A DNA stretch of 64,000 nt, from the NCBI GenBank assembly GCA_001724265.1, contig MEDY01000066.1, positions 1-64,000 on the forward strand, in the 5' to 3' direction. Source of the DNA: Rhizaria sp. SCN 62-66. Taxonomy: Eukaryota. Made by a program: the position numbers and the translations under genes. Shown piece by piece: positions 1-64,000 of this stretch. Under the pieces are notes generated by a model. It did not search any database, was not told where the DNA came from, and saw nothing but the letters and a program-made list of their open reading frames with translations. How positions within the stretch are numbered: the first letter of the stretch is position 1; each line of letters starts with the position of its first letter.

Positions 1-86
<86 letters not shown>

Positions 87-87
87 C
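1..87 (+). repeat. (AAC)29 microsatellite encoding poly-Asn, truncated by window start
   Basis: Perfect AAC repeat at bases 1-87, in the frame of the first gene. Confidence 0.95.
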
Positions 88-971
88 GCGAACGAGGCGG
101 ACAACAACGACAACGGCCGCCACGGTCACGCCCTTCTGGACTCTGACACCGACGACGAAAACAGCAACAACAATGGCAGCAACGATGCCGAGAACGACAG
201 CGTTAGCGGAAGTGAGACCGAGGACAGCGGCAGCAGTAGTGACAGCAGCGTCGACCTTGACGACCCCAGCATTCCCGGCTCCGAGTTCAACCGCAGCGAC
301 CCCTCCGTGGCCAAAGCCTGGCTCGGCTCCTACCCGCTTGGCGCGCGCGGCAGCACGGCGCGCGACCGCGCCAAGCTGGGCTTGCGCGGCGACCTGCTGT
401 GGGGCGTTCGGCACCGCGTCGGCCGCGGCGACCAGCGGCGCTACATCCACCAGCTCCCGTCGGTGCCGGGAGTAGTGGAGACGCTCTTCGCTCGCCGCGG
501 CGGGGTGCTCACGTCCTACCGCAGGGTGTCCACACTGGAGGACGGCGATGCGGGCCAGGACGATGTGTTGATGGTGGCTGCCAAGGGGCCGTTAACGCCT
601 GCGCCCGTGACAACGAAGAACTGCGTGATCCCTAATCCGGTCACGAATGGCATCTTCACCGAAAAGAGCAGCGCCCGTAAAGCGCGCGCGTCTGCAAACG
701 CGGGTGCGTACAGCACCGAGACCGCCGCCGCGTCGACTGTGCTGGTCGCCGCAGTGCTGTCCGCCCAGTCGCTGACTTGCCTCCGCTCTGCCTCCTCGCT
801 CGGCACCCTCGGCACGGCGCGCAACGCGGTCTACCACGAGCAGCGCGACACGGCGCGCGCCGTCAAGTCCGCGCTGCAGCGGCTGTGCCCGCGCAGGCGC
901 GCGCGGCGCGAGATCGAGAGGGCGGCGGCTGCCCATATGGCACATGTCATGGTGAACCCAAAAACGGGCGT

Positions 972-1002
<31 letters not shown>

Positions 1003-4000
1003 AATGCTGCTAGGGCTCGGCACGATACCGATGATACTGACTGCGACGCCGACTGCGAGTGCTTGAGGGGCGCGGGCGCTCTGCTCAAAGGCCTCAGCTT
1101 CGCGCCCGAGTGGATCACTACTGCGGCCACGCTGCCCTCGGCTTTTAGCACGATTGCTGCGGCGGCGAGCGCTCGCGACTGCGACTGCGAGCTGCAACAG
1201 CGTCAGCAATAGCAACACACTGCAGGCAGTGAACACGCTTCTGGCGCTGCGATCGACTATGAACGTCTTGCGAGCGACCGCGGGCGCGTGCTGAGTGACC
1301 GTGAGCGCGCTCGTCGCCGCAACACCCTGCTCCTGAACAAGCTTGAGACGCGCGACATGGCGCTGTCGCTGTTCGAGCCGTGGGTGAACGCGGTGGACGG
1401 CACGGTCACACTGGGCAGGCCTGTGGAGGCCGTGCTGACCGGCGTCAAAACCAAGTCGACGGGTCGGGGAGCGCGCGCTGATGCGACTACTGCTGCTGCT
1501 GAAGCCGGCAGCGCCGGCGACAGCGCTGGCGTAGATGGCGGCGACGGCGACCAGGCCGAGGGCGACGACGAGGAAACTACAGCTGCACATGTTCGTGCAG
1601 ATGCGAATGCTCGTGAAACCGCCGCGTTCGTCGAGTCCGTTAACGCTGCGGCCGCGTATTTTGTCTCGGCGACCTCAGCAGTGACGGAGACGTGCTCGCG
1701 CGCTTCGGTCCCAACGACAGTCACTGCGGCGGTCAAGGCCGCCGAGGCGAGCTGCAGCGGCCGTGCTGGCGGCGCTGCGCCGCCCGGCGCGGCGCAGTGG
1801 CCGGTGCTCGCTGATGACTTGCCAACGGTCACTCTTGTACCCGCGTCCGCCGCAACTGTTTCTTCACCTCGTAGTGACCGAGTCGACGCCGAAGCGGAGC
1901 TGCCCACGGCTTGTTGCAGCGGTGCGGCGCGGCGGCCGCTGCATTGGGTGCCGCGGTTGCCCCACTTGGAGACACGCGTGACGGTTGTGGTGCCGTGCAC
2001 GGCCCCGATTGAAGACAACGCGGCCATATCCGCCTCTTCTGCAGTCAAACGCGACCCCACGAGTATCTGCACGGACGTGCAACAGCACCCGTCGATCGTG
2101 CTCTCGCGTGCGATCACTGGCGCCACGGAGCACGATAACACCAGCAAAGAGACTATCGCACGTATCGCCCACTCTTTCACCAGCGATGGCTTTACCGCCG
2201 GCGCCGCCCCTGCCGCCCCCGTTGCGCTGGCAACCTTTTCCGTCCCCGGTCCTGCGCTGTTCGCCGCGCGCTGCACCCGCGCGCGCGTCTCGACGCTCTA
2301 CACTCGTGCACACGCATACGTGATTGCGCGCCGCTCCCTCTGGGCGCTGCTGCCTGACAGCGCCGACCTAGTGCTCTCCATCACCGCTTTCTCCAGCATA
2401 GGGATGACGGTGCTGCAGTTCTTCCCGCCCTGGACGCTGTATCCCGTGGCGCTGGTGGCGCTCCATTTGGCCGTGGTGACGCCGCTGGCAGCGATGCTCG
2501 CGACCTGGTGCGAGAGTGCCTTCGTTCAGCGCGCGGACGCGGAGAGCATCGACGCATTTGTGAAGAACCCGTCAAAGAAAGCGATTCTAGCCAGCTACCG
2601 CACCAATCCCCACAATATGAAGCATCCGCCTCCTGCGAGTGCTCGTGTGAATGTGCATCCTGCAAACAACAACAACAACAACAACAATAATAATAATAAC
2701 AATAATAACAACGTCCGTGCTGCTCATCGGCATCGCAAACGCGTAACACCTGCTACTGGCAGCGCCGAGGACAACAACAACAACGACGACGATGACAGCT
2801 CCGCGTCCCCCTACACTGCGGCCGTGCGCCTGGCGCTGGCTCCGGTCAAGCTGCGCGCTGTGCACGCCATCGCGAACGAGCGCGCGCGGCCGGTCCTCGG
2901 CGCGCTGGTGCCCGCGCTCTTCGTCACAACCTCTTGGACCATCAAGAGGGCCTTCGCGGCGTCGCCGCTACGCGCGCTGCTCGTGGCCGTGTACGCGGCG
3001 ACGCAGATTGCGATGTTGGGGATGGCCACGGGGCACTGGGCGATGACGGTGAACAGGTACTTTTACAAAACAGAAAGCCCACTTCATTTAACAACTGATT
3101 TTGTTCTTATTCAACCAACTAGTTTTCATGCGAAATAGCCTGCCCGAATTCCCATACTCTTTTGACATTGTACTGCAATCTCCCTCACCCCCTCATCTCT
3201 CACTGACATTGACATCGTGTTGCTTGTAGGGCATTTGGCTGTGCATATGCGCTGTTCGGCATTTTGGCGGCACGCGAGCTACCAATCTATCTCCATTACA
3301 AGCGCAACAAGGCCGCGCGCGACGCCGCACTCATCAGCGACGCCATGGCCGCCATCGAAGGCAACATTGCCGCGTCCCCGCCGCGCCTGTCCGACGAGTC
3401 CCTGGGCGACACAAGCTTCACACTGTACCACCGCGTCATGTTCTTCAAGCCGCTGTTCCTCTCGCTGCTGCTCAGCACTGCGCTACTGCACGCCAAACTC
3501 GCGCCCTCGGTGGCGCTCGGCGTGAGCGTGCTCGCGGCGCTCGCGCCCGCATTCCTCACCGCGCTGGTCGTATGCGTCGTATGCCTCGTCATCTGCTGCA
3601 GGCACAAGACGGTCAGCAACCCGACTGATGGGGCTCGTGGCTACGGCACGAACTTCTATCTCGTCAGTGCTATCTTTGCCGCAAGCGGCTCCTTTGCGAT
3701 CTGTCTCGCGCTGCTCTCCCTCCGCGGCATTATCGCCCCTGCGCTGGACGGCGTCGCCGCCGTGCCTGCGGTCATCCCCTACACTGTGCGTGACTTCGTC
3801 CACTCGGTTGCCTGGCTGCCGCGCGCAGTGCTCTCGCTCAACTTCACACTCGCTGATTTCAAGCACGCGATGTACTCGCCCGTGGCGCTGATCAGGGCTA
3901 TCTGGGGCTGGGACACCGAGTTTTACACTCTGAGTATTGCAAATGCTGCCGCCGCTGCAGCTGCGTCTGCTGCAGCCACAACCGCGGCCAATGTCACTGC

Positions 4001-4469
4001 CGCCACCACCGCCATTGCTGCGGCGGCGGCGACTGCTGCGGCGACGGATGTTGCTGTCGCCGTCACACACACGACCGCTATCACTGCTGGTGCTGCTGCT
4101 ACTGCCGCGAACGCCACGACTGCTGCCGTCACCGCCAATGCGGCTGCGGCTACAACTGCGGCGGGTTTCGCGCTGGATCCATCGGCGCCGTGGCTGCTGC
4201 GCTGGGCCTTATACTCCCTCCCCATCGGGCTTTTTAAGGGGCTCTGGGCGCGCGTGGTGCCCTCTTCGTGGTGGGCGCTGTGGGGCCGCAACCTGCTCAC
4301 GCCGCACCCGGCCGTGGCGTACATCGTGCTGGCGGGTGCGACGCACTGGATCCTGGCCTACTCGCTCAACCTCCACACGTCGAAGCCCAAGACGAACCCT
4401 GTGACGGCCGTCAAGGGGGTCATGTGGGAGATCTTGGACCTGTTTGCGCTCGCGTTTCCGCGCAAGTGA
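1..4469 (+). CDS. 5'-partial large hypothetical multi-pass membrane protein (>1430 aa) with one in-frame TAG at 1210-1212
   Basis: Frame 1 is open from base 1 (poly-Asn, then acidic Ser/Asp tract) to 3056 apart from TAG 1210-1212. ORFs 307..1212 and 1288..3138 share this frame. Intron 3057-3229 (GTACT...TAG) joins in phase to ORF 3264..4469, which ends in TGA. Several hydrophobic segments lie in the C-terminal half. No family recognised. Confidence 0.75.
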
Positions 4470-5064
4470 GCGGGGGCGCGTGTGTGGCAAGCGAAACTAT
4501 GCAACTGTACGTGATATGCTCGGACTCTTACCGAAGTTGCGCAGTTGCATTAACGCGCGTCAAAAGACTTTTACACTCGAATATATGTTATAATAGTATA
4601 GAATACACACTTATAGTTAGTTTATCGTCTTTTAAGCGTCAAGTAATACTGTCTCATCCTTCAGAAGTGTTGTATGGGCTCTTCTCAAGTGCGCCTTCGA
4701 CATTGATCATTGACAGCCGGAAGTGGCGAGGCGGCAAGGGGTCGCAGCAGGCAGCAGGGAGGAGGCAAGGGCGTGGTTTAGAACACTGTGCGTGCGATCT
4801 ATCGACCGTAGAATACGGATTTATCCGTTCTTTGTCACATATTTGTGGTTGGTATATCATATCCTATTATTGATTTTTGCCTAAAATGTATAATTCTGGT
4901 GACCGCGCATTCACCCCGTGGTCCCGGGGCCTGCCTCTCGCCCAATGCCGCAGCTTCACGCTTCCTATCGTCCTCCGCATACCCACGAATCCATTAGCTG
5001 AAGCATCATGACTCATGCGTGAACATGCCTTATTACTTACGAATATTGTTGTATTCTTCTTTAG

Positions 5065-7536
5065 ATGGGCCAGACTGCGTCGAGCACGAAGCCCGAAGAA
5101 GCTTCCCCCGCGGCCGCCCCCACCACTACCACGAGCAACGCCGCCGCCGCCCCAGCTTCTGCTGGTGCGACGTCTCCGAGCGACGCCCCCTTTGACGTGA
5201 CCGCCGAGCCCGTCGAGGAAGAGGAGGACCCCTTCGTCCTGGAAGGCCCCTTCGTGCAGGTGCTCTTCGGCTCCGAGACGCGCAACGCCCAGCAGCTGGC
5301 CTACAAGCTGGGCCAGCGTTACGCCATCAAGCACTCGCCGATCCCGGTCCGCGTGTCGTGCATGGACCAGTTCGAGCCTGACCACCTTGTCAAGTGTCCA
5401 TACGTGCTGCTCATCGTGTCGACGCACACTGACGGCCGGCCGCCCGAGAACGCCAAGCACTTTTACCAGTGGCTCGAGGACGCGACGCAGGACTTCCGCG
5501 TGCAGCGCGGGTACCTTAACAAGACCAAGTTCTCTGTCTTCGGCCTGGGCTCCTCGGACTACAAGAGCAACTTTAACGCCGTGGGCAAGGCCATGAAGGG
5601 CTGGTTCCGCGCGCTGGGCGCGAAGCCGCTGTGCAGGCACGCCGTGGCCGACTACTCCGACTCGGTCGACGCCGAGCTGGGCCCCGAGGCGCTGTTCGAG
5701 CAGTGGGCGCTGCAAGCCGTGCTGCCCGCCGTCAAGGCCGCGCTGAAGCAGGAGGCTGACAAGGCCGCCAACGCCGCCGCCATGGCTGCGCAGCTCAAGG
5801 CGCGCACCACCTTCGCCGCCGACGCCGACGCAGCCGCCGCCACCGCGGCCAACGGGGCCAGCGGTGCGGCTGAGCCGACCTGCGGCGAGGACGCCGGCGA
5901 CGACGACGAGGAGGAGGACGGCAGCATCAACGGCGACGACGGCGACGACTACGACGAGGACGAGGACGATGACGACGGCGGCGACGAAGGCGAGGGCGTC
6001 GTCGACCTGGAGGAGATGGGCAACGCCATGAGCGGCGACGGCGCCGACGGGGCCGCGACCACGGGCGCGAAGAAGGCGCGCAAGATGCTGTCGGAGCGGC
6101 AGCGCGCGAACCTTATCAAGCAGGGCTACAAGATCATCGGCTCGCACTCTGGCGTGAAGTTGTGCCGCTGGACCAAGGCGATGCTGCGCGGCCGCGGCGG
6201 GTGTTACAAGCACACCTTCTACGGCATCACGAGCTACCAGTGCATGGAGATGACGCCCTCACTGGCGTGCGCCAACAAGTGCGTCTTTTGCTGGCGCCAC
6301 CACACCAACCCCGTGGGCAAGGAGTGGCGCTGGGAGACGGACAACCCCGAGCTGGTGCTCAAGGGCGCGCTGGAAAACCACCGGAAGATGATCTACACGC
6401 TCAAGGGCGTGCCGGGCGTGCAGCAGGCGCGCTTCGAGGAGGCGCTTAAGCCGCGGCACTGCGCGCTGTCGCTGGTCGGCGAGCCCATTATGTACCCGTA
6501 CATCAACGAGTTCATGGCGCTGCTGCACAGCGAGGGCATCTCGTCCTTCCTCGTCACCAACGCACAGTTCCCCGAGCAGATGAAGACGCTGACACCCATC
6601 ACGCAGCTCTACCTCTCCATTGACGGGCACTCGCCCGAGTCGCTCAAGAAGGTCGACCGCCCGCTCAACGAGGACTACTGGGAGCGGTACATCAAGTGCA
6701 TGGAGCTGCTGCGCGAGAAGCAGCAGCGCACGGTGTACCGCCTTACGCTCGTCAAGGGCTTCAACATGGACGAGGTGGCTGAGTACGCGCGCCTGGTCAA
6801 CATTGCGATGCCGACCTTCATCGAGATCAAGGGCGTGACCTACTGCGGCGAGGGCTCCGGGCTCTCGATGGGCAACGTGCCTTTCCACGAGGAGGTGCAG
6901 AAGTGGTGCCTCGCGCTGTGCACGTACCTCGACGGGCGCTACGAGCTGGCGTGCGAGCACCGTCACTCGTGCTGCATCCTCATCGCTGACACCAAGATGA
7001 AAGGCGCCGATGGCACGTGGCACACCTGGATCGACTACCCCAAGTTCAACGAACTCGAGAGGCGCTACCGCGAGGAGGGCACGCCATTTACGGCGATTGA
7101 CTACTCGGCGCCGACGCCCGCGTGGGCTGTGTTCGGCGCCAAGGAAGAGGGCTTCGCGCCCACTGAGACGCGCGTCCGCACCAAGGGCAAGTTCTCCGAC
7201 GCCAAGGTCGCCAAGGCCAAGGCCGAGGCCGACGCAGCCGCCGCCGCCGCCGCTGGCGGTGCGCCAGAGGAAGACGGCAACGAGGGCTGCGGTGGCGAGT
7301 GCGCATGCTCGGGCAGCTCCGCCGCTGCCTCTGCCGACGGCGCAGCTGCGGCTGCCACTGTGAGTGGCTGCTGCAAATCCCAGTCTGGCGCTGCGAAGGC
7401 GGACGGCTGCGAGGGCGCCGGCGGTAAGGAGGAGGGCGGCTGCTGCAAGCAGAACGATGCTGCCGAGGCTGACAAGACTGCGAAGCAGGAGGGGTGCTGC
7501 GGCGGTAAGGACAACGGCCAGTGCTGCCGCGAGTGA
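5065..7536 (+). CDS. TYW1: tRNA wybutosine-synthesizing protein 1 (flavodoxin + radical SAM)
   Basis: Flavodoxin motifs (VLFGSETRNA, FSVFGLGSSDY), then GYKIIGSHSGVKLCRWTK, GGCYKHTFYGI, radical-SAM CANKCVFC, HCALSLVGEP and SFLVTNAQFP. Single ORF ending in TGA. Confidence 0.96.
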   Translation: MGQTASSTKPEEASPAAAPTTTTSNAAAAPASAGATSPSDAPFDVTAEPVEEEEDPFVLEGPFVQVLFGSETRNAQQLAYKLGQRYAIKHSPIPVRVSCMDQFEPDHLVKCPYVLLIVSTHTDGRPPENAKHFYQWLEDATQDFRVQRGYLNKTKFSVFGLGSSDYKSNFNAVGKAMKGWFRALGAKPLCRHAVADYSDSVDAELGPEALFEQWALQAVLPAVKAALKQEADKAANAAAMAAQLKARTTFAADADAAAATAANGASGAAEPTCGEDAGDDDEEEDGSINGDDGDDYDEDEDDDDGGDEGEGVVDLEEMGNAMSGDGADGAATTGAKKARKMLSERQRANLIKQGYKIIGSHSGVKLCRWTKAMLRGRGGCYKHTFYGITSYQCMEMTPSLACANKCVFCWRHHTNPVGKEWRWETDNPELVLKGALENHRKMIYTLKGVPGVQQARFEEALKPRHCALSLVGEPIMYPYINEFMALLHSEGISSFLVTNAQFPEQMKTLTPITQLYLSIDGHSPESLKKVDRPLNEDYWERYIKCMELLREKQQRTVYRLTLVKGFNMDEVAEYARLVNIAMPTFIEIKGVTYCGEGSGLSMGNVPFHEEVQKWCLALCTYLDGRYELACEHRHSCCILIADTKMKGADGTWHTWIDYPKFNELERRYREEGTPFTAIDYSAPTPAWAVFGAKEEGFAPTETRVRTKGKFSDAKVAKAKAEADAAAAAAAGGAPEEDGNEGCGGECACSGSSAAASADGAAAAATVSGCCKSQSGAAKADGCEGAGGKEEGGCCKQNDAAEADKTAKQEGCCGGKDNGQCCRE

Positions 7537-8392
7537 AGCAGGCAGTGATTCTGAGAAGCGAGCTGAAACAACAACCATCACAGTCGTATCGCTTGTTAGC
7601 AACAAGCAGTGATATCAATGCGCACTGCAAGCATCGTCTTTTGTGCGCATGCGGTGGGACTGTGCTGTGCCACCGTATGTCGACGTCATGAGGGCCTGTT
7701 TTTAATTGTGAGACGCTTAAACGATGGAAGTCGAGGTAAACCCGTAACACACCTCGATCGAGTGGAGGAGGATCGAGCAAGACAGACAGAGCCACAGGCA
7801 GAAAACATATAATTGGTTGAATTTAGTGATCGTTTTCTGCTAATAGAATTCTTGTAAAACATGATAGCTACATTTCTTCGACTCAACTAAGTTGTTCTTT
7901 AAGTGATATCCATGACAATTGATGCCCACCACAAACGCCTGCCAGAGACAAGACACGTCGATCGATCGGGTTGAGATGAGGCCTCACTTGAATTATGTGC
8001 AGCGTCTTGGATTGATCGTCCACTTGACTGTTACCGAGTCCTTATGTGTGTTTTCTATGTTGTGTTTACGATTGTGTATTAATGTGCCTTGATGACGTGG
8101 TTGTGCGTGTCTACAATGGTTAATGTGATCCTTGACCGAGACTATTTGAGCCATGGATGGAGTCCGCGCGCGACACGACCTCATCGCGTTACGCCCCGCG
8201 TTCTAATCTAAGCTAGTTAATACCCGTGTATCTTATTGTGTTAATTGCAGCATATTACGGCACGGCCTTGTTTCGTGTTTGGCAAACGTCTCAACCACTC
8301 CATCAATGTGGCACACGCTCACTAACGTTTAACCTCCCTCTCTTCGTTGCCCTGCTCTGTCGTGTCCACGCTTGCTCTCCCTAGCACACATC

Positions 8393-9163
8393 ATGCTCGG
8401 CAGTAGTGGCGGTGAAAACAAGACCCGCTATGTCGCTACTGCGCTTATTGCTGGCATCATCTTTGCCCTCGCTTGGTGGGTTATCATCGACGCTGGTGCC
8501 CAGGTTCGGTACCACGATGATCCTCGCCAGGTACGTCCTTCTCGCAACGGGCACAATGGCCTGCTATGCAGTCATCAAATGCGAAATGGATGCGGTTGGC
8601 TTTTATTTGTACTGTCAATGTCTTTATTTTGACGCTGCACTCACAACGCTACTCGCATGAACTCACCAAAACAACTCTACAATCTTCCTCTTTGTCTCGC
8701 GCTTAGATCAAGTTCATCTACGTGCTGCCCGGTATTCTCGCCTCGTTTGGCGTTCTGATGATTAACAGCTTTTCCTGGGAGGACTTTGCTGGTGAGGGCT
8801 TCTCTGAAGTCAACGCGAAGCGGTACGTATTCAATATTTAGCGAAACAATACTAATACGTGGGTGTCGCTAACTGAGTTGTTATCAACATGATTTGCTCA
8901 GACAGAAGTGTTTTTAGCTCCCTCACTCATTGTCATATGTTTTATTCTTTTCTTATTCGCTCCTCTACAGTGCCAAGTTCTGCTTCTTCTTCGGCATGGT
9001 GACCCTGATCTGCACTCTCTTCGGCGCTCTCTGGGTTGCCATCGACTACTATTTTACTAGCTCCATCCCCAAGAGCGACTGGCCCGGTGCGGCGATCATC
9101 ATCAACCTGTTTTTGCAGTTTGTATCGGCTGTTGTTCTCCGCGTCGGCCGCCTCTCACACTAA
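8393..9163 (+). CDS. Vps68/TMEM50 (UPF0220) family small 4-TM protein
   Basis: Exons 8393-8530, 8707-8822, 8971-9163 join in frame. Motifs AGIIFALAWWVIIDA, LPGILASFGVLMINS, AKFCFFFG and WPG match the family. Stop TAA. Confidence 0.85.
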
Positions 9164-9481
9164 GTGCACACTAACCTCAACTCATATCATGTCCCAAAGC
9201 GTCGGTAATGAGTGTCATTGCATCGTGCGCGTTGACCACTGACATTGTGAATGCAGTGCTCATGCAATCGTTCTTGTGTTTGATACGAAGGCGAAACCGA
9301 AAGCTGTTGCTAAAGAAGACTCATCGTTTGTATGAATGTGTACAAATACCAACCAGTGTTTAAACAATGATGTTAATAAATATTATTTAGTTTTATTAGA
9401 ACATCATCTGAATCAAAACCAACGAAATGAATTGATGTGATATTCTGAGACCTATTGTAAATTGTGGATGCACCTCCCCGC

Positions 9482-12400
9482 TTACATGTAAAACGACTTC
9501 TCCCAGAGCTCGGGGTGTAGGCCCTCGCTCCAAACCTCTGGCTCGCCGTTCTTGCCCGCAACCGCCGCGGCCGCCGCGAGCGCCGCGGCGCCCGACCAGG
9601 CGCCGCCGCCGATGGAGGAGTTGTTCATCGCGCGCTTCGAGATGGCGTCGACAGTATACTTGCGCGAGAGGTACTTCATCTGCGTGCACATCGAGTGCGC
9701 GTGTTGGGCCACGCCGGGCACGGCGCCCGTCTTGGCAATGCGCTGCGTGTTGTGCGCGAGGTAGTACGTCAGTTCCTGGATCTCGTCCATCGTCAGGCCA
9801 CCCTGCTGCGGCTGCTGCGGCTGCCCGGCCGTTGCGCCGTCTTGCTCCGAAATCAAGCCGTCGCCCTCGTTGACAAGGACGGTGTAGCGCACCGGCCGCG
9901 GCGTACCGCGGTGCGCGGCGTGCGCCAGGAGGTAGAACTCGTTGCCTGTGAGCGCGGTGACGCTGGGCGAGTCGATGACCGTGCCTGGCACGGGCGCGTG
10001 CATCGTGGGGTGGGTGGTGTAGCAAGACGGGTGCGACAGCGGCACGCTATAAGGAACGCTGCTGGCTTCACCAGTCGAAGCAGTACGAGCACTGGAACGA
10101 GCGCCAGAGCCAGGGGTTGTCGTTTTCTTTGTCGTCGTTTCTGTTTTGATGTCACTGCTGATGTTAGAATCGTCACCAGCAGCGCTGTCATTGCTGTTTT
10201 GCTTGTTGACGTGCAACTCTGCAACGACCTCGGGATCAGGCCTTTGTCCGAACCCAGCAACACCGCCGCTACCCGCGCCAGTTTTGCCGCCCTTGCCGCC
10301 GGGAAGCTCCTTGGGCCAGAAGCGCACGCTGTGGCGTTTGGTGCACAGCACGACAAGGATCTTGGGGTTGTACGCCGGGTCCAGACTGCGGCAGGCCATC
10401 TTGATCGCCGCCGTCTCCTGCTGCGTCACCTTGTGCTCCTCATGTTCGTTGATGCCGTCGCGGAAAAAGAGGATGCGCTCGGGGATGCGCCCCGTCTGCA
10501 GCAGGAACTGCGTGATGTGCCTGCGCACAGCGAACATAAGGTGCTCGACCGGCGTCACCTCGCACTCGACGCCCGTCTGCAGCGTGATGCCCGCGTATCG
10601 CGTCGCCTCCAGGTCGCGGCTGCCTATCACGCACGCGTGCGAGTACTCGTTCACCGGCAGCGCGCCCGCGCCGCCGGCCGCGGAGCCCTGCGCCTGTGCG
10701 TGGCTGCCGCGGATTTTGTGGTGCCGCAACGGGTGGTCCACGTCCAGCCCCAGCACCAGCGACGGGGCCTCGAGCATCACCTTGGGCAGCGAGAAGCGGA
10801 AGTTGACGCCTCCCAGCTTGGTATTGAGTTTGAGCACAAGGTTGTGGTAGTATGCCGGCGGCAACGGCTCGCGCGAGAGCATCTTGTCGCTCGCGATGCC
10901 CTGCGTCACGACGCCGTAGCGCGTGAGGGCGAGGCGCTTGAGCGCGTCGTACAGCGGGTCGTTGCGCGGTGACGAGCAGAGGAGGAAGACGACATCTGCG
11001 CGCGCGGCCGGGCGCATCATGACGCGGTGCAGCGTCTCCTCCAGCTGCGTCGGGTTGCGAACCGTAAGCACGTCGCGCAGCGGCGCGATCGACAGGCCCA
11101 AGTCCGCCGCCGTCGACATGAGCTGCGCGAAGAAGGCCTTGATCACGGCGGGCTGCACGGGGGCCGCGAGCAGGAACAGCGGCGCCGCGACGGGGACCGG
11201 GGCCACGAGCCGGCGCGAGCGGGCCGGCCACGCGCCGAGGACCGGGATCGTCTCGGTGCACACGGCCGCCGCCGTGGGGGCCAGCGTTGGAACCTGCTGC
11301 GTTGCAAATGCGCTCGCAGAGTCCTTAGACGCGTTCGCGGCATTGGCGGTGAAGGCGAGAGTGTGGGGGCCGAAGTTGAGCAAGCTGTCATTGGTAACGC
11401 GAGCGATCTTGTTGCTGATGTCTTTGGAGCTCATGTTGATGTCGTCATCGTCATCATCAGAGTCCACCATCGCAGTACCCTTGCTGCCGCGAGCGCGCGC
11501 CTTCGAGCCAGAGTCAGCACTCGCGTCACCGTAGCCGTGGTCAGAGTGAACGCAGTCAGCCGCAGTGACGATGAGCCGTGCGGGGACCGTGTTAGCGCAC
11601 TCGCTGGAGGTGTACAGCCGTTCCACGACGCTGTTGTCGAGCGGGTCAACTGTGCTCAGCGCGGCGCCGGCAGGCGGGAACATGCCGTGGCCCGCGTTGT
11701 GACCGTAAGAGCCCGCGCTCACGCTCCCGTTTGGGGGGAAGTGCAGCGACTGCGCGAGGACGGGGCAATTCGGATCACAGCAGAGAGACTTTGCTGCGTG
11801 GTCTAACGGGTCCGGCTTGACTAAGAACCTGTAGGGGTCGCGATCATCATCAGCATCAACATCAGCACTCGCAGAAGCGCTCGTACTCGTCGCACTCTTA
11901 CTCTTAGCGGGCTTATTCGTGCTCGAGTTCATGTCAGTGATGTTGCTGTCATTGTTTAGCACAGCAGTGATGTGCTTTTTGGTCGTTGAAACAGCGTCAC
12001 TCGGTGTCTTGGCTGCCTCTGACAGCACCATCATCTCACGGCGCGCTGCGACAGCAACGCTGTTGTCGGCGTCACTCTTCGCGTTCGCGTTGTTCTCGGT
12101 GCTGTTGTAGTACTGGCTAAGAACGACAGCATCCTCAGCACGAATAATACCCGCAGAGAGCTTCTTCTCGCGCTTGCCTTTCGCCTTACTAGTCGCAGCA
12201 ACGGTCTTAGCCGCGGTCGTGGCTGCGGCGGTGCTCGCGCCACGACGCTTCTTCGCATTCTTAGACTTCGCATCACTGTCACTCCCACTGCCGCTGCCAC
12301 TATCACTACCGCTGTCATCAGCGGCGTTCGCGCGAGCACCACCGCTCTTGGCGATGTTGCCTGCGGCGGTGATGGCGTGGGGAGCCAGTGCCGCGGTCTT

Positions 12401-15400
12401 GCTGCCAACCCAGGCCTTGGCCACGGCGGAGGGCGCGCCCCTGACGAGCCCGGTGTGCGGCGCCGTGAACACCGACGGCGGCGGCAGCACGCGCGCGGTG
12501 ACGGTGAGTAGCTCGGGCACCGGCGCGAACAGAGCCGGGTCCCACAGACTCGCGGGTGCCGCGAACACGGTGCCGTCACTGCCGACTACGACGTTAGCAT
12601 TGCTCCCATCAGACGCGGTCTTAGTCGCAGTGAGCGAGACAATGTTTTGCACGAGCGTCCTCTGCTGTAGCGCGGGCAAGCACGCGATCTCCTTGTGCAG
12701 AAGCTTGTCCTTAAGCGAGTAGCCGGCCGTGTACATCTGGTTGGGCAGCACGTTGCAGACCTCGATCGGCAGCACCGTGTGCTCGCCCGCTGCCACGCAG
12801 GGCCAGTCCGCGGCGTGCGCGAGCTCGACCCCGTACTTGGTGCTGTAGAACGCGGCAACGGAGACAGGGGGCTTCTCGCTACCCATGCTGAGCATGTGAG
12901 CCGCCGCCGTGGCCGCGACGCCAGTGAGCTCGTATTCGCGCGCGCCGCGGTGCGTGGTCACGACGCGCAGCCCGCGGAGAGCGCGGGCGAGCACGCGCAT
13001 CGCGTCAGCGTCGCCGGCGTTCAGCACCGCGGGGTTCGCCGCGGGGCCGTCGTTGCTCCAGGCCTTATGATGCGAATTGTTGTTGTTGTTGTTGTTGTTG
13101 TTGCGCAGAGGAAGTGAGGCCGAGATCGCCGCAATATACGACGACAAAGACACCGGCGCGGCAACCGCCATGGTCTTGACGCTGGCCGAAACGAGCGCGC
13201 CCTGCGCCGTGGCGCGCGCCGAAAGGAACACGCCCGTGCTCGCAAGCGCGGCGCCGGAGGGCAGGTACTGGAGCGAGGTGAAGCGCGGGAAGACATAGGG
13301 CGCCATGTGCACCAGCGCGCCCAAGCCGGAACTGCTTACGCCCGCCGCGGGGGCACTAAGACTGGAGCCGGGCAGCAGAGCGCGCGGGATGGAGCCCGCA
13401 AAGGTGGTGACTGGCTGCAGCGTGACCATGGAGCGCGCGAAGGCATTGAACATGCGGATGATGTGCTTCGGTTCGCGCGGGTATGCGTCTATACCGGCGC
13501 TGACGCCGGCGCTGCTCGCGGACAGCGCGCTCGCCGCGGCTGCGGCCCCGGCGCCCTTGTTGTAAGCGTTGGGAAACAACGCGTTCACAGCGGCATTGGC
13601 GCTGCTGCTGGCGCCAGCTGTGTTCGCGAGACTGAGCGTGAGATTGGCCGCCGCGGCGGTGGTGGCCGCCATGGCGCGCGTGGCGCGGCCCAGCGCCGCC
13701 GCCGCCTCGGCCGCGTGCGCCGCGACCGCGGAGCCGGGGGGGGCGGAGTGGTCCGCCGCGGTGTAGGCGAACCAGGCCTGGCGAGCGGCGATGTACTGCG
13801 AAAGTAGAGCGAGCGGGACCGCGCCGGGCACGGGGTCAAGCGTCACTGTCACGGCGTTCTCGGCCAAGTACTCCGGGTCGCTCTCGCCGCAAGGCTCCGG
13901 GTCTGCTGCTGCGGCTGCAAGAGCAGTTGACTTGCCGGAACCCTTGGCCTTGGGTAACAGCGTGTCACGAGAGGAAGATGACGAAGCTGTTGCGATAAGC
14001 GAGGTCGGCAGCACCTTGACGACTTGCGGCCATGTCATGTCCGCTGGCAGAGGACAAACCGTGGAATAGGCTAGCCCGACGCCGTCAAACGCCATGCGCA
14101 GCGCGGCCAGCCCCTCTCCACTTTTGGTGCCCTCTCCACTGCGCGCAGTCGTGACTGCGCGCATGAAGACCTCTGCGCGGTGCGACGCGATAGCCGACGG
14201 GGGGTCAAACGTCACAGTGAACATCGACACGTGGCCCTGCGCGGCCGTTTTGATCAGGAAAGAGTTGGCGACCAGGTCGACGGGGTAGCCGCGCGAGCCG
14301 GGGGCCAGCCGGGGCGCGGCGGCGACGGGGAGCAGCGGCACGGGCGGCAGGACCGTCGGCGTGTAGACGGGGCAGTAGCCGGCGTCGAACGACTGCGTAA
14401 GCGACGGCTCTGAACACGACGACGAAGAGCTCGCACTCGCACTCTCGTTGGAACTGGCACCCTTGTTTGCGTCAAGGTAAGGGTAGGGTCCGAAGCCGAA
14501 GCTCGTGTGCGCGCTGTTGGCGGCGACCGCCGCCACCGCCCGCTGCGCGCCGTCAAGCGCCTTGGCGTCCATGGGCGGCAGATTCGCCTCGCTGGCGAGC
14601 TTGCTGCGCGTGTAGGGCGCGGGGGCGCGCCGGTCGTGTCCGGCGGGCAGCGGGGGCACGACTGCGCGCATGGGCACGACCGTCACCACGCCGGTCCTCG
14701 TCTCGCTGCGACTGGCGCCGCTGAGACCGCTCTTAGTCTCGTCTGTGACCTGATTAGCCTTGGGCACGAGCGCGACGACGGTGTGCTTCCGCCCGTGGCT
14801 ACTGATGAACTTGTGCGCGGCGCGCTGATCGGGCGCCTGCGACAGCGCTGCGGCGTGCGCCGCCGCGTCGGCTGCCAGCGCGCGCGACTGCAGCGAAGTC
14901 AGGTCGCGCTCGATGTGGCCCTGCGCGGGCCGCTGCAGCACCGAGGCGGGGACGTCGCGCGCGGCGCTCAGACCCGTCGCGCCGGCGGGATTTGCACTGG
15001 GGCCGGGGACAAGAGGGTTCTTCAGAGTGCTCATCAAGCCGCATGGAGCAACGCCTGACTCAGAAGCCGCCGCGCCATTGTCAGTCGCAGTTTGACTGGG
15101 CAGGAGCAGCGGCGCCGGCGTGGGGGGCACAGCGACGAGGGCGGTGTTGGCAACGCGGGCGGCCAGCGAGCGCAGCGCGGCCTGGCTGGGTGCCGAGTGC
15201 CGAGCTGCAGCCGCCGCAGTTGCAGTTGCAGTGGCAGTGGCAGTGGCAGTTGTAGTGTTAGCGCGAAGGGTAGAGCTCGCGACAGCAGTCGAGCTGGGCT
15301 GGGGCCGAGCCACAAACTGAGCCAGCGAACTGGGGGGCGCGTGTGAGCTCATGCTGGCAGCGTTTTTGCCTGAAGTCAATGTGGAAGTCGAACTCGAGCT

Positions 15401-15844
15401 CGAGCTAGCAGCAGCAGTCGGCTTGGTGCTGGGAGCAGCAGGCTTCACACTCGTGCTCGCCGCAGTGCTGCTCGCTGCGGGGACACTGATGGCGGGCGTA
15501 GATGCACCAAATAAAGCTTGATACCTCGACGCCGGCTGCGGCGCAGTCGCGGTCAGAGCGCCAGCACTGGGTGCTGCACTTGCTATCTTGGCGCTCGATT
15601 TAGACGTCGCAGTCGCCGCTTTCTTCGCGGCATGCGTGGCCCCAGCGTCAACAGCACCGGCCTTAACAGCGGTGCCGGCACTCTTCACGTTGGTGCTCGT
15701 GCTGACCCTTGACGTCGCGGCAGCAGTCAGTGTCGAGGTGGTGGCAGCAGCCTTGGCCAAGCGCGCGGCGCGGGCGCGGGCCTGGGCCGCCGCGAAGGCG
15801 TCGTCATCGTCGGAGCTCGAGCACGACGAGGATAAAGAAGACAT
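9482..15844 (-). CDS. AGO: Argonaute-family protein (PAZ + MID + PIWI), about 2120 aa with large low-complexity insertions
   Basis: PAZ (LRGLRVVTTH...SVAAFYSTKYGVEL...LPIEVCNV), linker ARVLPPP, MID (YDALKR...GVVTQGI...NLVLKLNTKLGGVN) and PIWI (LGLDVDH, PERILFFRDG, KRHSVRF, PGTVID, EFYLLAH, GTPRP, terminal FYM). First ATG at 15844, no intron needed, stop TAA. Confidence 0.93.
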   Translation of the reverse strand: MSSLSSSCSSSDDDDAFAAAQARARAARLAKAAATTSTLTAAATSRVSTSTNVKSAGTAVKAGAVDAGATHAAKKAATATSKSSAKIASAAPSAGALTATAPQPASRYQALFGASTPAISVPAASSTAASTSVKPAAPSTKPTAAASSSSSSTSTLTSGKNAASMSSHAPPSSLAQFVARPQPSSTAVASSTLRANTTTATATATATATAAAAARHSAPSQAALRSLAARVANTALVAVPPTPAPLLLPSQTATDNGAAASESGVAPCGLMSTLKNPLVPGPSANPAGATGLSAARDVPASVLQRPAQGHIERDLTSLQSRALAADAAAHAAALSQAPDQRAAHKFISSHGRKHTVVALVPKANQVTDETKSGLSGASRSETRTGVVTVVPMRAVVPPLPAGHDRRAPAPYTRSKLASEANLPPMDAKALDGAQRAVAAVAANSAHTSFGFGPYPYLDANKGASSNESASASSSSSCSEPSLTQSFDAGYCPVYTPTVLPPVPLLPVAAAPRLAPGSRGYPVDLVANSFLIKTAAQGHVSMFTVTFDPPSAIASHRAEVFMRAVTTARSGEGTKSGEGLAALRMAFDGVGLAYSTVCPLPADMTWPQVVKVLPTSLIATASSSSSRDTLLPKAKGSGKSTALAAAAADPEPCGESDPEYLAENAVTVTLDPVPGAVPLALLSQYIAARQAWFAYTAADHSAPPGSAVAAHAAEAAAALGRATRAMAATTAAAANLTLSLANTAGASSSANAAVNALFPNAYNKGAGAAAAASALSASSAGVSAGIDAYPREPKHIIRMFNAFARSMVTLQPVTTFAGSIPRALLPGSSLSAPAAGVSSSGLGALVHMAPYVFPRFTSLQYLPSGAALASTGVFLSARATAQGALVSASVKTMAVAAPVSLSSYIAAISASLPLRNNNNNNNNNSHHKAWSNDGPAANPAVLNAGDADAMRVLARALRGLRVVTTHRGAREYELTGVAATAAAHMLSMGSEKPPVSVAAFYSTKYGVELAHAADWPCVAAGEHTVLPIEVCNVLPNQMYTAGYSLKDKLLHKEIACLPALQQRTLVQNIVSLTATKTASDGSNANVVVGSDGTVFAAPASLWDPALFAPVPELLTVTARVLPPPSVFTAPHTGLVRGAPSAVAKAWVGSKTAALAPHAITAAGNIAKSGGARANAADDSGSDSGSGSGSDSDAKSKNAKKRRGASTAAATTAAKTVAATSKAKGKREKKLSAGIIRAEDAVVLSQYYNSTENNANAKSDADNSVAVAARREMMVLSEAAKTPSDAVSTTKKHITAVLNNDSNITDMNSSTNKPAKSKSATSTSASASADVDADDDRDPYRFLVKPDPLDHAAKSLCCDPNCPVLAQSLHFPPNGSVSAGSYGHNAGHGMFPPAGAALSTVDPLDNSVVERLYTSSECANTVPARLIVTAADCVHSDHGYGDASADSGSKARARGSKGTAMVDSDDDDDDINMSSKDISNKIARVTNDSLLNFGPHTLAFTANAANASKDSASAFATQQVPTLAPTAAAVCTETIPVLGAWPARSRRLVAPVPVAAPLFLLAAPVQPAVIKAFFAQLMSTAADLGLSIAPLRDVLTVRNPTQLEETLHRVMMRPAARADVVFLLCSSPRNDPLYDALKRLALTRYGVVTQGIASDKMLSREPLPPAYYHNLVLKLNTKLGGVNFRFSLPKVMLEAPSLVLGLDVDHPLRHHKIRGSHAQAQGSAAGGAGALPVNEYSHACVIGSRDLEATRYAGITLQTGVECEVTPVEHLMFAVRRHITQFLLQTGRIPERILFFRDGINEHEEHKVTQQETAAIKMACRSLDPAYNPKILVVLCTKRHSVRFWPKELPGGKGGKTGAGSGGVAGFGQRPDPEVVAELHVNKQNSNDSAAGDDSNISSDIKTETTTKKTTTPGSGARSSARTASTGEASSVPYSVPLSHPSCYTTHPTMHAPVPGTVIDSPSVTALTGNEFYLLAHAAHRGTPRPVRYTVLVNEGDGLISEQDGATAGQPQQPQQGGLTMDEIQELTYYLAHNTQRIAKTGAVPGVAQHAHSMCTQMKYLSRKYTVDAISKRAMNNSSIGGGAWSGAAALAAAAAVAGKNGEPEVWSEGLHPELWEKSFYM

Positions 15845-16781
15845 GACGCGCAAGATAATACTCTGATAGATGACTGTCTGTGTTTCTGAGTTTGTGGTTG
15901 TCAAAGAAGGTATTGGAGAGGATTACGGATGAGTTAGCACCAGGAGAGTGGGCGAGAGAAATCAAGCAGTACTTTGTGCATCAGAAATAAGTCCAATAGC
16001 AAATACGCCTTGCTAACACTACAGACGCGTGTTGTGTTAATATAGTTGCCTGGCAATATATCCATGGAATGCGACATTAGGCTGTAGATAGGCCGCGCGC
16101 AAGAGTTGATGATAGTGCGAAAGGCACTCGATCCCAGCCGATGTTTCGAGAAGCGTGGCTCATCGAAAGAAATACTGCAGAAAGTATAATTACAATGCAA
16201 AGTGAATAAATGACCTTAAAATAGGATAACACTGTTGCAGAACAAAGCAACGATGCTGCGTTGAGATATCCATATTTTCCGTACGTGGTACGACAGCACG
16301 AGCAAGCAGAAGCGGCGCAACGAGAGTCACGCCTAAGACGAATAAAGCAGGCGGAACGACTTAAAGATGTGTTAAAATTCAACAACTTGTTTATTATGAA
16401 TACGACATGTGCGTTCGCAACCCACTTGACACTCATTCAGTGAACAAATGAACCCCGTTGACGCGGAATATCACATGTAAAGTGAATAACAACATGAATC
16501 AGTCTTGCATACAGTGTTTGTTGTGATTTCGAACGGAAAATAGAAAACAAAGCAAGTCAATGAACGAAAAAAAGAAAAAGAAATAGAGACAAAACCAAAT
16601 CAAAAGAAATGCAACGACACCAAAGAGCGTGGGCTTTAAAACAAAGCTTAGTCGAGCCTTGCTTCGCATCGCCAAACTTCGTGAATCAGTCATCGGAAAA
16701 ACGCACTCGGACAGCACTCACTGACAGTTGGCTGACACAGTGAGCTCTCATGGACGTTGTTGCGCGGTCGCCAAAGCGCGC

Positions 16782-17333
16782 TTAGTAGGCCTTGGTGGAC
16801 GACGAGAAGGGGTTATCGTTCTCGAAGGGGTTGGGCTGCGCGGACGCGGTGGGCGCGGCGGGCGCGGCGCGGTGGCCGTCCTTGTTGCTCGAGGCGGCGG
16901 CGCCGGGCACAGGCTGGCCGCCCGCGGTGGTGTTGGAGGGCTGGTAGTTGAGCTCAATGCCGCGGTCAATGCCGAAGCAGAAGAAGAGGCAGTTGACGAC
17001 GCCGATGGTGCCGGCGACGGCGGCGACGAGGATCTGGTACCACTTGGCCTGCTGGATGGTGAAGACGGCGACAAAGATGTACGTCGCGCCGAGGCCGAAG
17101 AAGGGGACGAGGAAGCGGAACCAGCGGAAAACCTTGGCCATGCGCAGCTCGGCGACGAGAAGGAGCGTGCCGAAGAAGATCTGGTAGACGCAGGCGATAA
17201 CGGACTTAAGCGAGATGGTGATGTTGATCAGGCCGAAGATGGCGACGACGAGGATGGCGCACGACGTCGCGATGCCGAGGGTGGTCATCAGGCCGCGGAC
17301 GCCCTTGCCGGAGAGACACTCTTTGAGACCCAT
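16782..17333 (-). CDS. Golgi membrane protein, TVP15/COPI-associated family
   Basis: 183 aa with 3-4 hydrophobic helices, a Y..FFG.LLLVAE...WFRFL..FFGLG..YIF pattern and two C-terminal NPF motifs. Stop TAA. Confidence 0.7.
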   Translation of the reverse strand: MGLKECLSGKGVRGLMTTLGIATSCAILVVAIFGLINITISLKSVIACVYQIFFGTLLLVAELRMAKVFRWFRFLVPFFGLGATYIFVAVFTIQQAKWYQILVAAVAGTIGVVNCLFFCFGIDRGIELNYQPSNTTAGGQPVPGAAASSNKDGHRAAPAAPTASAQPNPFENDNPFSSSTKAY

Positions 17334-19143
17334 AGGGGAGAGAGCTGTTGTTCAATCGAGCGGCGCAGGTGGCAGAGAGACAAGACAAGAGGAACGAAAG
17401 ATTGTCGGGTCGAGGTGAGTACGACGACGGAAAAGTGTATATTGCGAGACGCGGATTGGGATACAACAGACCAGAGCACAGATAATATGATTGAAACAGT
17501 TTTTTGATTATAAAACAAATACGGAAAACATAGAAAGGCGCTTATTCGACGCGGACAGCGGGGAGATTATGAGGCGGGTTTGAAGCTTGGTTGACGCTTA
17601 ACTTGGCACCACTTGCGATCAAGATACCCGCCCATAAAGCCCCCGCTGCACGCAGCAAACAAGATTATCTTCAAGAAATACATGAGTACATTCCGAACAT
17701 AAAGTCCGGCAGTCAACCCACGAGCGACGGGACGCGGTTCGGAGGTGGGTCGGGATTGGTCACACTCGACCTCGTCGACTCGTGATCTCGCAGCGTTGTG
17801 GTGGATTGATCGCACCTCTTGCGCGTGCCCGTCTTTTCCGCAGGTTCGCTACCTGTGAAAGCGGCAGTGACGCTATATCGAACATGAAAAGTGTATGAAT
17901 TATTTATTGGGATATCTCGACTTAATAATAACAATTTTCTGTCGGGCTAATTTTATCTAACCTAGTCTTTATACCCGTATAATAATAGGTTGCTTTTATC
18001 CTGCTTTGCCACAGTTCTATGAATATATCTGTTTGATAACTTGATGTGAAAGCTTCACTTGCTGACAAGCTACTATATGACAGCGCAATGCCAAGCCTAA
18101 CAATAGAGTTGGTTCGTCTATTTAAAAATTCAACAGAACATCCACGGTTTATGTTCGGTGACTTGATCTACTTTTGAGGACAAGCTTGTTTCATAGAATC
18201 GCCACTGCGATATGTGCGACAAGCTGAATGGCACCCAACGATCGTGACGCGCTTTCCTAAAGGTGCAAATGCGCATAACCTTCTTCAAACACTGCAATAT
18301 TTTGCCAAACACATAAATGTACTGCTCTATAGATCATATGTGAAAACTATTTCCACTACTTATTATTATAACGGAAATATCCTCTGTCTTAGTCAGTGAC
18401 AACCGTGCCAACCCTCAACAGCTCCGAGCAATCTCAAGCATATCAGCATCAAGATAGTCCAAAATAGGTCTAAATATACGCTTAAGTCGTCGAGCATATA
18501 TGAATATATCACTTGTTCGAAGTACTCCTTCTTTCGTTACCATTACAGCACCGTAATGATTGTGCGGACCTCAAACCGCGACAGCTTGCATCTCGCCCGA
18601 AACCGTCCATTGCGACCAGGCACAATATGTCATTAATAAAGCACGCGAGCATTAATAAAAACGCGACAAAAAACAAAATCAATATTAACGCACCCCAACA
18701 AAGATTGACTTTGAAAATCAATAATTCCATGAAGAGATTCCCTCTGAAAGTTGGAGTTACGAGGCCGATCTTGCGGTGTCAGACTGCGGTTGGTGCGTCT
18801 GCCGATGACGGACCGAGCCCGCGAAAGTTAGGCCGTGGGCAGTGGGACGTCTCTGGCCAGTGTGTGGGAGGCGCGCAGATCTCTTTGTGGGCCGATTATG
18901 CCTCTTCTCGGCGCCGTGTAAATGCCGAATTTGTACTAAGAGTTATTTGTGTAGTTGTCTTATGCTATCGGCGTATCATATCTGTTATACCTCCTTCCCG
19001 GCGGTTGTGGCTGTATTCTTAAGACACCTCTTCAGTCGGTCTCGAACTGTACCGTGATCATTTCTTTCCGCTCCCACGCCATCAAACCCTTATCTTCTTG
19101 TCTCTCGGCCATCTCCTCTCTTTCCCCACCTACCAAGGCCTCT

Positions 19144-22100
19144 ATGCCCAAGTCGGACGGCGACTCGTTGAGGCTCCGCAAGCCCGACGACGCTAAGGAC
19201 GCGTCTTCGTCGCCCAAGGCACCGCAGCTCCAGCCCAGCTCTGACGGTACGTTTCAGTCCCGCGCGCCCGCGCACCTCGTTATGTCTCTTTGTCGTTCAG
19301 TGCCGCACACGCTCTGCCCGCTCGCATTGCTGCTCCGCTGCGTTGCACTGTTTCCCTCGCTGGCTTCCGTGCGCTGGGGGCGTTCCCCCTCCGCGGTTGT
19401 CCTTACGCATCGCCCTTTTATTTGCTGACGGAGCCACTCGGCCCCTCCCGCTACCCGGACCGCGCCGCTTTTCAACGGCCGCCTTACTGCTCCATACTCT
19501 GCATCACACACTCTCACACTCCTCTGACTCTTTTCCTTTTGCTCCCGTCTCGTTTCGCGCTTTGTGCCGCGCAGTGCACGCCGAGCTGGCCTCCGGCTCG
19601 ACCTACGATGGCAAGACCTTTCTCATCCCCAAGACGGCCGACACGGTCCAGTCCTTCATCAACCCGCGCTACATGAACTTCTTCACGTTCGCCGCCTACA
19701 CCACCATCACCATCAACTTCCTCCTCGCGTTCGTGGTCAAGGTCCCCATCGCCGTGAGCATCTGCATCTTCTTCTTCTGGCGCGCCGTCTACAACGGCGG
19801 CCTCGGCTACCTCCTCAACATCCAGTCTAAGCACCACAAGCTCACCGAGCTCTACATCCGCTACACCAAGGACCCTTCGACGCCGCTCGCCAAGTTTCTC
19901 GTCGGCATCGCCGCCCGCGCGATCCCCGACGGCTACACCACCGACTCCTTCCCGCCCGCCTTCAACGCCTGGCTCGTACGTTCGCCTCCAGTTTCAACGC
20001 AAAACGTTTATATAACAACGAAGATGTCGTTGTATAGTAACGTTACTTCGGAATAATATGGACATGTTATAACCCTAACATATAGTTCAACTTTATTCCT
20101 TAACATTCTCATCTTTGCAACTATACTCACTCTTATATAACATGTCCAATGTTCTCATATCGCTCCTCTGCATGGCGCTCCGCATCTCCACAGGTCTACA
20201 AGGGTCTGGTGAACTTCTCCCTGGTCAACGACTCGACGTCCTACTCATTCCTGTGCCTGCGCCTCGTGACCTTGCCGACCGAGTGGTCGCTGTGGGTGAT
20301 CATCCAGTACCTCATCGGCGTCGGCCTCTTCGTCTTCAACTGGTGGGCTAAGGTCGACGCGCACCGCTGCATCGGCACCTACTGCTGGTACTGGGGTGAC
20401 TTCTTCTACCGCAAGAACGTCAACCTCACCTTCGACGGCATCTTTGAACTTTTCCCGCACCCCATGTACACGGTCGGCTACTCTGTCTACTACGGCATCG
20501 CGCTCATCTCGCGCTCCTACACCGTGCTTTTCGTCTCGCTCGCGGCCCACATGTCGCAGCTTGTCTTCCTTGTCCTCGTCGAGGAGCCCCACATCAAGCG
20601 CACCTACGGCGACGGCTCCGACGCGCCCCAGCGCGACGAGAAGGCCCTCTACGACGCCTCTGAGGGCTGGTTCCCTTCGCGCCAGGAGTTTATCTACCTC
20701 GCCTCGGTCAACGTGCGCTCCGCGGGCACGTGGGCGCTCGCCGTCGCTGTCATCTACTCGACGCTCGTGGCCTTCATCACCGAGACGCCCACGCTCGCCG
20801 TCGCGCAAGTCGTGCTCTGGCGCCTCGTGCACTGGATCGGGCTCGGCGGCATTCTCTACTCGCAGTCCACCCGCCAGGTACGCACTCGACACAACGACGC
20901 AATATGTGCTGACCTTTGACTTGGATACTCAATATGATTTCTATATTTTGTTTTTAACGTAGTTATATTCTAAACTCACTCTCCACTCATAATATCCCCA
21001 CTTTTTTCGCAATGTTATTGTTTATTCTCACAGGCGTGGACCCGTGACTACGAGCGCCGCGGCCGTCCCCTGTACGAGGCCTTTTCACACTGGAAGATCA
21101 TCTACTCGCTCTCCTCCACGGTCAACGTCTGCGTCTTTGTTGCCTGTGCGATCCGCTACCTGCCGCCCTTCACCGCGGCCGCCCTGCTCAACGTGACCTT
21201 CCTGGCCAAGCTGGCCGTGGGCACCGTGCTGGGCCTTCTCGCGCTGTGGACTTCGTACTCGACCTACATGGCTGTGGGCGACTTCGGGTGGTACTTTGGC
21301 GACTTCTTCATCCCCCGCGACCAGTACCAGCACCAGCTCTGCTACACCGGTATCTACCGCTTCCTCAACAACCCCGACGCCGTAACCGGCTACGCGGGTC
21401 TCTACGGGCTCGCGCTCATCTGCGACGGCTGGACCATTTTCGGCCTTGCGCTCTTGTCGCAGTTGCTCAACACCGTTTTCCTGCGCTTCGTCGAGATCCC
21501 GCACATGCAGAAGATCTACGACTCGCAGGCCGTGCGTCCCCAGGGCCCGCTGCCCAAGAAGATCATGTCGCTCATCAAGGACACCATCCCCGTCCCCGAC
21601 CAGGTACGCCTCGCTTCTTTCCGTCGTATTTGCCGTTCATGCTACTGTCATTGACAAATTGTCTTTATTTTTGTGTCATATATTGCATTCTACTTCCGCA
21701 ATACTTGTTTTGAGTGGTAACTTGATTCACCAATCTCATGCCAGTATGACTCCGAAACATCTACTCACTTCTCGCAAATCAATTATTTTCTTGTTCATAA
21801 TGCCTCACCTGTCCAGGTCCGCGAGGGCAACGACAAGATCGTTACCGAGATGCGCGCCGTCAAGGCCCGCGCCATCGCCGAGGTGTACTCCATCTACAAG
21901 CGCGCCTCGCGCAACCGCAACACGGCCTCTGCCGAGGCGGCCGCCAAGTCGCACCGCGCGACGACGACCATCAGCGCCCCGCGCGTGGTGGCGCTCGGCG
22001 CCGCGCTCGAGGTCGAGTTCACCACCACGGCCGACCACGCGGACACCGACTGGTACGTCGTGCTTGTGACTCACTAAATATGACTTTTAAATAGCAGTAT

Positions 22101-22762
22101 AGCTTCAATATTAATCAAAGTTGAGCATCCTGATTTAATTTGTTTCGTCTATGTGTTCATTTTCATTCTGACTTCTCGTCACCTCATTGTAAATAATATA
22201 TTTTACTATACTTCACTCTGCTCTCCCAGGATCGGCATCTACGCCGTCGACACCCCCTCGGCGCCCGGGCTCGCGGACGGCATGTGGCTCTACGTGCCCG
22301 TGGGCGCTAAGGGCACCGTGACCTTCAAGCCCGCCTTCCTGCCCCGCACGGACGGCGTCTACGAGGTCCGCTACCACCGCCAGGTAAGTTGACAGAAGCA
22401 GACTGTGTCTACGCATATTCCACATACTGTTCAACGAAAATTACTCGTGTAATTTTGATGTTAAAGCCTCAAAATGTGCCTCAAAATTGTATTTTCACAC
22501 AATCTCTTTGATATTCGATCCTTCTTCTTTGTTCTCTCCTTTTCTTCAGGGCGAGTACGACGTCGTGGCTTCCCAGCCCGTGGTCGTTTCCTCCGACGCC
22601 GCCGTCAAGGCCCAGATCAACGCCGTGCACAGCCCCGTGATCTCGGCCAGCGCCTCCGGCGAGGAGACCCCCTGCGAGCTTGCTGATGCCGCTGCTAGCG
22701 TCGCTGACGCTGGCTCGGCCCCAGCGTCGCCCAAGGCCAAGAAGGGTAGCCAGAAGCTCTAA
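19144..22762 (+). CDS. CHO2: Phosphatidylethanolamine N-methyltransferase, Cho2/Pem1 type (duplicated PEMT domains + C-terminal Ig-like domain)
   Basis: Seven exons: 19144-19246, 19575-19975, 20194-20877, 21034-21603, 21817-22052, 22230-22383, 22550-22762. Motifs FWRAVYNGGLG, WAKVDAHR, WYWGDFF, FDGIFE..PHPMY, GDFGWYFGDFF, YTGIYRFLNNP, VEIPHM.KIY and DWIGIY. Stop TAA. Confidence 0.93.
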
Positions 22763-24386
22763 GTGCCGGATCTAAGTGCCGCCGTCTAGACTTCGAGGCA
22801 AGCACCCCATTATGCGTGGCTAAGTGCCTCCGTACTGGCGATCGCCTTCAAGCCCGGTGACAGCAGTCAGTTCAGGCGCCGCAGCTCGGTAATGATGATG
22901 TCAAGAGACCACTGTGAGGGTGTGCTCGAGCAGGGTCGTGCTGCGATCGCGTCATGTGTGGGGTGTTTGGAGTCGTGAGTATGTGTGCTGATGCAAACTT
23001 GAGGTATTTAACACGAATTACGCGTGTGTGATGTGTGCTCACTTTGACACAACGTGCAACAAAAACAACAAATACCTCACAGAAGGCTCCTAATTATTGT
23101 TGCACAACACACGGCCACAACTCCACACTTGCACCTTACATAGCGCTCGTACACTGCTTCCTTCTGTTGTGCTTTTTCACGGCTGCTGCTGTTGCTGTTG
23201 TTATTTGCTGTTTTCTTGACTGTTCCTTTTATAAGCCCAGTCTGTGCGTCTGTAGCTACTCCTACATTCTCGCATGCTGTTGTGTAACTAGTGCAAATTC
23301 TATTTTTAATTTGTTTTTCATTCGTTTCATCTGTTGTACACCCTCCTTTGTTGTCAACTGTTCTCGTGTGCTCCCACATGCTCCACCGCAACCTGGCACG
23401 CTGTTATTGTATTTATAACTAAACTAAATATTAGCGGCAGCAATGCGTCCTGTTTGTGCTTGTGGCTGTGCGTGGCTAGTGCACGTACTGCTAGTTAACG
23501 CTACATTTGTAGATAGCGTTATTCGTTATTGTAGTTGTTGTCTGTCGTCTGTGGTTGCGTTACTTTTATGTGGCTATGTGGATGCATACGTTCGAAACAA
23601 CGGTCACTATTCTACTCTTTTTCGCCCTGACTGATGGAAGTAGTCAAACTCGTTGTCGTTAGTCAGAGTAGACTTGGTGAGAATTATGACAGCTGTTGGA
23701 GATGTGTGGCAATCTGTCCTTATTTGGGACGAAGAATTACGATCTACTATCCCCCATAAAGAGTAACTTTTTGATTTAAGATCATCAAATCGTCGCAATT
23801 CGTGCCGAGGTATTTGACATCAGTAGTAGTACCCAAGCTCTGAAGTCTGTATTATAATTAGCTTGAAAACACAAAGAAACAAACAATTTTTAGAGGAAAA
23901 AAGGTTTACAACGCACAAATACGAGCACCGTAATTTGCGCAATGATTGGCCCTCTACTCTAGCAAAGACATGCCTACTGCTCCTATCATGTAACATCGCG
24001 AGTAGATATGCCGTCAAAACATAACAAAACAACAGAAAGAGAAAAACAAGAGGCCTGAACCAAGAAGTCCATAGGTTTAGCCCCGTATATAGGCGAGTCT
24101 TAGTGTCGCTCACGATCGCAGGCGTACTCAAACGTGAGTGTGTGGACTTGTGAAAGGTGGCGACAGCTGAAAGACGAAGGCGTTGATGACAATGAATGTA
24201 CAAATGGATTATAACAACACAGACAGATGAAACAAAACAAGAACAACAAAAGATCTAAGCTGACTGAGCCTGTTTTCTTAACTTTTGGAAAAGTGAAAAG
24301 CGATGAGCTTTCGCTTCGAAGAGTTCTTTGTTTCGCAATCAGTTCACTTTAAACTATTCTTATATTCTACTTCTTTGCTGAGGAGC

Positions 24387-26120
24387 TTAGAAGAGGCCCT
24401 TCTGCTTCTTGAGCTCAGCCTGGCGCCATTGCTGCATGGCGTTGAAGGCGACCTTAGTCAGGCCGAATACGGCCTCGAAGTCGGCGTCGGTGAGGCGCTG
24501 CTCCTTCTTCGAGCGGTCCACCGAGGGAGGCAGGTGCGCGTTGTACTTGAGCTGCTCGTGGGTGTAGAACTGCTGCTCGGGCAGCTTGGGCACGTTGTCC
24601 TCGGCGTCCTCCTCGTTCGGCGGGGTGCCGTTGCTGGGGGACTTAGACAGAACATCCTAAAAAACAAGGGTGAACATAAAGCAAGATTGTGAGACAAGGC
24701 TGACGAAAATAAAGTCTTATGAATTGAAAATAAAACATAATATAAACGATATCTAAAAGATACACATCGCACTGAAATAAACTTTGAAATAGAGAATATA
24801 AATGTATATCTCCGAAAGTCGGATTTAGACAACGGTAGATGGACATACCTGGCGGACCTTGACGACGTCCGAGCCACCGTGGGCGACGCTCTTGCGCGGC
24901 TGCGACGACGGCGCCGGCGCCGCGGGCTCGCCCTCGGCCGTGGCAGGAGCCCCGGACGCGGCGGCGGCGAGGGACGCGCGGGCGGCGGGCGCGCAGCCGC
25001 CGCAGTAGAAGCCCTCACCGACGCGGGAGCAGCCGGACTGGGCGAGCGCGGTCTTGCAGCCGGCGCACGTCCAGCATTGCTGGTGGAAGAAGAAGTCGAG
25101 CACCTGAAGGTACTCGCCGTCGATGACCTTGTCGCACTGCTTGCAGAACTTGCCGAACTTCTTGACGAAGTGGTCGGGGCAGTAGATGTTGCCCTCGTGG
25201 AGGTGGAACGCCTCGGTCTCCATCACGTGGCCGTCGAAGTCGCACGTGAAGCACTCGGGGTGGTAGTGCCGGTCCTTGACGACCGAGACCTTGCCGGTGA
25301 TATTCTTGGTGCACTTGACGCAGCGCACGGCGAGCTCGCTCTCGTAGCAGCCGTCGCACACGGGGTTCTGGTTGTGGATGCGGTACTGCGACGACTTGAG
25401 CGGCTGTGTGCACATCGAGCACACGAAGTGATCCGGGTGGTACGAGTTGCCGTTGGCGTTGACGTAGGAGCCGATAATCACGGCCTTGCAGTGCGCGCAC
25501 TTGGGGTTGAAGGTCGCGTAGTAATCCTTCTCGCAGTAGAACTTGCCGTCCTTCTCCAGGAACCCCACGCCCGCAAGCGAGGAGGAGCACGTGCAGCACT
25601 TAAAGCACGTGTCGTGGAAGTCCTTGCCCTTGGCCACCAGCGACGACGTCGTGCCGTCGAGCGGCTTGGAGCAGCCGTGGCACAGGGGCTCGCCATTGCC
25701 GCCGCTGCTCGAGCTCACCACTTTCGCGGCGGGAGCCGCGGACGACGAGGACGAGGAGGAAGACGCGGATGCGCTGTTGTTGACTGCGACGTTGAGCTTG
25801 TTGATTGCGTTGGCGAGGTCGGCGTCGTTCTTAGACGTCGAAGACGACGACGAGGACGCAGCGGCGGGCGCGGCGGCGGCGGCAGGGGCAGCGGTGGGCG
25901 CGGCGGTAGCGGCAGCGGCCGGGGGCGGAGGCAGGTCATCATCGGGGGTCAGGTAGTCAACGGGGACCCAGCCGGAAGCGCCGTCCATCTCAGCGAGAGC
26001 CCATCCGCTGTCGTTGACGCTCGAGACGAGAACCTTGTCGCCGATGCGGATCGACATCTCGGTGTCGTCGGCGGCCTCGTGATGGTACGAGACGGTCGCG
26101 GTGTAGGGCACGGACGCCAT
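24387..26120 (-). CDS. SH3 + four LIM domains + villin headpiece actin-binding protein (abLIM-like)
   Basis: Exons 26120-24849 and 24656-24387. N-terminal SH3 (EMSIRIGD...SGW...GWVPVDYL), four CxxC...HxxC/HFxC LIM units, and headpiece (EQRLTDADFEAVFG...WRQAELKKQKGLF). Stop TAA. Confidence 0.9.
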
Positions 26121-26639
26121 GCTGAAGACACGAAGACGCAACGCAAAGCAAAGCAACGCGACGCAAAGCAGACCGGGGGAGAGTGGCAGCGGCGAGAGAG
26201 AGAGGAAGTGGGGGGGTGAGGGCGGATTGGCAATGGTGGGGTTTGGGAGTAACGGTGTTTGGGAAGAGGGTGTGTGGTGGGAGAGCATGCGCAAGCGAAG
26301 CGGATACAGAACGCAATGTATGTGCCACATAACGTTCAAGGATATAATGTGGGCTTGAGAGACAAAAGCGAAGCTTTAGGATGCGGTTTCAACGTTGCAA
26401 AGAGTCGAAGGCGGGGAGAAAGGGCTGACGAGGGGCGAGGCAAAAGTAGCACATTCTGGAGGTATAGCTTACCTCAGAACGGCACCGTGACGCAACACCT
26501 GCATAATACTTCTCATGAACAGTCTGTGCAAGGAATATCATGTCCTGAATACAGCCTTAGTACGCGCAAAATTGCCTGCTTTTCTGATATCTGGGCGCGT
26601 GTGTGTGGCAGGCTTCCATCACCCATCCACTTGCAGCCT

Positions 26640-26653
26640 GATTTTTCGCGAAC
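26640..26653 (-). promoter_or_regulatory. Candidate promoter motif GTTCGCGAAAAATC
   Basis: Lies in the divergent spacer between the LIM and kinesin genes. Near-identical copies at 32643 and 54985, also in divergent spacers. Confidence 0.4.
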
Positions 26654-26974
26654 CAGCTACTGCTGCGACACAGCGAGCGAGCCGTTAGAGAGTGGAACCT
26701 AACCGTTGGTCGCGGCTATGAGTTAGGACGCTTTAATATGGCATGAACTTAACGTGAAATTGACTGCACGTGTGTGTTTATATATGTTTGTGTGTTAATC
26801 TTAATGATTAAAAAAGTTAATCTCTGATACAACCTGACTTCCTCGGTCTACGGGCCGAAACCGTACCGACACGCGGAGCCCTCGACTGCCTATCTAGCCC
26901 ACTCTCTCTCAGCCTCGCATCTCACCCTATCCTTCAATTCTATCACGATATCAACTCTACGTCCTTTACAGCCA

Positions 26975-29900
26975 ATGCGTTCTACGCTGCCCCGTCCCAC
27001 GACGACGCGCGTGGGCGCCAGTGCGGTGTCGCGCCCCGCATCTTCTCGCCTCGGCAACAAGGAAAACGTCGCAACCCCTCTCGACGACGCTCCCGCCTCC
27101 AAGATGGCGTTTGGACGCCCCGTTCCTGCCAACACCGGCGTTGGCAAGCCCCTTGCGCCACGTTCTACCACTGGTGTTCTCTCGATGGCCGGCCCTATCA
27201 CACCCTCTCGTGCTCCCGCGCGCCCGCGCACCGGCATGGACGACGGTACGTATCCACGACCTTAACGTCAACTCCACAAAAGCTGGGATATCTCCATAGA
27301 TTTGTTGCACATCGAAGAGAAACGTGGTCACGCAATGTTACACAACTAGAATTGCCCCGTTACTAAATTAATTTTCTGTTTTCTTTTATTTTTATGCCGT
27401 TCAACCCGTGTGTAGGCGTTGAGGACGACTTCGTCCTGCTGCCCGAGGCCCTTTCCTCCGGCATCAACAGCGCCCTCTCGACCCGCATCACAAACAACAA
27501 GTTCGACTTCCGCAAGAAGGACGAGCAGCAGACGGCGCTCATTGCCACGTTCCGCGCTCTGGTGACGGAGATCCACGCGCGCATGGCGTCCGGCCAGCGC
27601 TCGCTTGACCTCGCTCTGAATGAGCGCCGCACGCTGGGCGAGAAGGAGCGCGAGGCCACTGCGGTTAAGGAGACGCTGGAGAAAAAGTGCCAGACGCTCG
27701 AGGATGACATCACGAAGCTCAAGGAGATTGCCAAGAAGATGCGCCGCGCGTACGACTCGACCCGCAGCGACCTGAACCAAAAGGAAAGCGAGCTCACTGT
27801 CACCAGCAGCAACCGCAGCGTGCTAGAGTCGCGCCTCAACGAGCTCGAGAGCACGCGCATGAGCAATTCTGAGCGCCTCCGCGAGGCTGAGAAAGAGCTC
27901 GCGGCCGTGCGCGAGCGTCTCCGCACCGAGGAGGAGGCTGGCGTGAAGCTGCGTGCTCAGGTCACCGAGAAGGACAACGAGCTCTCACGCACCATGGCGA
28001 TGCTGGGCACGGCGCAGAGCTACCACCAGTCGTCGGCGACGCAGCTGCAGGAGCAGGTGCGCGAGCTCATCGACGGCAAGCACAAGGCTGAGCTGGAGCT
28101 GCGCGACGCGCGGTCCGAGCTCGCGGGACTCAAGGCGTCGCTCACGAGTGCGCAGGAACTCGTGGCCAGCGCATCCACCGACAAGTCCGCCGTCGTGCAC
28201 GAGCGCGACGATGCGATCAAGTCGCTCACGGTGCTGCAGACGCAGCTGGAGGAGCTGCGGCGCCAGCTGGGAGAGAACGCCGCCGCGCTGTCAGCAGCCC
28301 AGAGCGAGCTGCAGACCGTGAGCATGAACTACGCGGCCGAGAAGCAGAGCAAGGAGTACGAGGCCAAGCAGAAGGACGACGCACAGGAGCGCGCTGTGGC
28401 GCTGCACACCGAGGTGATGCAGGTCAAGCAGCAGCTCATGGACGCCATCACAGAGACCAACAACTTGCGTCAGGAGCTGTCCCGCGCCAAGGAGGAATTC
28501 GCGACGCAGCGTGAGGCGCTCACCACTTCCCACGCCGCCGAGAAGGTCGCTTGGAGCGAGAAGGCGGCCGCGAACGAGGAGAAGTGGCAGGCTGAGCGCA
28601 CGGCGCTTGATGAGCGCTTCAACTCTGAGCGCTGCAGGCTCGAGAGTGAGGGCAAGGTCCTTCAGGTACGTCCCAGTTCGAACTTTTACTACTCTTCAAT
28701 CTTTAAGTGTATTAACATATTAATTCCGCAGAAATGTCAAATAAGTTGTTTTTTGTCATTTGTTCTTGTGTAAAGACATTCTTTAATTGAGTTCATCACA
28801 AACTTCTGTTGTGCTGTATCTCAAATATTGCGTTCTCCTGTCACTACTTGCTATTTTGTTTCGAACTATCACAGGAGGAGCTGCGTCTGATCCGCGAGTC
28901 CCGCGAGTCCCTGCTGCGCTCATCCTCTGAGAAGGACCTCGAGTTCGAGCGCCTGACGATGGAGGCGAGCACGCTCCGCCGCAACGTGGGCGCGACTCAG
29001 GAGGCGAGCATGGCGACCATCTGCGCGCTGGAGCTGGAGAACAAGCGTCTGCAGACGCAACTGGCGGACAAGGCGGACCTGCTGGCCAAGATTGAGGATC
29101 AGGAGAAGCTTGTCAGCGACCTGCGCGCGCAAATGTACACCGGCGAGCACATGCGCCGCAAGATGCACAACCAGATCCAGGAACTCAAGGGCAACATCCG
29201 CGTCCTGGGACGCATCCGCCCCTTCCTGGGCCACGACTCCGAGTCCGAGTACCGCACGCTCGACTGTTCGGCGGACGAGAAGAGCGTCAAGATCTACACC
29301 GACCGCTCGGAGAAGCCCTACGCGTTCACGTTCGACCGTATCCTTCCCCCCGGGTCGTCGCAGGTCCAGGTCTTCGACGAGGTGTCGCAGCTCGTGCAGT
29401 CCGCGCTCGACGGCTACCACGTCTGCCTCTTCTCGTACGGCCAGACCGGCTCCGGCAAGACGCACACCATGTCTGGTGGCCGCGGCGAGGTATGCTTTGT
29501 TTGAGACTGATTATTCGCATGCATATTTCACACAATTCATGGAAACTTCAACGAAACCAATCGATTGCAATGTAAACCAAACGCCTAAAACATGTTTATT
29601 TAATATGGCTCACTTAATCAAAACGCTTCTTATTCACTCCTCTCTTTTCAGCACGCTGGTATCATTCCCCGGTCCGTGGCCAAGATCCTCGAGTCTGCGC
29701 AGTCGTACAACCAGCAGGGCTGGACGTACAGCATGGAGGCGGCCTTCTCCGAGATCTACAACGACAAGCTCATCGACCTGCTTAACGACAACGGCCAGGA
29801 CTGCGCGCTCGAGATCCGTCGCGAGAACAACCGGACCTACGTCCCCGGGCTCACGCGCACCGCAGTGACCTCCGCCGCCGCGCTCGACAGCCTCATGGCA

Positions 29901-30870
29901 CGCGCCAACAAGAACCGCTCGACCGCGACGACGGACATGAACGAGCGCTCGTCGCGCTCGCACCTCATCTTCACGCTGTACTTGCACGGCCGCAACGAGG
30001 AGCAGCGCGTCGAGCTCAAGGGCACCCTCAACCTCTGCGACCTCGCCGGTTCAGAGCGCCTCGACCGCTCCAAGGTCGCTGGCGACCGCCTTAAGGAGAC
30101 GCAGGCCATCAACAAGTCGCTCTCCGCGCTCTCGGATGTGTTCATTGCACTTAGCAAGGGTGCTCCCCACGTTCCTTTCCGCAACTCGAAGCTTACTTAC
30201 TTCCTCCAGGTGCGTCGACCAAACTAGTTTAACACATATATCTCATCTGAACTGTTATTACATGCGTTTAAATTTTGCAATGATGTCTGAAATAGTATTA
30301 TGTTTGTAAAACATATCTTTTCGCTCACTTTACTTCCAATATCATTCCGCCTTAACACGTTTTCTTCCCCAGGACTGCTTCGCTGGCGACGGTAAGACGA
30401 TGATGGTTGTGAACCTCTCCCCCACGATGGCCTCGTGCTCTGAGTCCCTCTGCTCCCTGCGCTTTGCCTCGACTGTGAGCCAGGTCCACCTGGGCACTGC
30501 CAAGAAGCACATCAACAAGACGGGCGGCGCGGCCTCGGGTGGCGACTCTGTCAACACCTACAGCGAAAGCGACTGCGGCACGCCCTTTTCCCCCGCCGAC
30601 GGCGGCGACGACGAGGACGCCGGCGACGACGCCGACGCCGCCAGCAGCTCCGCCGCGCCCACGGCCTTCCGCAAGCGCACACTCGCGCAGTCCGGCCCCA
30701 GCTACATGCAGCAGACGGCGCGCGCGCGCACGGTCACCACCGGCACCGCGGCCGGCAGCGTCATGGGCGCGGGCGTCGGCGCCGGCAGCGGCATCCCCCG
30801 CATGGGCACGATGACGGGCGGCAACGGCGGCTCCAAGAAGCTCACCGTCAGCGCCATCACGCGCAAGTAA
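26975..30870 (+). CDS. Kinesin-14 (Kar3/KIFC1/Ncd-type C-terminal motor)
   Basis: Exons 26975-27245, 27416-28665, 28875-29489, 29652-30209, 30373-30870. Long coiled coil, neck RRKMHNQIQELKGNIRV, P-loop YGQTGSGKT, NERSSRSH, DLAGSER and HVPFRNSKLT. KEN box near the N-terminus. Stop TAA. Confidence 0.95.
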
Positions 30871-31795
30871 GGGGCTGACAGATGATCTAAGAGGAGGGTA
30901 CTGAGATTGGATATGACTGCAAGCTCCTCCTGAGACATTCTCTCTTTTTTGTTCGTTGTTGGCTGGATTTTAAGTTAGTTTCTTTTGTTTTTCAAGTTTT
31001 TTCAGTGATTATGTTCCTTCTGATCGAGCTTGTTTCTGCTTGCGTGTGCTCACGCGAAGGAATGTGTTGGTTTCACTCCCTCAGTAGTTAGAAATATGAG
31101 TCTAAGTTACGTTTTATGTTTAATTGTTTGCTTTCAATCGTCTCTTGTTTGTTATATTTTGCGTATAACAGCGAGAGCACACATAGAAGTGTCGTGAAGT
31201 TCGTTTGGGGGTGTTAAAAGTCTCTTGGTCAAAAGAGACAAACAAACGTGTTACGTGCGTTTACGTTTTTGAGAGCGTAAGCAAGCGGTTCTTTACAACT
31301 GTAAACTGGTCCCTCTCTTCTAAAGAGTGTATCGTATACAGTGGTGTGTTTGAGTCGAGTCACTCACTTTAAGTAGTGGGCGCTGCACAAACCGACGCCG
31401 AGCAGAGCCGAGTAGTCAAATGTTGTTGTGACGTAGAGCAACGACAAAGCGTAACAGCCAGGTATTAAATAACAAAATACAGAACTATATTAGCAAAATG
31501 AAACAAGATGCCGCATTAGGTCAGCGATATGCACGAAGATGAAAAGAGCTATGTATAAAAGCGAAACTGTCAGTATTACTGTAATCAAGTGAATACTGCC
31601 TGGCACACATGTGGCCATCGTGTTTACGACTTGTTGAATGAATAACCAAATAAATATTACGTGAGTGGCACGACAACACCGCAACGCTAAGATAGAACAA
31701 ACACACAGCTCGCATGACGATTGTACCTCTCGACACAGTCGGCTCTGGCTGTCTGCTCACGGTCGCTCGCATTGCTCACAGTCAGTCGCCCGCGC

Positions 31796-32544
31796 TCACT
31801 GGCAGGAGCCGTCCGCGGGCCCAGTCTTCCACCTGGTGGTGACCTTGTCGCAGTCGAAGATCTCCTTGCCCATGCGGTCATTGACCTCGTTGTGGATCTC
31901 GCACATCCAGTACGAGAAGGCCTGTTGCGACTCCACGCGCGGAGGCTTGCGCACCATCTCGTCCGACGTGCGGTCCGCGCAGTAGCCGCACGGGTACCAC
32001 CGCGCGTATGCCGTGATGTACTGCCGCATGTCGTCCTGCTGTGCCTTGGTCGGCTTGTCGGGGTAGTAGGCCGCCAACGTGTGTAAGTACGCCCACGACG
32101 CGCGTCCCAGCTCGCGCCGGTTCAGCGGGCACTCCGAGTGCATGTACGCCAGACACGCATACTGGTCGGCGGCCGAGTCGGCGGCGGGCTCCGAGGCGGA
32201 CGCAGGTGCTGCTGTGACGGCTGTGGCAGCGGCGGTAGCGTCAGCGGTGCCGTTAGGGTTGCTGTCAAGGGTGAGGGCGGGGGCGCGGGCGACGTCCTCG
32301 CCCTTGTCGCGGCACACGTTGCATCCGCGGTGGCTAAAATCACGTGCAAAAGAGTGCAACATAGACGTGAGAGTGTGTTGTTTCACAGTAAAAAACGTAT
32401 GAATGAAGGTATGCGTGCTGGGAGGGGTGGCGAGGAGAGAACGTACTTCTTCTGCGTATTCGGGGGCTCCGCAGCGCGGGAGACGAGGACAGTCTTCTGC
32501 ACGTAAGATGTGGCAAAGGCCTTGGCCTTTTCAAAGAAAGACAT
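31796..32544 (-). CDS. ERV1: Erv1/ALR FAD-linked sulfhydryl oxidase
   Basis: Exons 32544-32447 and 32333-31796. N-terminal CNVC shuttle motif, ELGRASWAYLHT, YPCGYC, WMCEIHNEVN..MGK.IFDC and RWK.G. Stop TGA. Confidence 0.93.
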
Positions 32545-32642
32545 TGCCGGAAACGACAAGCAAAAGCGCTTTGACGGTCACGTTAAGGCACATGCAAAGG
32601 GCGGAATGACTGCACTCGGACTTGCTTCGCAGCACATGCCTA

Positions 32643-32656
32643 GTTCGCAAAAAATC
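32643..32656 (+). promoter_or_regulatory. Candidate promoter motif GTTCGCAAAAAATC
   Basis: Lies in the divergent spacer between ERV1 and RPB3. Confidence 0.4.
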
Positions 32657-33121
32657 GATCCGAGCCGAGAACGATCGCGCCGCTCCGATCGAGCATTTCG
32701 TGATTGAATCTTCGGCCTGGTCGTTCTCTACAGACATACGTGCGATAGAGACAGTATTGCGTATATCGTATATTAGTTACGCTTTGGATCGTGATACTTT
32801 TATTTCTTTTGAATCAGGACCTCACTCGGCTCCCTCCGCCCACCTCTCTTGTCCACTCATTGGCACCTTCCGACCAGCTCGCACTCGCTCCCCGCGCCCG
32901 CCTGCCAGCCGAGAAGCGTGCTCTTTCGACCCCGCTTACTCGCCCCTCACACCACAGGCGCGGATTCTATCCCACGCGCGGTGTATCACCAACCCCGGAG
33001 TTGTTGATCTTTATTAACACGTCGCTGCGACTACAACAGCACACAGCAACGGCAACCTAGCAAGGCTGAGTTGTTCACAACGCCGAGCGCGCTAAACTTC
33101 ACACACACACTTCAGTTCATC

Positions 33122-34694
33122 ATGTCCTACGATGCCTACGTACGTTATGCTTATTGCTGCAACAACTACTAGCCCCACAACGCCCGCGATTGAGCGCACA
33201 TCGTAACACCCTTCATTGTCCGAACCCCGCTTTTCGCTATCTCGACTCCGTCTTCTCACTGATCCTCTACTGTTGTGACACTGATATATCATGTTGTACA
33301 GAGCGCTGGGCCCGCTGCGACTAGCGCGCCGGTGCGCGACATCCGCCTCGTGGTCACCTCGCTGACCCGCGACGTGATCAAGTTCTCGCTCTACGGCGCC
33401 GACGTGTCTTTCGCCAACGCGCTGCGCCGCGTCATGATCGCGGAGGTCCCCACTGTCGCCATCGACAGTGTTGAGATCTTCGAGAACTCCTCGCGTACGT
33501 CTTGACTTATGCACTACTGCAAATCGACAACTCTGCTTGTTGTAACATGTCTTTTGTTGATGCCCTTTATAGATCCATATGCAACCTCATATTCACATGT
33601 CAGCTCACTTCCTATCATATACTCACTTAATTACCTTTCTTTTCTCCCTGTTTTGCTTCTGCGTGGCGCCGCAGCCCTGTTCGACGAGTTCATCTCGCAC
33701 CGCATGGGTCTTATCCCGCTGACGTCGCTGCCCGCGCTGCAGCGCAACATGCTGTACTCGCGCGACTGCTCCTGCTCCGCCGGCTGCCCGCAGTGCACCG
33801 TCCGCTTCAAGCTCGACGTCACCAACGATCAGGACCATCACATTGTTGTCACCACCAAGTCCCTGCTGCACCTCGACGATGATTCGCGGTCGACGTGGCC
33901 CGACATCCTGCCCATCGGGCCCTCGTTCCAGGCCGAGCGCGCCGACGAGGCCGACGTAACCGTGGTCAAGCTGGCGCACCGCCAGCGGCTCAAGCTCACG
34001 GCCACGGCCAAGCTGGGCATCGGCAAGGAGCACGGCAAGTGGATTCCCGTGGGCGTGGCGACTTTTGGCGCAGTGCCAGAGGTCGAGGTCGACGTCGACG
34101 CCATGCAGCGGCTCAAGGACGCGGGTATCCTCACGGGGGCCAAGCTGCGCGCTATTGTTGACAGCTGCCCCAAGAACGTCTTCAGCTACGACCAGGTACG
34201 TTCAGTCACGATGGCACTGCCCCTCACCAGAGCAACACTCTGAGGGAACATTAATTAATCACATATACGCCTAGAGTTGAGTCTAATGGCGATATCGTGT
34301 TTACTTTGACTTACTTTGTTATAACATGTCATGTCGTATAGCATTCATTATTTTCAAAACAAACACCTCACATATACGCCTCCAACTCCCTGCTTGTATA
34401 TATCTTCACACTGCAATCTAGGACATCGAGTCGATGGGCCTGAATGCGCCGGGCGACTGCATGTTCTGCCGCGAGTGCTACCGCACGGCGGAGCGCCAGC
34501 AAGTGCCGGTCTTCTTCCGCGCTGAGCAGAGCCCCTCGCAGTTCAACTTCACCGTCGAGAGCACGGGTTCGCTGCCGCCGGAGGTGATTGTCAAGATGGG
34601 CATGCAGACGCTGCTGCAGAAGCTTAAGCGCCACCGCGAGAGCTTCGTCAGCGAGCAGAGCATGCTCCAGGGCGGCGGCGGCGGCATGAACTAA
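33122..34694 (+). CDS. RPB3: RNA polymerase II subunit RPB3
   Basis: Exons 33122-33139, 33302-33494, 33675-34195, 34422-34694. Motifs ANALRRVMIAEVPTVAID, DEFISHRMGLIPL, Zn loop CSC...CPQC, GIGKEHGKW and FNFTVESTGSLPP. Stop TAA. Confidence 0.93.
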
Positions 34695-35284
34695 GCGCCG
34701 TTCGACGACAAAAGACAAACAAAGAAAAAAACAAAGACACAGAAATATGAGTGCCGTCGATGTCTGTAAGGTTGCATTACTGACTGTAATAGGTTATGAA
34801 TAAGGTTTATATGAGATATTAAAATGATATTTACGTTGTTGTTGTTATTATTACACAAAATACAAGTTATATAATGAAGTTACCTCATCTAGATGTAAGA
34901 CAACTCGAAGAATGTCAAAATGTGAACGCGCGCTCGTTCATTCTTGCTGGTGTAATGTTGATGAGTGCAGAAACATAGATGTATTATACTTCGCTCTCTC
35001 GTGTCAATAAGATATCCGGGATGATAATCTTGGTAAGTTCCAAGCAGTATGAACCTACATGACGCAAAAGAGCGTAATTACCTGTACATATATACAATGA
35101 ATGGTATCATCTGATGGCATATTGGCGACATTAGTACCGATCCTTTTCATAACAAATGGCAAACACAGAACAACTTAAACAATCCCCAACCAAACAACCT
35201 TGGGTTTTCATCCAACCGAGTCATCATAGAGCACTTAGCCTACGCAAGGTACTGAGATCCTCACATGGTACTTAGATGTCAAAC

Positions 35285-38200
35285 TTAGATGTCCCAGTCG
35301 TCCTGTTCGATCTCGGCCAGTTTGCTGTTGAGCGCCGACACAGACTTGAACGCCGCCGCCGCAGGCGCCGCCGCCGGGGCAGGGGCGGGGACAGGGGCAG
35401 CAGCGGGCGCGGCAACGGGCGCAGCGACAGGGGCGGCGGCGGGGGCGGGCATGGGAGCGGGCATGGCGGTCGCGGGGGGCGAGAAGGCCGCGAACGCAGG
35501 CATTGCAGGCGCAGGCACAGGCGCAGGCGCAGGCGCGGGAGCCGCAACGGTGGCCGCAACAGGCGCAGGCGCAGCGGTCACGGGCGACGGGAACGCAAAC
35601 GCAGGCGCAGCAGCCGCAGCGGGGGCAACAGGGGCAGCAGCCTGCGGCGAGGGGAATGCAGGCATCGCAGGCGCGGCGGCAGTGACCGGCGACGGGAATG
35701 CTGGGACGGCAGCGGTGGCGGCGGCGGGCGAGGGGAAAGCGGGCATGACAGGCGCAGCGGCAGGCGCTGCGGCGGCGGCAGGGGCGGCGGGGAAGGTCGG
35801 GTTGGGGAAAGCCGGCAGCGCAGCAGTAGCAGGCGCAGGCGCAGGCGCAGCAGCAGCAGCAGCAAAGGCAGAAGCAGCAGGGGCGGCGACAGGGGCGGCG
35901 GCGCTAGCGGTGATGCTGGGGCTGGTGGTGGGAGGCGCGAGGCCGAAAGGGGAGCCAAACGGGGACACAACAGCAGCAGCAGCAGGCGCAGGCGCGGGCG
36001 CGGCGACGGGGGCAGCGACGGCGGCGGCGGGGGACGCGAACGAGGGGAACGCGGCGAAAGGCGAGGCCGCGGCCGCGGGGGCGGCAGGAGCGGCGCTGGG
36101 GAAGGCGGGGAACGTGGGGGTCGCGCCGACGGCAGAGCCTGTGGTGCTCGAGGGGAAGGCCGGGAACGCTGGGGCGGCGGCGCCGAACGCGGCGCTGAAT
36201 GGGCTTGCAGCGGGGGCCGCGGCGGGGGGGCTGGCGCTAGCGGGGCCGAAGCCGGCAGAGTCGAAGAATGAGTCCGCCTCGGTGCTCTTGGCAGCCGCGG
36301 CGGCGGCGGCGGCGGCGGCCGCAGCAGCGGCGGAAGCGGCAGATTGGCGGGCGATCTCGGCCGCGGCGTCCTGGCGGGCCTTCTCGGCGGCGGCGGTGGC
36401 CGCGGCGGCCGCGGCATCGGCGGCCTGCTTGCGCGCGGCCTCCTGCGCCTCCAGACGGAGCTGCTCCTCGGCGCGGCGCCTGGAGAGAGCAAGCAAACAA
36501 GAACAACAAAAGCAAAGCAAAAGAGTGGTTGTGGGAGAAAAAAAAGTTCAGTGAGATTGGTGCAAGATTTTCGACTCAAAGCGTCGGTACAACAAAGAAC
36601 TGGAATGCCTTTGAATACATGCACTGAATTGAATTAAATCTACGGTAAATAAAGTTAAGCCGTACCTAGCGTCCTCTTCAGCCCTGCGTACAGCCTCGAG
36701 ACGGAGCCTCTCGGCCTCGGCCGCGGCTGCCGCAGCCGCAGCCGCTGCAGCCGCAGCGGCCGCCGCAGCAGCCGCAGCCTCCTCCTCGGCCCTGCGGCGA
36801 GCCTCCTCCTCAATGGCGCGGCGCGCTGCGGCCTCGGCGGCGGCGGCGGCGGCGGCCTCGTCGGCGCGGCGGCGCGCCTCGGCCTCGGCCGCCGCGAGCG
36901 CCTCCTGCTGCGCGCGCGCGGCCGCGGCCTCGGCCTCAGCGGCGCGGCGCGCGTCAACCGTCGCGGCGTTCTGTTCGGCGGCCGCCAGGAGCGGCAGGTA
37001 AGCCTGCTTCGCGGCGTCGGTAAAAGGGCCGCCGCACCGCGCGGCGACCGCCGCGGCCTCGGCGGAGGCGGCGGCGCGCTCGCGGCCCGCGCACAGCACT
37101 GTGGTCATGATGTCCTTCGTGTAAACGCCGCTGTGGAGGTGAAAGGCAAGAACAAGTCGTGGGATATGCCACATGAAAATAAAAGCACGTTTGGTGAGTG
37201 AAAACAAAGTCAATGAAAGCCACATTTAGCAAATAGCAAGAAAATATGGTTATACACATAATTATTGAAAATATCAGTAAAATATAATTGTTTCGCAGAG
37301 ATCATAAAACGTACCGCGCGGCGAGGTAGTCCGAGGCGGCGACGGTGCAGGGCGCGGGGTAGCGGCCGCTCTGCGTCCAGTAGGTCTCGACCTGCGCCGC
37401 GAGCGCGAGGTCGGGAAACAGCTCGGGGCTCTCCTCGGGCGCGGCGATGGAGGGCGCGACCAGCTCGGGGGCAATCTCGCGCCACTGGCGCACTGTCTCA
37501 GCCAGCGCGGAGGGCTTGTAGGCGCGCACCAGCGCTGCGGCCTCGGCGCCGCGGTCCAGGCTCAGCAGCAGCGCGGAGCAGCGCGCGACGTCGCCGATGA
37601 GCAGCAGCGCGATGAAGGCGATGTTGGGCGCGGTCGCGGCCGCGTGGGAGCCCAGCCAGAGCATGCCTTCGCGGTGGCCGAGGGAAGAGTACAGCAGCAA
37701 CAGCGAGCGGTAGTCGTTGCCGCGGGAGAAGCAGAGCTGCGCGAGCGGAAGGTTGAAGCCGTGGGCGAGCGCGGCGTCGCCCAGCTGGCGCCAGCGCAGC
37801 TCAGCGTCCGAGGCCGAGAGTCCAAGCCCGGGCCCCGCAGCAGAGAGCGCCAACAGGATGCCGCGCGCCGTGTCGAGCTTGCGCGACTGCAGCGCGTAGT
37901 CGAAGCGCTCGAAGGGGTCGCGCGACACGCGCAGCGCGAGCTCAAACTGGCCGCGCGCCTCGAGGAACTTGGAGAGCTTGGGCTGGCGCGCGAGTGGGAT
38001 ACGCGGAAGCACGAGCATGGCCTCGGCCTCGCGGCCGCTCGCCACCAGCGTCTGGAACTTGACCACGTCGGAGAGCAGCGAGTAGGTAATGAGCGAGAGG
38101 GAGCGGTCCAGCAGAATCACGCGGTTCTCGCGGGGCAGGTAGCCCAGCACCGTCATGTGGCGCTCCAGGTTGCTCACAGTCTAGAAATATTAAGAAAAAA

Positions 38201-40095
38201 AGTGGGAGTGGGGGAATTGTGAGATGATCATTGCGATATGATATGAAGATATGCGAGATAAAAAGAAAGAATACACTGAATATAGCTATAGATTATCCTA
38301 AGATGTTTAATTTTCGACTTCGTTCAGAAATAAAGTCGATAGAACTTAAAGAAAGCAAAAAGATGATGAAAGGCTTGGTTAAAACTGGACATACCTGCAC
38401 GCCGCCGGCCATGGTGTACTGGAGCTTCATGCTCTTGGTGGTGAAGAGGAACGATTCGCCAACGAAGCAGCCCGAGGTGACGGCCTCCTCGACCTCCTGC
38501 TCGAGCTCGAAGGCGCCCTCGATGCCCTCGTCGGGGATCTCGGTGCCCTGCGTGAGGTACTGCTCCACCAGGGCCTTGTTGTGGCGCAGGATGAAGACGC
38601 TCTCCTCGCACACGAGCGCAACCGTGTGCCCGCTCTCGGACCACAGCACCTCGCGCGGCGCCACCTCGATGCGCTGCACGACGGCCTTGCCGTCCCAGTC
38701 GTAGAAGTCGACGGCCTCGGCGCTGGTGACGGCCAGCATGTGGCCGCCGAAGATCCCTTCGGCGGGCGCGGCGGGGCAGAAGACGCGCGTCGACGCAAAG
38801 CCCTGCAGGATGCGCACGCACTGCGGCGTCTCGAGTGCCGCCAGCCGATCACCCGTGGCGAACTGCAGGCCGGCCGAGGGCGCGCACCACGCGAGCTGCT
38901 TGGCCTGCCCGTGGTGGTGCGTCGCGAAAGTAAGCGCGGTGTAGATCACGTACTCGCCGTCGCCGCACACGGCCACGAAGCGGCCATTGGGCGCGTGGCG
39001 CACGGCCGACGGGTAGATCTCAGTCGTCGCGGCCTCCTTGGCGCCCGCGCTGGGCAGGTAGCGCTCACCGTCGGTCGTGTTGGGGTCGATGTCGCGGAGA
39101 CGCGTCTGCAGCAGCGTGGTGTTCTTGACCCAGACGACCTTGCCGCTGGCAAGATCGAGCGACGCCACGGGGTCCTCGGAGCCGAGCCGCGCGACGACGG
39201 TGCCGTCGTCGTAGCCGATGGCGAGCTTGCGCGAGCCGGGGAGGCAGGCGAGTGCCCACGCGCGCGCCATGCCGAAACGCAGCGTCTCCTCAAGGCGAAA
39301 CGTCGCTGTGTGCCAGAGCTTAACGTTACCGTCCTCGGAGCCGGTGATGAGCAGCGGCAGGTCCGGGTGGAAGCACACCGAGGACACGTTGCCGGGCTCG
39401 GGCTCGGTGGTCGAGACGGCCAGCGTGGACACGCACGTGCGCGACTGGTAGTCCCAGATCTTAACGGTGAAGTCGTCCGCGGCCGATGCGATGTACGGGT
39501 GCTCCGTCGAGGGATGGTACGTCGCGCTGTTGACGCCGTCGGTGTGTCCTTCGAGCGTGAAGTGCGGGATGGGCGAGGTGACGCCCCAGACCTTGACGGT
39601 GCGGTCGAGCGAGGCCGAGCAGAAGGTCGTGGCGTCCTTCGGGTTCCACTCGACGGACATAACCAGGTCGTAGTGGCCGTCGTATTCCATCATCATGTCC
39701 CAGTTCTTGTCCCAGTTCCACAGACGAATTTTGCGATCGTCGCCGGCCGTGAGCACATAGGGCAGAGTGGGATGCACCGCGATGGCGCGGATCGAGCCGT
39801 CGTGGGCCTGGAACATGGCGACGCGCTCCATGGTGTTGTAGTTGTACACGCGCACGGTGGCGTCGTCGCCGCCGCAGATGATCCACTGCTTGGCGACAGC
39901 GAAGCGCGCAGAGCGGATGGCGTCGGCCGAGGCGTCGATGGTCTTGACCATGGTCTGGGTCTCGTAGTTCCAGATGAACACCTGGCCGTTGTGGAGGCCC
40001 GTGAGCAGCCAGGGCGAGCGCGGGTGGAAGTCCACGCTCTTAACGCGCGCCGAGCGGGCGGTCATCTCGCGCTGCACATCGAGGTGGAGCGGCAT
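35285..40095 (-). CDS. COPB2: Coatomer subunit beta' with long C-terminal extension
   Basis: Exons 40095-38395, 38180-37315, 37130-36666, 36479-35285. RSARVKSVDFHP, WD40 repeats (IRAIAVHPTLPY, SASLDRTVKVW, FTLEGH, KIWDYQ), NGRFVAVCGDGEYVIYTAL and the alpha-solenoid RWRQLGDAAL. Stop TAA. Confidence 0.93.
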
Positions 40096-40862
40096 CTGGG
40101 ACAGCGGGGGGCGAGCACGCAGGCAGGCACTGACGCGACGGGGGGGAAAGGGTTGTTGGGGAGGGAACGGCTCACCGGGAGGGTTAAGCCGGGTCTAATC
40201 GGGGAGTATAAAAGCGTTTGTTGTTTGGCATAGTAAAAACAGAAAGAAAGGGGTTCATGGGAAAGTGTGAGATGAAGATGAAGGCGAGTGATACGGGGAG
40301 AGAGGCGCATCGAGTCTAAAGGGTGTAAAAGGATAGATTCTCAACAGGACCACCGCCAGTAGCAGTGGAAAAACGAGAGTAAACACAGCCGCCCGGCATC
40401 TACCTATGTGTTCAATTACACCGTCATAAATTACCAGCACGGTCCTCTGCATGGTCGAATCGCGTCGCCCACAGCTGGGTGACACAGCGAAGGATCTTCG
40501 TCGTCGCTGCAGTCGGCCACTTAGCTGCTGCTCACGGTCACTCGCCAGTCGTGGTGGACCGCGACTCCAGTCTGCGGGTCGCTGGGCTGCGCGGGAGAGG
40601 GCATAGCGCATGTCGCCAGTTCGAGGTTGAAACATTAAATTTATAATTATATTTAAGCTGTCGCAATCTCTCTTAAGTTGTTTCCCCGTTGCTATTCAAC
40701 GCTGTTCATATAGTCTAAAATGATCCCGCGCGAACCAGCAGGCCCACCAGCGTTGGTTTGCTCACACCATGTCTGTCCCTCTCACCTCGTCTCTTGCTCT
40801 CACTTGTACGCTCTGCCTCTTGTTCCGTTGCTTTGTCCACTCGGCGCAGGTACTTCGTCGCC

Positions 40863-41798
40863 ATGCCGCACTACGACTTCTGTTGCATTGCGACCAGCGC
40901 AGCGTCTTCGCAGCGCCTCACCACCCTCGTCCGCCGCGTGGCCCTGGAGCTGCAGAAGCGCGGCGGCGTCGTCCGCAAGGTCGAGCACTACGGCCTCCGC
41001 CCGCTTGCCTACCCCATCAAGGCTCACTCGCGCAACCACGAGGTCGGCCGCTACTTCCGCATCCAGGTGCAGGCCTCGCCCGTGACGGCGGACCTCATCT
41101 CGGACGCGATCAAGAACGACGAGAGCATCATCCGCCACCGCCACTTCGTTGGCCCCACCATCGACACGCGCGCCGCGGCCTCCGTCCCGCTTAAGCACCT
41201 CCCCGATCTCTCCGAGGCGCACTACGACGCGCTGCGCCGCACCACGAACATCGACTACTTCGTCGCGCGCACGCTGCTCAAGCTGGGCAAGATCACGCCC
41301 GATGAGATCGTCGCTCTGGGCACGCACACGCCCGCCATGACGCCCGCCGCGCCCCCGCAGCACGCCGTGCCGGCCATCCTCCCGCGCCCGCTGCCCGCGG
41401 CCTCGGGCCCGCTCAGCACGGAGCTGCTCCGCGAGCGTCGCGACACGTTGTCGATGGACATCCCCGGCGTGGCCGCCGTTGACGAGGCCGACCTGCCCTC
41501 GGACGACCCGCTCAAGTCGCTGCTCGACGCGCTGCGCCCTGAGGGCCCGGCGCCCGTGGTCGCGGTCCCGCGCGCCGAGGCCGCGCTGCCCACGGCGTTG
41601 GCGGACGAGCTGGCGCGCGCGCAGGCCGCGCACTCGGAGGCGGTGCTGGCGCACATGGCCACGCGCACCGAGCTGGCCGTCGACATCGCCGCCAGCGCGC
41701 AGCGCAGCGAGGGCAACATGCAGCGCGCCGCGGCGTACTTTGCCGAGAACAGCGGCAAGGGCTACTCGCCCCTCGCGGACCTCGACAAGCAGCAGTAA
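40863..41798 (+). CDS. MRPS6: Mitochondrial ribosomal protein bS6m with C-terminal extension
   Basis: MPHYD...RGGVVRKVEHYGLRPLAYPIK...H..GRYF...DESIIRH is an S6 signature. Single exon, stop TAA. Confidence 0.85.
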   Translation: MPHYDFCCIATSAASSQRLTTLVRRVALELQKRGGVVRKVEHYGLRPLAYPIKAHSRNHEVGRYFRIQVQASPVTADLISDAIKNDESIIRHRHFVGPTIDTRAAASVPLKHLPDLSEAHYDALRRTTNIDYFVARTLLKLGKITPDEIVALGTHTPAMTPAAPPQHAVPAILPRPLPAASGPLSTELLRERRDTLSMDIPGVAAVDEADLPSDDPLKSLLDALRPEGPAPVVAVPRAEAALPTALADELARAQAAHSEAVLAHMATRTELAVDIAASAQRSEGNMQRAAAYFAENSGKGYSPLADLDKQQ

Positions 41799-42735
41799 GT
41801 GAGGATGCCGCGATCCCGTGAGCAATGGTCAGCAGGAATCAACCAGCCTTGATACGGGTGCTGCTGCGCTGCGACACGTCTCTCGACAGTAAGCCTGAGC
41901 CGGTTTGTCACAACACACAACATACTCAGCAGCTGGTAGCGGCGACAAGGCACAGCGCATGTAGTCACAGCAGCTCAAGAAAGCACTCAGTTCGCCTCTG
42001 TAACCGAAAAGCAACCAGTGATCTCGTGAGTTTTCTTGTGTTTGCGGTGCAACTGCTGCGACATCCTGTTTTTGCCTTTTGTTGAGTTTTGTTAATGTTG
42101 ATGGAATTTATAAGTATTATAATGTGTGTGTCTTTGTTTGTTTTTGTTTATATTATCATAGCACAGCAAAGATAACACACAGTACGTAGCCTCTCCTTTT
42201 TTTTTTCTCGTTTCGTTTTTCGTTTTGCTTTTATTTTTCACTCGCGTGGCTCTTTTTTAGTCGACAGAGTCACCTTATTTACAAGTCAGTAGTCGTATAT
42301 GTTTTTTAAAACAACTACAATAATGGCACAAGCCTTGTCTTCCTTCTCATTTCTAGATGAACACAGCGGAGACATAGAACCTGCGTCGACAAAAACAAAC
42401 ACAAACAAGTATTATTATTATTATTACACAAACGTAGTTTATTGTATTCTAATATTATATCAATACACAAATTACACCTTTAATCATGCATGTCGCAAAT
42501 AAACAAGGAATAACTTTGAATGCGCAGTTTTGATTGCGATCACGAAATGTAGTTGTGTATGTATCGATTTTTAAGTACAGGTACTTCAGCTAATATAAAA
42601 TAAGGTATAAATAGATTTTTAGTTGTTTAACTAATGCAATTATGATCTGGCATAACATAATACGACAGCGTTTCAGTGTGTCATAGTTAGAGAAACCCAA
42701 CTTAACTCAAAGTCAAGCCAGGGTATCCGTCCTTC

Positions 42736-45700
42736 TTAGTCATCAAAGTCGCTGAAGCTGCCGCTGCTAAAGCTCCCCGTGGCAAACCCGGTAACGTAGT
42801 CGTCGTCATCGTCGTCGACAGGCGTGCGCCACTCGCCGCCCACCCATTCGCGGTCGCCGGCCTCCGCCTCATTGGCCGCGCCCACGGCCGCACTCGCATG
42901 CGAACTCGCATTCACGGGCGCAGCGGCAGAGGCGGCGTCCACAGCGGTACGGCCGGCATCGGCAGTGACAGCAGCGTTGTTGCTGCTCAGGACAGCAGAG
43001 GCAGAGTCAACGGTGGCAGAAGTGAGTGAGCTTGCCACATTGCCGCCGCCGCTGAAGCCCTTGGCGGCGGCAGCGGTGGCGGCGTCGATGGCGCTTGAGG
43101 CAGCAGCCCCGGCGGCGACGGCGCCGGCAACGGCGCCAAGGCCAGGGACAGCAGCCGCAGCAGCAGCGGCGGGGGCGGGGGCAGCGACAACGGCAATAGG
43201 CGCAGCGGCGGCAGAGGCAGAGGCGAGTGTGACCGGCGCCGCGACGGCCGCCACGTAAGCCAGGCGTGCAAACAGCCCGCTGCCGACACCGCTGCCGCCG
43301 CCGCTGCTGACGTTGCCCCGGACCGCGGCGGTGGTGGAGTTGACTGCGCCGCTGACTGTGCCGAGTGCGTCAGCCAACATGTCCCGCAGACGCTTGTCGC
43401 CGAAACGGCCGTGCACGTAGCTAGTCGGGGCAGTCGCATGAGCATTGACATTCGCACTCGAGCTGGCGTTGTTGTTCCTCGATTGTTGTTGCTGCAGCTG
43501 TTGCTGAGAAACAAAGTTAGCACCCGCATTAGCGTTGTTGTTGCTGTTGTTGTCGAGAGAATTATTGATGTTGTTGATGTACGTGTTCAACGCGGGGTAG
43601 TCGCGTCTAAGGGCACTTACACGGGTAAGTACCTCTTTAGACGCCGGCAGCACCTTGCCCATGACACTGCTCACCGTGTCGTCCATCGACTTGCGCGCGT
43701 GAGTCATCGCTGCTGTATTATTGCGCACAGTCGCGCTCACGGTTGCGCTCACGGTCTCGGCCAGGGCTTTGGCGGCGGCGGTCACCGCGGTGGCGCCAAC
43801 GGTGGGGCTACCGGCAGCGGGATGGCCGTGCTGACTCTGGCTCTGAATCTGGCTCTGGCTCTGGTGAGCAGGGCTTGAGTGACTGTGGCCAGCAAAGTGA
43901 CCGTGAGCAGAGTGACCGTGAGCGTGGTGATTGAGCACATGGACAGAATGGCCAGGCGCAACATTGTGACTATGACCGTGATTATTACTCGCGTGCACAC
44001 TATTGTTCACGTTTGCAGCAACCATGGCGGGAATCGCCGTCGCCACCGCGTCCTCCCCCTTAGCCATCGCAGCCACGGCCTTGCCCTTTGCGTACAGCAC
44101 CCAGGTCCGGATCTTGGGCGGGCACGTCGCGGGGTAGCTACCCATATTCCCCGGGGCACTTAGACTGTGAGGGGCGTTCATGCTCGCACCAGCAGCTGCC
44201 GCAGCCGTGCCGTTATCAGGAGCGCTAACGCTGGCAGCGTTGCCGTGGGTGGCGTGGGTGACTGTGACCGCGTGAGAGGACAGCAAGCGCTCGGTAGCAG
44301 CGGCAACGGCGTCTGTGTCAACAGGATCGGCACGCGCAGTCGCAGAAGCAGCAGCGACAACAGAGGCGGCGCCGGCACGACTGCTATCGAAAACAGCAGC
44401 AGGAGCAGTGGTAGCCGACTGATGCTCCGTGTTGATGTAGCCGCAAGCACTGTTGCTCTCAGCGGTGGCAACGCCACTGTTTTGACTCACGACGACATCG
44501 CTGTTGCGCAGCACAAACGCATCGGTCACGCTTGCGCTCTCGTGGGCACTCCCATTCGCGCTGTCAGAGTGACCGTGGGCGTAGGCGTGGGCGTGGGCGC
44601 ACGCACCGTTGCCATGACTTGTGTTGTAGCCGGTGCCACTAACGACAGCCTTCGCAGCCTGTGTGGCTTGCACAGCGGCAGCACCAGCAGCACCAGAAGC
44701 AGCACCAGCAGCAGCAGCTGTCGTGGTGTTGTTGCGGGGACGGCGCCGCACGGCCGAGGCCGCCGTGAAGGCCAGCTTGGCTGTGGCAGCCGCAGCCGCC
44801 TTGGCGCGCGAGATCGGGCAGCACAGTGCGCCTGCGGCGGCGGCGGCGGCGCTGCGGCGGCGGGCCACCACGGCCGCCGCGGCGGAGGCGGCGGAGGCAG
44901 CGAAAGTGGCGTCACTGTAGCCAGCGCCAGAGCTAGACGTCGCAGAGTCAGATCTGAGAGACGCGTAAGTGGGGGGAAGTAAGGGGGTCGCGTTGCACAT
45001 GCCCGTGGCGTGGTAAGTGCAGTCGGGACTTACATTCGCGCCTGTGGGGTTATTGTAGTGACTGCTCGCATTCTTGGTGCGAGTGCAGCCGTTGTTGTTA
45101 TTGTTGCTGTTGTTGTTGTTGTTGTGACTCGTGTAGTGGTGGCGGTACTTGTCCTGGCCCCGGTCGAAGAAGGCGCCGATCGAGCCCCGGTGGCGGCTGT
45201 AGAAGGCGGCAAACGCGGCCGGCAGCGCGGCCCGGGCCTTGCTGCGGAGCTTGCTCAGCACGTGGGCAGATAGCGACAGCGACGCGTAGGGGTCGGCATC
45301 CGCGGCGGCGGCGACGGGAGAGTGACCGTGGGCAGCAGAGTGACTGTGGGCAGCAGTGACGACGGGGTGACTGTGGGTGATCGGGTGACTGTGAGACACC
45401 GCAGCAAGAGCAACATCACTCTGACTCTGACTCTGAATCTGACTGTGAGCGGACGAGTCAGTCTCATAAGCTGCTGCTGCAACAACAGCAGGAGCGCTCG
45501 GAGTATCAGCCGGAGCTTGCCGGGTGATACTCACACAGTCACTGTGGTGCCCAGTGCTCAGCTCGCTGCTCACGGTCACTTGTGCAGTGCTGTTGACAGA
45601 CTCGGGCGCACTCACAGCGACCGTGGGCAGAGCAGCGACCGTGGGCACAGTCGCGGTGACCGTGGGCAGGTGAGATGTGACTGTGGGCAGCACAGCAGCG

Positions 45701-47370
45701 TTGGTATTCCCGACACCAGCATCACTGACAACCGTGTTACCAGTGCTAGTCTCTGTGCCGCTGCCATTGCTGTCCGTATTGATGATGTTTTTGTTGATGT
45801 TATTGATCTCACTTGGTTGACTCTGGCTGTTGTAGCAGCCGCAGCGCTCCTTATCACACTTGCCGCCACTACGAGCCTGAGCCGGAGACTGCGACTGAGA
45901 CTGGCTCTGGCTCTGTGCTTGAGGCTGCGACTGGGACTGGGACTGCTGTCCATTCGCACCCGCACCCGCGATATTACTGTTACTGCCCGCGTTGCTGCTC
46001 TTAGCGAGCGCACTGGTGGGCGGCAGCGGCGACAGCAGACAGTACCCGCGCGGCCGCTCAGTAAGCTTGTCGTGCGGCAGCATCGCGGCCCACAGCCGCG
46101 GCACACTCACCCAGAACGAGGGGTACTTAAAGCGCGCCACGTCTAGCACAAGCACCGAGTCAGAGGCGGCGTGGTAGCCCGCCAGTGGTGACATATGGCC
46201 GTCGCCGGTCTGCCCCAGCGCCTTGCGCGAGAAGGACACGACGAGGGCCGCCTTGAGCCCGCCACGGGCAGGGTTACCGTGCGGCGCCGAGGCGAACGCA
46301 GGGTTGATCACGGCCGGGTTCGAGGCGACCTGGTGCAGCAGCGCGCGGAAGTGGTCGATCGAGGTCAGGTCGGCGCGGAAGTCCTGCGCAAGGACCCCGT
46401 GGCAGCGCGAGAGGGAGGAGAACTGGCGGAATGTCATCCCCTCGTCCCGGATCACCGACATCGGCGTGCAGCACTCGAGCATTTCCTCGGAGAACCAACG
46501 CCACGGCAGCTTCCAGTTGCGACCAGGGTCGACGCCGAGCGCGTTGAGACACATGGTGAGCGTCGTGATGGCGCAGTAAGCGGGCTCGGCCTGCGTGGTG
46601 AACTGCTCTGCGAGCGGGAAGTAGCACTCCATGGTGCCGTCTGCAAGCGCCTCGGTAAAGAGCCGCCGGCCCTGTGGTGAGTTGAACGGGATCAGGTCCG
46701 CGGGCAGGTCGCGGCGGTAGAAGGACCAGTCAGCGGGCGGCTGCCATTGCGGGCTTGCGGCCAGCCCGCAGCCGCTGGCAGTCACCGGCGTCGCCGTCCC
46801 GCCCGCGCACGCGCGCGCAAGGTGCGACGAGACGGCGCGGGGCGCGCGCGGCGTGCTCGCGCGCGTGGGGGACGCAAGAACGCCAGGACTGGTGCTAGAG
46901 CTGACGCTGTGTGAGCTGACGCTGACGAGGGGCACGGAGGGCATAGAAGCAGAGGCCGAAGACGCCTGGGCAGGTGATGCGGGCGAAACTGTCGTCGTGG
47001 CTGAGACTGGGGGGGCTGCTGAGGCAGTCGCAGAGGAAACGGAAACAATCGCTGACGGGGATTCAGTTGTTGTTGCTGTTGTGAGATTGGTATTGGAGCT
47101 GTTACTGGGAGCTGATGAGCAAAACGCAGCACAGGGGGCGCTCGCCACCGCGGCCGTTGCGAGGTTCGTGTTGTTGTGCGCACTGTTGATACTTCCACTG
47201 TGCAGAGAGCGGAGGCGCAGCGCGACCTGTGCCGCATGCTGGAGCTGTTGCAGCTGCTGCAACTGCTGCTGGTGCTCCATTGCGAGCTCCCTCAGCAGCT
47301 GCTGCGTGTGGGGCGCCGAGGCGGCCGTGTTTAAGACTCGGGAGGCAGATCGGTGACAACGTGCCAGCAT
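42736..47370 (-). CDS. PCS: Phytochelatin synthase (papain-like), 1544 aa with long low-complexity His-rich tail
   Basis: SFYRR.LP, FTTQAEPAYC (catalytic Cys), LNALGVDPGR.WK.PWRWFSEEML.CC, LGQTGDGHMSPL (His) and VLVLDVARFKYP.FWV (Asp), domain at about 46050-46730. Single ORF, stop TAA. Confidence 0.92.
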   Translation of the reverse strand: MLARCHRSASRVLNTAASAPHTQQLLRELAMEHQQQLQQLQQLQHAAQVALRLRSLHSGSINSAHNNTNLATAAVASAPCAAFCSSAPSNSSNTNLTTATTTESPSAIVSVSSATASAAPPVSATTTVSPASPAQASSASASMPSVPLVSVSSHSVSSSTSPGVLASPTRASTPRAPRAVSSHLARACAGGTATPVTASGCGLAASPQWQPPADWSFYRRDLPADLIPFNSPQGRRLFTEALADGTMECYFPLAEQFTTQAEPAYCAITTLTMCLNALGVDPGRNWKLPWRWFSEEMLECCTPMSVIRDEGMTFRQFSSLSRCHGVLAQDFRADLTSIDHFRALLHQVASNPAVINPAFASAPHGNPARGGLKAALVVSFSRKALGQTGDGHMSPLAGYHAASDSVLVLDVARFKYPSFWVSVPRLWAAMLPHDKLTERPRGYCLLSPLPPTSALAKSSNAGSNSNIAGAGANGQQSQSQSQPQAQSQSQSQSQSPAQARSGGKCDKERCGCYNSQSQPSEINNINKNIINTDSNGSGTETSTGNTVVSDAGVGNTNAAVLPTVTSHLPTVTATVPTVAALPTVAVSAPESVNSTAQVTVSSELSTGHHSDCVSITRQAPADTPSAPAVVAAAAYETDSSAHSQIQSQSQSDVALAAVSHSHPITHSHPVVTAAHSHSAAHGHSPVAAAADADPYASLSLSAHVLSKLRSKARAALPAAFAAFYSRHRGSIGAFFDRGQDKYRHHYTSHNNNNNSNNNNNGCTRTKNASSHYNNPTGANVSPDCTYHATGMCNATPLLPPTYASLRSDSATSSSGAGYSDATFAASAASAAAAVVARRRSAAAAAAGALCCPISRAKAAAAATAKLAFTAASAVRRRPRNNTTTAAAAGAASGAAGAAAVQATQAAKAVVSGTGYNTSHGNGACAHAHAYAHGHSDSANGSAHESASVTDAFVLRNSDVVVSQNSGVATAESNSACGYINTEHQSATTAPAAVFDSSRAGAASVVAAASATARADPVDTDAVAAATERLLSSHAVTVTHATHGNAASVSAPDNGTAAAAAGASMNAPHSLSAPGNMGSYPATCPPKIRTWVLYAKGKAVAAMAKGEDAVATAIPAMVAANVNNSVHASNNHGHSHNVAPGHSVHVLNHHAHGHSAHGHFAGHSHSSPAHQSQSQIQSQSQHGHPAAGSPTVGATAVTAAAKALAETVSATVSATVRNNTAAMTHARKSMDDTVSSVMGKVLPASKEVLTRVSALRRDYPALNTYINNINNSLDNNSNNNANAGANFVSQQQLQQQQSRNNNASSSANVNAHATAPTSYVHGRFGDKRLRDMLADALGTVSGAVNSTTAAVRGNVSSGGGSGVGSGLFARLAYVAAVAAPVTLASASAAAAPIAVVAAPAPAAAAAAAVPGLGAVAGAVAAGAAASSAIDAATAAAAKGFSGGGNVASSLTSATVDSASAVLSSNNAAVTADAGRTAVDAASAAAPVNASSHASAAVGAANEAEAGDREWVGGEWRTPVDDDDDDYVTGFATGSFSSGSFSDFDD

Positions 47371-48176
47371 TATCTGCGCGAAATAGACGTCAAGAAAAGA
47401 AAAAGTGGGGAAATTGGGGGTTAGGGGGGACGTAAGAGGGCAAGCGGGTGGGAGAGCAAAGTCCGAGGAGGGCCTAACGGAGTCTCGCGAAGAGACCTTG
47501 AAACCACAGGCGGACAGACAATTTGTTCCTCTATACTTGTATTATAAAGGATAAACGCGTGACTCATTAGGTTTAATTCGGGATCGCAAACTAAATCGCT
47601 ATTCTGCGAACGGAAGTCCACTTCTAGCCCGATTTTTGAAACGCGTCGGACTCTGGCAGACCGGCGTGGAACCAGCCACGGCCGACACAGCGCTCCACAC
47701 GAAACCGCTATTTCAAGATATAGCAAGAAAGTGATCAGTCATGACAGCGTAACGAGCGGGAATGTTGAGAAAATACAAATTCTTATCTTTATAGCATACA
47801 CTGAACTAATTCTCCGATTATCTTTGTGTTTGTTTTCGGACGCCGAGATTACACGTCCCTCGTCCTGCTCAGCAACACGCGGACACGATACACTGCAAAC
47901 CAGCATGCGACTGCGACTCAGAGCGCCAGCTGTTGCGCTAGCCCTCACAACCAGCAGCCGCGTGGTAGGTGTGCGTGGCGTGCCATGCTGTTGTTGTGTT
48001 GTCGCTTTAGCTCGTCATATAACAGCTAGTATCAGCGTCAAATCGAGTCATTCGTCCAATCTCTCAGTTCGCCAGGACGGATGGTTATATAAGCTCCGGC
48101 AGTCACATTTCACTCGCGCTCCTGAATCAACGCACAAAAACGCGTTATATATGTCGTGAATCAAACAAAACGCGCT

Positions 48177-48707
48177 TTACGCAGCCTTCTTGGAGAGCTC
48201 AGCAAGCTCGCGGACGTTCTTGTCCGCCTCCTGAAAAACACGCAGAGACACACAAAACGCGGAATAAAAGGCACAAGATGTGAGTGCATAAAAATTAAAC
48301 CAAAGCGATAATATACAAAGCAGAGTATGGTATAATGACAGTAAAATTAATATCTCTTAGAGAGCATTAAGGTGCTCAAATGTTGCATTTAGTATGCGTA
48401 CCTGGAAGCGCTTCTGGTGGACCTCGACGGCCTTCTCGAGCTTGGCCATCTCGGCCGTGTTGGTCTCGATGATGCCCTTGATCTCGGAGCGAATCTCCGG
48501 CAGCGAGTCCTGCAGAAAGAGGCGGCCGACAGAGCGGTACACCGTGGCCTCCTCGGGGAGGTCCTGGAGGTCGGCCAGAGTGAGCTCGGAGCGGCGCTTG
48601 ATCGTCGTCGCCTGCATGAACTGGTTCTTGGTCAGGAAGAGCGTGCGCTCGGAGGCCTGGCGCAGCTGGAAGGCCTTCATCAGCTCCTCGTTCGTCACGG
48701 CGGACAT
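48177..48707 (-). CDS. PFDN1: Prefoldin subunit 1 (beta-type)
   Basis: Exons 48707-48402 and 48230-48177. ELMKAF, RRSELT..L.DLPEEATVYRSVGRLF and EADKNVREL. Stop TAA. Confidence 0.85.
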
Positions 48708-49139
48708 GAGCGGCGGCGGGGTCTAAGGGACGGGGCGGCGGGTTGCGAGCAGGACAGGGAGGAAGAGAGGGCGTGTGTGAGAGATTGGGCCGTTGTACTA
48801 GGGGCACATGGGAAAGGATCAGGAATAGTACGAAAACAAAATGGACAATGCGGATAATATGAAAAGAGTCTATGCATATCCATCATCTGGTTATTTTGCT
48901 TATCAACGGTCGCTTTGGAGCACCAGAGCATGCGCCAGTTTGAATAACTGCTCGGCAAACTCAAGCCGCCAGTCAAGCTGGCTCGCGTTCGATCGTGCGG
49001 CCAGTCGGTTGACCGAGACACCGAGTCACCACTAACGGACCGAAGGCGGATCTGGGACTGACCAGGGATTCTTGATGTGTGCATTTGGCCTTGATAAGTC
49101 CATTTTTTCGCTCTGTTTCTTTGATAATCGCGTGCAAGG

Positions 49140-52100
49140 ATGATTCGTCGCATTGGTTTTAGTGTTAGCAAAGGCGCGCGTTGTGTTTCTGCGGCGACTG
49201 CGAACGTGGGGCAAATGACCTCGTCGATGGCCGCATCATCCGCCGCCCTCGCCGCGCCCGCCGCTATGGCCGCGGGCAGTCTTGTGTGCAACCGTGCTTC
49301 TTGCAATGTTGCGGTGCAGGGCGGTCGCAGCTATGCGTCACTCGCTTCCCGTGCCAATGTGCCTCTGTTTGCTGCCTCTGCGACGGTGACGTCTCTTCGC
49401 AGCAACAAGGTGCATATCAAGAGTACAGCGAATGCTCTCACGAGTGTGACGAAGCAGCCCTTTAGCACGTCTCTGTTTAGTCTGGCTTCCCTGCTCAACA
49501 ATAGTGTGAGCATTAGCAATAACAGTAGCAGCGCCAGCAACGTTGTTGCTCGTGCGTATGTATGTTTCTCCTCCCCTACATCACTCGCGTTCTCTCATTC
49601 CTCTCTGTCGTTGTCTGTCTCTTCTCTTTCTCTCCTTCTCTCTCGTTGCTCTTTCACTGTCGCAATCTGAAATATATACTAATATCTTAACAAAGTCTCA
49701 CTTAAGCCCAAAATTCCCTCGTTTTCCCCCTCGCTTCTCTCCACCGCCCTTGTCGTCGTCCTCCTCGCTCTCTCGCTCCACTACCTTCTTCCCTCTCTTA
49801 CCGACAACAACGCAACCGTTCTCTTCACCACTGCGAACGCCACCGTCACCGCTACACAACCCTCACTTACGCCGCAATTACTGCTGCAACATCGACAGAT
49901 GTCTACCGACGCTGCTACCGCTGCCGCCGCCGAGCCCGTCCCCGTCTCCGTGGCGCCCTTCCGCGAGTGGCTGCTCTCCACGCTGCCCGCCACGGCCACG
50001 GCCGCGCTCTCGGCCGAGCGCCGCGCGGCGCTGCTGGACGCGGCCGTGACGCCGCTGCCCGAGCTCTACGACGCCTGCCTGGCGCTGCAGGGGAGCGAAT
50101 CCGCGGTTGCGACAGCGCCCAACGCGCTGCGGTGGGACGTGCCCGCCGATGTGATGGAGTCGCTCGGCGCCAACATCATCGCCGCCAACAAGGCCACTCT
50201 CGACAAGGTACGCGTCAGTTGGGATCAATGCAAGCGCAGCAGTACTGTGCCTCATTGGGAACTACAATCGTTTCGTATTTGGTGCCCAGGATTGATGTAT
50301 AAGCGTGTTTAGTTTTAATACCACTAGAATTATTGTGCGTTTTGTCTATAATTACTTAAATTATTGTGCTAAACGCACATACTCACACTCTACATCCCTT
50401 TTTCTTGACTTGTCACTTCCCCTCCCTAGATCGCCGCGCTGCCCGCCGGCTCCCACACCTTCGCCAACACTCTCGGTGCCATCGCGGACGTGGACCGCCG
50501 CACGCAGGCGCTGTCGTCCTCGCTCTCCTTCATCGCTGAGGTCTCGACCGAGAAGGCCGCTCGCGACGCCGCCAACGCCGCCCAAGAGGCTATCCAGGCC
50601 TACGGCGTCGACGCGTCGGCGCGCGTGGACGTCTATGCCTCGGTGGCCGCCTTCAGCAAGACTGCGGAGGCGGCCGCGCTGACCGGCGAGCACAAGCGTC
50701 TGCTGGAGCACACGATGCGCGACTACATTCGCGACGGCATGGCGCTCAACGACGCGGACCGCGAGAAGCTGGTCGAGATCAAGAAGCGCATGTCGTCGAT
50801 CGCCATCAACTTCCACAAGAACGTCGCTGAGGAGGACACCAAGTTCGTCTTCACGCGCGCGCAGCTCAAGGGGCTGAGCGAAGCGCAGCTGGGCAACCTC
50901 AAGAAGGCCACTGCGGAGGATGAGGCCGTCGCCATCAACACCAAGGACAGCAAGGCTACCGAGGCCAGTCCCGAGACTGCTGCCGAGGACAAGTTCGTGG
51001 TGACTCTCAAGACGCCCGACTACATCCCTGTGATGGAGTACTGCAGCGTGATTGCCACGCGCGCCGCGCTGGAGAAGGCCTACAACTCGCGCTGCATCGC
51101 GGCCAACACGCCCATCATCGAGGAGCTCGTGTCCCTCCGCGCCAAGCAGGCCAAGCTGCTGGGCTTCGAGAACCACGCGGCGTACATTCTCGACGTGCGC
51201 ATGGCCAAGACGCCCGCGGCCGTGGGGACCTTCCTGACCTCGCTCAACACCAAGCTGGGCCCGTTGTACGCCAAGGAGCAGGCTGCCCTGCTCGCGCTTA
51301 AGCAGGAAGAGGTCCAGAAGGGCCTGTCCGCCGCCGAGGACGACGTTAAGGCCAACTTCGCGGCCGCTGACGTCAGCAAGCTGAACCCGTTCGACCGCGC
51401 GTACTACTCGCGCATCTACGAGGAGCGCGAGTTTAACGTCGACCACGAGAAGCTCAAGGAGTTTTTCCCGCTCGAGCACGTCACGCAGGCCATGTTCGGC
51501 ATCTACGAACGCATCTTTTCGATTAAAATCGTCAAGTCCTCCGCCCCCACCTGGCATGAGTCCGTGTCCTTCTACAAGGTCTTCGAGGCCGCGGCCGACG
51601 CGCCCGCGGGCGAGCAGGGCAAGGAGCTGGGCCAGTTCTACATGGACCTGCACCCGCGCCAGGGCAAGTACTCGCACGCCGCCGTCTTCACGCTCCTCTG
51701 CCCCTGCGAGCTTGCCGACGGGTACGTGTCTTAGAATATGGATATATCTCAACCAAATATTTATCGAACTGCTTAATTCTTAGACATAATATTTAAAATG
51801 TGTATAATATTCCGCATGTTTATTTTTTTGTGAAGACTCTCACATATCCGTATTTTTCATTATTTTTGTTTCTCTTCTGCTCCTTTAGCTCCCGCGCCCT
51901 CCCCGCGGCCGGCCTGGTGTGCAACTTCCCCGCCGCGACGGCCGACACGCCCGCGCTGCTGCCGCACAAGGACGTGGTGACGTACCTGCACGAGTTCGGC
52001 CACGCCATCCACCTGCTGCTGGGCAAGCCGAAGCTGCAGCGCTTCGAGGGACTCAACATTGAGCGCGACGCCGTCGAGGCGCCCTCGCAGCTGCTCGAGA

Positions 52101-52774
52101 ACTGGGCCTATAACGCCGACTCGCTGGCGCTGCTTCAGAAGCACTACCAGGACGCCGAGCGCAAGCTGCCGCAGAGCGACGTCGAGGCGCTGATCAAGTC
52201 CGAGATCGCGCTGGCGGGCGCCTTCAACAAGCGTCAGCTCGTCTTCGGTATGCTGGACCAGCGCATGCACACGCGCGATGAGGTCAACACGGCCGACCTT
52301 TACCGCGAGGTCATGCTCGAGGTCATGGGCTTTGAGCCCACGCCCGGCACTAACATGGTCGCGTCCTTCGGCCACCTCGCCGGCGGCTACGATGCGCAGT
52401 ACTACGGCTACCTCTGGTCCGAGGTCTACGCCGCTGACATGTTCCACTCGCGGTACGTCTTTCAGTGAATGTATTCGTACTTATGTGCATAACGACCCCA
52501 CTGTCTGCTTCATACTACATGCTTAAATTTTTATTCGTTTTGCCAACGACTATGTTCTCAACTCTCACTTTATTGCTTTGCTTTTTGTTGCTTTTGTATT
52601 TTTCACTCTCATCACAGCTTCGCTAAGGAGGGCGTGCTGAACCCCTCTGTGGGCCTTGCATACCGCCGTAAGATCCTCGAGAAGGGCTGCACTGAGGACG
52701 CCGCTGTGCTGCTCAAGGACTTCCTCGGCCGCGAGCCCAGCGACGACGCGTTCCTCAAGTCCAAGGGCCTCTAA
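49140..52774 (+). CDS. M3-family metallo-oligopeptidase (thimet oligopeptidase/neurolysin/Prd1-like) with N-terminal presequence exon
   Basis: Exons 49140-49559, 49899-50207, 50430-51721, 51889-52452, 52618-52774. Motifs VTLKTPDY.P, AKLLGF.NHA, YMDLHPRQGKYSHAA, zinc motif HEFGH, DAVEAPSQLLENW, FGHLAGGYDAQYYGYLWSEV and FLGREP. Stop TAA. First exon is less certain. Confidence 0.93.
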
Positions 52775-53336
52775 GCGAGATCTAAGTAACGTGTACTTCG
52801 TTGTCGTACAACCTGTGCGGATGGTGGATTGATGGTAACTATGCGTTGTTGACTAGTGCAGTCTTGAGGTTTTTTATGTTTAATCAAGGAAAATACGATG
52901 TTTATAATCAGAAATGCAATACAAAAGCAAATACAAAAGCAAACAATGTCTACCTTGCATTATCGAGATGTAGTCCTGTTGCGTAACTGATGTGCGTGTT
53001 TACGTTTGTCTTTGTATTCGCGTCGCTTTTTGTGCGATCACTTGTTTGCTACATTAAATACTGATTATAATATCGTTATTCTTCCACACTAATACGTCCC
53101 AGAACAAAAACAAGAACAAAGGTGAACGAATAGGAACTTGATCTTGTTTGCCGCTCTTGATAATGTGCGTTGGAATTAATATGATTACTTTTTTCTCTCT
53201 AAATAAACCAAAAACGTGTTGTTTCTCCGTTTTTTCACTGCGTCAAACGCAAGTACAACACTTGCGCCCTGTACCAGTGTAAGCATCACTGTTATTATGC
53301 GATATGTTACGTTAGACGTTAGTCTTAATGGCGTGC

Positions 53337-54615
53337 TTACTTCTTGTTCTTCTTCTTATTGTACTTGTCGTAGACGTTCTCGAACATGTTCTCGTCGTAC
53401 GAAGGGTCGCGCGCGCGCGCCGCACCGGCCTAAACAAAGAGTGAAAGAACGCACAAAGTAGCGAAGACAAGATAGAAAGGTGAGAAAATGATCATATGTT
53501 GACGAATTGATTACATACGTCGTAAAGGTGTCATAGGTAAATAGAAATAAGACAATATGACAATAAAAACACGATATATGCTGCAGTCATTAGCGTAAAC
53601 ACATACCTGGCGCTTGATGCGCTCCTGGAACTGCTCGTAGGTCTCGTCCTCGGGGATGTTCTCGGCCTTAGCGGCCTCTGCCTCGGCCTCGCCCTCCTCG
53701 CTGGCGCGGCGCTCTGCCTCGCGGGACTCGCGCAACGGCGCATCCTTAAGCGGGAAAAACTCCTTGTCCCACACGAAGTCGGTGGCGAGCCCGACATCGG
53801 CGAAGAAGGTCTTGAGCTGGCCCGCGACCAGGTCCTTGCACTTGCCGCCCGGCACGTGGAGGTGCAGCTGGACGAGGCGGAAGTGGCCCGGGGTAGCCGT
53901 GCGGAGGTAGAAGCGCAGCTTCTCGTTCTGGATCGTGGGGAAGGACGCCGAGGTGGAGTCCTTGAGGGCGGAGAGGAAGCCCTGCAGCATCGACAGCGAG
54001 GCCTCATTCGTCTCCTTCTGCTCGGGGTAGTTCGTCAGCAGATCCGGGTGCACCTTGGTGGCCAGAGAGCGCAGCACGGCGCTCAGCAGCGGCACCTTGG
54101 CCGCGGCCTCCTTCACCGCGGGGGCCTTGGACGCCGTCACGCGGCCCTGAAGAGAGCAACAATCAAAGCAACAGAAGAGAAGAAAGGTGGGAGAGATGGA
54201 TGTAAGAGCATTAAGAAAGCTGCCGTAAACTTAGTTAGTTGCCGTTGTTGCTGCGCAGACAGGATGAAACGACACGTACCTGGCTAGTGCCAACGCGCTG
54301 GAAGCCCTTGCTGTTGGTAGTAGCAGCAGCGGCGGCAGCGGGCTTAGCAGCAGCAGCAGCAACAGCAGCGGCAACAGGGGCAGCCTTAGCAGCGGCGGCG
54401 GGCTTGGCGGCGGCGGGCTTGGCGGCGGCGGCGGCAGACGAGAAGAGGCGGCCAGCGGGGACGACGGCGACGGGCTTGGCGGCAAGAAGCGTGCTGAAGC
54501 GCTGCTGCTGGGAGAACGAAGCAGAGACAGCAGGAGCAGAGATCGCGAAGGCAGCGGTGGCGCTGGTGAGAGCGGTGGCGCCGCGCGAGGCAGCGCGGAG
54601 GAAACGGAGGGACAT
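53337..54615 (-). CDS. Mitochondrial DUF4460 (TCAIM N-terminal-like) protein
   Basis: Exons 54615-54280, 54146-53607, 53429-53337. Arg/Ala/Ser-rich presequence MSLRFLRAASR, then LR..ATKVHPDL...P.QKETNE.SL..L..L.FY pattern. Stop TAA. Confidence 0.75.
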
Positions 54616-54984
54616 CGGGGCGGAAAAGGGCGAAAAGTCTGCAAGAGGGGAGACTCCGAGTGTCCTGAGACGGCGAACGGCGGACGCGCAAATGGTGGAG
54701 CAGGAGATAGTCAAGGGTAGGTGAGGGGCGAGCAAGGCGAGGCGGGCAGAAGTGGAGGATAGAGAGAGCGAGACTGGGCAACGAGCGCGTGCATGAGCGA
54801 AGGAAGACAGCAATTTGATGATCAAAAAACTTAATTTATAAGAATACTGGTACATTTACTAAGTGGATATCCTGGCGATTCCACTGTTGACGTGCGTATA
54901 CTCGCGAGCGAGCGTATCGAATCGGAAGCAACCCGCAGCGCTGCCGCCGGTCGAAGACGGCCGCGCAGTTGGCGTCTCGGTTGG

Positions 54985-54997
54985 GTTCGCAAAAATC
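54985..54997 (+). promoter_or_regulatory. Candidate promoter motif GTTCGCAAAAATC
   Basis: Lies in the divergent spacer between the DUF4460 and coiled-coil genes. Confidence 0.4.
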
Positions 54998-55403
54998 ATC
55001 GCTGACTGTCGGACTGCGACTTCTGCAGCCTGTTCTTTTTAGGTCTGCAGTGACACAGTTTCACCGTCTTTTGGTCTATAATAGTCCGTACTACATTAAA
55101 CGGTGGCGCATATGAGTGTCCTTTTTAGAAACTGCTTGTTTCAAGCGGTATACCTTTCGCTCTGGCATCCCCCGCGATGCTCCTTGGCCTTGTCCTCCTC
55201 TCACTCCTCTCAACTCTCCGCCTCTGCCCACTATTTGTCCGTCCACGCGCTAACTATGTAGCTACTCGCCTCTTAACTACGCACGTGCTTTTCCACTGAT
55301 AAGCTACAGCTCTTCTCTTACTCCCTACACCTCCACAACAGACCTAAACAACAACAACACCACCTCCTTTGACATCAACATCAACAGCAACGTCGGCGCC
55401 AAC

Positions 55404-57354
55404 ATGAACTCGAACGCGTCTGACGCTGCCATCAGCAGCAGTAGCAGCAGCCTCTCTGCCCCCGCTGCCTCTGCCTCTGCTGACTCAGTGTCCTCGGCCG
55501 TGCGCCGCCTGGAGGCCCGCATCGCGAACTTGGCCTCCGCGCTACACTCCGCGCAGCAGGAGCTGTCGGAGCGCACTGTCGCGCTACACAACGCGTCCAC
55601 GGCGCTGGCGGCGCTGCAGGCGCGCGCGGACGTGTCCCGCGGCGAGGCCGACGCGGCTGTGGCGCGCTACCACGACTGCGACGCGCGGCTCCAGGCCTGC
55701 CGGCTCAGATGCAACGCGCTCGAGAGGGACATCCTGACGCTCAAGGCCACGCACGCGGCTGAGGTCGAGGCCTTCGCGCTCGCCGCCAAGGTTGCCGACG
55801 GGCTCGTGCTTGACGCGTCCGCCGCCAGGGACGCGGCGCAGGAGGACGCCGCCACCGTGCGCAGGGCCGCCGCGGCCCGCGAAATGGAGCTGCAGGTACG
55901 TGCAGTTGGCACTAAAGATCAACGCATGGAGCTGGAAAACCTATATATTATTTCGTCGTGTATCTTCTGTATGTTTGTCCTTTTATCAACGTCATTTTAT
56001 GTCTCACTTTTCTTTTTCTGTTTTACTCTGGCTTTTGCTTTCCTTGTCCGTGCAGGCCGCGCACGACTCAGCCTTGCGCATGATGTCTGCGCAGCACGAC
56101 GCGATCCGCGCGCAGCTCGAGCTGCAGTTTGCCTCCGACCTGCGCGTCCTCAAGTCCGCCGCGCGCACGCAGGCCGAACCTGCGCAGCGCGAGCGCGCCA
56201 CGCGCACTGCGCACCGCAACGCTGCCAGTGCCAAGAGCGACCTGTGCGCGGCGCGCGACGCGGCCGACGCGCTCCAGCACGAGGTGCTGCTGCTCAAAGA
56301 GGAGAACGCGCGGCTGCGGCTCGCGGCGACCGAGGCGGGCGTGCGCGCGGGCGCGGGCGCTGAGTCGAGCGCGGCGGCGGCCAGCGCGGCGCAGCAAGTG
56401 CAGGCGCTGGCGGCCGAGAACGAGGCGCTGCGCGGTCGCTTCCGGCAGCTCGCTCTCGTGAGCAAGGGCGAGGTCGAGCGGCTGCGGGCGCTTGCGCAGC
56501 ACCTGACCGAGCTGGCGGTTAAGGCCGGGGTCGAGCCGGGGCAGCTCATGCCGGCGCACCTGGCGCCCGCCAACGCCAGCGCTGCCGCGAATCCTGCGGC
56601 TGCGAACAGCGCGAATGTGAGCACTCCTCACAACGGGAGTGCCAGCGCCGTGGGTGCGGGCGCGAGTGCGAGTATGGCAACTGGGAGCAAGAGCGCAATC
56701 GTGCCCCCGACGCCGTACGTGGGCATCACGTCGCCGCAGACGTCGCGCCCGCGCCCCGGCTACGCTGCCTCTGCCACTGCTGCCGCTGCGAGTCATAACA
56801 GCGGTGCATACATTGCGGGGAGCTCAAACAGCAGCAGCGGTGTCGGTCAGCTGACAAAGCCGAGCCGCACTGGCCAGTACTATGCCGGTAACGGTAACGG
56901 TTATAACAACAGCAACGACTACGAGGACGACTACGGCGACGACGACAACTACAGTGGTGACGCGTCCAACTACAACAACGGAACTCATGCATATGGGTAC
57001 GCTGCGGGCGTGCATGGTGCGGCGCCGCAGGGGGCGCTCAATGTTGGCGACACTTTACACCGCGCCGCCCTCAGTCAACAGCAGCCTCAGCCGGCCGCCC
57101 ATGGTCACTCGGCTCAGCAGCAGCAGAGGCGTCTGTCGTCTACTGGCACTGGCGCTGGCGCTGGGTTCAAGGCGAAGGCGGCTGGCAGCGGCAGCGGCAG
57201 CCGCGTTAGCTCCCCGCTGATGAGTGCGCGCGAGCGCGCGCGCGCGGTGGTCGACGCCAAGCAAAAGGCCGGGCTCAGTAACTCAGGCACTTATAGTGGC
57301 GGCAGCAGTGGTGGTAACAGTCGGCCGGCAACCTCGCGGCTCCCCGCTTACTGA
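55404..57354 (+). CDS. Hypothetical coiled-coil protein with disordered C-terminus
   Basis: Exons 55404-55895 and 56056-57354 join in phase 0 across a GTACG...CAG intron. Heptad-like Ala/Leu/Glu/Arg region. Stop TGA. The true start may lie further upstream. Confidence 0.75.
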
Positions 57355-57624
57355 ATGACAGAACAGTGGTGATAAGAGTAATGAACAAGATCTACATGGA
57401 TGTGTTTTCTTAAAGAACTTAACAAAACATTTTACTTTTACAATGGAAGTGAAGCTGATACTTTGATGTTGCTAATCGTTGGAGTGAAGATTAATATTAT
57501 GCTATGAAATGGTCAGAATAACATTATAAATCCACATAATACAGTGAGACTAGACGAGATAATAACTAATGTAACTGTATTGTCCTGTCATTACTGACAG
57601 CATTATTGATAAACGTTTTATGAC

Positions 57625-60600
57625 TTAGACCAACGCAAGCGCGTCAGTCATCATTTGTTTGTGCCACACGACGAGCTTGGCGTACTCTTCGCTGAGAATG
57701 CGGGCCTTGACCTCGACCTTGCTCAAACCGCGGTACTCATGGGCGTTGCAGCCGCTACTATTCACACTCGCGTTGAGACTTGTGTTAACGCTTGGCTGCG
57801 ACTGTGGCGGCTGCTGCAGCAGAGCGCGTAACTCCCACATCTTGCGCACATCTCGGGGCAGCTTCGACACGACCTTTTGGTGGAACTTTGCCAGAGTCGA
57901 GTACTCCTGAGTCAGTACCGACAGCTGCGTCTGCGCGTGCGCGTCCCGAGCGTCCCGGTCGCTCGCGTCAACGGCACTCGTACTGGCACTCGCGCTGACG
58001 CTCTGGACAGGAACACTTGCGACCGAGGGGCTTGCATCAGAGCTGGAGTAAGCAGAAACTGCGGCAACATCCGGCTTAGTGCAAGGGGCAACAAATGCGA
58101 CATGAGTAGGGTTAATCGCGAAAGTTACAGGCTCTGCTTGAGCAGCAGCGGTGGCCACAGGGCCTGCAACTGCACGCGCCGCGATCGCAGTCGCAGTGCT
58201 GACTGTAGGCTCAACACCCACACTGCGAGTGACCGTGGGCACAGTGACCGTGGGCATTATAGGCACTGCGCTATTGTGAGTGACCGTGGGCGCCCTGGGC
58301 CGCGGGGTTATCGCGACAATCGGGGAGGTCTGCAAGTTGCTGTACGAGCACAGCTGTACGCTCGTCTTGGCGCTGTCGACGACATTGCTGGCGACACAGG
58401 GAGTGCTGTGCACGCTCACATCGCGGCTCGTCGCGGTCGTGTTGCGAGTGCTGCTTGACTGGCTAGTGAGAGCCGCGTTGGCGCTGCTGCTGCTGTTGTT
58501 GCTGCCGATCGAGCGGACTGGTGTCTGCAAGCACTGATTGTCGGCCTTGGTGTTGTTTTCAGTGTTGTTGCATGCAGATGTGTTCGTGTTCGTGCCAGTC
58601 GTGTTACTGTGGCTGGTGCTCGAGCAAGAACTGGCGCCGCTGTGCGTAGCATGAATATGTGCGTTATTGTAAGTGCCCTGCACGGTCAGCGTGACGCCGC
58701 CATCAGCCGTCGTGACCACTGAGGGCCTGCCGTCGCGGTGCAAGGGCACCGTGAACACCTGAGTGCCAGGAGGAGCACTTACATTCTGAGCAGTTACACT
58801 CTGACCACTCACGTATGAAGCGCTGACAGCAACGCCGGGAGCGCTGACACTGTGGCAAGGGACATGAGCGCTGGCGCTGCTGCCGCCACGGGTGATCGTG
58901 ATCTGCGTGGTCATCGGCTGTTGTTGCTGCAGTTGTTGCTGACGCTGCTGTTGCTGCAACAAAAGCTGTTGCTGCTGTTGTTGTTGTTGTTGTCGTTGTT
59001 GTTGAAGCTGTTGCATCTTGTGGTTGTGATAAATGCTGGTATTGTTGTTGTTGTTAATGTCCCTGATGCAAGGCTTGCTACCGGCGTTGCAAGCGACACT
59101 CACACTTGCGCGACTGGGTACACGGGCATTGATGCTCGCACCAACAGACCTGCTCGCACTCGCATGCACGCCCACACTCGTCCGCGCATGGCCGCCAGCA
59201 ACGCCAGCATTCGCACCCTGCATCGTGACACTGGGCTTGCCAACCGTGTTCGCCTTGGTGTACGCAGCTGCAGCCGGATGAGAAAAGGCTCCAACTTGAA
59301 GCCGCACATTGGCAAGCAAGTTTTTGAGCCCTGTTGCGTCAGCGTTTTTAACCGCAACAGTCGCCTTTCGCGCGCTCTCTGCCGCGGCCCCCGCCTCGGC
59401 CATAGTAGCGCGCATGGCGCCCTGCTGCACCGACTGGACCCAGTCCCAGAGCAACACGGAGCCGGCGGCCGGGTCCGCCGCCAGAGCCGCCGCGAGGGTC
59501 GCCGGCAGCGCGGGCAGGGCGGGGGGCAGCGGGGTGTCAGGCGCGGCTGCGAGCGCGGCAGCAAGCGCAACGGGGGGCGCAGCAGCGGGCGCGGCGGGAG
59601 GCGCGGGGGAGGCAGGGACGGGCAGGGCGGGGGGCAGAGTGGGCGGGGCGACTGAGGGCTGAGACTGGATCGGGGGCACGGGCACAGCGGCAGAGAGCTA
59701 GGGCTGAGGCTGATACCGAGGCTGGGACTGCAGCTCAGGCTCAGCCTGAGGCTCCGACTAAGATTGGGGCCGATGGGAGCAACAGCACTGCGACTGCGAG
59801 TGCTTGTTGCAACTCATGTTCGTCGCCTTGGGCACAGAAACAGACACGTGCATTGACACCGGCTTACACACACTTGCGAGGTCGCTGTCACTGTTTTCAG
59901 TGCCACAGTCACCCTTACACGCGCGCCCCTTAGAGGCCGCCGCAGCCGTCGCCGCGGCAAGCGTCGCCTTGTTCGCCGCCGCGGCCGCAGCCTCCGCCGC
60001 CGCCGCGGCCTGGCCCGCGGCCCGCTGCGTTGCTGAGGTCACGGCTGCAGTGGCGGCGCGGGCCGCGCTCGCAGCGGCGGCCACCACGGCGGCCTTCTTG
60101 CTACTGGTGCTGTGACTAAGGGGGTACTTAGACAAGTCGCCGCAAGGGCGACCGTGGGAAAAGTCAGGAAACCAGTCAGCGGTGGGGGCGCCATGCGCGG
60201 CCGCCAGCGCCAGAGCGGCGGGGCCAGTGAGCTTCGCACCCACAGGCACTGCGGTCGGCACAGCTGCAGCATGCGCACCCACACCCGTGAGGCCACTGGA
60301 AGCGTGCGTGTTGTGGGCGCAGTGTGAGTTGGCGTGCAGCAGCGCGTCGTTGTACTCGTCGTCGTAGTGGTCGTTGGCGTCGTCTTGCTCCTGCTGCTGC
60401 AGCTGCTCGCAGTCGCCCAGGGGCAGGTCCTCGGGCAATAATACGGCGGCGGGGAATCGGGGGCGCAGTGCAGGCGAGTGGCGGCTCCACTTCTGTTGAT
60501 GCTCGTGGCGGCCTGACTTGTCGTAATGACGACTTGACTTTAGTTCGTATTGATTATTGCCGTGGTAAGTGTTGGCGCAGTGACTGAGCCTAGTCGGGTG

Positions 60601-63046
60601 AGGATGAGTGTTCATATTCGTGTTGGTGGCGTTTGCATCAAGACCATACTTCGTATACAGAGAGACACGTGTTGCATTGTTGCTATCGACGTTATCAGAA
60701 ACTCTGATGTCGACGGCAACACGCTCATCAGCGCCGGAAATGTTATACTCATTGTTGCTATTGTCATAACTGCGGCCATTATTGTTCATGTTAATGTTGC
60801 CGTCAACGACATACGCAGCGTCAGTCGCATAGTGACCCTGCGCAGCAGCAGCAGCAGCGGCACCGGCACCAGCAGAGTAAACGAAATGACTGTGAGCATT
60901 GTCGAGCTCGCCGTTCATCACATGGTCCTGGTGCTCCAGGTCTTGTGCCCTCACATATCCAGTAACAGCAGCAGATGCAGCAAAGTGACCGTGGGCGTCG
61001 CCACCATCATTGTAGCAGTGACCGTGGGCAGAAAGGGAGTGACCGTGAGCAGCAAAACGACTAGGACCGTGAGCATAGTCGTTGTCACGCTCACAGTCAT
61101 TGTTATCATCGTAGTCATAATCACCCTCGTCTTCGCAGTCAGCGTCATCATAATGACCGTGTGCATCGGCGTATTGACCATGGGCAGCCTCGTAGAGTTG
61201 TTGTTGCTGCAGTGCTGCCTTAGTAGCATCATACTCTTGTTGTTGCTGCTGCAGCGACGTCCTAACGTCGTCTGCCTTGTACGCAGCGCGCTTCGCAGCA
61301 GCCTTGGCCTTGGCAGCCGCGGCCGCGGTCGCTGAGGCACTCTGGGCGCGCACTTTGTCGACAATGACGCCGGCGCCGGTCACGGCTGAGCGCGCCTTGA
61401 GCCCCGCTGCAGCTGTGATGTGGGCAGCGGTTGCAGGAAGTTTCTTCGCGTTGCCGTAGCTGCAGTTAGCGTGGTTAGCAGTGTTGTTGGCTGAGCGGCG
61501 ACTGTGACGCTGCTGGTAATGACTGTGGGCGGCGTTGAAGTGACTGTGGGTCGGGTTGAAGTGGCCGTGGGCAGGATTGAAACGACTCTGAGCCAAAGCG
61601 GCATGCTAAACACTAGTGGCACTGCCCATAGCAATCTTACTCGCGTTTGATCCCTTTTTGCTCATGTGACCCTTCGCACTGTATGGGTGTGAGTTTTCAT
61701 CATACCCAGCCTCGTTTGCGCCGCCATGAGCGCTATTGTCGTCGCTGTCGCTCGTGCTAACGCTGTCGCTGGCGGCGGTGAGGCTGTGGTTCATTTTGTT
61801 GCTGTAGTAGTAATCGTACTCGTTGTTGTTGTCAGAGTCTGTCGCCTCCAGCAGCGAGTCAGAACGATCGTCGCGAGAGTCAAACTGACTGTGAACGTCA
61901 GAGTGACTGTGAGAAGCAGAGTCAGCGTGACTGTGAGCATCGGAGTGACCGAGAGCAGCAGAGTGACCGGGAGCAGCAGCGACGTCGGAGTCGGTGTGAC
62001 TGTTGTTGTTTGTGTTATTCAACTCACTCCAGTCACTCAGCTCGCAGTCGCTTGAAATCTTTTGAATTTGCTGCTGCTTCTGCTGCTGTTGCTGCTGGTG
62101 TTGCTATTTCTGCTGCTTCTTCTGTTGCCTCAGCCGCTGTTTCTGCTCGCGCGCCGCCTTCGCCGCCTTGGCGTTGTCGTCCTGCTGCTGCTGCAGCCGC
62201 GCGTCCTCGGCCCAGCGCGCTGAGGCGAGCATGTACCTTGTCAGCGATTCCTCTATCTCGTCGGCGACGTTAGCTGCAGCGGCCGCAGCAATTGCAGTCG
62301 GAGCAGTCGCTGTCGAAGGCGTGTCGGGAGAGCCTGCAAGTGCACTGGCTGCGCTGTTGTGAGTGAAGCCGTTTGTGTTGGGAGGAGCCCAGCGGCGCTG
62401 TAGCGTTGACAACGACTGCAGCAGTGAGTGGCTGTCGTTATCGTCGTTGTCAGCACTGGTTCTAGCAGTCGCATTATCAACCACAGGTGTGGCAAAAACT
62501 GAGACAGGAGCAGTTGCGTTTATAGCACTAGGCGCAGGAGCAACTATGTTGCGACTACTGACGCCAGCGTTTCCATTAACGCTGCTATTGCTGCTACGAA
62601 TGTTGGCAGTGACGCTCGCGAGTAGCAAGTCGGTCTTGACGTCCTCCGCAGTGCTGCCGTCCGTGAGCGTGGCCAGCGCGGCGTCTTCCGCGACGACGGA
62701 CTCCAGGTAAGACCGCAAGCGCGTCTGCGCCCAGCTCGTGTACTCGTCCATCGGCGCAGCAGGGGTGGTGTCTGCCGTAGCGGCGGGCTCAGCGTCGGAG
62801 GTAAATGTGGAGGAGGCTGGCAGCGTGGTCGGATCAGCTATGGGGACCTCGCTGAGCCAACGAACAGGAAAGAAAAAAGACGTGAATAGGGACACAGATA
62901 AGCCACAGTCAAAAGAAAACACGCGGATATGAATTAAAATCGATTAACACATAGACGTACGTGTCAACACCTGCGATAGAGCAGATCATAATCTTTGTCG
63001 CGGGACTATTGTCCTTCCAGCGGACGCTCATGGTGCTCGTGTCCAT
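57625..63046 (-). CDS. Large hypothetical low-complexity protein (about 1770 aa) containing four in-frame TAG codons
   Basis: Exon 63046-62961, GTACG...CAG intron, exon 62851-57625. ORFs 62104..62922, 61606..62022, 59758..61596 and 57625..59685 are all one frame, separated only by TAG at 62104, 61606, 59758 and 59698. Terminal TAA. Confidence 0.78.
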
Positions 63047-63709
63047 GGTGCTTTCCGGCGAACCGCGCTTGGAGACCTATACGTTTAAGACAGAAACTAT
63101 GATTTAAATATAGTATATAAACGTATTAGTTAAATAACTTTACTCAACCAATTTTCAACTTAACGAACAAACCACATCAAAATAGAACTTATTTGAGAGC
63201 TACTTCTTCTAGCCGTTGGAGCATCAACCGCAGTGGATCGATTGGTCAATTAGTCACCCAATCAGGCATTTGTTGTAACTCAGTGTAATGACCGCCAACA
63301 TTCACGAAATGAAACAAACGTGCACTATAATACCCCAAATCATCATGTAATCATCGTGAATCATGATCTGGCGGACAACTAACTCATCTCGACGCTTATA
63401 CAGTTGGTTTAAAAACTTTGTTTATTTGTTTATTTGTTTATTTCTTATTTTTCTTGTTCTACGCTACATAATAATAGCTTAGTAATATGATCTATGTTAC
63501 ATCCTACATATAAAGTGTTCCCCAGAATAACACCACGCGAGAAAAGAAACCTCTCACTCACATATCCCTCCTTAATCCTGCGGCAAAGCCCTCACCATTA
63601 ATCGCACACCCGACAGATCGATCGCCGCTTTATAAACTACAGCAGCAAAACCTGTTCTCCCCTCGCTTTCCCGCATCGTTAACAGTCACCAGGATCGCGT
63701 CCGAGCGCT

Positions 63710-64000
63710 TTACCAGGCGTGGCCGCCGCGGAAGCCCTGGCGCTGGTCCTGAAGCTTCTCGACGCGCTCGGAGAAAAGCTGGACCTTGTCCACGAACTGC
63801 ATCGCGAGCCGCTGCGCGCGGCTGACCGCGGGCGCAGTCACACGCAGGCACTTGCCCACGGTCGCCGCGGCCGCCGCGGCGGGGTCCTCCCACGCGGCCG
63901 AGAGCAGGCCCGCGTACATGAGCTTGGAGGCGACCGAGACGACGTCGTCCTCGGACATCTCGTACTTGGCCACGAGGTCCGAGAGCGAGATGGTGGTGTA
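63710..64000 (-). CDS. 3' end of eIF3c-like PCI-domain protein (5'-partial)
   Basis: YTTISLSDL..KYEM....V.SVASKLM....L.AAW..P...RAQRLAMQF.DKV resembles the eIF3c PCI winged helix and following helix. Stop TAA. Confidence 0.7.
   Translation of the reverse strand, partial: YTTISLSDLVAKYEMSEDDVVSVASKLMYAGLLSAAWEDPAAAAAATVGKCLRVTAPAVSRAQRLAMQFVDKVQLFSERVEKLQDQRQGFRGGHAW

Follow-up and report, generated by a model that had tools for sequence, protein, structure and literature searches.

An in-frame TAG in the first gene

The stretch of DNA under study (64,000 nucleotides, hereafter called the window; G000:C66:1-64000) opens within a long reading frame interrupted by a single TAG, and the question raised by this locus is whether the triplet marks one dead gene or a sense codon of an altered nuclear code. 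The TAG (1210-1212, plus strand; codon 404) stands in the context GAG CTG CAA CAG CGT CAG CAA TAG CAA CAC ACT and is the sole stop in frame 1 of a long exon (1-3056, plus strand; one TAG, no TAA or TGA) that is open at the contig end; the original prediction had likewise named it the sole interruption of this frame and had read the site as ELQQRQQ*QHT. The start of the gene is missing because the contig opens inside an AAC repeat (1-87). The exon is followed by a predicted GT..AG intron of 173 nt (3057-3229, plus strand; GC 0.40, relative to 0.65-0.66 on the two sides of the TAG) and by a final exon with hydrophobic segments (3230-4469, plus strand) ending in TGA (4467-4469). Joining over the intron in silico kept the frame and gave a coding sequence of 1,431 codons in which the TAG is codon 404 and the TGA stands at the end, in line with the earlier claim that coding-like sequence continues past the TAG and splices into the final exon. 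Neither a Pfam family nor a homologue was found for this gene in the searches made.

A CAG at the site, which would speak against recoding, was not present in the DNA contigs that cover it: the TAG was kept in a contig of run X3 (1014-1531; 0 differences), which belongs to a study other than that of the possible source run, and in one of run X4 (1014-1593), which represents a slightly different strain. Runs holding at least half of the window's words were labelled as bioreactor or wastewater metagenomes, one being without a label, and runs with a small share of these words were left out. No long piece across 1210 was listed for X6 or for the RNA run X5; the X5 pieces (482-962, 1572-2061 and 3433-3664), a putative transcript, lie outside the site, and the joint over intron 3057-3229 was absent from the contigs of this run. 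The substitutions between strains were synonymous in 12 of 16 cases in the gene as a whole, in 9 of 11 within the exon 1-3056 and in 9 of 12 on the 3' side of the TAG (P ~4e-4 if 25% are expected), and the sole indel was of 3 nt. The frame therefore appears to be selected on both sides of the TAG. A splice acceptor at the TAG was rejected, as the triplet lies in GC-rich coding sequence with no donor motif within 500 nt upstream.

Stop-codon use across the genome

The original prediction also pointed to a second gene on the opposite strand with the same defect in the same Gln context. The in-frame TAG was found there (57625-62943, minus strand; a frame of 1,772 codons ending in TAA at 57625-57627), but there are four TAGs rather than one, and a single one of the four lies within a Gln run, namely the one in a Gln/Lys run (62104-62106). 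The others were located outside any Gln run (61606-61608), in a Gln/Ser/Glu/Pro stretch (59758-59760) and after a Gln-Pro stretch (59698-59700), all on the minus strand.

Stop-codon use was quantified with a codon model trained on the assembly (G000; eukaryotic, 34.9 Mb in 714 contigs, of which ~1 Mb was read). Among 142,643 confidently coding codons within 810,696 bases, 23 TAG, one TAA and one TGA were internal; three of these 23 TAGs were in loci fetched for a flagged TAG and one was in the window. A looser filter (932,979 bases) gave 38 TAG, 5 TAA and 4 TGA, and the loosest one gave 68, 33 and 55, respectively, which is noisy. Where no donor motif lay close by, predicted gene ends (n = 107) were distributed as 63 TAA, 41 TGA and 3 TAG, after 23 further ends with a donor-like motif (13, 7 and 3, respectively) had been set aside as intron starts. 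All three TAG ends are doubtful, one having coding-like sequence beyond it, one a weak score, and one an upstream sequence that is not exon-like. The contrast between the inside of genes (23 TAG to 2 other stops) and their ends (3 to 104) has a P of ~2e-20, and TAG is therefore taken to be a rare sense codon, used ~1.6 times per 10,000 codons. Internal TAA (one, relative to 63 ends) did not show the sense use known from UAR=Gln (table 6), UAR=Glu and Oligohymenophorea sp. PL0344 codes. The base following the 23 internal TAGs varied (C10, G5, A4, T4), so that no fixed readthrough context was apparent, nor was a stop context for readthrough common to the sites, as 20 of 38 TAG sites had no Gln within five residues. 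A first codon-score screen and a GC3 pattern listing of TAGs over the genome were swamped by antisense frames and were discarded.

In-frame TAGs were found in many intact genes, including conserved domains. Eleven of 142 kinase matches were flagged for a TAG (5 exonic, 4 splice acceptors and 2 intronic), and three new PF07714 matches comprised two acceptor-like TAGs and one exonic TAG. The two flagged Ras matches (of 54) resolved into two splice acceptors and one exonic TAG, which was left out of the score. The TAG-containing DEAD (1 of 43) and kinesin (1 of 54) matches were both rejected as splice acceptors, and none of 20 ABC domain matches contained a TAG. TAA or TGA triplets inside six domain matches examined were all intronic (matches on C178, C6, C68, C64 and C317 were left out). 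Taken with the tRNA and release factor described below, the 23 internal TAGs and the near absence of TAG from gene ends (3 of 107) give good support to a rule that holds throughout the genome, as opposed to a single dead gene, and a genome-wide reassignment of UAG is very likely.

Release factor eRF1

A single eRF1 gene was found (G000:C63; the other match to the family looks like Pelota), and it contains an in-frame TAG of its own (L031:1594-1596, minus strand) at codon 107, the counterpart of human E107. A JGI metagenome contig was the same as this locus over 1,626 bases, TAG included, and is perhaps not independent. The protein differs from its homologues in the GTS, TASNIKS and YxCxxxF motifs: T32S, G57S, L124M and K130Q occurred in none of 117 homologues, and M34V and T58K in one of 117, the 84%-identical relative, while E55, NIKS, S70, Y125, C127 and F131 were unchanged. 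Thr32 bonds the G of UAG and is replaced by Gly in Iotanema (PMC5304391); T32A reduces release at both UAA and UAG, and T58 contacts the RNA (PMC3384315). Based on these positions, we infer that T32S, G57S and T58K could remove UAG reading and spare UAA. The 84%-identical JGI eRF1 (P0004) has T58K and M34V, but it has kept T32 and has Val at position 107; going by its sequence, it may come from a related organism that uses this code or a preceding stage of it. As one TAG would fall in a 435-codon gene by chance with a probability of ~7% at the mean rate, release-factor feedback through the TAG in eRF1 is raised here as a possibility, for which the autoregulation of plant eRF1 (PMC5397192) provides an analogy.

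A CUA-anticodon tRNA gene with a tRNA-Glu body

Pattern searching gave one tRNA gene with a CUA anticodon (G000:C84:76020 region; L035:1489-1561, minus strand). The pattern by itself proves little, because a reversed-pattern control gave 7 matches; the cloverleaf was confirmed by ARAGORN and by Rfam model RF00005 (58 bits, cut-off 29; 63 of 506 tRNA candidates were scored in this search), and a T run follows on the 3' side. Free-energy folding returned the acceptor and anticodon stems only (z -1.5). The surroundings of the gene are AT-rich and flanked by two genes of host type, one of which encodes an FH2 domain; a kinase and a kinesin are found on the same contig. Wider patterns recovered the genome's own Gln and Glu tRNA genes, including at least five tRNA-Gln(CTG) genes relative to the single CUA gene, and gave no second CUA gene and no UUA gene in three pattern searches of a possibly incomplete assembly. 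Nor was a long-arm or intron-bearing CUA tRNA seen by eye among 24 pattern matches.

The CUA tRNA shared 47 of 73 positions with the genome's own tRNA-Glu(CTC) and 40 of 73 with tRNA-Glu(TTC), relative to at most 36 of 73 with tRNA-Gln. Its first five acceptor pairs are those of both own tRNA-Glu, while the own tRNA-Gln begin with G1-C72 and have U73. It also has U11-A24, U13-G22 with A46, and no residue 47, all of which are Glu elements in E. coli (PMC9976931); the D-stem pairs and the short loop are likewise present in the own tRNA-Gln. Counting against a Glu identity, C36 is a strong GluRS determinant in E. coli, where U1-A72 and U35 are GlnRS elements (PMC9976931). Judged by the identities and acceptor pairs given above, the CUA tRNA has the body of a tRNA-Glu, and is not the tRNA-Gln derivative that a UAG=Gln code would lead one to expect; the tRNA-Glu(CUA) typical of UAR=Glu codes is present at the sequence level, and their tRNA-Glu(UUA) was not found. 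The label 'Pyl' assigned by ARAGORN reflects nothing but the anticodon, the body being of Glu type.

The D and T arms were also scanned against GTDB and IMG/VR (bacterial and phage scope, with eukaryotic collections outside it), where 120 of 120 GTDB matches among those listed and 63 of 63 IMG/VR matches had Glu anticodons (TTC or CTC). The best identity to the CUA tRNA among the matches listed was 56 of 73, with 37 positions fixed by the pattern, relative to 47 for the own tRNA-Glu. These bacterial-type arms provide a lead to a possible origin by transfer.

The amino acid specified by UAG

Glutamate was favoured over Gln because the CUA tRNA tips the balance, and UAG is probably read mainly as Glu, with UAA and UGA remaining stops. 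Under this reading, TAG makes up ~0.4% of Glu codons. Aligned homologues gave a divided picture. At the TAG of eRF1 the column held E106, D10, V1 and Q0 (n = 117; Val in the closest relative, 84%), and at that of UBE2J1 it held D35, S12, E8, G6 and Q0 (66 rows with a residue, 72 aligned). A kinase hinge column held E236, D45 and Q6 (n = 312), or E37, D5 and Q0 (n = 45) after a Thr gatekeeper; this column is weaker than scored because the kinase is RAF-like and the 312 rows are mostly CaMK-like, and five PDB alignments printed for it gave Ser (KSR, four) and Gln (TNNI3K). Both of the genome's own paralogues have Asp at the L139 site. At the kinase site in L111, 17 orthologues of at least 50% identity included Q6, K4 and E1, and the L134 site aligns with a Gln of human NEK1 in a broad column (L42, K40, E39, Q18; n = 281). 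Summed over the six columns for which at least 17 homologues were available, the scores (ln) were E -9.7, D -15.3, K -18.4, Q -20.1, S -21.1 and L -22.7. The gap between Glu and Gln was 10.5 ln units, or 6.3 without eRF1, 7.3 without the hinge and 3.2 without both; two of the six columns leaned towards Gln and two were without any Gln. Columns left out as uninformative were those of zf-PARP (Ser/Gly in human PARP1), an ASCC3-like helicase (Lys in human Brr2), L138 (Thr in the paralogue), L137 (in an insert) and PTEN C2 (no PDB match).

Codon context did not decide the residue. Flanks of TAG contained 18% Gln, relative to 24% for CAG and 4% for GAG, and a context mixture model gave a CAG-like share of 0.6 and a GAG-like share of 0 (0.3 to 1.0 within 2 ln units). 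Rough expectations for the CAG-like share, based on codon counts plus a transition bias that was assumed, were ~0.55 if UAG is Glu and ~0.85 if it is Gln, and the data fit both. A Gln-rich context does not fix the amino acid either, since C-to-T change of CAG in weakly constrained poly-Gln would give the same pattern.

The meaning Gln had been implied by the original prediction, and would make this the code of NCBI table 15, of the Iotanema/Hartmannula type, working either through a tRNA-Gln(CUA) missing from the assembly or through GlnRS charging of the Glu-type CUA tRNA. The Gln-rich flanks, six Gln among the 17 orthologues of L111, and the Gln residues of NEK1 and of the TNNI3K hinge all fit this reading, and the one SSU rDNA found in the assembly is of heterolobosean type. 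Panek et al. are said to have reported in 2025 that UAG specifies Gln in the heterolobosean Dactylomonas venusta. Gln is moreover the commonest published outcome (PMC11687900). Against it stand the Gln-free columns of eRF1 (0 of 117) and UBE2J1 (0 of 66) and the lack of any Gln-type CUA gene in searches whose pattern style recovered the own Gln genes. The use of TAG within Gln tracts also disagrees, as TAG (4) was 100-fold rarer there than CAA (406) and near in number to GAA (5), with CGG at 20. With the sole CUA tRNA of Glu type and the most conserved columns holding Glu or Asp without Gln, this reading is unlikely and gives way to Glu as the better one.

Mixed decoding, in which the CUA tRNA gives Glu and near-cognate tRNA-Gln or mischarging gives a sizeable share of Gln in Gln-rich contexts, is improbable as well. 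It would account for the columns being divided between Glu-like and Gln-like ones and for the one CUA gene set against at least five tRNA-Gln(CTG) genes, and the CAA-TAG-CAA of site 1210 is a context that promotes Gln at yeast stops (PMC13192750). However, QXQ readthrough at UAG in yeast amounts to ~3% (PMC13192750), which is small beside a cognate tRNA, and the 20 of 38 TAG sites that have no Gln nearby fall outside such a context.

Under the standard code, the TAGs would be nonsense alleles, leaky stops, splice acceptors or errors of assembly, while the tRNA would be silent or would suppress weakly. This reading could draw on the many flagged domain TAGs that are acceptors or intronic, on the rarity of TAG and on the RNA pieces that miss 1210. 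It is very unlikely given that a TAG occupies codon 107 in the sole eRF1 gene detected (repeated in the metagenome contig), and given the opposed proportions of TAG inside genes and at their ends, the varied +4 base, the purifying selection downstream of 1210, and the GC-rich coding sequence without a donor motif upstream of it. Another residue (Leu as in the rhizarian exLh, Ser, Asp or Lys) is hardly credible, for despite Val in the closest eRF1 relative and the second and third places of D and K in the summed score, L and S lie 11-13 ln units below E and the CUA matches inspected by eye included no long-arm or intron-bearing tRNA.

A possible mechanism

If UAG is mainly Glu, the CUA tRNA would be transcribed and would receive Glu from the cytosolic GluRS, its C34 would pair with UAG and not with UAA, and the T32S, G57S and T58K changes would weaken the recognition of UAG by eRF1. 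The cost of relying on a single tRNA gene, and of whatever termination persists at UAG, would keep TAG rare. In that case, most TAGs would be new mutations, either of CAG in poly-Gln (Gln to Glu) or of GAG (silent), and that at 1210 most likely arose from a CAG of a short Gln run. There, the ribosome would insert Glu in the Gln run and proceed to the final exon; some Gln is plausible at this site because CAA-UAG-CAA favours Gln insertion at yeast stops, and contexts of this kind may be where TAG is best tolerated. In a more specific scenario, this would be an early UAG=Glu code with one CUA tRNA, perhaps from a bacterium, phage or organelle and fitted with a host-type acceptor stem, an eRF1 that still partly stops at UAG, and the TAG of eRF1 acting as a feedback valve; that all of these hold together is doubtful.

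Comparison with known codes

To our knowledge, a new meaning for one of UAA and UAG is nearly always accompanied by a new meaning for the other. UAG-only nuclear reassignments have been described in Iotanema spirale (Gln) and the rhizarian exLh (Leu) (PMC5304391), and in phyllopharyngean ciliates (Leu, Gln) and Scotinosphaera (Ser) (PMC11687900). The present code shares with them a sense UAG, UAA and UGA as stops and a CUA tRNA, and its eRF1 is altered at T32 as in I. spirale (T32S here, T32G there). It differs in the residue, which is probably Glu, in a GC-rich genome, and in the scarcity of TAG, at ~1.6 per 10,000 codons as against 78-91% of genes in phyllopharyngean ciliates (PMC11687900). 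Among codes with Glu, Oligohymenophorea sp. PL0344 has UAG=Glu, UAA=Lys and ten CUA tRNA genes derived from tRNA-Glu (PMC10553269); the UAG=Glu reading (probable here) and a CUA tRNA of the tRNA-Glu kind are common to both, whereas in the present genome UAA serves as the main stop, a single CUA gene takes the place of ten, no UUA tRNA was found, and the window has introns of 150-300 nt and a GC content of ~59%. Blastocrithidia uses UAR=Glu and UGA=Trp, with UAG read by tRNA-Glu(CUA) (PMC12153298), and peritrich ciliates use UAR=Glu (cited in PMC11687900); in contrast, UAA and UGA are dedicated stops here, S70 of eRF1 is unchanged, and there is no AT pressure. In yeast, stop readthrough in a QXQ context is a leak of a few percent under the standard code (PMC13192750); site 1210 has this context in common, whereas in the present genome the gene ends have lost TAG and there is a cognate tRNA.

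The code thus belongs to the class of UAG-only stop-to-sense nuclear reassignments, with a CUA tRNA that is not of Gln type and a UAA that is not used as in UAR=Glu codes. In the available text of the sources cited above, UAG reassigned on its own in a nuclear code means Leu, Gln or Ser, and each report of Glu comes with a recoded UAA as well. A search of mostly non-subscription literature, with the supplements of code papers outside its scope, gave no report of UAG=Glu with UAA as a stop, and the accessible parts of PMC6133090, bioRxiv 850610, PMC12574857 and PMC13180982 contain nothing on the code. A code pairing UAG=Glu with stops at UAA and UGA would be one not described before. If true, it adds a missing state (UAG=Glu, UAA=stop) that is a plausible first step to the peritrich, Blastocrithidia and PL0344 codes, and AT pressure cannot explain the reassignment because the genome is GC-rich. 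In contrast to the first two UAG-only cases, the tRNA gene is available here together with eRF1, so that how eRF1 drops UAG and keeps UAA and UGA is directly testable (T32S, G57S, T58K), which is of relevance for amber suppression in eukaryotic cells. The locus is also a warning that Gln-rich context can mislead code inference, and standard-code annotation truncates the TAG-bearing genes, eRF1 among them.

Lineage and other features of the genome

The only SSU rDNA found (contig C706; L034:1501-5945) lies on a repeat-rich contig of 19.3 kb, and no host-type gene was seen in the 10.4 kb of it that was read. Four Rfam group I introns are present in this SSU gene, and the first insertion contains a 176-codon ORF, which we take to resemble a His-Cys homing endonuclease. 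Helices 17 and 18 of this rRNA are separated by an additional hairpin that is a close match to helix 17_1 of Multisulcus, a marker of Tetramitia within Heterolobosea (PMC12328842). C706 is plasmid-like and may be co-binned with the GC-rich nuclear contigs, to which no link was seen. In the assembly DNA read (~1 Mb) there was no ubiquitin or dynein, and the Rab1A-type motif was absent from the 18 Rab/Ras-type loci examined for it.

Many single stop-free frames of more than 2,000-3,300 codons, rich in Ala, Gln, Asn and His tracts, were present in loci L064-L103 and L154-L173, and ORF callers are misled because antisense frames are also long and open. Within the window, an Argonaute gene (9482-15922, minus strand; 2,146 codons, with PAZ and Piwi domains) is swollen by low-complexity insertions, and a frame of 1,601 codons (42736-47541, minus strand) combines a phytochelatin synthase domain with very long low-complexity extensions. 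A further gene (24400-26375, minus strand) encodes an SH3 domain and four LIM domains, and its last exon looks by eye like a villin headpiece.

What the first reader, a model, noticed from the sequence alone, without database searches (positions are those of the whole stretch)
4467..63712. Stop-codon census: 19 of 19 genes end in TAA (15) or TGA (4), none in TAG
Seen: after splicing, the TGA-terminated genes end at 4469, 7536, 31796 and 57354. The TAA-terminated genes end at 9163, 9482, 16782, 22762, 24387, 30870, 34694, 35285, 41798, 42736, 48177, 52774, 53337, 57625 and 63710. The other TAG ends in the ORF track that I checked in real gene frames (for example 3138, 30227 and 51734) fall in introns. 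Inference: in exons this GC3-rich, TAG would normally be well used as a stop, so its absence is the expected counterpart of UAG reassignment. The sample is small.
Basis: partly seen in the sequence, partly recalled or inferred. Interest (0 to 1): 0.7.

Follow-up and report, generated by a model that had tools for sequence, protein, structure and literature searches.

The report
Protist reads UAG stop as glutamate
A single-celled eukaryote from wastewater and bioreactor sludge has stopped ending its genes with UAG and appears to read that codon as glutamate while keeping UAA and UGA as stops, a version of the genetic code not found in the papers searched; even its own translation-termination gene contains a UAG.

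Summary
Observation confirmed: all 19 window genes end in TAA (15) or TGA (4). Alone this is weak (P about 0.004-0.014), but genome sampling makes it firm. Of 147 modelled gene ends 84 are TAA, 58 TGA, 5 TAG; 4 of those 5 are model artefacts. Inside genes, in-frame TAG occurs 55 times against 3 TAA and 0 TGA. The only eRF1 gene found carries an in-frame TAG, unchanged in spliced RNA contigs, at a column that is Glu in 219 of 236 homologues (Gln 0); a related contig has GAG there. A kinase TAG sits at a hinge that is Glu in 147 of 148 homologues. One nuclear tRNA gene has a CUA anticodon and a tRNA-Glu-like body; eRF1 has T32S, G57S, T58K. Best reading: UAG = Glu, UAA/UGA = stop, with UAG the rarest sense codon. 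Gln is the main rival: many TAGs lie in Gln-rich tracts. UAG-only reassignments are known (Leu, Gln, Ser), and UAG = Glu is known only with UAA also recoded, so this is a new variant. Lineage not placed; no proteomics.

The parts
4467..4469 (+). TGA stop, gene 1-4469 (no Pfam family in last exon)
7534..7536 (+). TGA stop, TYW1-like flavodoxin/radical SAM wyosine gene
9161..9163 (+). TAA stop, UPF0220 gene; profile matched to 160/166
9482..9484 (-). TAA stop, PAZ-Piwi (Argonaute-like) gene
16782..16784 (-). TAA stop, COPI-associated protein gene
22760..22762 (+). TAA stop, phospholipid methyltransferase gene (model overshoots to TAG 22789, artefact)
24387..24389 (-). TAA stop, villin-headpiece gene; profile matched to 36/36
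30868..30870 (+). TAA stop, C-terminal-motor kinesin gene
31796..31798 (-). TGA stop, Erv1/Alr gene
34692..34694 (+). TAA stop, RNA polymerase Rpb3-like gene
35285..35287 (-). TAA stop, coatomer WD40 gene
41796..41798 (+). TAA stop, bacterial-type ribosomal protein S6 gene
42736..42738 (-). TAA stop, phytochelatin synthase gene
48177..48179 (-). TAA stop, prefoldin subunit gene
52772..52774 (+). TAA stop, peptidase M3 gene; profile matched to 456/457
53337..53339 (-). TAA stop, DUF4460 gene
57352..57354 (+). TGA stop, coiled-coil gene (no Pfam family)
57625..57627 (-). TAA stop of a 1772-codon low-complexity frame that holds four in-frame TAG and no TAA/TGA
63710..63712 (-). TAA stop, PCI-domain gene cut by the window edge
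1210..1212 (+). in-frame TAG read as sense, in a Gln-rich run of the first gene
62104..62106 (-). in-frame TAG read as sense, inside a poly-Gln tract
61606..61608 (-). in-frame TAG read as sense
59758..59760 (-). in-frame TAG, probably sense; the model bypassed it with a doubtful 114-base, 55% GC, stop-free intron
59698..59700 (-). in-frame TAG read as sense, Gln/Pro-rich context
3136..3138 (+). TAG inside intron 3057-3229 (not a codon)
30225..30227 (+). TAG inside intron 30210-30372 (not a codon)
51732..51734 (+). TAG inside intron 51722-51888 (not a codon)

Best explanation
The nuclear code of this organism has two stops, UAA and UGA, and reads UAG as glutamate. Shown: TAG is absent, or nearly so, from gene ends and present in frame inside conserved genes, including eRF1; a tRNA gene with a CUA anticodon exists; eRF1 is changed at residues that are near-invariant elsewhere. 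Inferred: (1) the tRNA(CUA) arose from a tRNA-Glu and is charged with Glu by GluRS; (2) T32S, G57S and T58K weaken eRF1's grip on the G of UAG, so the tRNA wins; (3) CUA cannot wobble to UAA, so UAA stays a stop; (4) with one tRNA copy found, and possibly some residual eRF1 competition, UAG is read poorly and is the rarest sense codon; (5) TAGs at constrained sites come from GAG (synonymous), while TAGs in Gln-rich tracts come from CAG by C-to-T transition and are tolerated Gln-to-Glu changes.
For: Census: 147 ends TAA 84/TGA 58/TAG 5; internal TAG 55/TAA 3/TGA 0. In the subset not fetched for TAG: 133 ends 75/53/5 and internal 36/2/0 in 168,378 codons; random nonsense transitions would give a TAG share of 0.72, observed 36 of 38, P = 0.0004. 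eRF1: single hit besides Pelota among 3 of 3 candidates; TAG aligns to human E107; column E219 D16 V1 of 236. The TAG is unchanged in a spliced contig of run X5 (0 other letters over 1232-1828, joined across intron 1), in a PolyA-RNA contig of X7, in a DNA contig of X3 and in locus L170. A related contig in X4 has GAG at this codon; of 24 listed exon-2 differences decoded, 21 are synonymous and 2 conservative. TKL kinase on C18: TAG at the hinge after the gatekeeper, E in 147 of 148 aligned homologues (149 given), including the two closest, and 12 of 13 own paralogues; a database copy of this protein stops at the TAG (P0365). Cdc25-like gene: TAG opposite E in 5 of 5 shown alignments, human Cdc25B/C. 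UBE2J1-like: D37 N33 H17 T13 S11 E7 G2, Q0 of 120. Summed column log-ratio over three sites: E +6.0, D -2.2, Q -13.2. tRNA(CUA) at G000:C84:76008-76080 (-): ARAGORN and Rfam 58 bits, followed by poly-T, between protein genes; acceptor plus T stems match Glu-CTC 21/24, Glu-TTC 18/24, Asp 14/24, Gln 7-8/24; it has U11-A24, U13-G22 with A46, no base 47 and A37, listed as Glu determinants for E. coli (PMC9976931, passages). eRF1 T32S (T in 197 of 197 with a residue), G57S (G 236/236), T58K (T 235/236); T32 binds the G of UAG and is T32G in Iotanema (PMC5304391, passages).
Against: Contexts lean to Gln: 21 of 41 TAG sites are Gln-leaning against 76-82% for CAG/CAA and 19-21% for GAG/GAA; 3 of 36 lie in poly-Gln and 0 of 36 in acidic runs. 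A diverged ubiquitin copy has TAG where the host gene has CAG, and one kinase-Sel1 paralogue has Q opposite a TAG. The best PDB matches to the C18 kinase have S (4 shown) or Q (1 shown) at the hinge; 3 of 31 metagenome eRF1s have Q at 107; the closest database eRF1 (P0004, 84%) has V. The X4 GAG rests on one contig of depth 4.9, 31 letters from its end, and 88 difference rows were not shown. Only two columns are truly decisive; three tested columns were uninformative. The anticodon loses C36, a strong GluRS determinant in E. coli, and amber tRNAs are often charged by GlnRS there; the tRNA's U11-A24, U13-G22 and short variable loop are shared by this genome's tRNA-Gln(CTG). No protein-level data.
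Confidence: 0.83

Rival explanations
1. UAG = Gln with UAA/UGA as stops (Iotanema / Hartmannula type): the Glu-like tRNA(CUA) is in fact charged by GlnRS through U35.
For: Gln-rich contexts of many TAGs, including 3 of the 5 in the window; TAG opposite CAG in the ubiquitin copy and opposite Q in a paralogue; amber tRNAs are often Gln-charged in E. coli (PMC9976931, passages).
Against: Needs E107Q in eRF1 (Q 0 of 236) and E-to-Q at a kinase hinge (Q 0 of 148); summed log-ratio Q -13.2 against E +6.0. In poly-Gln tracts TAG (3) is rarer than non-synonymous GAG (16), AAG (21) or CGG (14), against CAA 392, not what a synonymous transition from CAG should give. The tRNA's stems match Gln tRNAs at only 7-8 of 24.
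Confidence: 0.07
2. UAG is ambiguous: read as Glu part of the time and as Gln or as a stop otherwise (leaky suppression, an intermediate stage rather than a finished reassignment).
For: TAG is the rarest sense codon, 36 of 168,378, half of ATA; one tRNA copy was found; contexts are a Glu/Gln mixture; two modelled TAG ends lie 8 and 16 codons before a TAA/TGA and stay unresolved (L061, L253 minus strand); eRF1 keeps E55, NIKS and YxCxxxF.
Against: No homology-fixed gene end with TAG was found; the essential eRF1 and a Cdc25-like gene with three TAGs need efficient read-through; mixed contexts follow from mutation alone.
Confidence: 0.08
3. Standard code; internal TAGs are pseudogenes, assembly errors, hidden introns or RNA-edited sites, and the missing TAG ends are chance or codon bias.
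For: One kinase-Sel1 copy (C148, L156) with three TAGs also has an in-frame TAA and a TAG opposite a Trp, and looks like a pseudogene; TAG hits in kinesin and DEAD searches were intron acceptors.
Against: The TAG in the single eRF1 is the same in DNA and in spliced RNA contigs of three studies, with no edit; 36 TAG to 2 TAA to 0 TGA does not fit nonsense decay; a folded tRNA(CUA) and altered eRF1 motifs exist.
Confidence: 0.02

Closest known systems
Oligohymenophorea sp. PL0344 code, UAG = Glu, UAA = Lys, UGA stop (PMC10553269; passages seen)
   Same: UAG read as Glu; tRNA(CUA) most like tRNA-Glu.
   Different: There UAA is also a sense codon and there are 10 tRNA(CUA) genes with thousands of aligned UAGs; here UAA is the main stop, one tRNA(CUA) was found and UAG is the rarest sense codon.
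UAG-only reassignments: rhizarian exLh (Leu), Iotanema spirale (Gln), phyllopharyngean ciliates (Leu, Gln), Protocruzia tuzeti (Gln), Scotinosphaera (Ser) (PMC5304391 and PMC11687900; passages seen)
   Same: UAG sense while UAA and UGA terminate; tRNA with CUA anticodon; change at eRF1 T32 as in Iotanema (T32G there, T32S here).
   Different: The amino acid: none of the listed cases is Glu. Here the tRNA body is Glu-like, and eRF1 itself carries a UAG.
UAR = Glu codes: peritrich ciliates; Blastocrithidia (PMC11687900, PMC10553269 passages; PMC12153298 abstract start)
   Same: UAG read as Glu.
   Different: Both UAA and UAG are Glu there; here UAA is not recoded (84 ends, 3 internal of which one is an artefact and one in a likely pseudogene).
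Release-factor self-regulation by read-through: plant eRF1 circuit (PMC5397192; listing and abstract start only); bacterial RF2 internal UGA and giant-virus eRF1 read-through
   Same: A termination factor whose own message depends on read-through.
   Different: Here the internal codon is a reassigned sense codon in a cellular eRF1 coding exon; a regulatory role is untested, and a relative has GAG there.

Membership tests
UAG-only nuclear stop-to-sense reassignment (exLh / Iotanema type) | UAG not used as terminator | tested here: met
   5 of 147 modelled ends, 4 shown to be artefacts, 1 unresolved; none fixed by homology
UAG-only nuclear stop-to-sense reassignment (exLh / Iotanema type) | In-frame UAG in conserved, expressed genes | tested here: met
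   eRF1, TKL kinase, Cdc25-like, UBE2J1-like, zf-PARP; eRF1 TAG in spliced RNA contigs
UAG-only nuclear stop-to-sense reassignment (exLh / Iotanema type) | UAA and UGA kept as stops, not sense | tested here: met
   ends TAA 84, TGA 58; internal TAA 3, TGA 0; selenocysteine UGA not examined
UAG-only nuclear stop-to-sense reassignment (exLh / Iotanema type) | tRNA with CUA anticodon and none with UUA | tested here: met
   one tRNA(CUA); no TTA or TCA anticodon among 22 pattern hits, a search limited to intron-less, short-arm tRNAs; Rfam scored 63 of 506 candidates
UAG-only nuclear stop-to-sense reassignment (exLh / Iotanema type) | eRF1 altered at UAG-contact residues | tested here: met
   T32S, G57S, T58K at near-invariant columns; effect on specificity not measured
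Iotanema / Hartmannula code (UAG = Gln) | UAG at conserved Gln columns and a Gln-type tRNA(CUA) | tested here: not met
   Q 0 of 236, 0 of 148, 0 of 120 at three columns; tRNA stems 7-8/24 like Gln
exLh / TARA ciliate code (UAG = Leu) | UAG at conserved Leu columns and a long-arm Leu-type tRNA(CUA) | tested here: not met
   no Leu at the three columns; 4-base variable loop
PL0344 code (UAG = Glu, UAA = Lys) | UAG = Glu | tested here: met
   genomic inference from few sites
PL0344 code (UAG = Glu, UAA = Lys) | UAA read as Lys, UGA sole stop | tested here: not met
   UAA ends 84 of 147 genes, including eRF1
Context-dependent stop/sense codes (Condylostoma, Blastocrithidia type) | Same codon used both internally and as terminator | tested here: inconclusive
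   two TAGs 8 and 16 codons before TAA/TGA unresolved; no homology-fixed TAG end
Any of the above | Residue inserted, shown at protein level | not testable with these tools
   needs mass spectrometry
Rhizaria (lineage of exLh) | Amino-acid insertion at polyubiquitin junctions | tested here: inconclusive
   no junction assembled; monomers begin with two extra residues, Met-Ser, a weak hint only

The most novel reading that the evidence does not exclude
The organism is caught in mid-reassignment: eRF1 still half-recognises UAG and competes with a single Glu tRNA(CUA), so UAG is a slow, leaky Glu codon, and the one UAG placed in the highly codon-biased eRF1 gene is a feedback switch by which eRF1 limits its own synthesis. 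Chance of a TAG in a 441-codon gene of this class is about 5% (7 TAG in 59,093 codons at GC3 of 0.85 or more); against it, a related contig has GAG and P0004 has Val at that codon.
Probability: 0.15. Interest if true: 0.92.

Novelty: new variant of a known kind. Interest (0 to 1): 0.8.

Why it matters
It adds a nuclear code table (UAG = Glu; UAA and UGA stop) that was not in the papers found, in a GC-rich, intron-bearing eukaryote unlike the AT-rich ciliates where most variants occur. All three parts of the mechanism sit in one genome: the depleted stop, the suppressor tRNA and the altered eRF1. Because UAG is still very rare as a sense codon, the genome looks like an early stage after codon capture and offers a direct test of codon-capture against ambiguous-intermediate models. 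It is also the single step that would precede the PL0344 code. The organism recurs in wastewater samples of several studies, so metaproteomics can test it. Practically, standard annotation truncates its proteins (database entry P0365 ends at the TAG), and a natural Glu amber tRNA with a matching eRF1 is of interest for code engineering.

Tried and rejected
Gln from window contexts alone: dropped once the tRNA and conserved columns pointed to Glu. A DNA search with tRNA-Gln(CTG) found only its 5 own copies, no CTA variant. The first self-trained gene model degenerated into spurious introns and was replaced. TAG hits from family searches: of 11 kinase loci with a TAG in the match, the model kept a TAG inside the gene in 4 (L127, L155, L156, L159), and two more proved to hold in-frame TAGs on later reading (L157, L253); the kinesin and DEAD hits were intron acceptors. 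Uninformative columns: CaMK-like kinase (Y/A in PDB; A9 E9 D7 K3 Q1 among 37 paralogues; one search found nothing at a stricter cut-off), PTEN C2, zf-PARP. The periodic TAG pattern gave 339 hits, only 100 listed, many Ser-Ser repeats; I picked 37 by eye plus one kinase stretch, and the model found in-frame TAG in 10 of these 38 loci, so that set is not a random sample. The all-against-all translated comparison of paralogues was mostly noise. Lineage: eRF1 tree joins the query only to P0004 with support; cluster look-ups gave no name for close relatives; no polyubiquitin junction. A second eRF1 search for close relatives found none above 70%. Tandem stops: TAA 41 in frame against 27 and 29 out of frame, TAG flat at 23/26/25, a mild effect not pursued. 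PMC12440015 held no passage on T32 or T58.


Full report
Observation. The window is G000:C66:1-64000, from a 34.9-Mb eukaryotic assembly in 714 contigs. All 19 stated coordinates carry TAA or TGA. I built a gene finder that treats TAA, TAG and TGA alike, each allowed as an end or, at equal cost, inside a gene. It recovered 18 of the 19 ends exactly and overshot TAA 22762 by 9 codons in the other. Three ends are also fixed by Pfam profiles that run to the last residues. Zero TAG in 19 has P = 0.014 at a share of 0.20 and 0.004 at 0.25: real but thin.

Wider census. On the window, C1:1-200,000, C2:1-200,000 and the loci fetched from the same genome, 147 distinct ends of models scoring 60 or more were TAA 84, TGA 58, TAG 5, and internal stops were TAG 55, TAA 3, TGA 0. 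That set includes loci fetched because they held a TAG. Without them: 133 ends 75/53/5 and internal 36/2/0 in 168,378 codons. Four of the five TAG ends are artefacts: the window overshoot; L034, whose frame ends earlier in TAA; C2:19560, where the true frame reads through a TAG inside a PARP-type zinc finger; and L011, whose gene runs on for about 4 kb. L061 is unresolved, as is one further end seen later in L253. Nonsense decay by transitions would give a TAG share of 0.72; 36 of 38 has P = 0.0004. In the window itself, TAG stands in frame at 1210 (+) and four times in a 1772-codon frame free of TAA and TGA, 57625-62943 (-).

The tRNA. A pattern search for a CTA anticodon loop gave 19 hits; ARAGORN on 17 of them (two were further copies of a tRNA-Leu hit) found one tRNA with anticodon CUA, at C84:76008-76080, minus strand. 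Rfam scores it at 58 bits against a cut-off of 29. It is followed by a T run and lies between protein genes of the same GC-rich type. It is not a mutated tRNA-Gln: a DNA search with tRNA-Gln(CTG) does not find it, and its acceptor and T stems match Glu-CTC at 21 of 24, Glu-TTC at 18, Asp at 14 and the two Gln tRNAs at 7 and 8 (the anticodon arm of Glu-CTC was mis-registered in that script, which does not touch these stems). It has U11-A24, U13-G22 with A46, no base 47 and A37, which are Glu determinants in E. coli, but it lacks C36, and some of these features are shared by the local tRNA-Gln (PMC9976931, passages). No TTA or TCA anticodon appeared among 22 hits of a second pattern; that search sees only intron-less, short-arm tRNAs, and Rfam scored 63 of 506 candidates.

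eRF1. The family search gave eRF1 on C63 and Pelota on C34, 3 of 3 candidates. eRF1 ends in TAA and has one in-frame TAG in exon 2, opposite human E107. That column is E 219, D 16, V 1 in 236 homologues and E 24, Q 3, G 2, K 1, TAG 1 in 31 of 32 metagenome loci. Four runs of three studies were laid on the gene. Run X5 has contigs joined across all three introns, and the one that crosses intron 1 covers the TAG with 0 other letters; a PolyA-RNA contig of X7 and a DNA contig of X3 also carry it unchanged. So it is not an assembly error, not intronic and not edited at the level that contigs show. A related contig in X4 reads GAG at this codon; among 24 listed exon-2 differences 21 are synonymous and two conservative. 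This datum is one contig of depth 4.9, and 88 rows were not shown. eRF1 also has S for T32, S for G57 and K for T58, columns that are T 197/197, G 236/236 and T 235/236; E55, S70, NIKS and YxCxxxF are kept. T32 contacts the G of UAG and is changed in Iotanema (PMC5304391, passages). The role of T58 in reading the third base is my recall, not checked (one search found no passage).

Which amino acid. A TKL kinase on C18 has TAG right after the gatekeeper. The column is E in 147 of 148 aligned homologues, including the two closest (50-54%), and in 12 of 13 own paralogues, although the best PDB chains are KSR (S) and TNNI3K (Q). A Cdc25-like gene has three TAGs, one opposite E in human Cdc25B and C. 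A UBE2J1-like gene has TAG at a column of D37 N33 H17 T13 S11 E7 G2. Summed over eRF1, the kinase and UBE2J1 the log-ratios are E +6.0, D -2.2, Q -13.2. Three more columns said nothing. Against Glu: a context classifier puts 21 of 41 TAG sites on the Gln side, between CAG/CAA (76-82%) and GAG/GAA (19-21%); 3 of 36 lie in poly-Gln and none in acidic runs, though acidic contexts turn up in targeted loci; a diverged ubiquitin copy has TAG for the host's CAG; and in a kinase-Sel1 family TAG faces D twice and K, Q, T and W once each, the copy on C148 being a likely pseudogene. I read these as mutation-driven: CAG to TAG is the commonest route, and in poly-Gln tracts TAG (3) is rarer than GAG (16), AAG (21) or CGG (14), so it does not behave as a Gln synonym. 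At the sites where selection fixes the residue, it is Glu.

Mechanism. Shown: loss of UAG from gene ends, in-frame UAG in conserved expressed genes, a tRNA(CUA), altered eRF1. Inferred: eRF1 lost much of its hold on UAG, a tRNA-Glu copy gained CUA, CUA does not pair with UAA (argument as in PMC5304391 and PMC11687900, passages), and UAG came back slowly as a poorly read Glu codon: it is the rarest sense codon, 36 against 74 for ATA, and is rarest in high-GC3 genes (7 in 59,093 codons against 19 in 55,392). Confidence: UAG is sense about 0.96, Glu about 0.86 of that.

Comparison and novelty. The papers list UAG-only changes to Leu, Gln and Ser, UAR to Glu in peritrichs and Blastocrithidia, and UAG = Glu with UAA = Lys in PL0344 (passages of PMC5304391, PMC11687900, PMC10553269). 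Five searches showed no case of UAG = Glu with UAA as a stop; the library lacks most subscription papers and I read no supplements, where such a case could be listed. An earlier unchecked note of this scan, on another wastewater genome, also leaned to UAG = Glu (e1-7131282); it may be a relative and is not independent support. The lineage is not placed. Erv1 and a bacterial-type S6 in the window suggest ordinary mitochondria, unlike Iotanema's group (inference). The eRF1 stretch is held by bioreactor, wastewater and activated-sludge runs.

Most novel reading. The UAG in eRF1 could be a feedback switch, as in release-factor circuits elsewhere (PMC5397192, listing and abstract start; e1-5313713; bacterial RF2 recalled). 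Chance alone gives about 5%, and relatives lack the TAG, so I put this at 0.15.

Verdict. Observation confirmed, interpretation supported and sharpened to UAG = Glu; new variant of a known kind; interest 0.8.

Noticed in passing
L243 (G000:C681:2200-3600, +): A 47% GC frame fuses a diverged copy of the host ubiquitin to a Peptidase_S74 chaperone domain (Pfam), with one TAG where the host gene has CAG; looks like a virus-like or mobile insert that captured ubiquitin.
   Followed up: partly
L242, L244-L247 (ubiquitin genes): Ubiquitin occurs as single monomers that start with two extra residues (Met-Ser) and end three residues after the Gly-Gly; no polyubiquitin junction is assembled, and two copies on C3 have internal deletions.
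   Followed up: partly
L156, L157, L253 (G000:C148, C49, C9): A family of kinase plus Sel1-repeat genes of lower GC with several TAGs; the C148 copy also has an in-frame TAA in a poly-Gln run and a TAG opposite a Trp, so it is probably a pseudogene.
   Followed up: partly
window 9485-15844 (-): Single-exon 2120-codon Argonaute-like gene (PAZ and Piwi) swollen by long Ala/Ser/Asn insertions.
   Followed up: no
window 42739-47370 (-): Phytochelatin synthase domain inside a 1544-codon single-exon gene with about 1100 low-complexity residues after the domain.
   Followed up: no
G000:C1:1-200000 and C2:1-200000: Very long, intron-poor genes: models of 4000 to 11,000 codons, mean well over 1000, mostly low-complexity sequence.
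   Followed up: no
window stop codons and genome sample: The base after the stop is mostly G or A (TAA-G 52 of 82, TGA-G 30 of 57), whereas the base after internal TAG is mostly C (22 of 43); the eRF1 TAG is followed by A.
   Followed up: partly
window 24390-26121 (-): Gene reading as SH3-like, LIM-like repeats and villin headpiece (only the headpiece was confirmed by Pfam; the other domain names are from my reading of the sequence).
   Followed up: partly
L210 (G000:C32): Cdc25-like phosphatase gene with three in-frame TAGs within about 105 codons, the densest cluster seen.
   Followed up: partly
L183, L184, L199: Metagenome eRF1 genes from other organisms with in-frame TAA at conserved positions, i.e. 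other code variants, probably ciliates.
   Followed up: no
L126 (G000:C85), + strand 1177: One in-frame TAA near the start of a kinase model; may be a wrong model start.
   Followed up: no

Follow-up and report, generated by a model that had tools for sequence, protein, structure and literature searches.

In-frame TAG codons in two orphan genes of a GC-rich protist contig and the case for UAG as a sense codon

The question raised by this locus is whether TAG ends genes in the organism or is read as an amino acid. On the minus strand of the window – the whole 64,000-nucleotide stretch of DNA analysed here – one frame (57625–62943) extends over 1772 codons, bounded by a TAA at 57627–57625 and, upstream of 62943, by a TAA/TGA stop, and its translation contains four TAG codons, no TAA, no TGA and no frameshift. 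The other five frames of this stretch have 27–95 stops each; with only 4 in the coding frame, the open frame exceeds chance. A sequence-only reading had described a single minus-strand frame broken only by TAG at four sites, with no in-frame TAA/TGA, frameshift or AT-rich intron at these points. Translation and GC content agree with that description, and the contexts it gave are exact. Its span of 57625–63046 is right as to the frame but not as to the upper end, since 63046 is one base out of phase.

The gene in this frame, hereafter the target (57625–62751, minus strand), consists of one GC-rich exon with 1708 codons, which begins at the first ATG (62751) and closes with the terminal TAA (57625–57627). 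A G follows this TAA, and in the 150 nt beyond it GC falls from 0.57 to 0.31. It encodes a low-complexity orphan protein rich in Q, A, S, T, N and H, with relaxed codon usage and a GC3 of 0.66; no Pfam family match was found, nor any homologue of 974–3101 aa. In order of translation, its TAGs lie at 62104–62106 (TAG 1, QQKKQQK*QHQQQ), 61606–61608 (TAG 2, ATSV*HAALAQ), 59758–59760 (TAG 3, RPQS*SEPQ) and 59698–59700 (TAG 4, YQPQP*LS), all on the minus strand.

A fifth in-frame TAG (1210–1212, ELQQRQQ*QHTAG, surrounding GC 0.63) is found on the plus strand in gene 1, a second low-complexity orphan gene. Exon 1 of this gene (1–3056) runs off the window start. An AT-rich intron (3057–3229, GTACTT...TGTAG) follows, and the frame continues into exon 2 (3230–4469), which ends in a TGA at 4467–4469. 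Across ca. 1430 codons there is no in-frame TAA or TGA; a further TAG at 3136–3138 sits within the intron and is thus not a terminator. Gene 1 has no Pfam family match, and a search of 1.84 billion representative proteins with a 951-aa read-through query yielded no homologue. In a symmetric scan of all stop types, these five TAGs were the only stops flanked on both sides by 60 stop-free codons scoring at least 0.19.

There is very little chance that this pattern has a trivial origin – assembly or sequencing error, TAGs within introns, or a chance sharing of one frame by four to five separate genes. Comparisons between runs and strains covered window positions 44001–64000. Contigs from a different study (X3) keep TAG at all four target sites, with TAG 1 on record 8 (one difference, at 61615), TAG 2 also retained, and TAG 3 and TAG 4 on record 7 (no differences), which counts against the assembly error that the sequence-only reading had named as a possible refutation. 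A 215-aa ORF ending at the TAG at 62104 has an identical sequence on 6 contigs from three sources, and error was rejected on the evidence of these contigs. A contig from a polyA-RNA run (X6, 59620–60244) spans TAG 3 and TAG 4 without a gap, with six further differences beyond the listed variants. A minor contig in both X3 and strain X4 carries a 2-nt deletion at 61033, which may be a mis-laid repeat unit. Nothing was found in favour of a trivial origin, though low-complexity sequence attracts many foreign contigs in the compared runs.

Introns in the window have a GC content of 0.28–0.34, lengths of ca. 100–175 nt and GTAYG-type 5’ sites, while GC within 75 nt on each side of the four target TAGs is 0.53–0.68. 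As none of the TAGs coincides with an AT-rich or canonical intron, an intronic position was rejected, as was the 61-nt GT..AG span between TAG 3 and TAG 4, whose removal would shift the frame. Separate genes were rejected on the long open stretches that follow the TAGs before any ATG: 103 codons after TAG 1, 229 after TAG 2 and 94 after TAG 4. The segment between TAG 3 and TAG 4 has 19 codons and no ATG, and in gene 1 there are 48 open codons before the next ATG (1357). These TAG-to-ATG stretches have a coding-like GC content of 0.52–0.80, compared to 0.31–0.62 in 18 intergenic spacers.

TAG is also missing where terminators are expected. The modelled gene ends of the window use TAA (12 of 20) or TGA (8 of 20) and never TAG, in a small sample in which two (M3 and PEMT) may be exon ends. 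This agrees with the earlier proposal that UAA and UGA stay stops, and the test that it had set, whether TAG serves as an ordinary gene terminator, yields none in the window. Where a high-scoring frame ends in TAG, it is an exon end that runs into an intron, an antisense frame or the target. At the 20 gene ends GC falls from ca. 0.65 to ca. 0.41 over the next 150 nt, while after the five internal TAGs it remains at 0.52–0.79; the base after the stop is a purine at 16 of the 20 ends, a G at 12 of those. The first accidental in-frame stop past an exon-intron boundary is TAG in 4 of 12 cases (gene 1, kinesin junction 3, and M3 peptidase exons a and b), and the next in-frame stop in 3’ regions is TAG in 3 of 20; this DNA is therefore not poor in TAG. 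The difference between gene ends and intron read-throughs has a Fisher probability of ca. 0.014 (hand calculation), and at a 15% TAG share the binomial probability of no TAG at 20 ends is 0.04. Apart from a single TGA in RPAC, where the exon is loosely bounded and takes in an intron, the modelled coding frames have neither TAA nor TGA in frame.

The five TAGs are unevenly distributed. The two orphan genes contain 5 TAG in 2753 codons (CAA 41, CAG 91), while the other genes of the window contain none in ca. 11,100 codons (CAA 43, CAG 352) – an excess with a Fisher p of 0.033 when compared to CAA and of 0.001 when compared to all Gln codons. AGO and PCS lack TAG too, although both contain long low-complexity inserts. 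The sequence-only reading was correct that no TAG falls in a conserved domain, as no Pfam-matched region of the window contains one. It had also proposed a variant nuclear code for the organism; with its ca. 11,100 TAG-free codons, the window does not bear out a genome-wide reassignment. No tRNA gene of any kind was found in the 64-kb window (ARAGORN; Rfam), and eRF1 is not encoded in it.

The TAGs are real, in frame, in coding-like DNA and outside introns, and no modelled gene ends in TAG. We consider it probable that UAG, at the five sites at least, is translated into an amino acid and not taken as a stop, with UAA and UGA remaining the terminators. This is the most likely of the explanations, though one window is too little for proof that UAG is sense; its translation, the change in tRNA and eRF1 and the residue inserted are what we infer. 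If the organism works as the known UAG-only lineages do, UAG would be decoded by a cytoplasmic tRNA with anticodon CUA, or else by a near-cognate tRNA of very high efficiency, and eRF1 would no longer terminate efficiently on it. UAG would have been lost from gene ends and would re-emerge through mutation, for the most part of CAG, only under weak selection on sequence and codon choice, which would account for its rarity and its confinement to two fast-evolving low-complexity genes.

That confinement is also a point for the standard code. The target and gene 1 could be dispensable, fast-evolving genes or young pseudogenes with premature TAGs, most of them arising by C-to-T change of CAG in Q-rich tracts, and the downstream sequence would still be coding-like because too little time has elapsed. 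Orphan genes with neither a Pfam family nor a homologue could be dispensable or decaying, and premature stops in coding-like sequence with near-neutral divergence are what a young unprocessed pseudogene or a nonsense polymorphism looks like. From the codon content of the target, 57–60% of single-step nonsense mutations give TAG, and the probability that all are TAG is ca. 0.11 for four of four and ca. 0.066 for five of five. The Q-rich context is consistent with an origin from CAG, and strain X4 has the sense codon AAG at one TAG site. Divergence between strains is 0.4–0.8% in the target and 0.5–0.8% in intergenic DNA, compared to 0–0.25% in conserved genes. The 19 listed target variants (7 synonymous, 12 nonsynonymous; neutral expectation ca. 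26:71) are not distinguishable from neutral. Some standard-code protists, Guttulinopsis vulgaris among them, also barely terminate with UAG in the data given by Panek et al. (PMC5304391). Against this, a random substitution in the target makes a stop in only 2.8% of cases, and four stops therefore imply ca. 140 neutral substitutions, yet the 1772 codons have neither the frameshifts nor the mixed stop types of a pseudogene, only four stops of the same kind. The sequence-only reading had made a similar argument against decay. Its appeal to missing indels stands, with no frameshift in 5.3 kb, while its appeal to missing TAA and TGA is weak given the TAG share of nonsense mutations; the missing frameshifts are the stronger argument. 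Noncoding DNA differs between strains by 4 indels per 17 substitutions, with three of the four indels not multiples of three, while the target, set against X4 over 2791 bp of its coding sequence, has 17–20 substitutions and no indel (Fisher p = 0.065 against noncoding). Decay under the standard code would also require a second gene to have been hit independently by TAG within the same 64 kb, would leave unexplained the absence of TAG from 20 gene ends compared to its 4 of 12 intron read-throughs, and fits poorly with target TAGs that are stable across runs spanning several years and two studies. We consider it unlikely.

An intermediate is also conceivable, in which UAG is a weak terminator at which a near-cognate or low-level suppressor tRNA usefully allows read-through, with reassignment incomplete and TAG tolerated only in weakly selected genes and avoided at gene ends. 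Such a code would explain together why TAG is rare, why it is confined to relaxed genes and why gene ends lack it. The base after TAG is a pyrimidine at all five sites, compared to a purine at most true stops, but the Q-run context accounts for this (P = 0.15), and it adds nothing. With four leaky stops in a row, very little full-length protein would be made. The read-through motif of the TMV type is stop-CAR-YYA (UAG-CAR-YYA). The six bases after the five TAGs are CAACAC, CAACAC, CATGCC, TCGGAG and CTCTCT – two have CAA next and then CAC, and none of the five fits CAR-YYA. We regard leaky termination as improbable.

If UAG is sense, the residue is probably Gln, with Lys and others possible. 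The sequence-only reading had seen Gln-predicting context at three of the four target sites. This is borne out only in part: the tract at 62104 is clearly poly-Q, at 59758 and 59698 only 2 of 10 neighbours are Q, and 61606 has none. The context does favour Gln as the residue we would infer, but as a Q-rich context is equally predicted by CAG-to-TAG nonsense mutation, it is no proof. The only comparative residue is at 61606–61608, where a plus-strand A>T difference at 61608 separates TAG from the AAG (Lys) of strain X4.

Several nuclear codes with UAG alone as sense are known. The available text of Panek et al. (2017, PMC5304391) describes Iotanema spirale (Fornicata), an anaerobic gut flagellate, as reading UAG as Gln with UAA and UGA as stops, and reports that no examined transcript ends in UAG. 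The window resembles this code in having UAG alone as the candidate sense codon, UAA as main terminator, UGA as second, and no TAG in 20 ends; it differs in that Iotanema has, in the same account, hundreds of UAG in conserved genes aligned to Gln, compared to none in the ca. 11,100 conserved-gene codons here. The genes of the window organism include ones for Erv1/Alr and for a mitochondrial ribosomal protein S6 domain. To our knowledge Iotanema has no mitochondrial genome, which suggests that the window does not come from it. In the rhizarian exLh (Sainouroidea), as described in the sections of PMC5304391 available, UAG is Leu, with 384 in-frame UAG in 71 conserved genes, terminators UAA (56) and UGA (15), and UAG rare in highly biased ribosomal-protein genes. 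Its eRF1 has the conserved motifs without obvious deviation (PMC5304391), so an altered eRF1 N-domain is not decisive for a UAG-only code. The likeness lies in the UAG-only change with UAA and UGA as terminators, in the rarity of UAG in biased genes and in habitat – sainouroids are faecal-associated in that source, and the window comes from wastewater or bioreactor metagenomes. The difference is that UAG falls at Leu positions in exLh, while the contexts here are Q-rich and not Leu-like. The only placement obtained, a COPB2 single-gene tree, does no more than put the window on a very long branch that lies outside the rows of Amorphea plus Archaeplastida.

UAG is likewise decoupled from UAA in cases listed in the accessible text of McGowan et al. 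(2024, PMC11687900): phyllopharyngean ciliates (UAG as Leu or Gln), Protocruzia tuzeti (Gln) and Scotinosphaera (Ser), as well as Oligohymenophorea sp. PL0344, with UAA as Lys and UAG as Glu. Suppressor tRNA(CUA) genes are reported there in two of those metagenome-assembled genomes. The window shares the decoupling, but those ciliate and algal cases have thousands of UAG at conserved positions by the same account. In our judgement a 101-kb contig (the longest on record) with ca. 60% GC and 100–175-nt introns is not ciliate-like.

UAA and UAG are nearly always reassigned jointly, and the discussion of PMC11687900, as available, counts only a handful of nuclear lineages in which the two are decoupled; every further independent case is a test of whether eRF1 and tRNA constraints truly tie these codons to each other. 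If true, the present reading would add a further UAG-only reassignment, of a kind already known, in a new lineage. Standard-code gene callers split such genes, and a public protein collection already has the 215-aa fragment ending at the TAG at 62104, so the proteomes of such metagenomic eukaryotes are mis-annotated. Tentatively, and with some doubt, we suggest that this is a GC-rich, mitochondrion-bearing wastewater protist at an early stage of UAG-only reassignment, in which UAG is translated, is gone from gene ends and occurs only in weakly constrained genes. UAG would then be still costly or young, and its origin independent of those in ciliates, fornicates, sainouroids and green algae. 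The lineages described so far, in whose conserved genes UAG abounds, would be long past such a phase, and this genome would offer a natural snapshot of it, be it codon capture or an ambiguous intermediate. A codon lost from gene ends while still nearly absent from conserved genes would reveal the order of reassignment events, which has otherwise only been modelled.

The target, a GC-rich orphan gene on the minus strand, is a single frame of 1772 codons (57625–62943) interrupted by four TAG codons; it has neither TAA nor TGA and is free of frameshifts. The sequence-only reading had described one such frame broken at 62104–62106 (TAG 1), 61606–61608 (TAG 2), 59758–59760 (TAG 3) and 59698–59700 (TAG 4), and all four TAGs were found exactly there. 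Each of the remaining five frames over this stretch has 27–95 stops. If the code is standard, segments 2, 3 and 5 of the target (numbered by the TAGs that separate them) would need starts of their own; their first ATG lies 103, 229 and 94 codons downstream of the preceding TAG, respectively, and the 19-codon segment 4 has none. GC content within 75 nt either side of the four TAGs is 0.53–0.68, and no intron-like sequence (AT-rich, GTAYG-type) is found at any of them.

A fifth in-frame TAG, at 1210–1212 in the context ELQQRQQ*QHTAG, is found in gene 1, a second low-complexity orphan gene at the start of the window on the plus strand. This gene was remodelled with a first exon to 3056, an AT-rich intron (3057–3229) and a second exon (3230–4469) that ends in TGA. 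Another TAG, at 3136–3138, was considered as terminator or as a sixth sense codon and rejected, as it sits within the intron. The 144 nt from TAG 1210 to the next ATG are open in frame with a GC content of 0.64; the 18 intergenic spacers of the window are 270–1945 nt long, with GC 0.31–0.62. Gene 1 also has long poly-Asn tracts (runs of AAC/AAT) at 1–90 and 2640–2700 (+), low-GC islands inside the coding sequence. An 11-nt context, AATAGCAACAC (..A TAG CAA CAC), is common to the TAG of gene 1 (1199–1218, plus strand) and TAG 1 of the target (62098–62117, minus strand), which may be chance in Q/H-rich sequence.

The introns of the window have a GC content of 0.28–0.34, versus ~0.65 in exons, and are ~100–175 nt long, with GTAYG-type 5’ sites and a long pyrimidine tract leading to YAG. 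They were located at 3057–3229, 24714–24847, 29492–29640, 38190–38295 and 51724–51888, with all limits approximate save those of the first. TAGs near the frame ends of the kinesin, M3 peptidase, RPAC, VHP and prefoldin genes were discarded as intronic, part of 3’ splice sites or upstream of the start.

Twenty gene ends were modelled – 12 with TAA, 8 with TGA and none with TAG. Past these ends GC falls from ~0.65 to ~0.41, and no such drop is seen past the internal TAGs. The base after the true stop is G in 12 of the 20 (often in TAAGCG or TGAGCG), a purine in 16 and C in one; examples with strong termination context are the ends at 9482 (−), 34692 (+), 41796 (+) and 4467 (+). All five internal TAGs have a pyrimidine at +4, which was rejected as a read-through signal since the Q-run context accounts for it (P = 0.15). 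TAG is not rare in the DNA of the window: of 12 exon frames read on into introns, 4 met TAG as the first stop, 3 met TAA and 5 met TGA, and the next in-frame stop in 3’ regions was TAG in 3 of 20. The difference between 4/12 intron read-throughs and 0/20 gene ends has a Fisher p of ~0.014 (hand calculation), and at a 15% share of TAG the probability of no TAG among 20 ends is 0.04. A symmetric scan for TAA, TAG and TGA, in which a stop must stand between two 60-codon stop-free flanks each scoring at least 0.19, returned only the TAGs at 1210, 61606 and 62104, with no TAA and no TGA; TAG 3 and TAG 4 lie too close to each other to qualify.

The target is present in other assemblies. Contigs from X3, a DNA run of a different study, carry all four TAGs, one with no differences from the window and another with one, at 61615. 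An artefact, introns or separate genes are effectively excluded as the source of the interruptions. The 215-aa ORF that ends at TAG 1 (ATG 62751 to TAG 62104) is present on six contigs from JGI/IMG, Logan and ENA. In the sister strain (X4) no difference at TAG 1 is among the differences listed for the contig, with 3 of 21 outside the listing, and X4 only likely keeps this TAG; its coverage at TAG 3 and TAG 4 is too low for use. Contigs of a polyA-RNA run (X6) cover the target in part, TAG 3 and TAG 4 among the sites spanned, with six differences, at positions not listed, within 59620–60244. An X6 contig also spans position 51761 (+), inside the M3 peptidase intron, and has the X4 variant there; the library thus contains unspliced RNA or DNA of the organism. 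Because of this contig and the unlisted differences, X6 was not counted as evidence that the target is expressed or that its UAG stays unedited.

The window belongs to the nuclear genome of a microbial eukaryote, with a GC content of ~60%, mostly long ORFs and few introns, and it is present in bioreactor, wastewater and activated-sludge metagenomes of several studies. Genes recognised include Argonaute (9482–15844, minus strand; 2120 aa, PAZ at 949–1040, Piwi from 1619) and phytochelatin synthase (42736–47370, minus strand; 1544 aa, domain at 217–443), both with big low-complexity extensions and no TAG. A gene at 24387–26330 (−) encodes an SH3 and four LIM domains followed, after an intron, by a villin-headpiece (VHP) exon, an architecture like that of abLIM. 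Two tandem ORFs with phospholipid methyltransferase (PEMT) domains (20149–21654, plus strand) are probably a single gene split by an intron, and additional, unassigned coding-like ORFs lie at 21721–22762. Also recognised were TYW1, COPB2, mitochondrial-type ribosomal protein S6, Erv1/Alr, a kinesin-14-like protein, an M3 peptidase, a prefoldin subunit, a DUF4460 protein and an RPAC/Rpb3-like subunit. The top foreign match of COPB2 is just 49% identical, and a search of genome contigs with it returned just two bacterial WD40 loci (25–28% identity). In a quick tree of 42 of 121 COPB2 sequences, picked by having a name or top rank, the window is on a very long branch; with the low identity this leaves the lineage unplaced, except that it falls outside the Amorphea and Archaeplastida rows.

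TAG is confined to the two orphan genes, which have 5 TAG, 41 CAA and 91 CAG in 2753 codons; all other modelled genes have 0 TAG, 43 CAA and 352 CAG in ~11,100 codons (Fisher p = 0.033 relative to CAA, 0.001 relative to all Gln codons). GC3 is 0.66 in the target, and the other genes are strongly biased, up to 0.95. Neither TAG-bearing gene has a family or homologue in the collections searched. The target read through (TAG = X) had no match among proteins of 974–3101 aa, a query with 61570–62700 matched only its own 215-aa ORF, whose cluster has one member, and four further ATG-started ORFs of the target were absent from the protein collection under those exact starts. Its C-terminus matched a single identical metagenome contig of 3157 bp, which reaches no TAG, and gave an uninformative top score of 0.78 in the ESM Atlas; a viral contig search gave no match. 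Gene 1 read through (951 aa) had no matches among 1.84 billion representatives.

A code in which UAG is sense while UAA and UGA stay stops is probable on the sequence evidence; no other single explanation accounts as well for the TAG-only breaks in two genes, the absence of frameshifts and the lack of TAG terminators. Less probable is a standard code with orphan genes hit by nonsense mutations, to which the restriction of TAG to two genes without relatives would point. The target also differs between strains about as much as intergenic DNA, and of its 19 listed variants 7 are synonymous and 12 nonsynonymous, with a neutral expectation of ~26:71. A further point against a plain reassignment is a 2-nt deletion at 61033 (plus strand) in the HGH-repeat region, carried by a single minor contig in X3 and another in X4 (depth 4–5 of 25–37); either a frameshift allele or a misaligned repeat unit could account for it.

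Against decay stands the intact frame of the target. Only 2.8% of random substitutions in it give a stop, so four stops imply ~140 substitutions, or ~2.8% divergence, and decay lasting that long should have left several frame breaks and a TAA or TGA. Compared with X4, 2791 bp of target coding sequence have 17–20 substitutions and no indels, versus 17 substitutions and four indels (−1, +4, −7, +3) in noncoding stretches (Fisher p = 0.065). The type of stop is a weaker argument than the sequence-only reading had made it: the TAG-only pattern stands, but 57–60% of single-step nonsense changes in the target give TAG, and the probability that all stops are TAG under random nonsense is ~0.11 for four of four and ~0.066 for five of five. 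A leaky or ambiguous UAG is improbable, more so than decay.

If UAG is sense, the residue would most likely be Gln, judging from the surrounding codons. The Q-rich context is marked at the TAGs of 62104 and 1210 but weak at those of 59758 and 59698, and 61606 lacks it. Such a context agrees with Gln, although CAG-to-TAG nonsense mutation would yield the same context equally. No TAG of the window falls within a conserved domain, and the sole comparative datum is 61606–61608, which is TAG in the window and X3 and AAG (Lys) in X4 (~0.8% divergent). The 64-kb window has no tRNA genes; ARAGORN with introns allowed and a lowered threshold gave implausible calls alone (introns of 37–2483 nt) among the 28 of 40 matches listed.

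Reassignment of UAG alone to Gln is described in Iotanema, Protocruzia and two phyllopharyngean ciliates, to Leu in the rhizarian exLh (Sainouroidea) and other ciliates, and to Ser in Scotinosphaera, in the discussion of PMC11687900. PMC5304391 reports 384 in-frame UAG in 71 conserved genes of exLh, whose highly biased ribosomal-protein genes contain the codon least often, and hundreds in Iotanema. UAG is thus frequent in conserved genes of the UAG-sense lineages described there, in contrast to none in ~11,100 other-gene codons of the window. Literature searches gave no match for a GC-rich wastewater protist with a UAG sense codon. If the sense reading of UAG is real, this organism would join the already known UAG-only reassignments, and the unusually sparse use of UAG could mean that its reassignment is still at an early stage.
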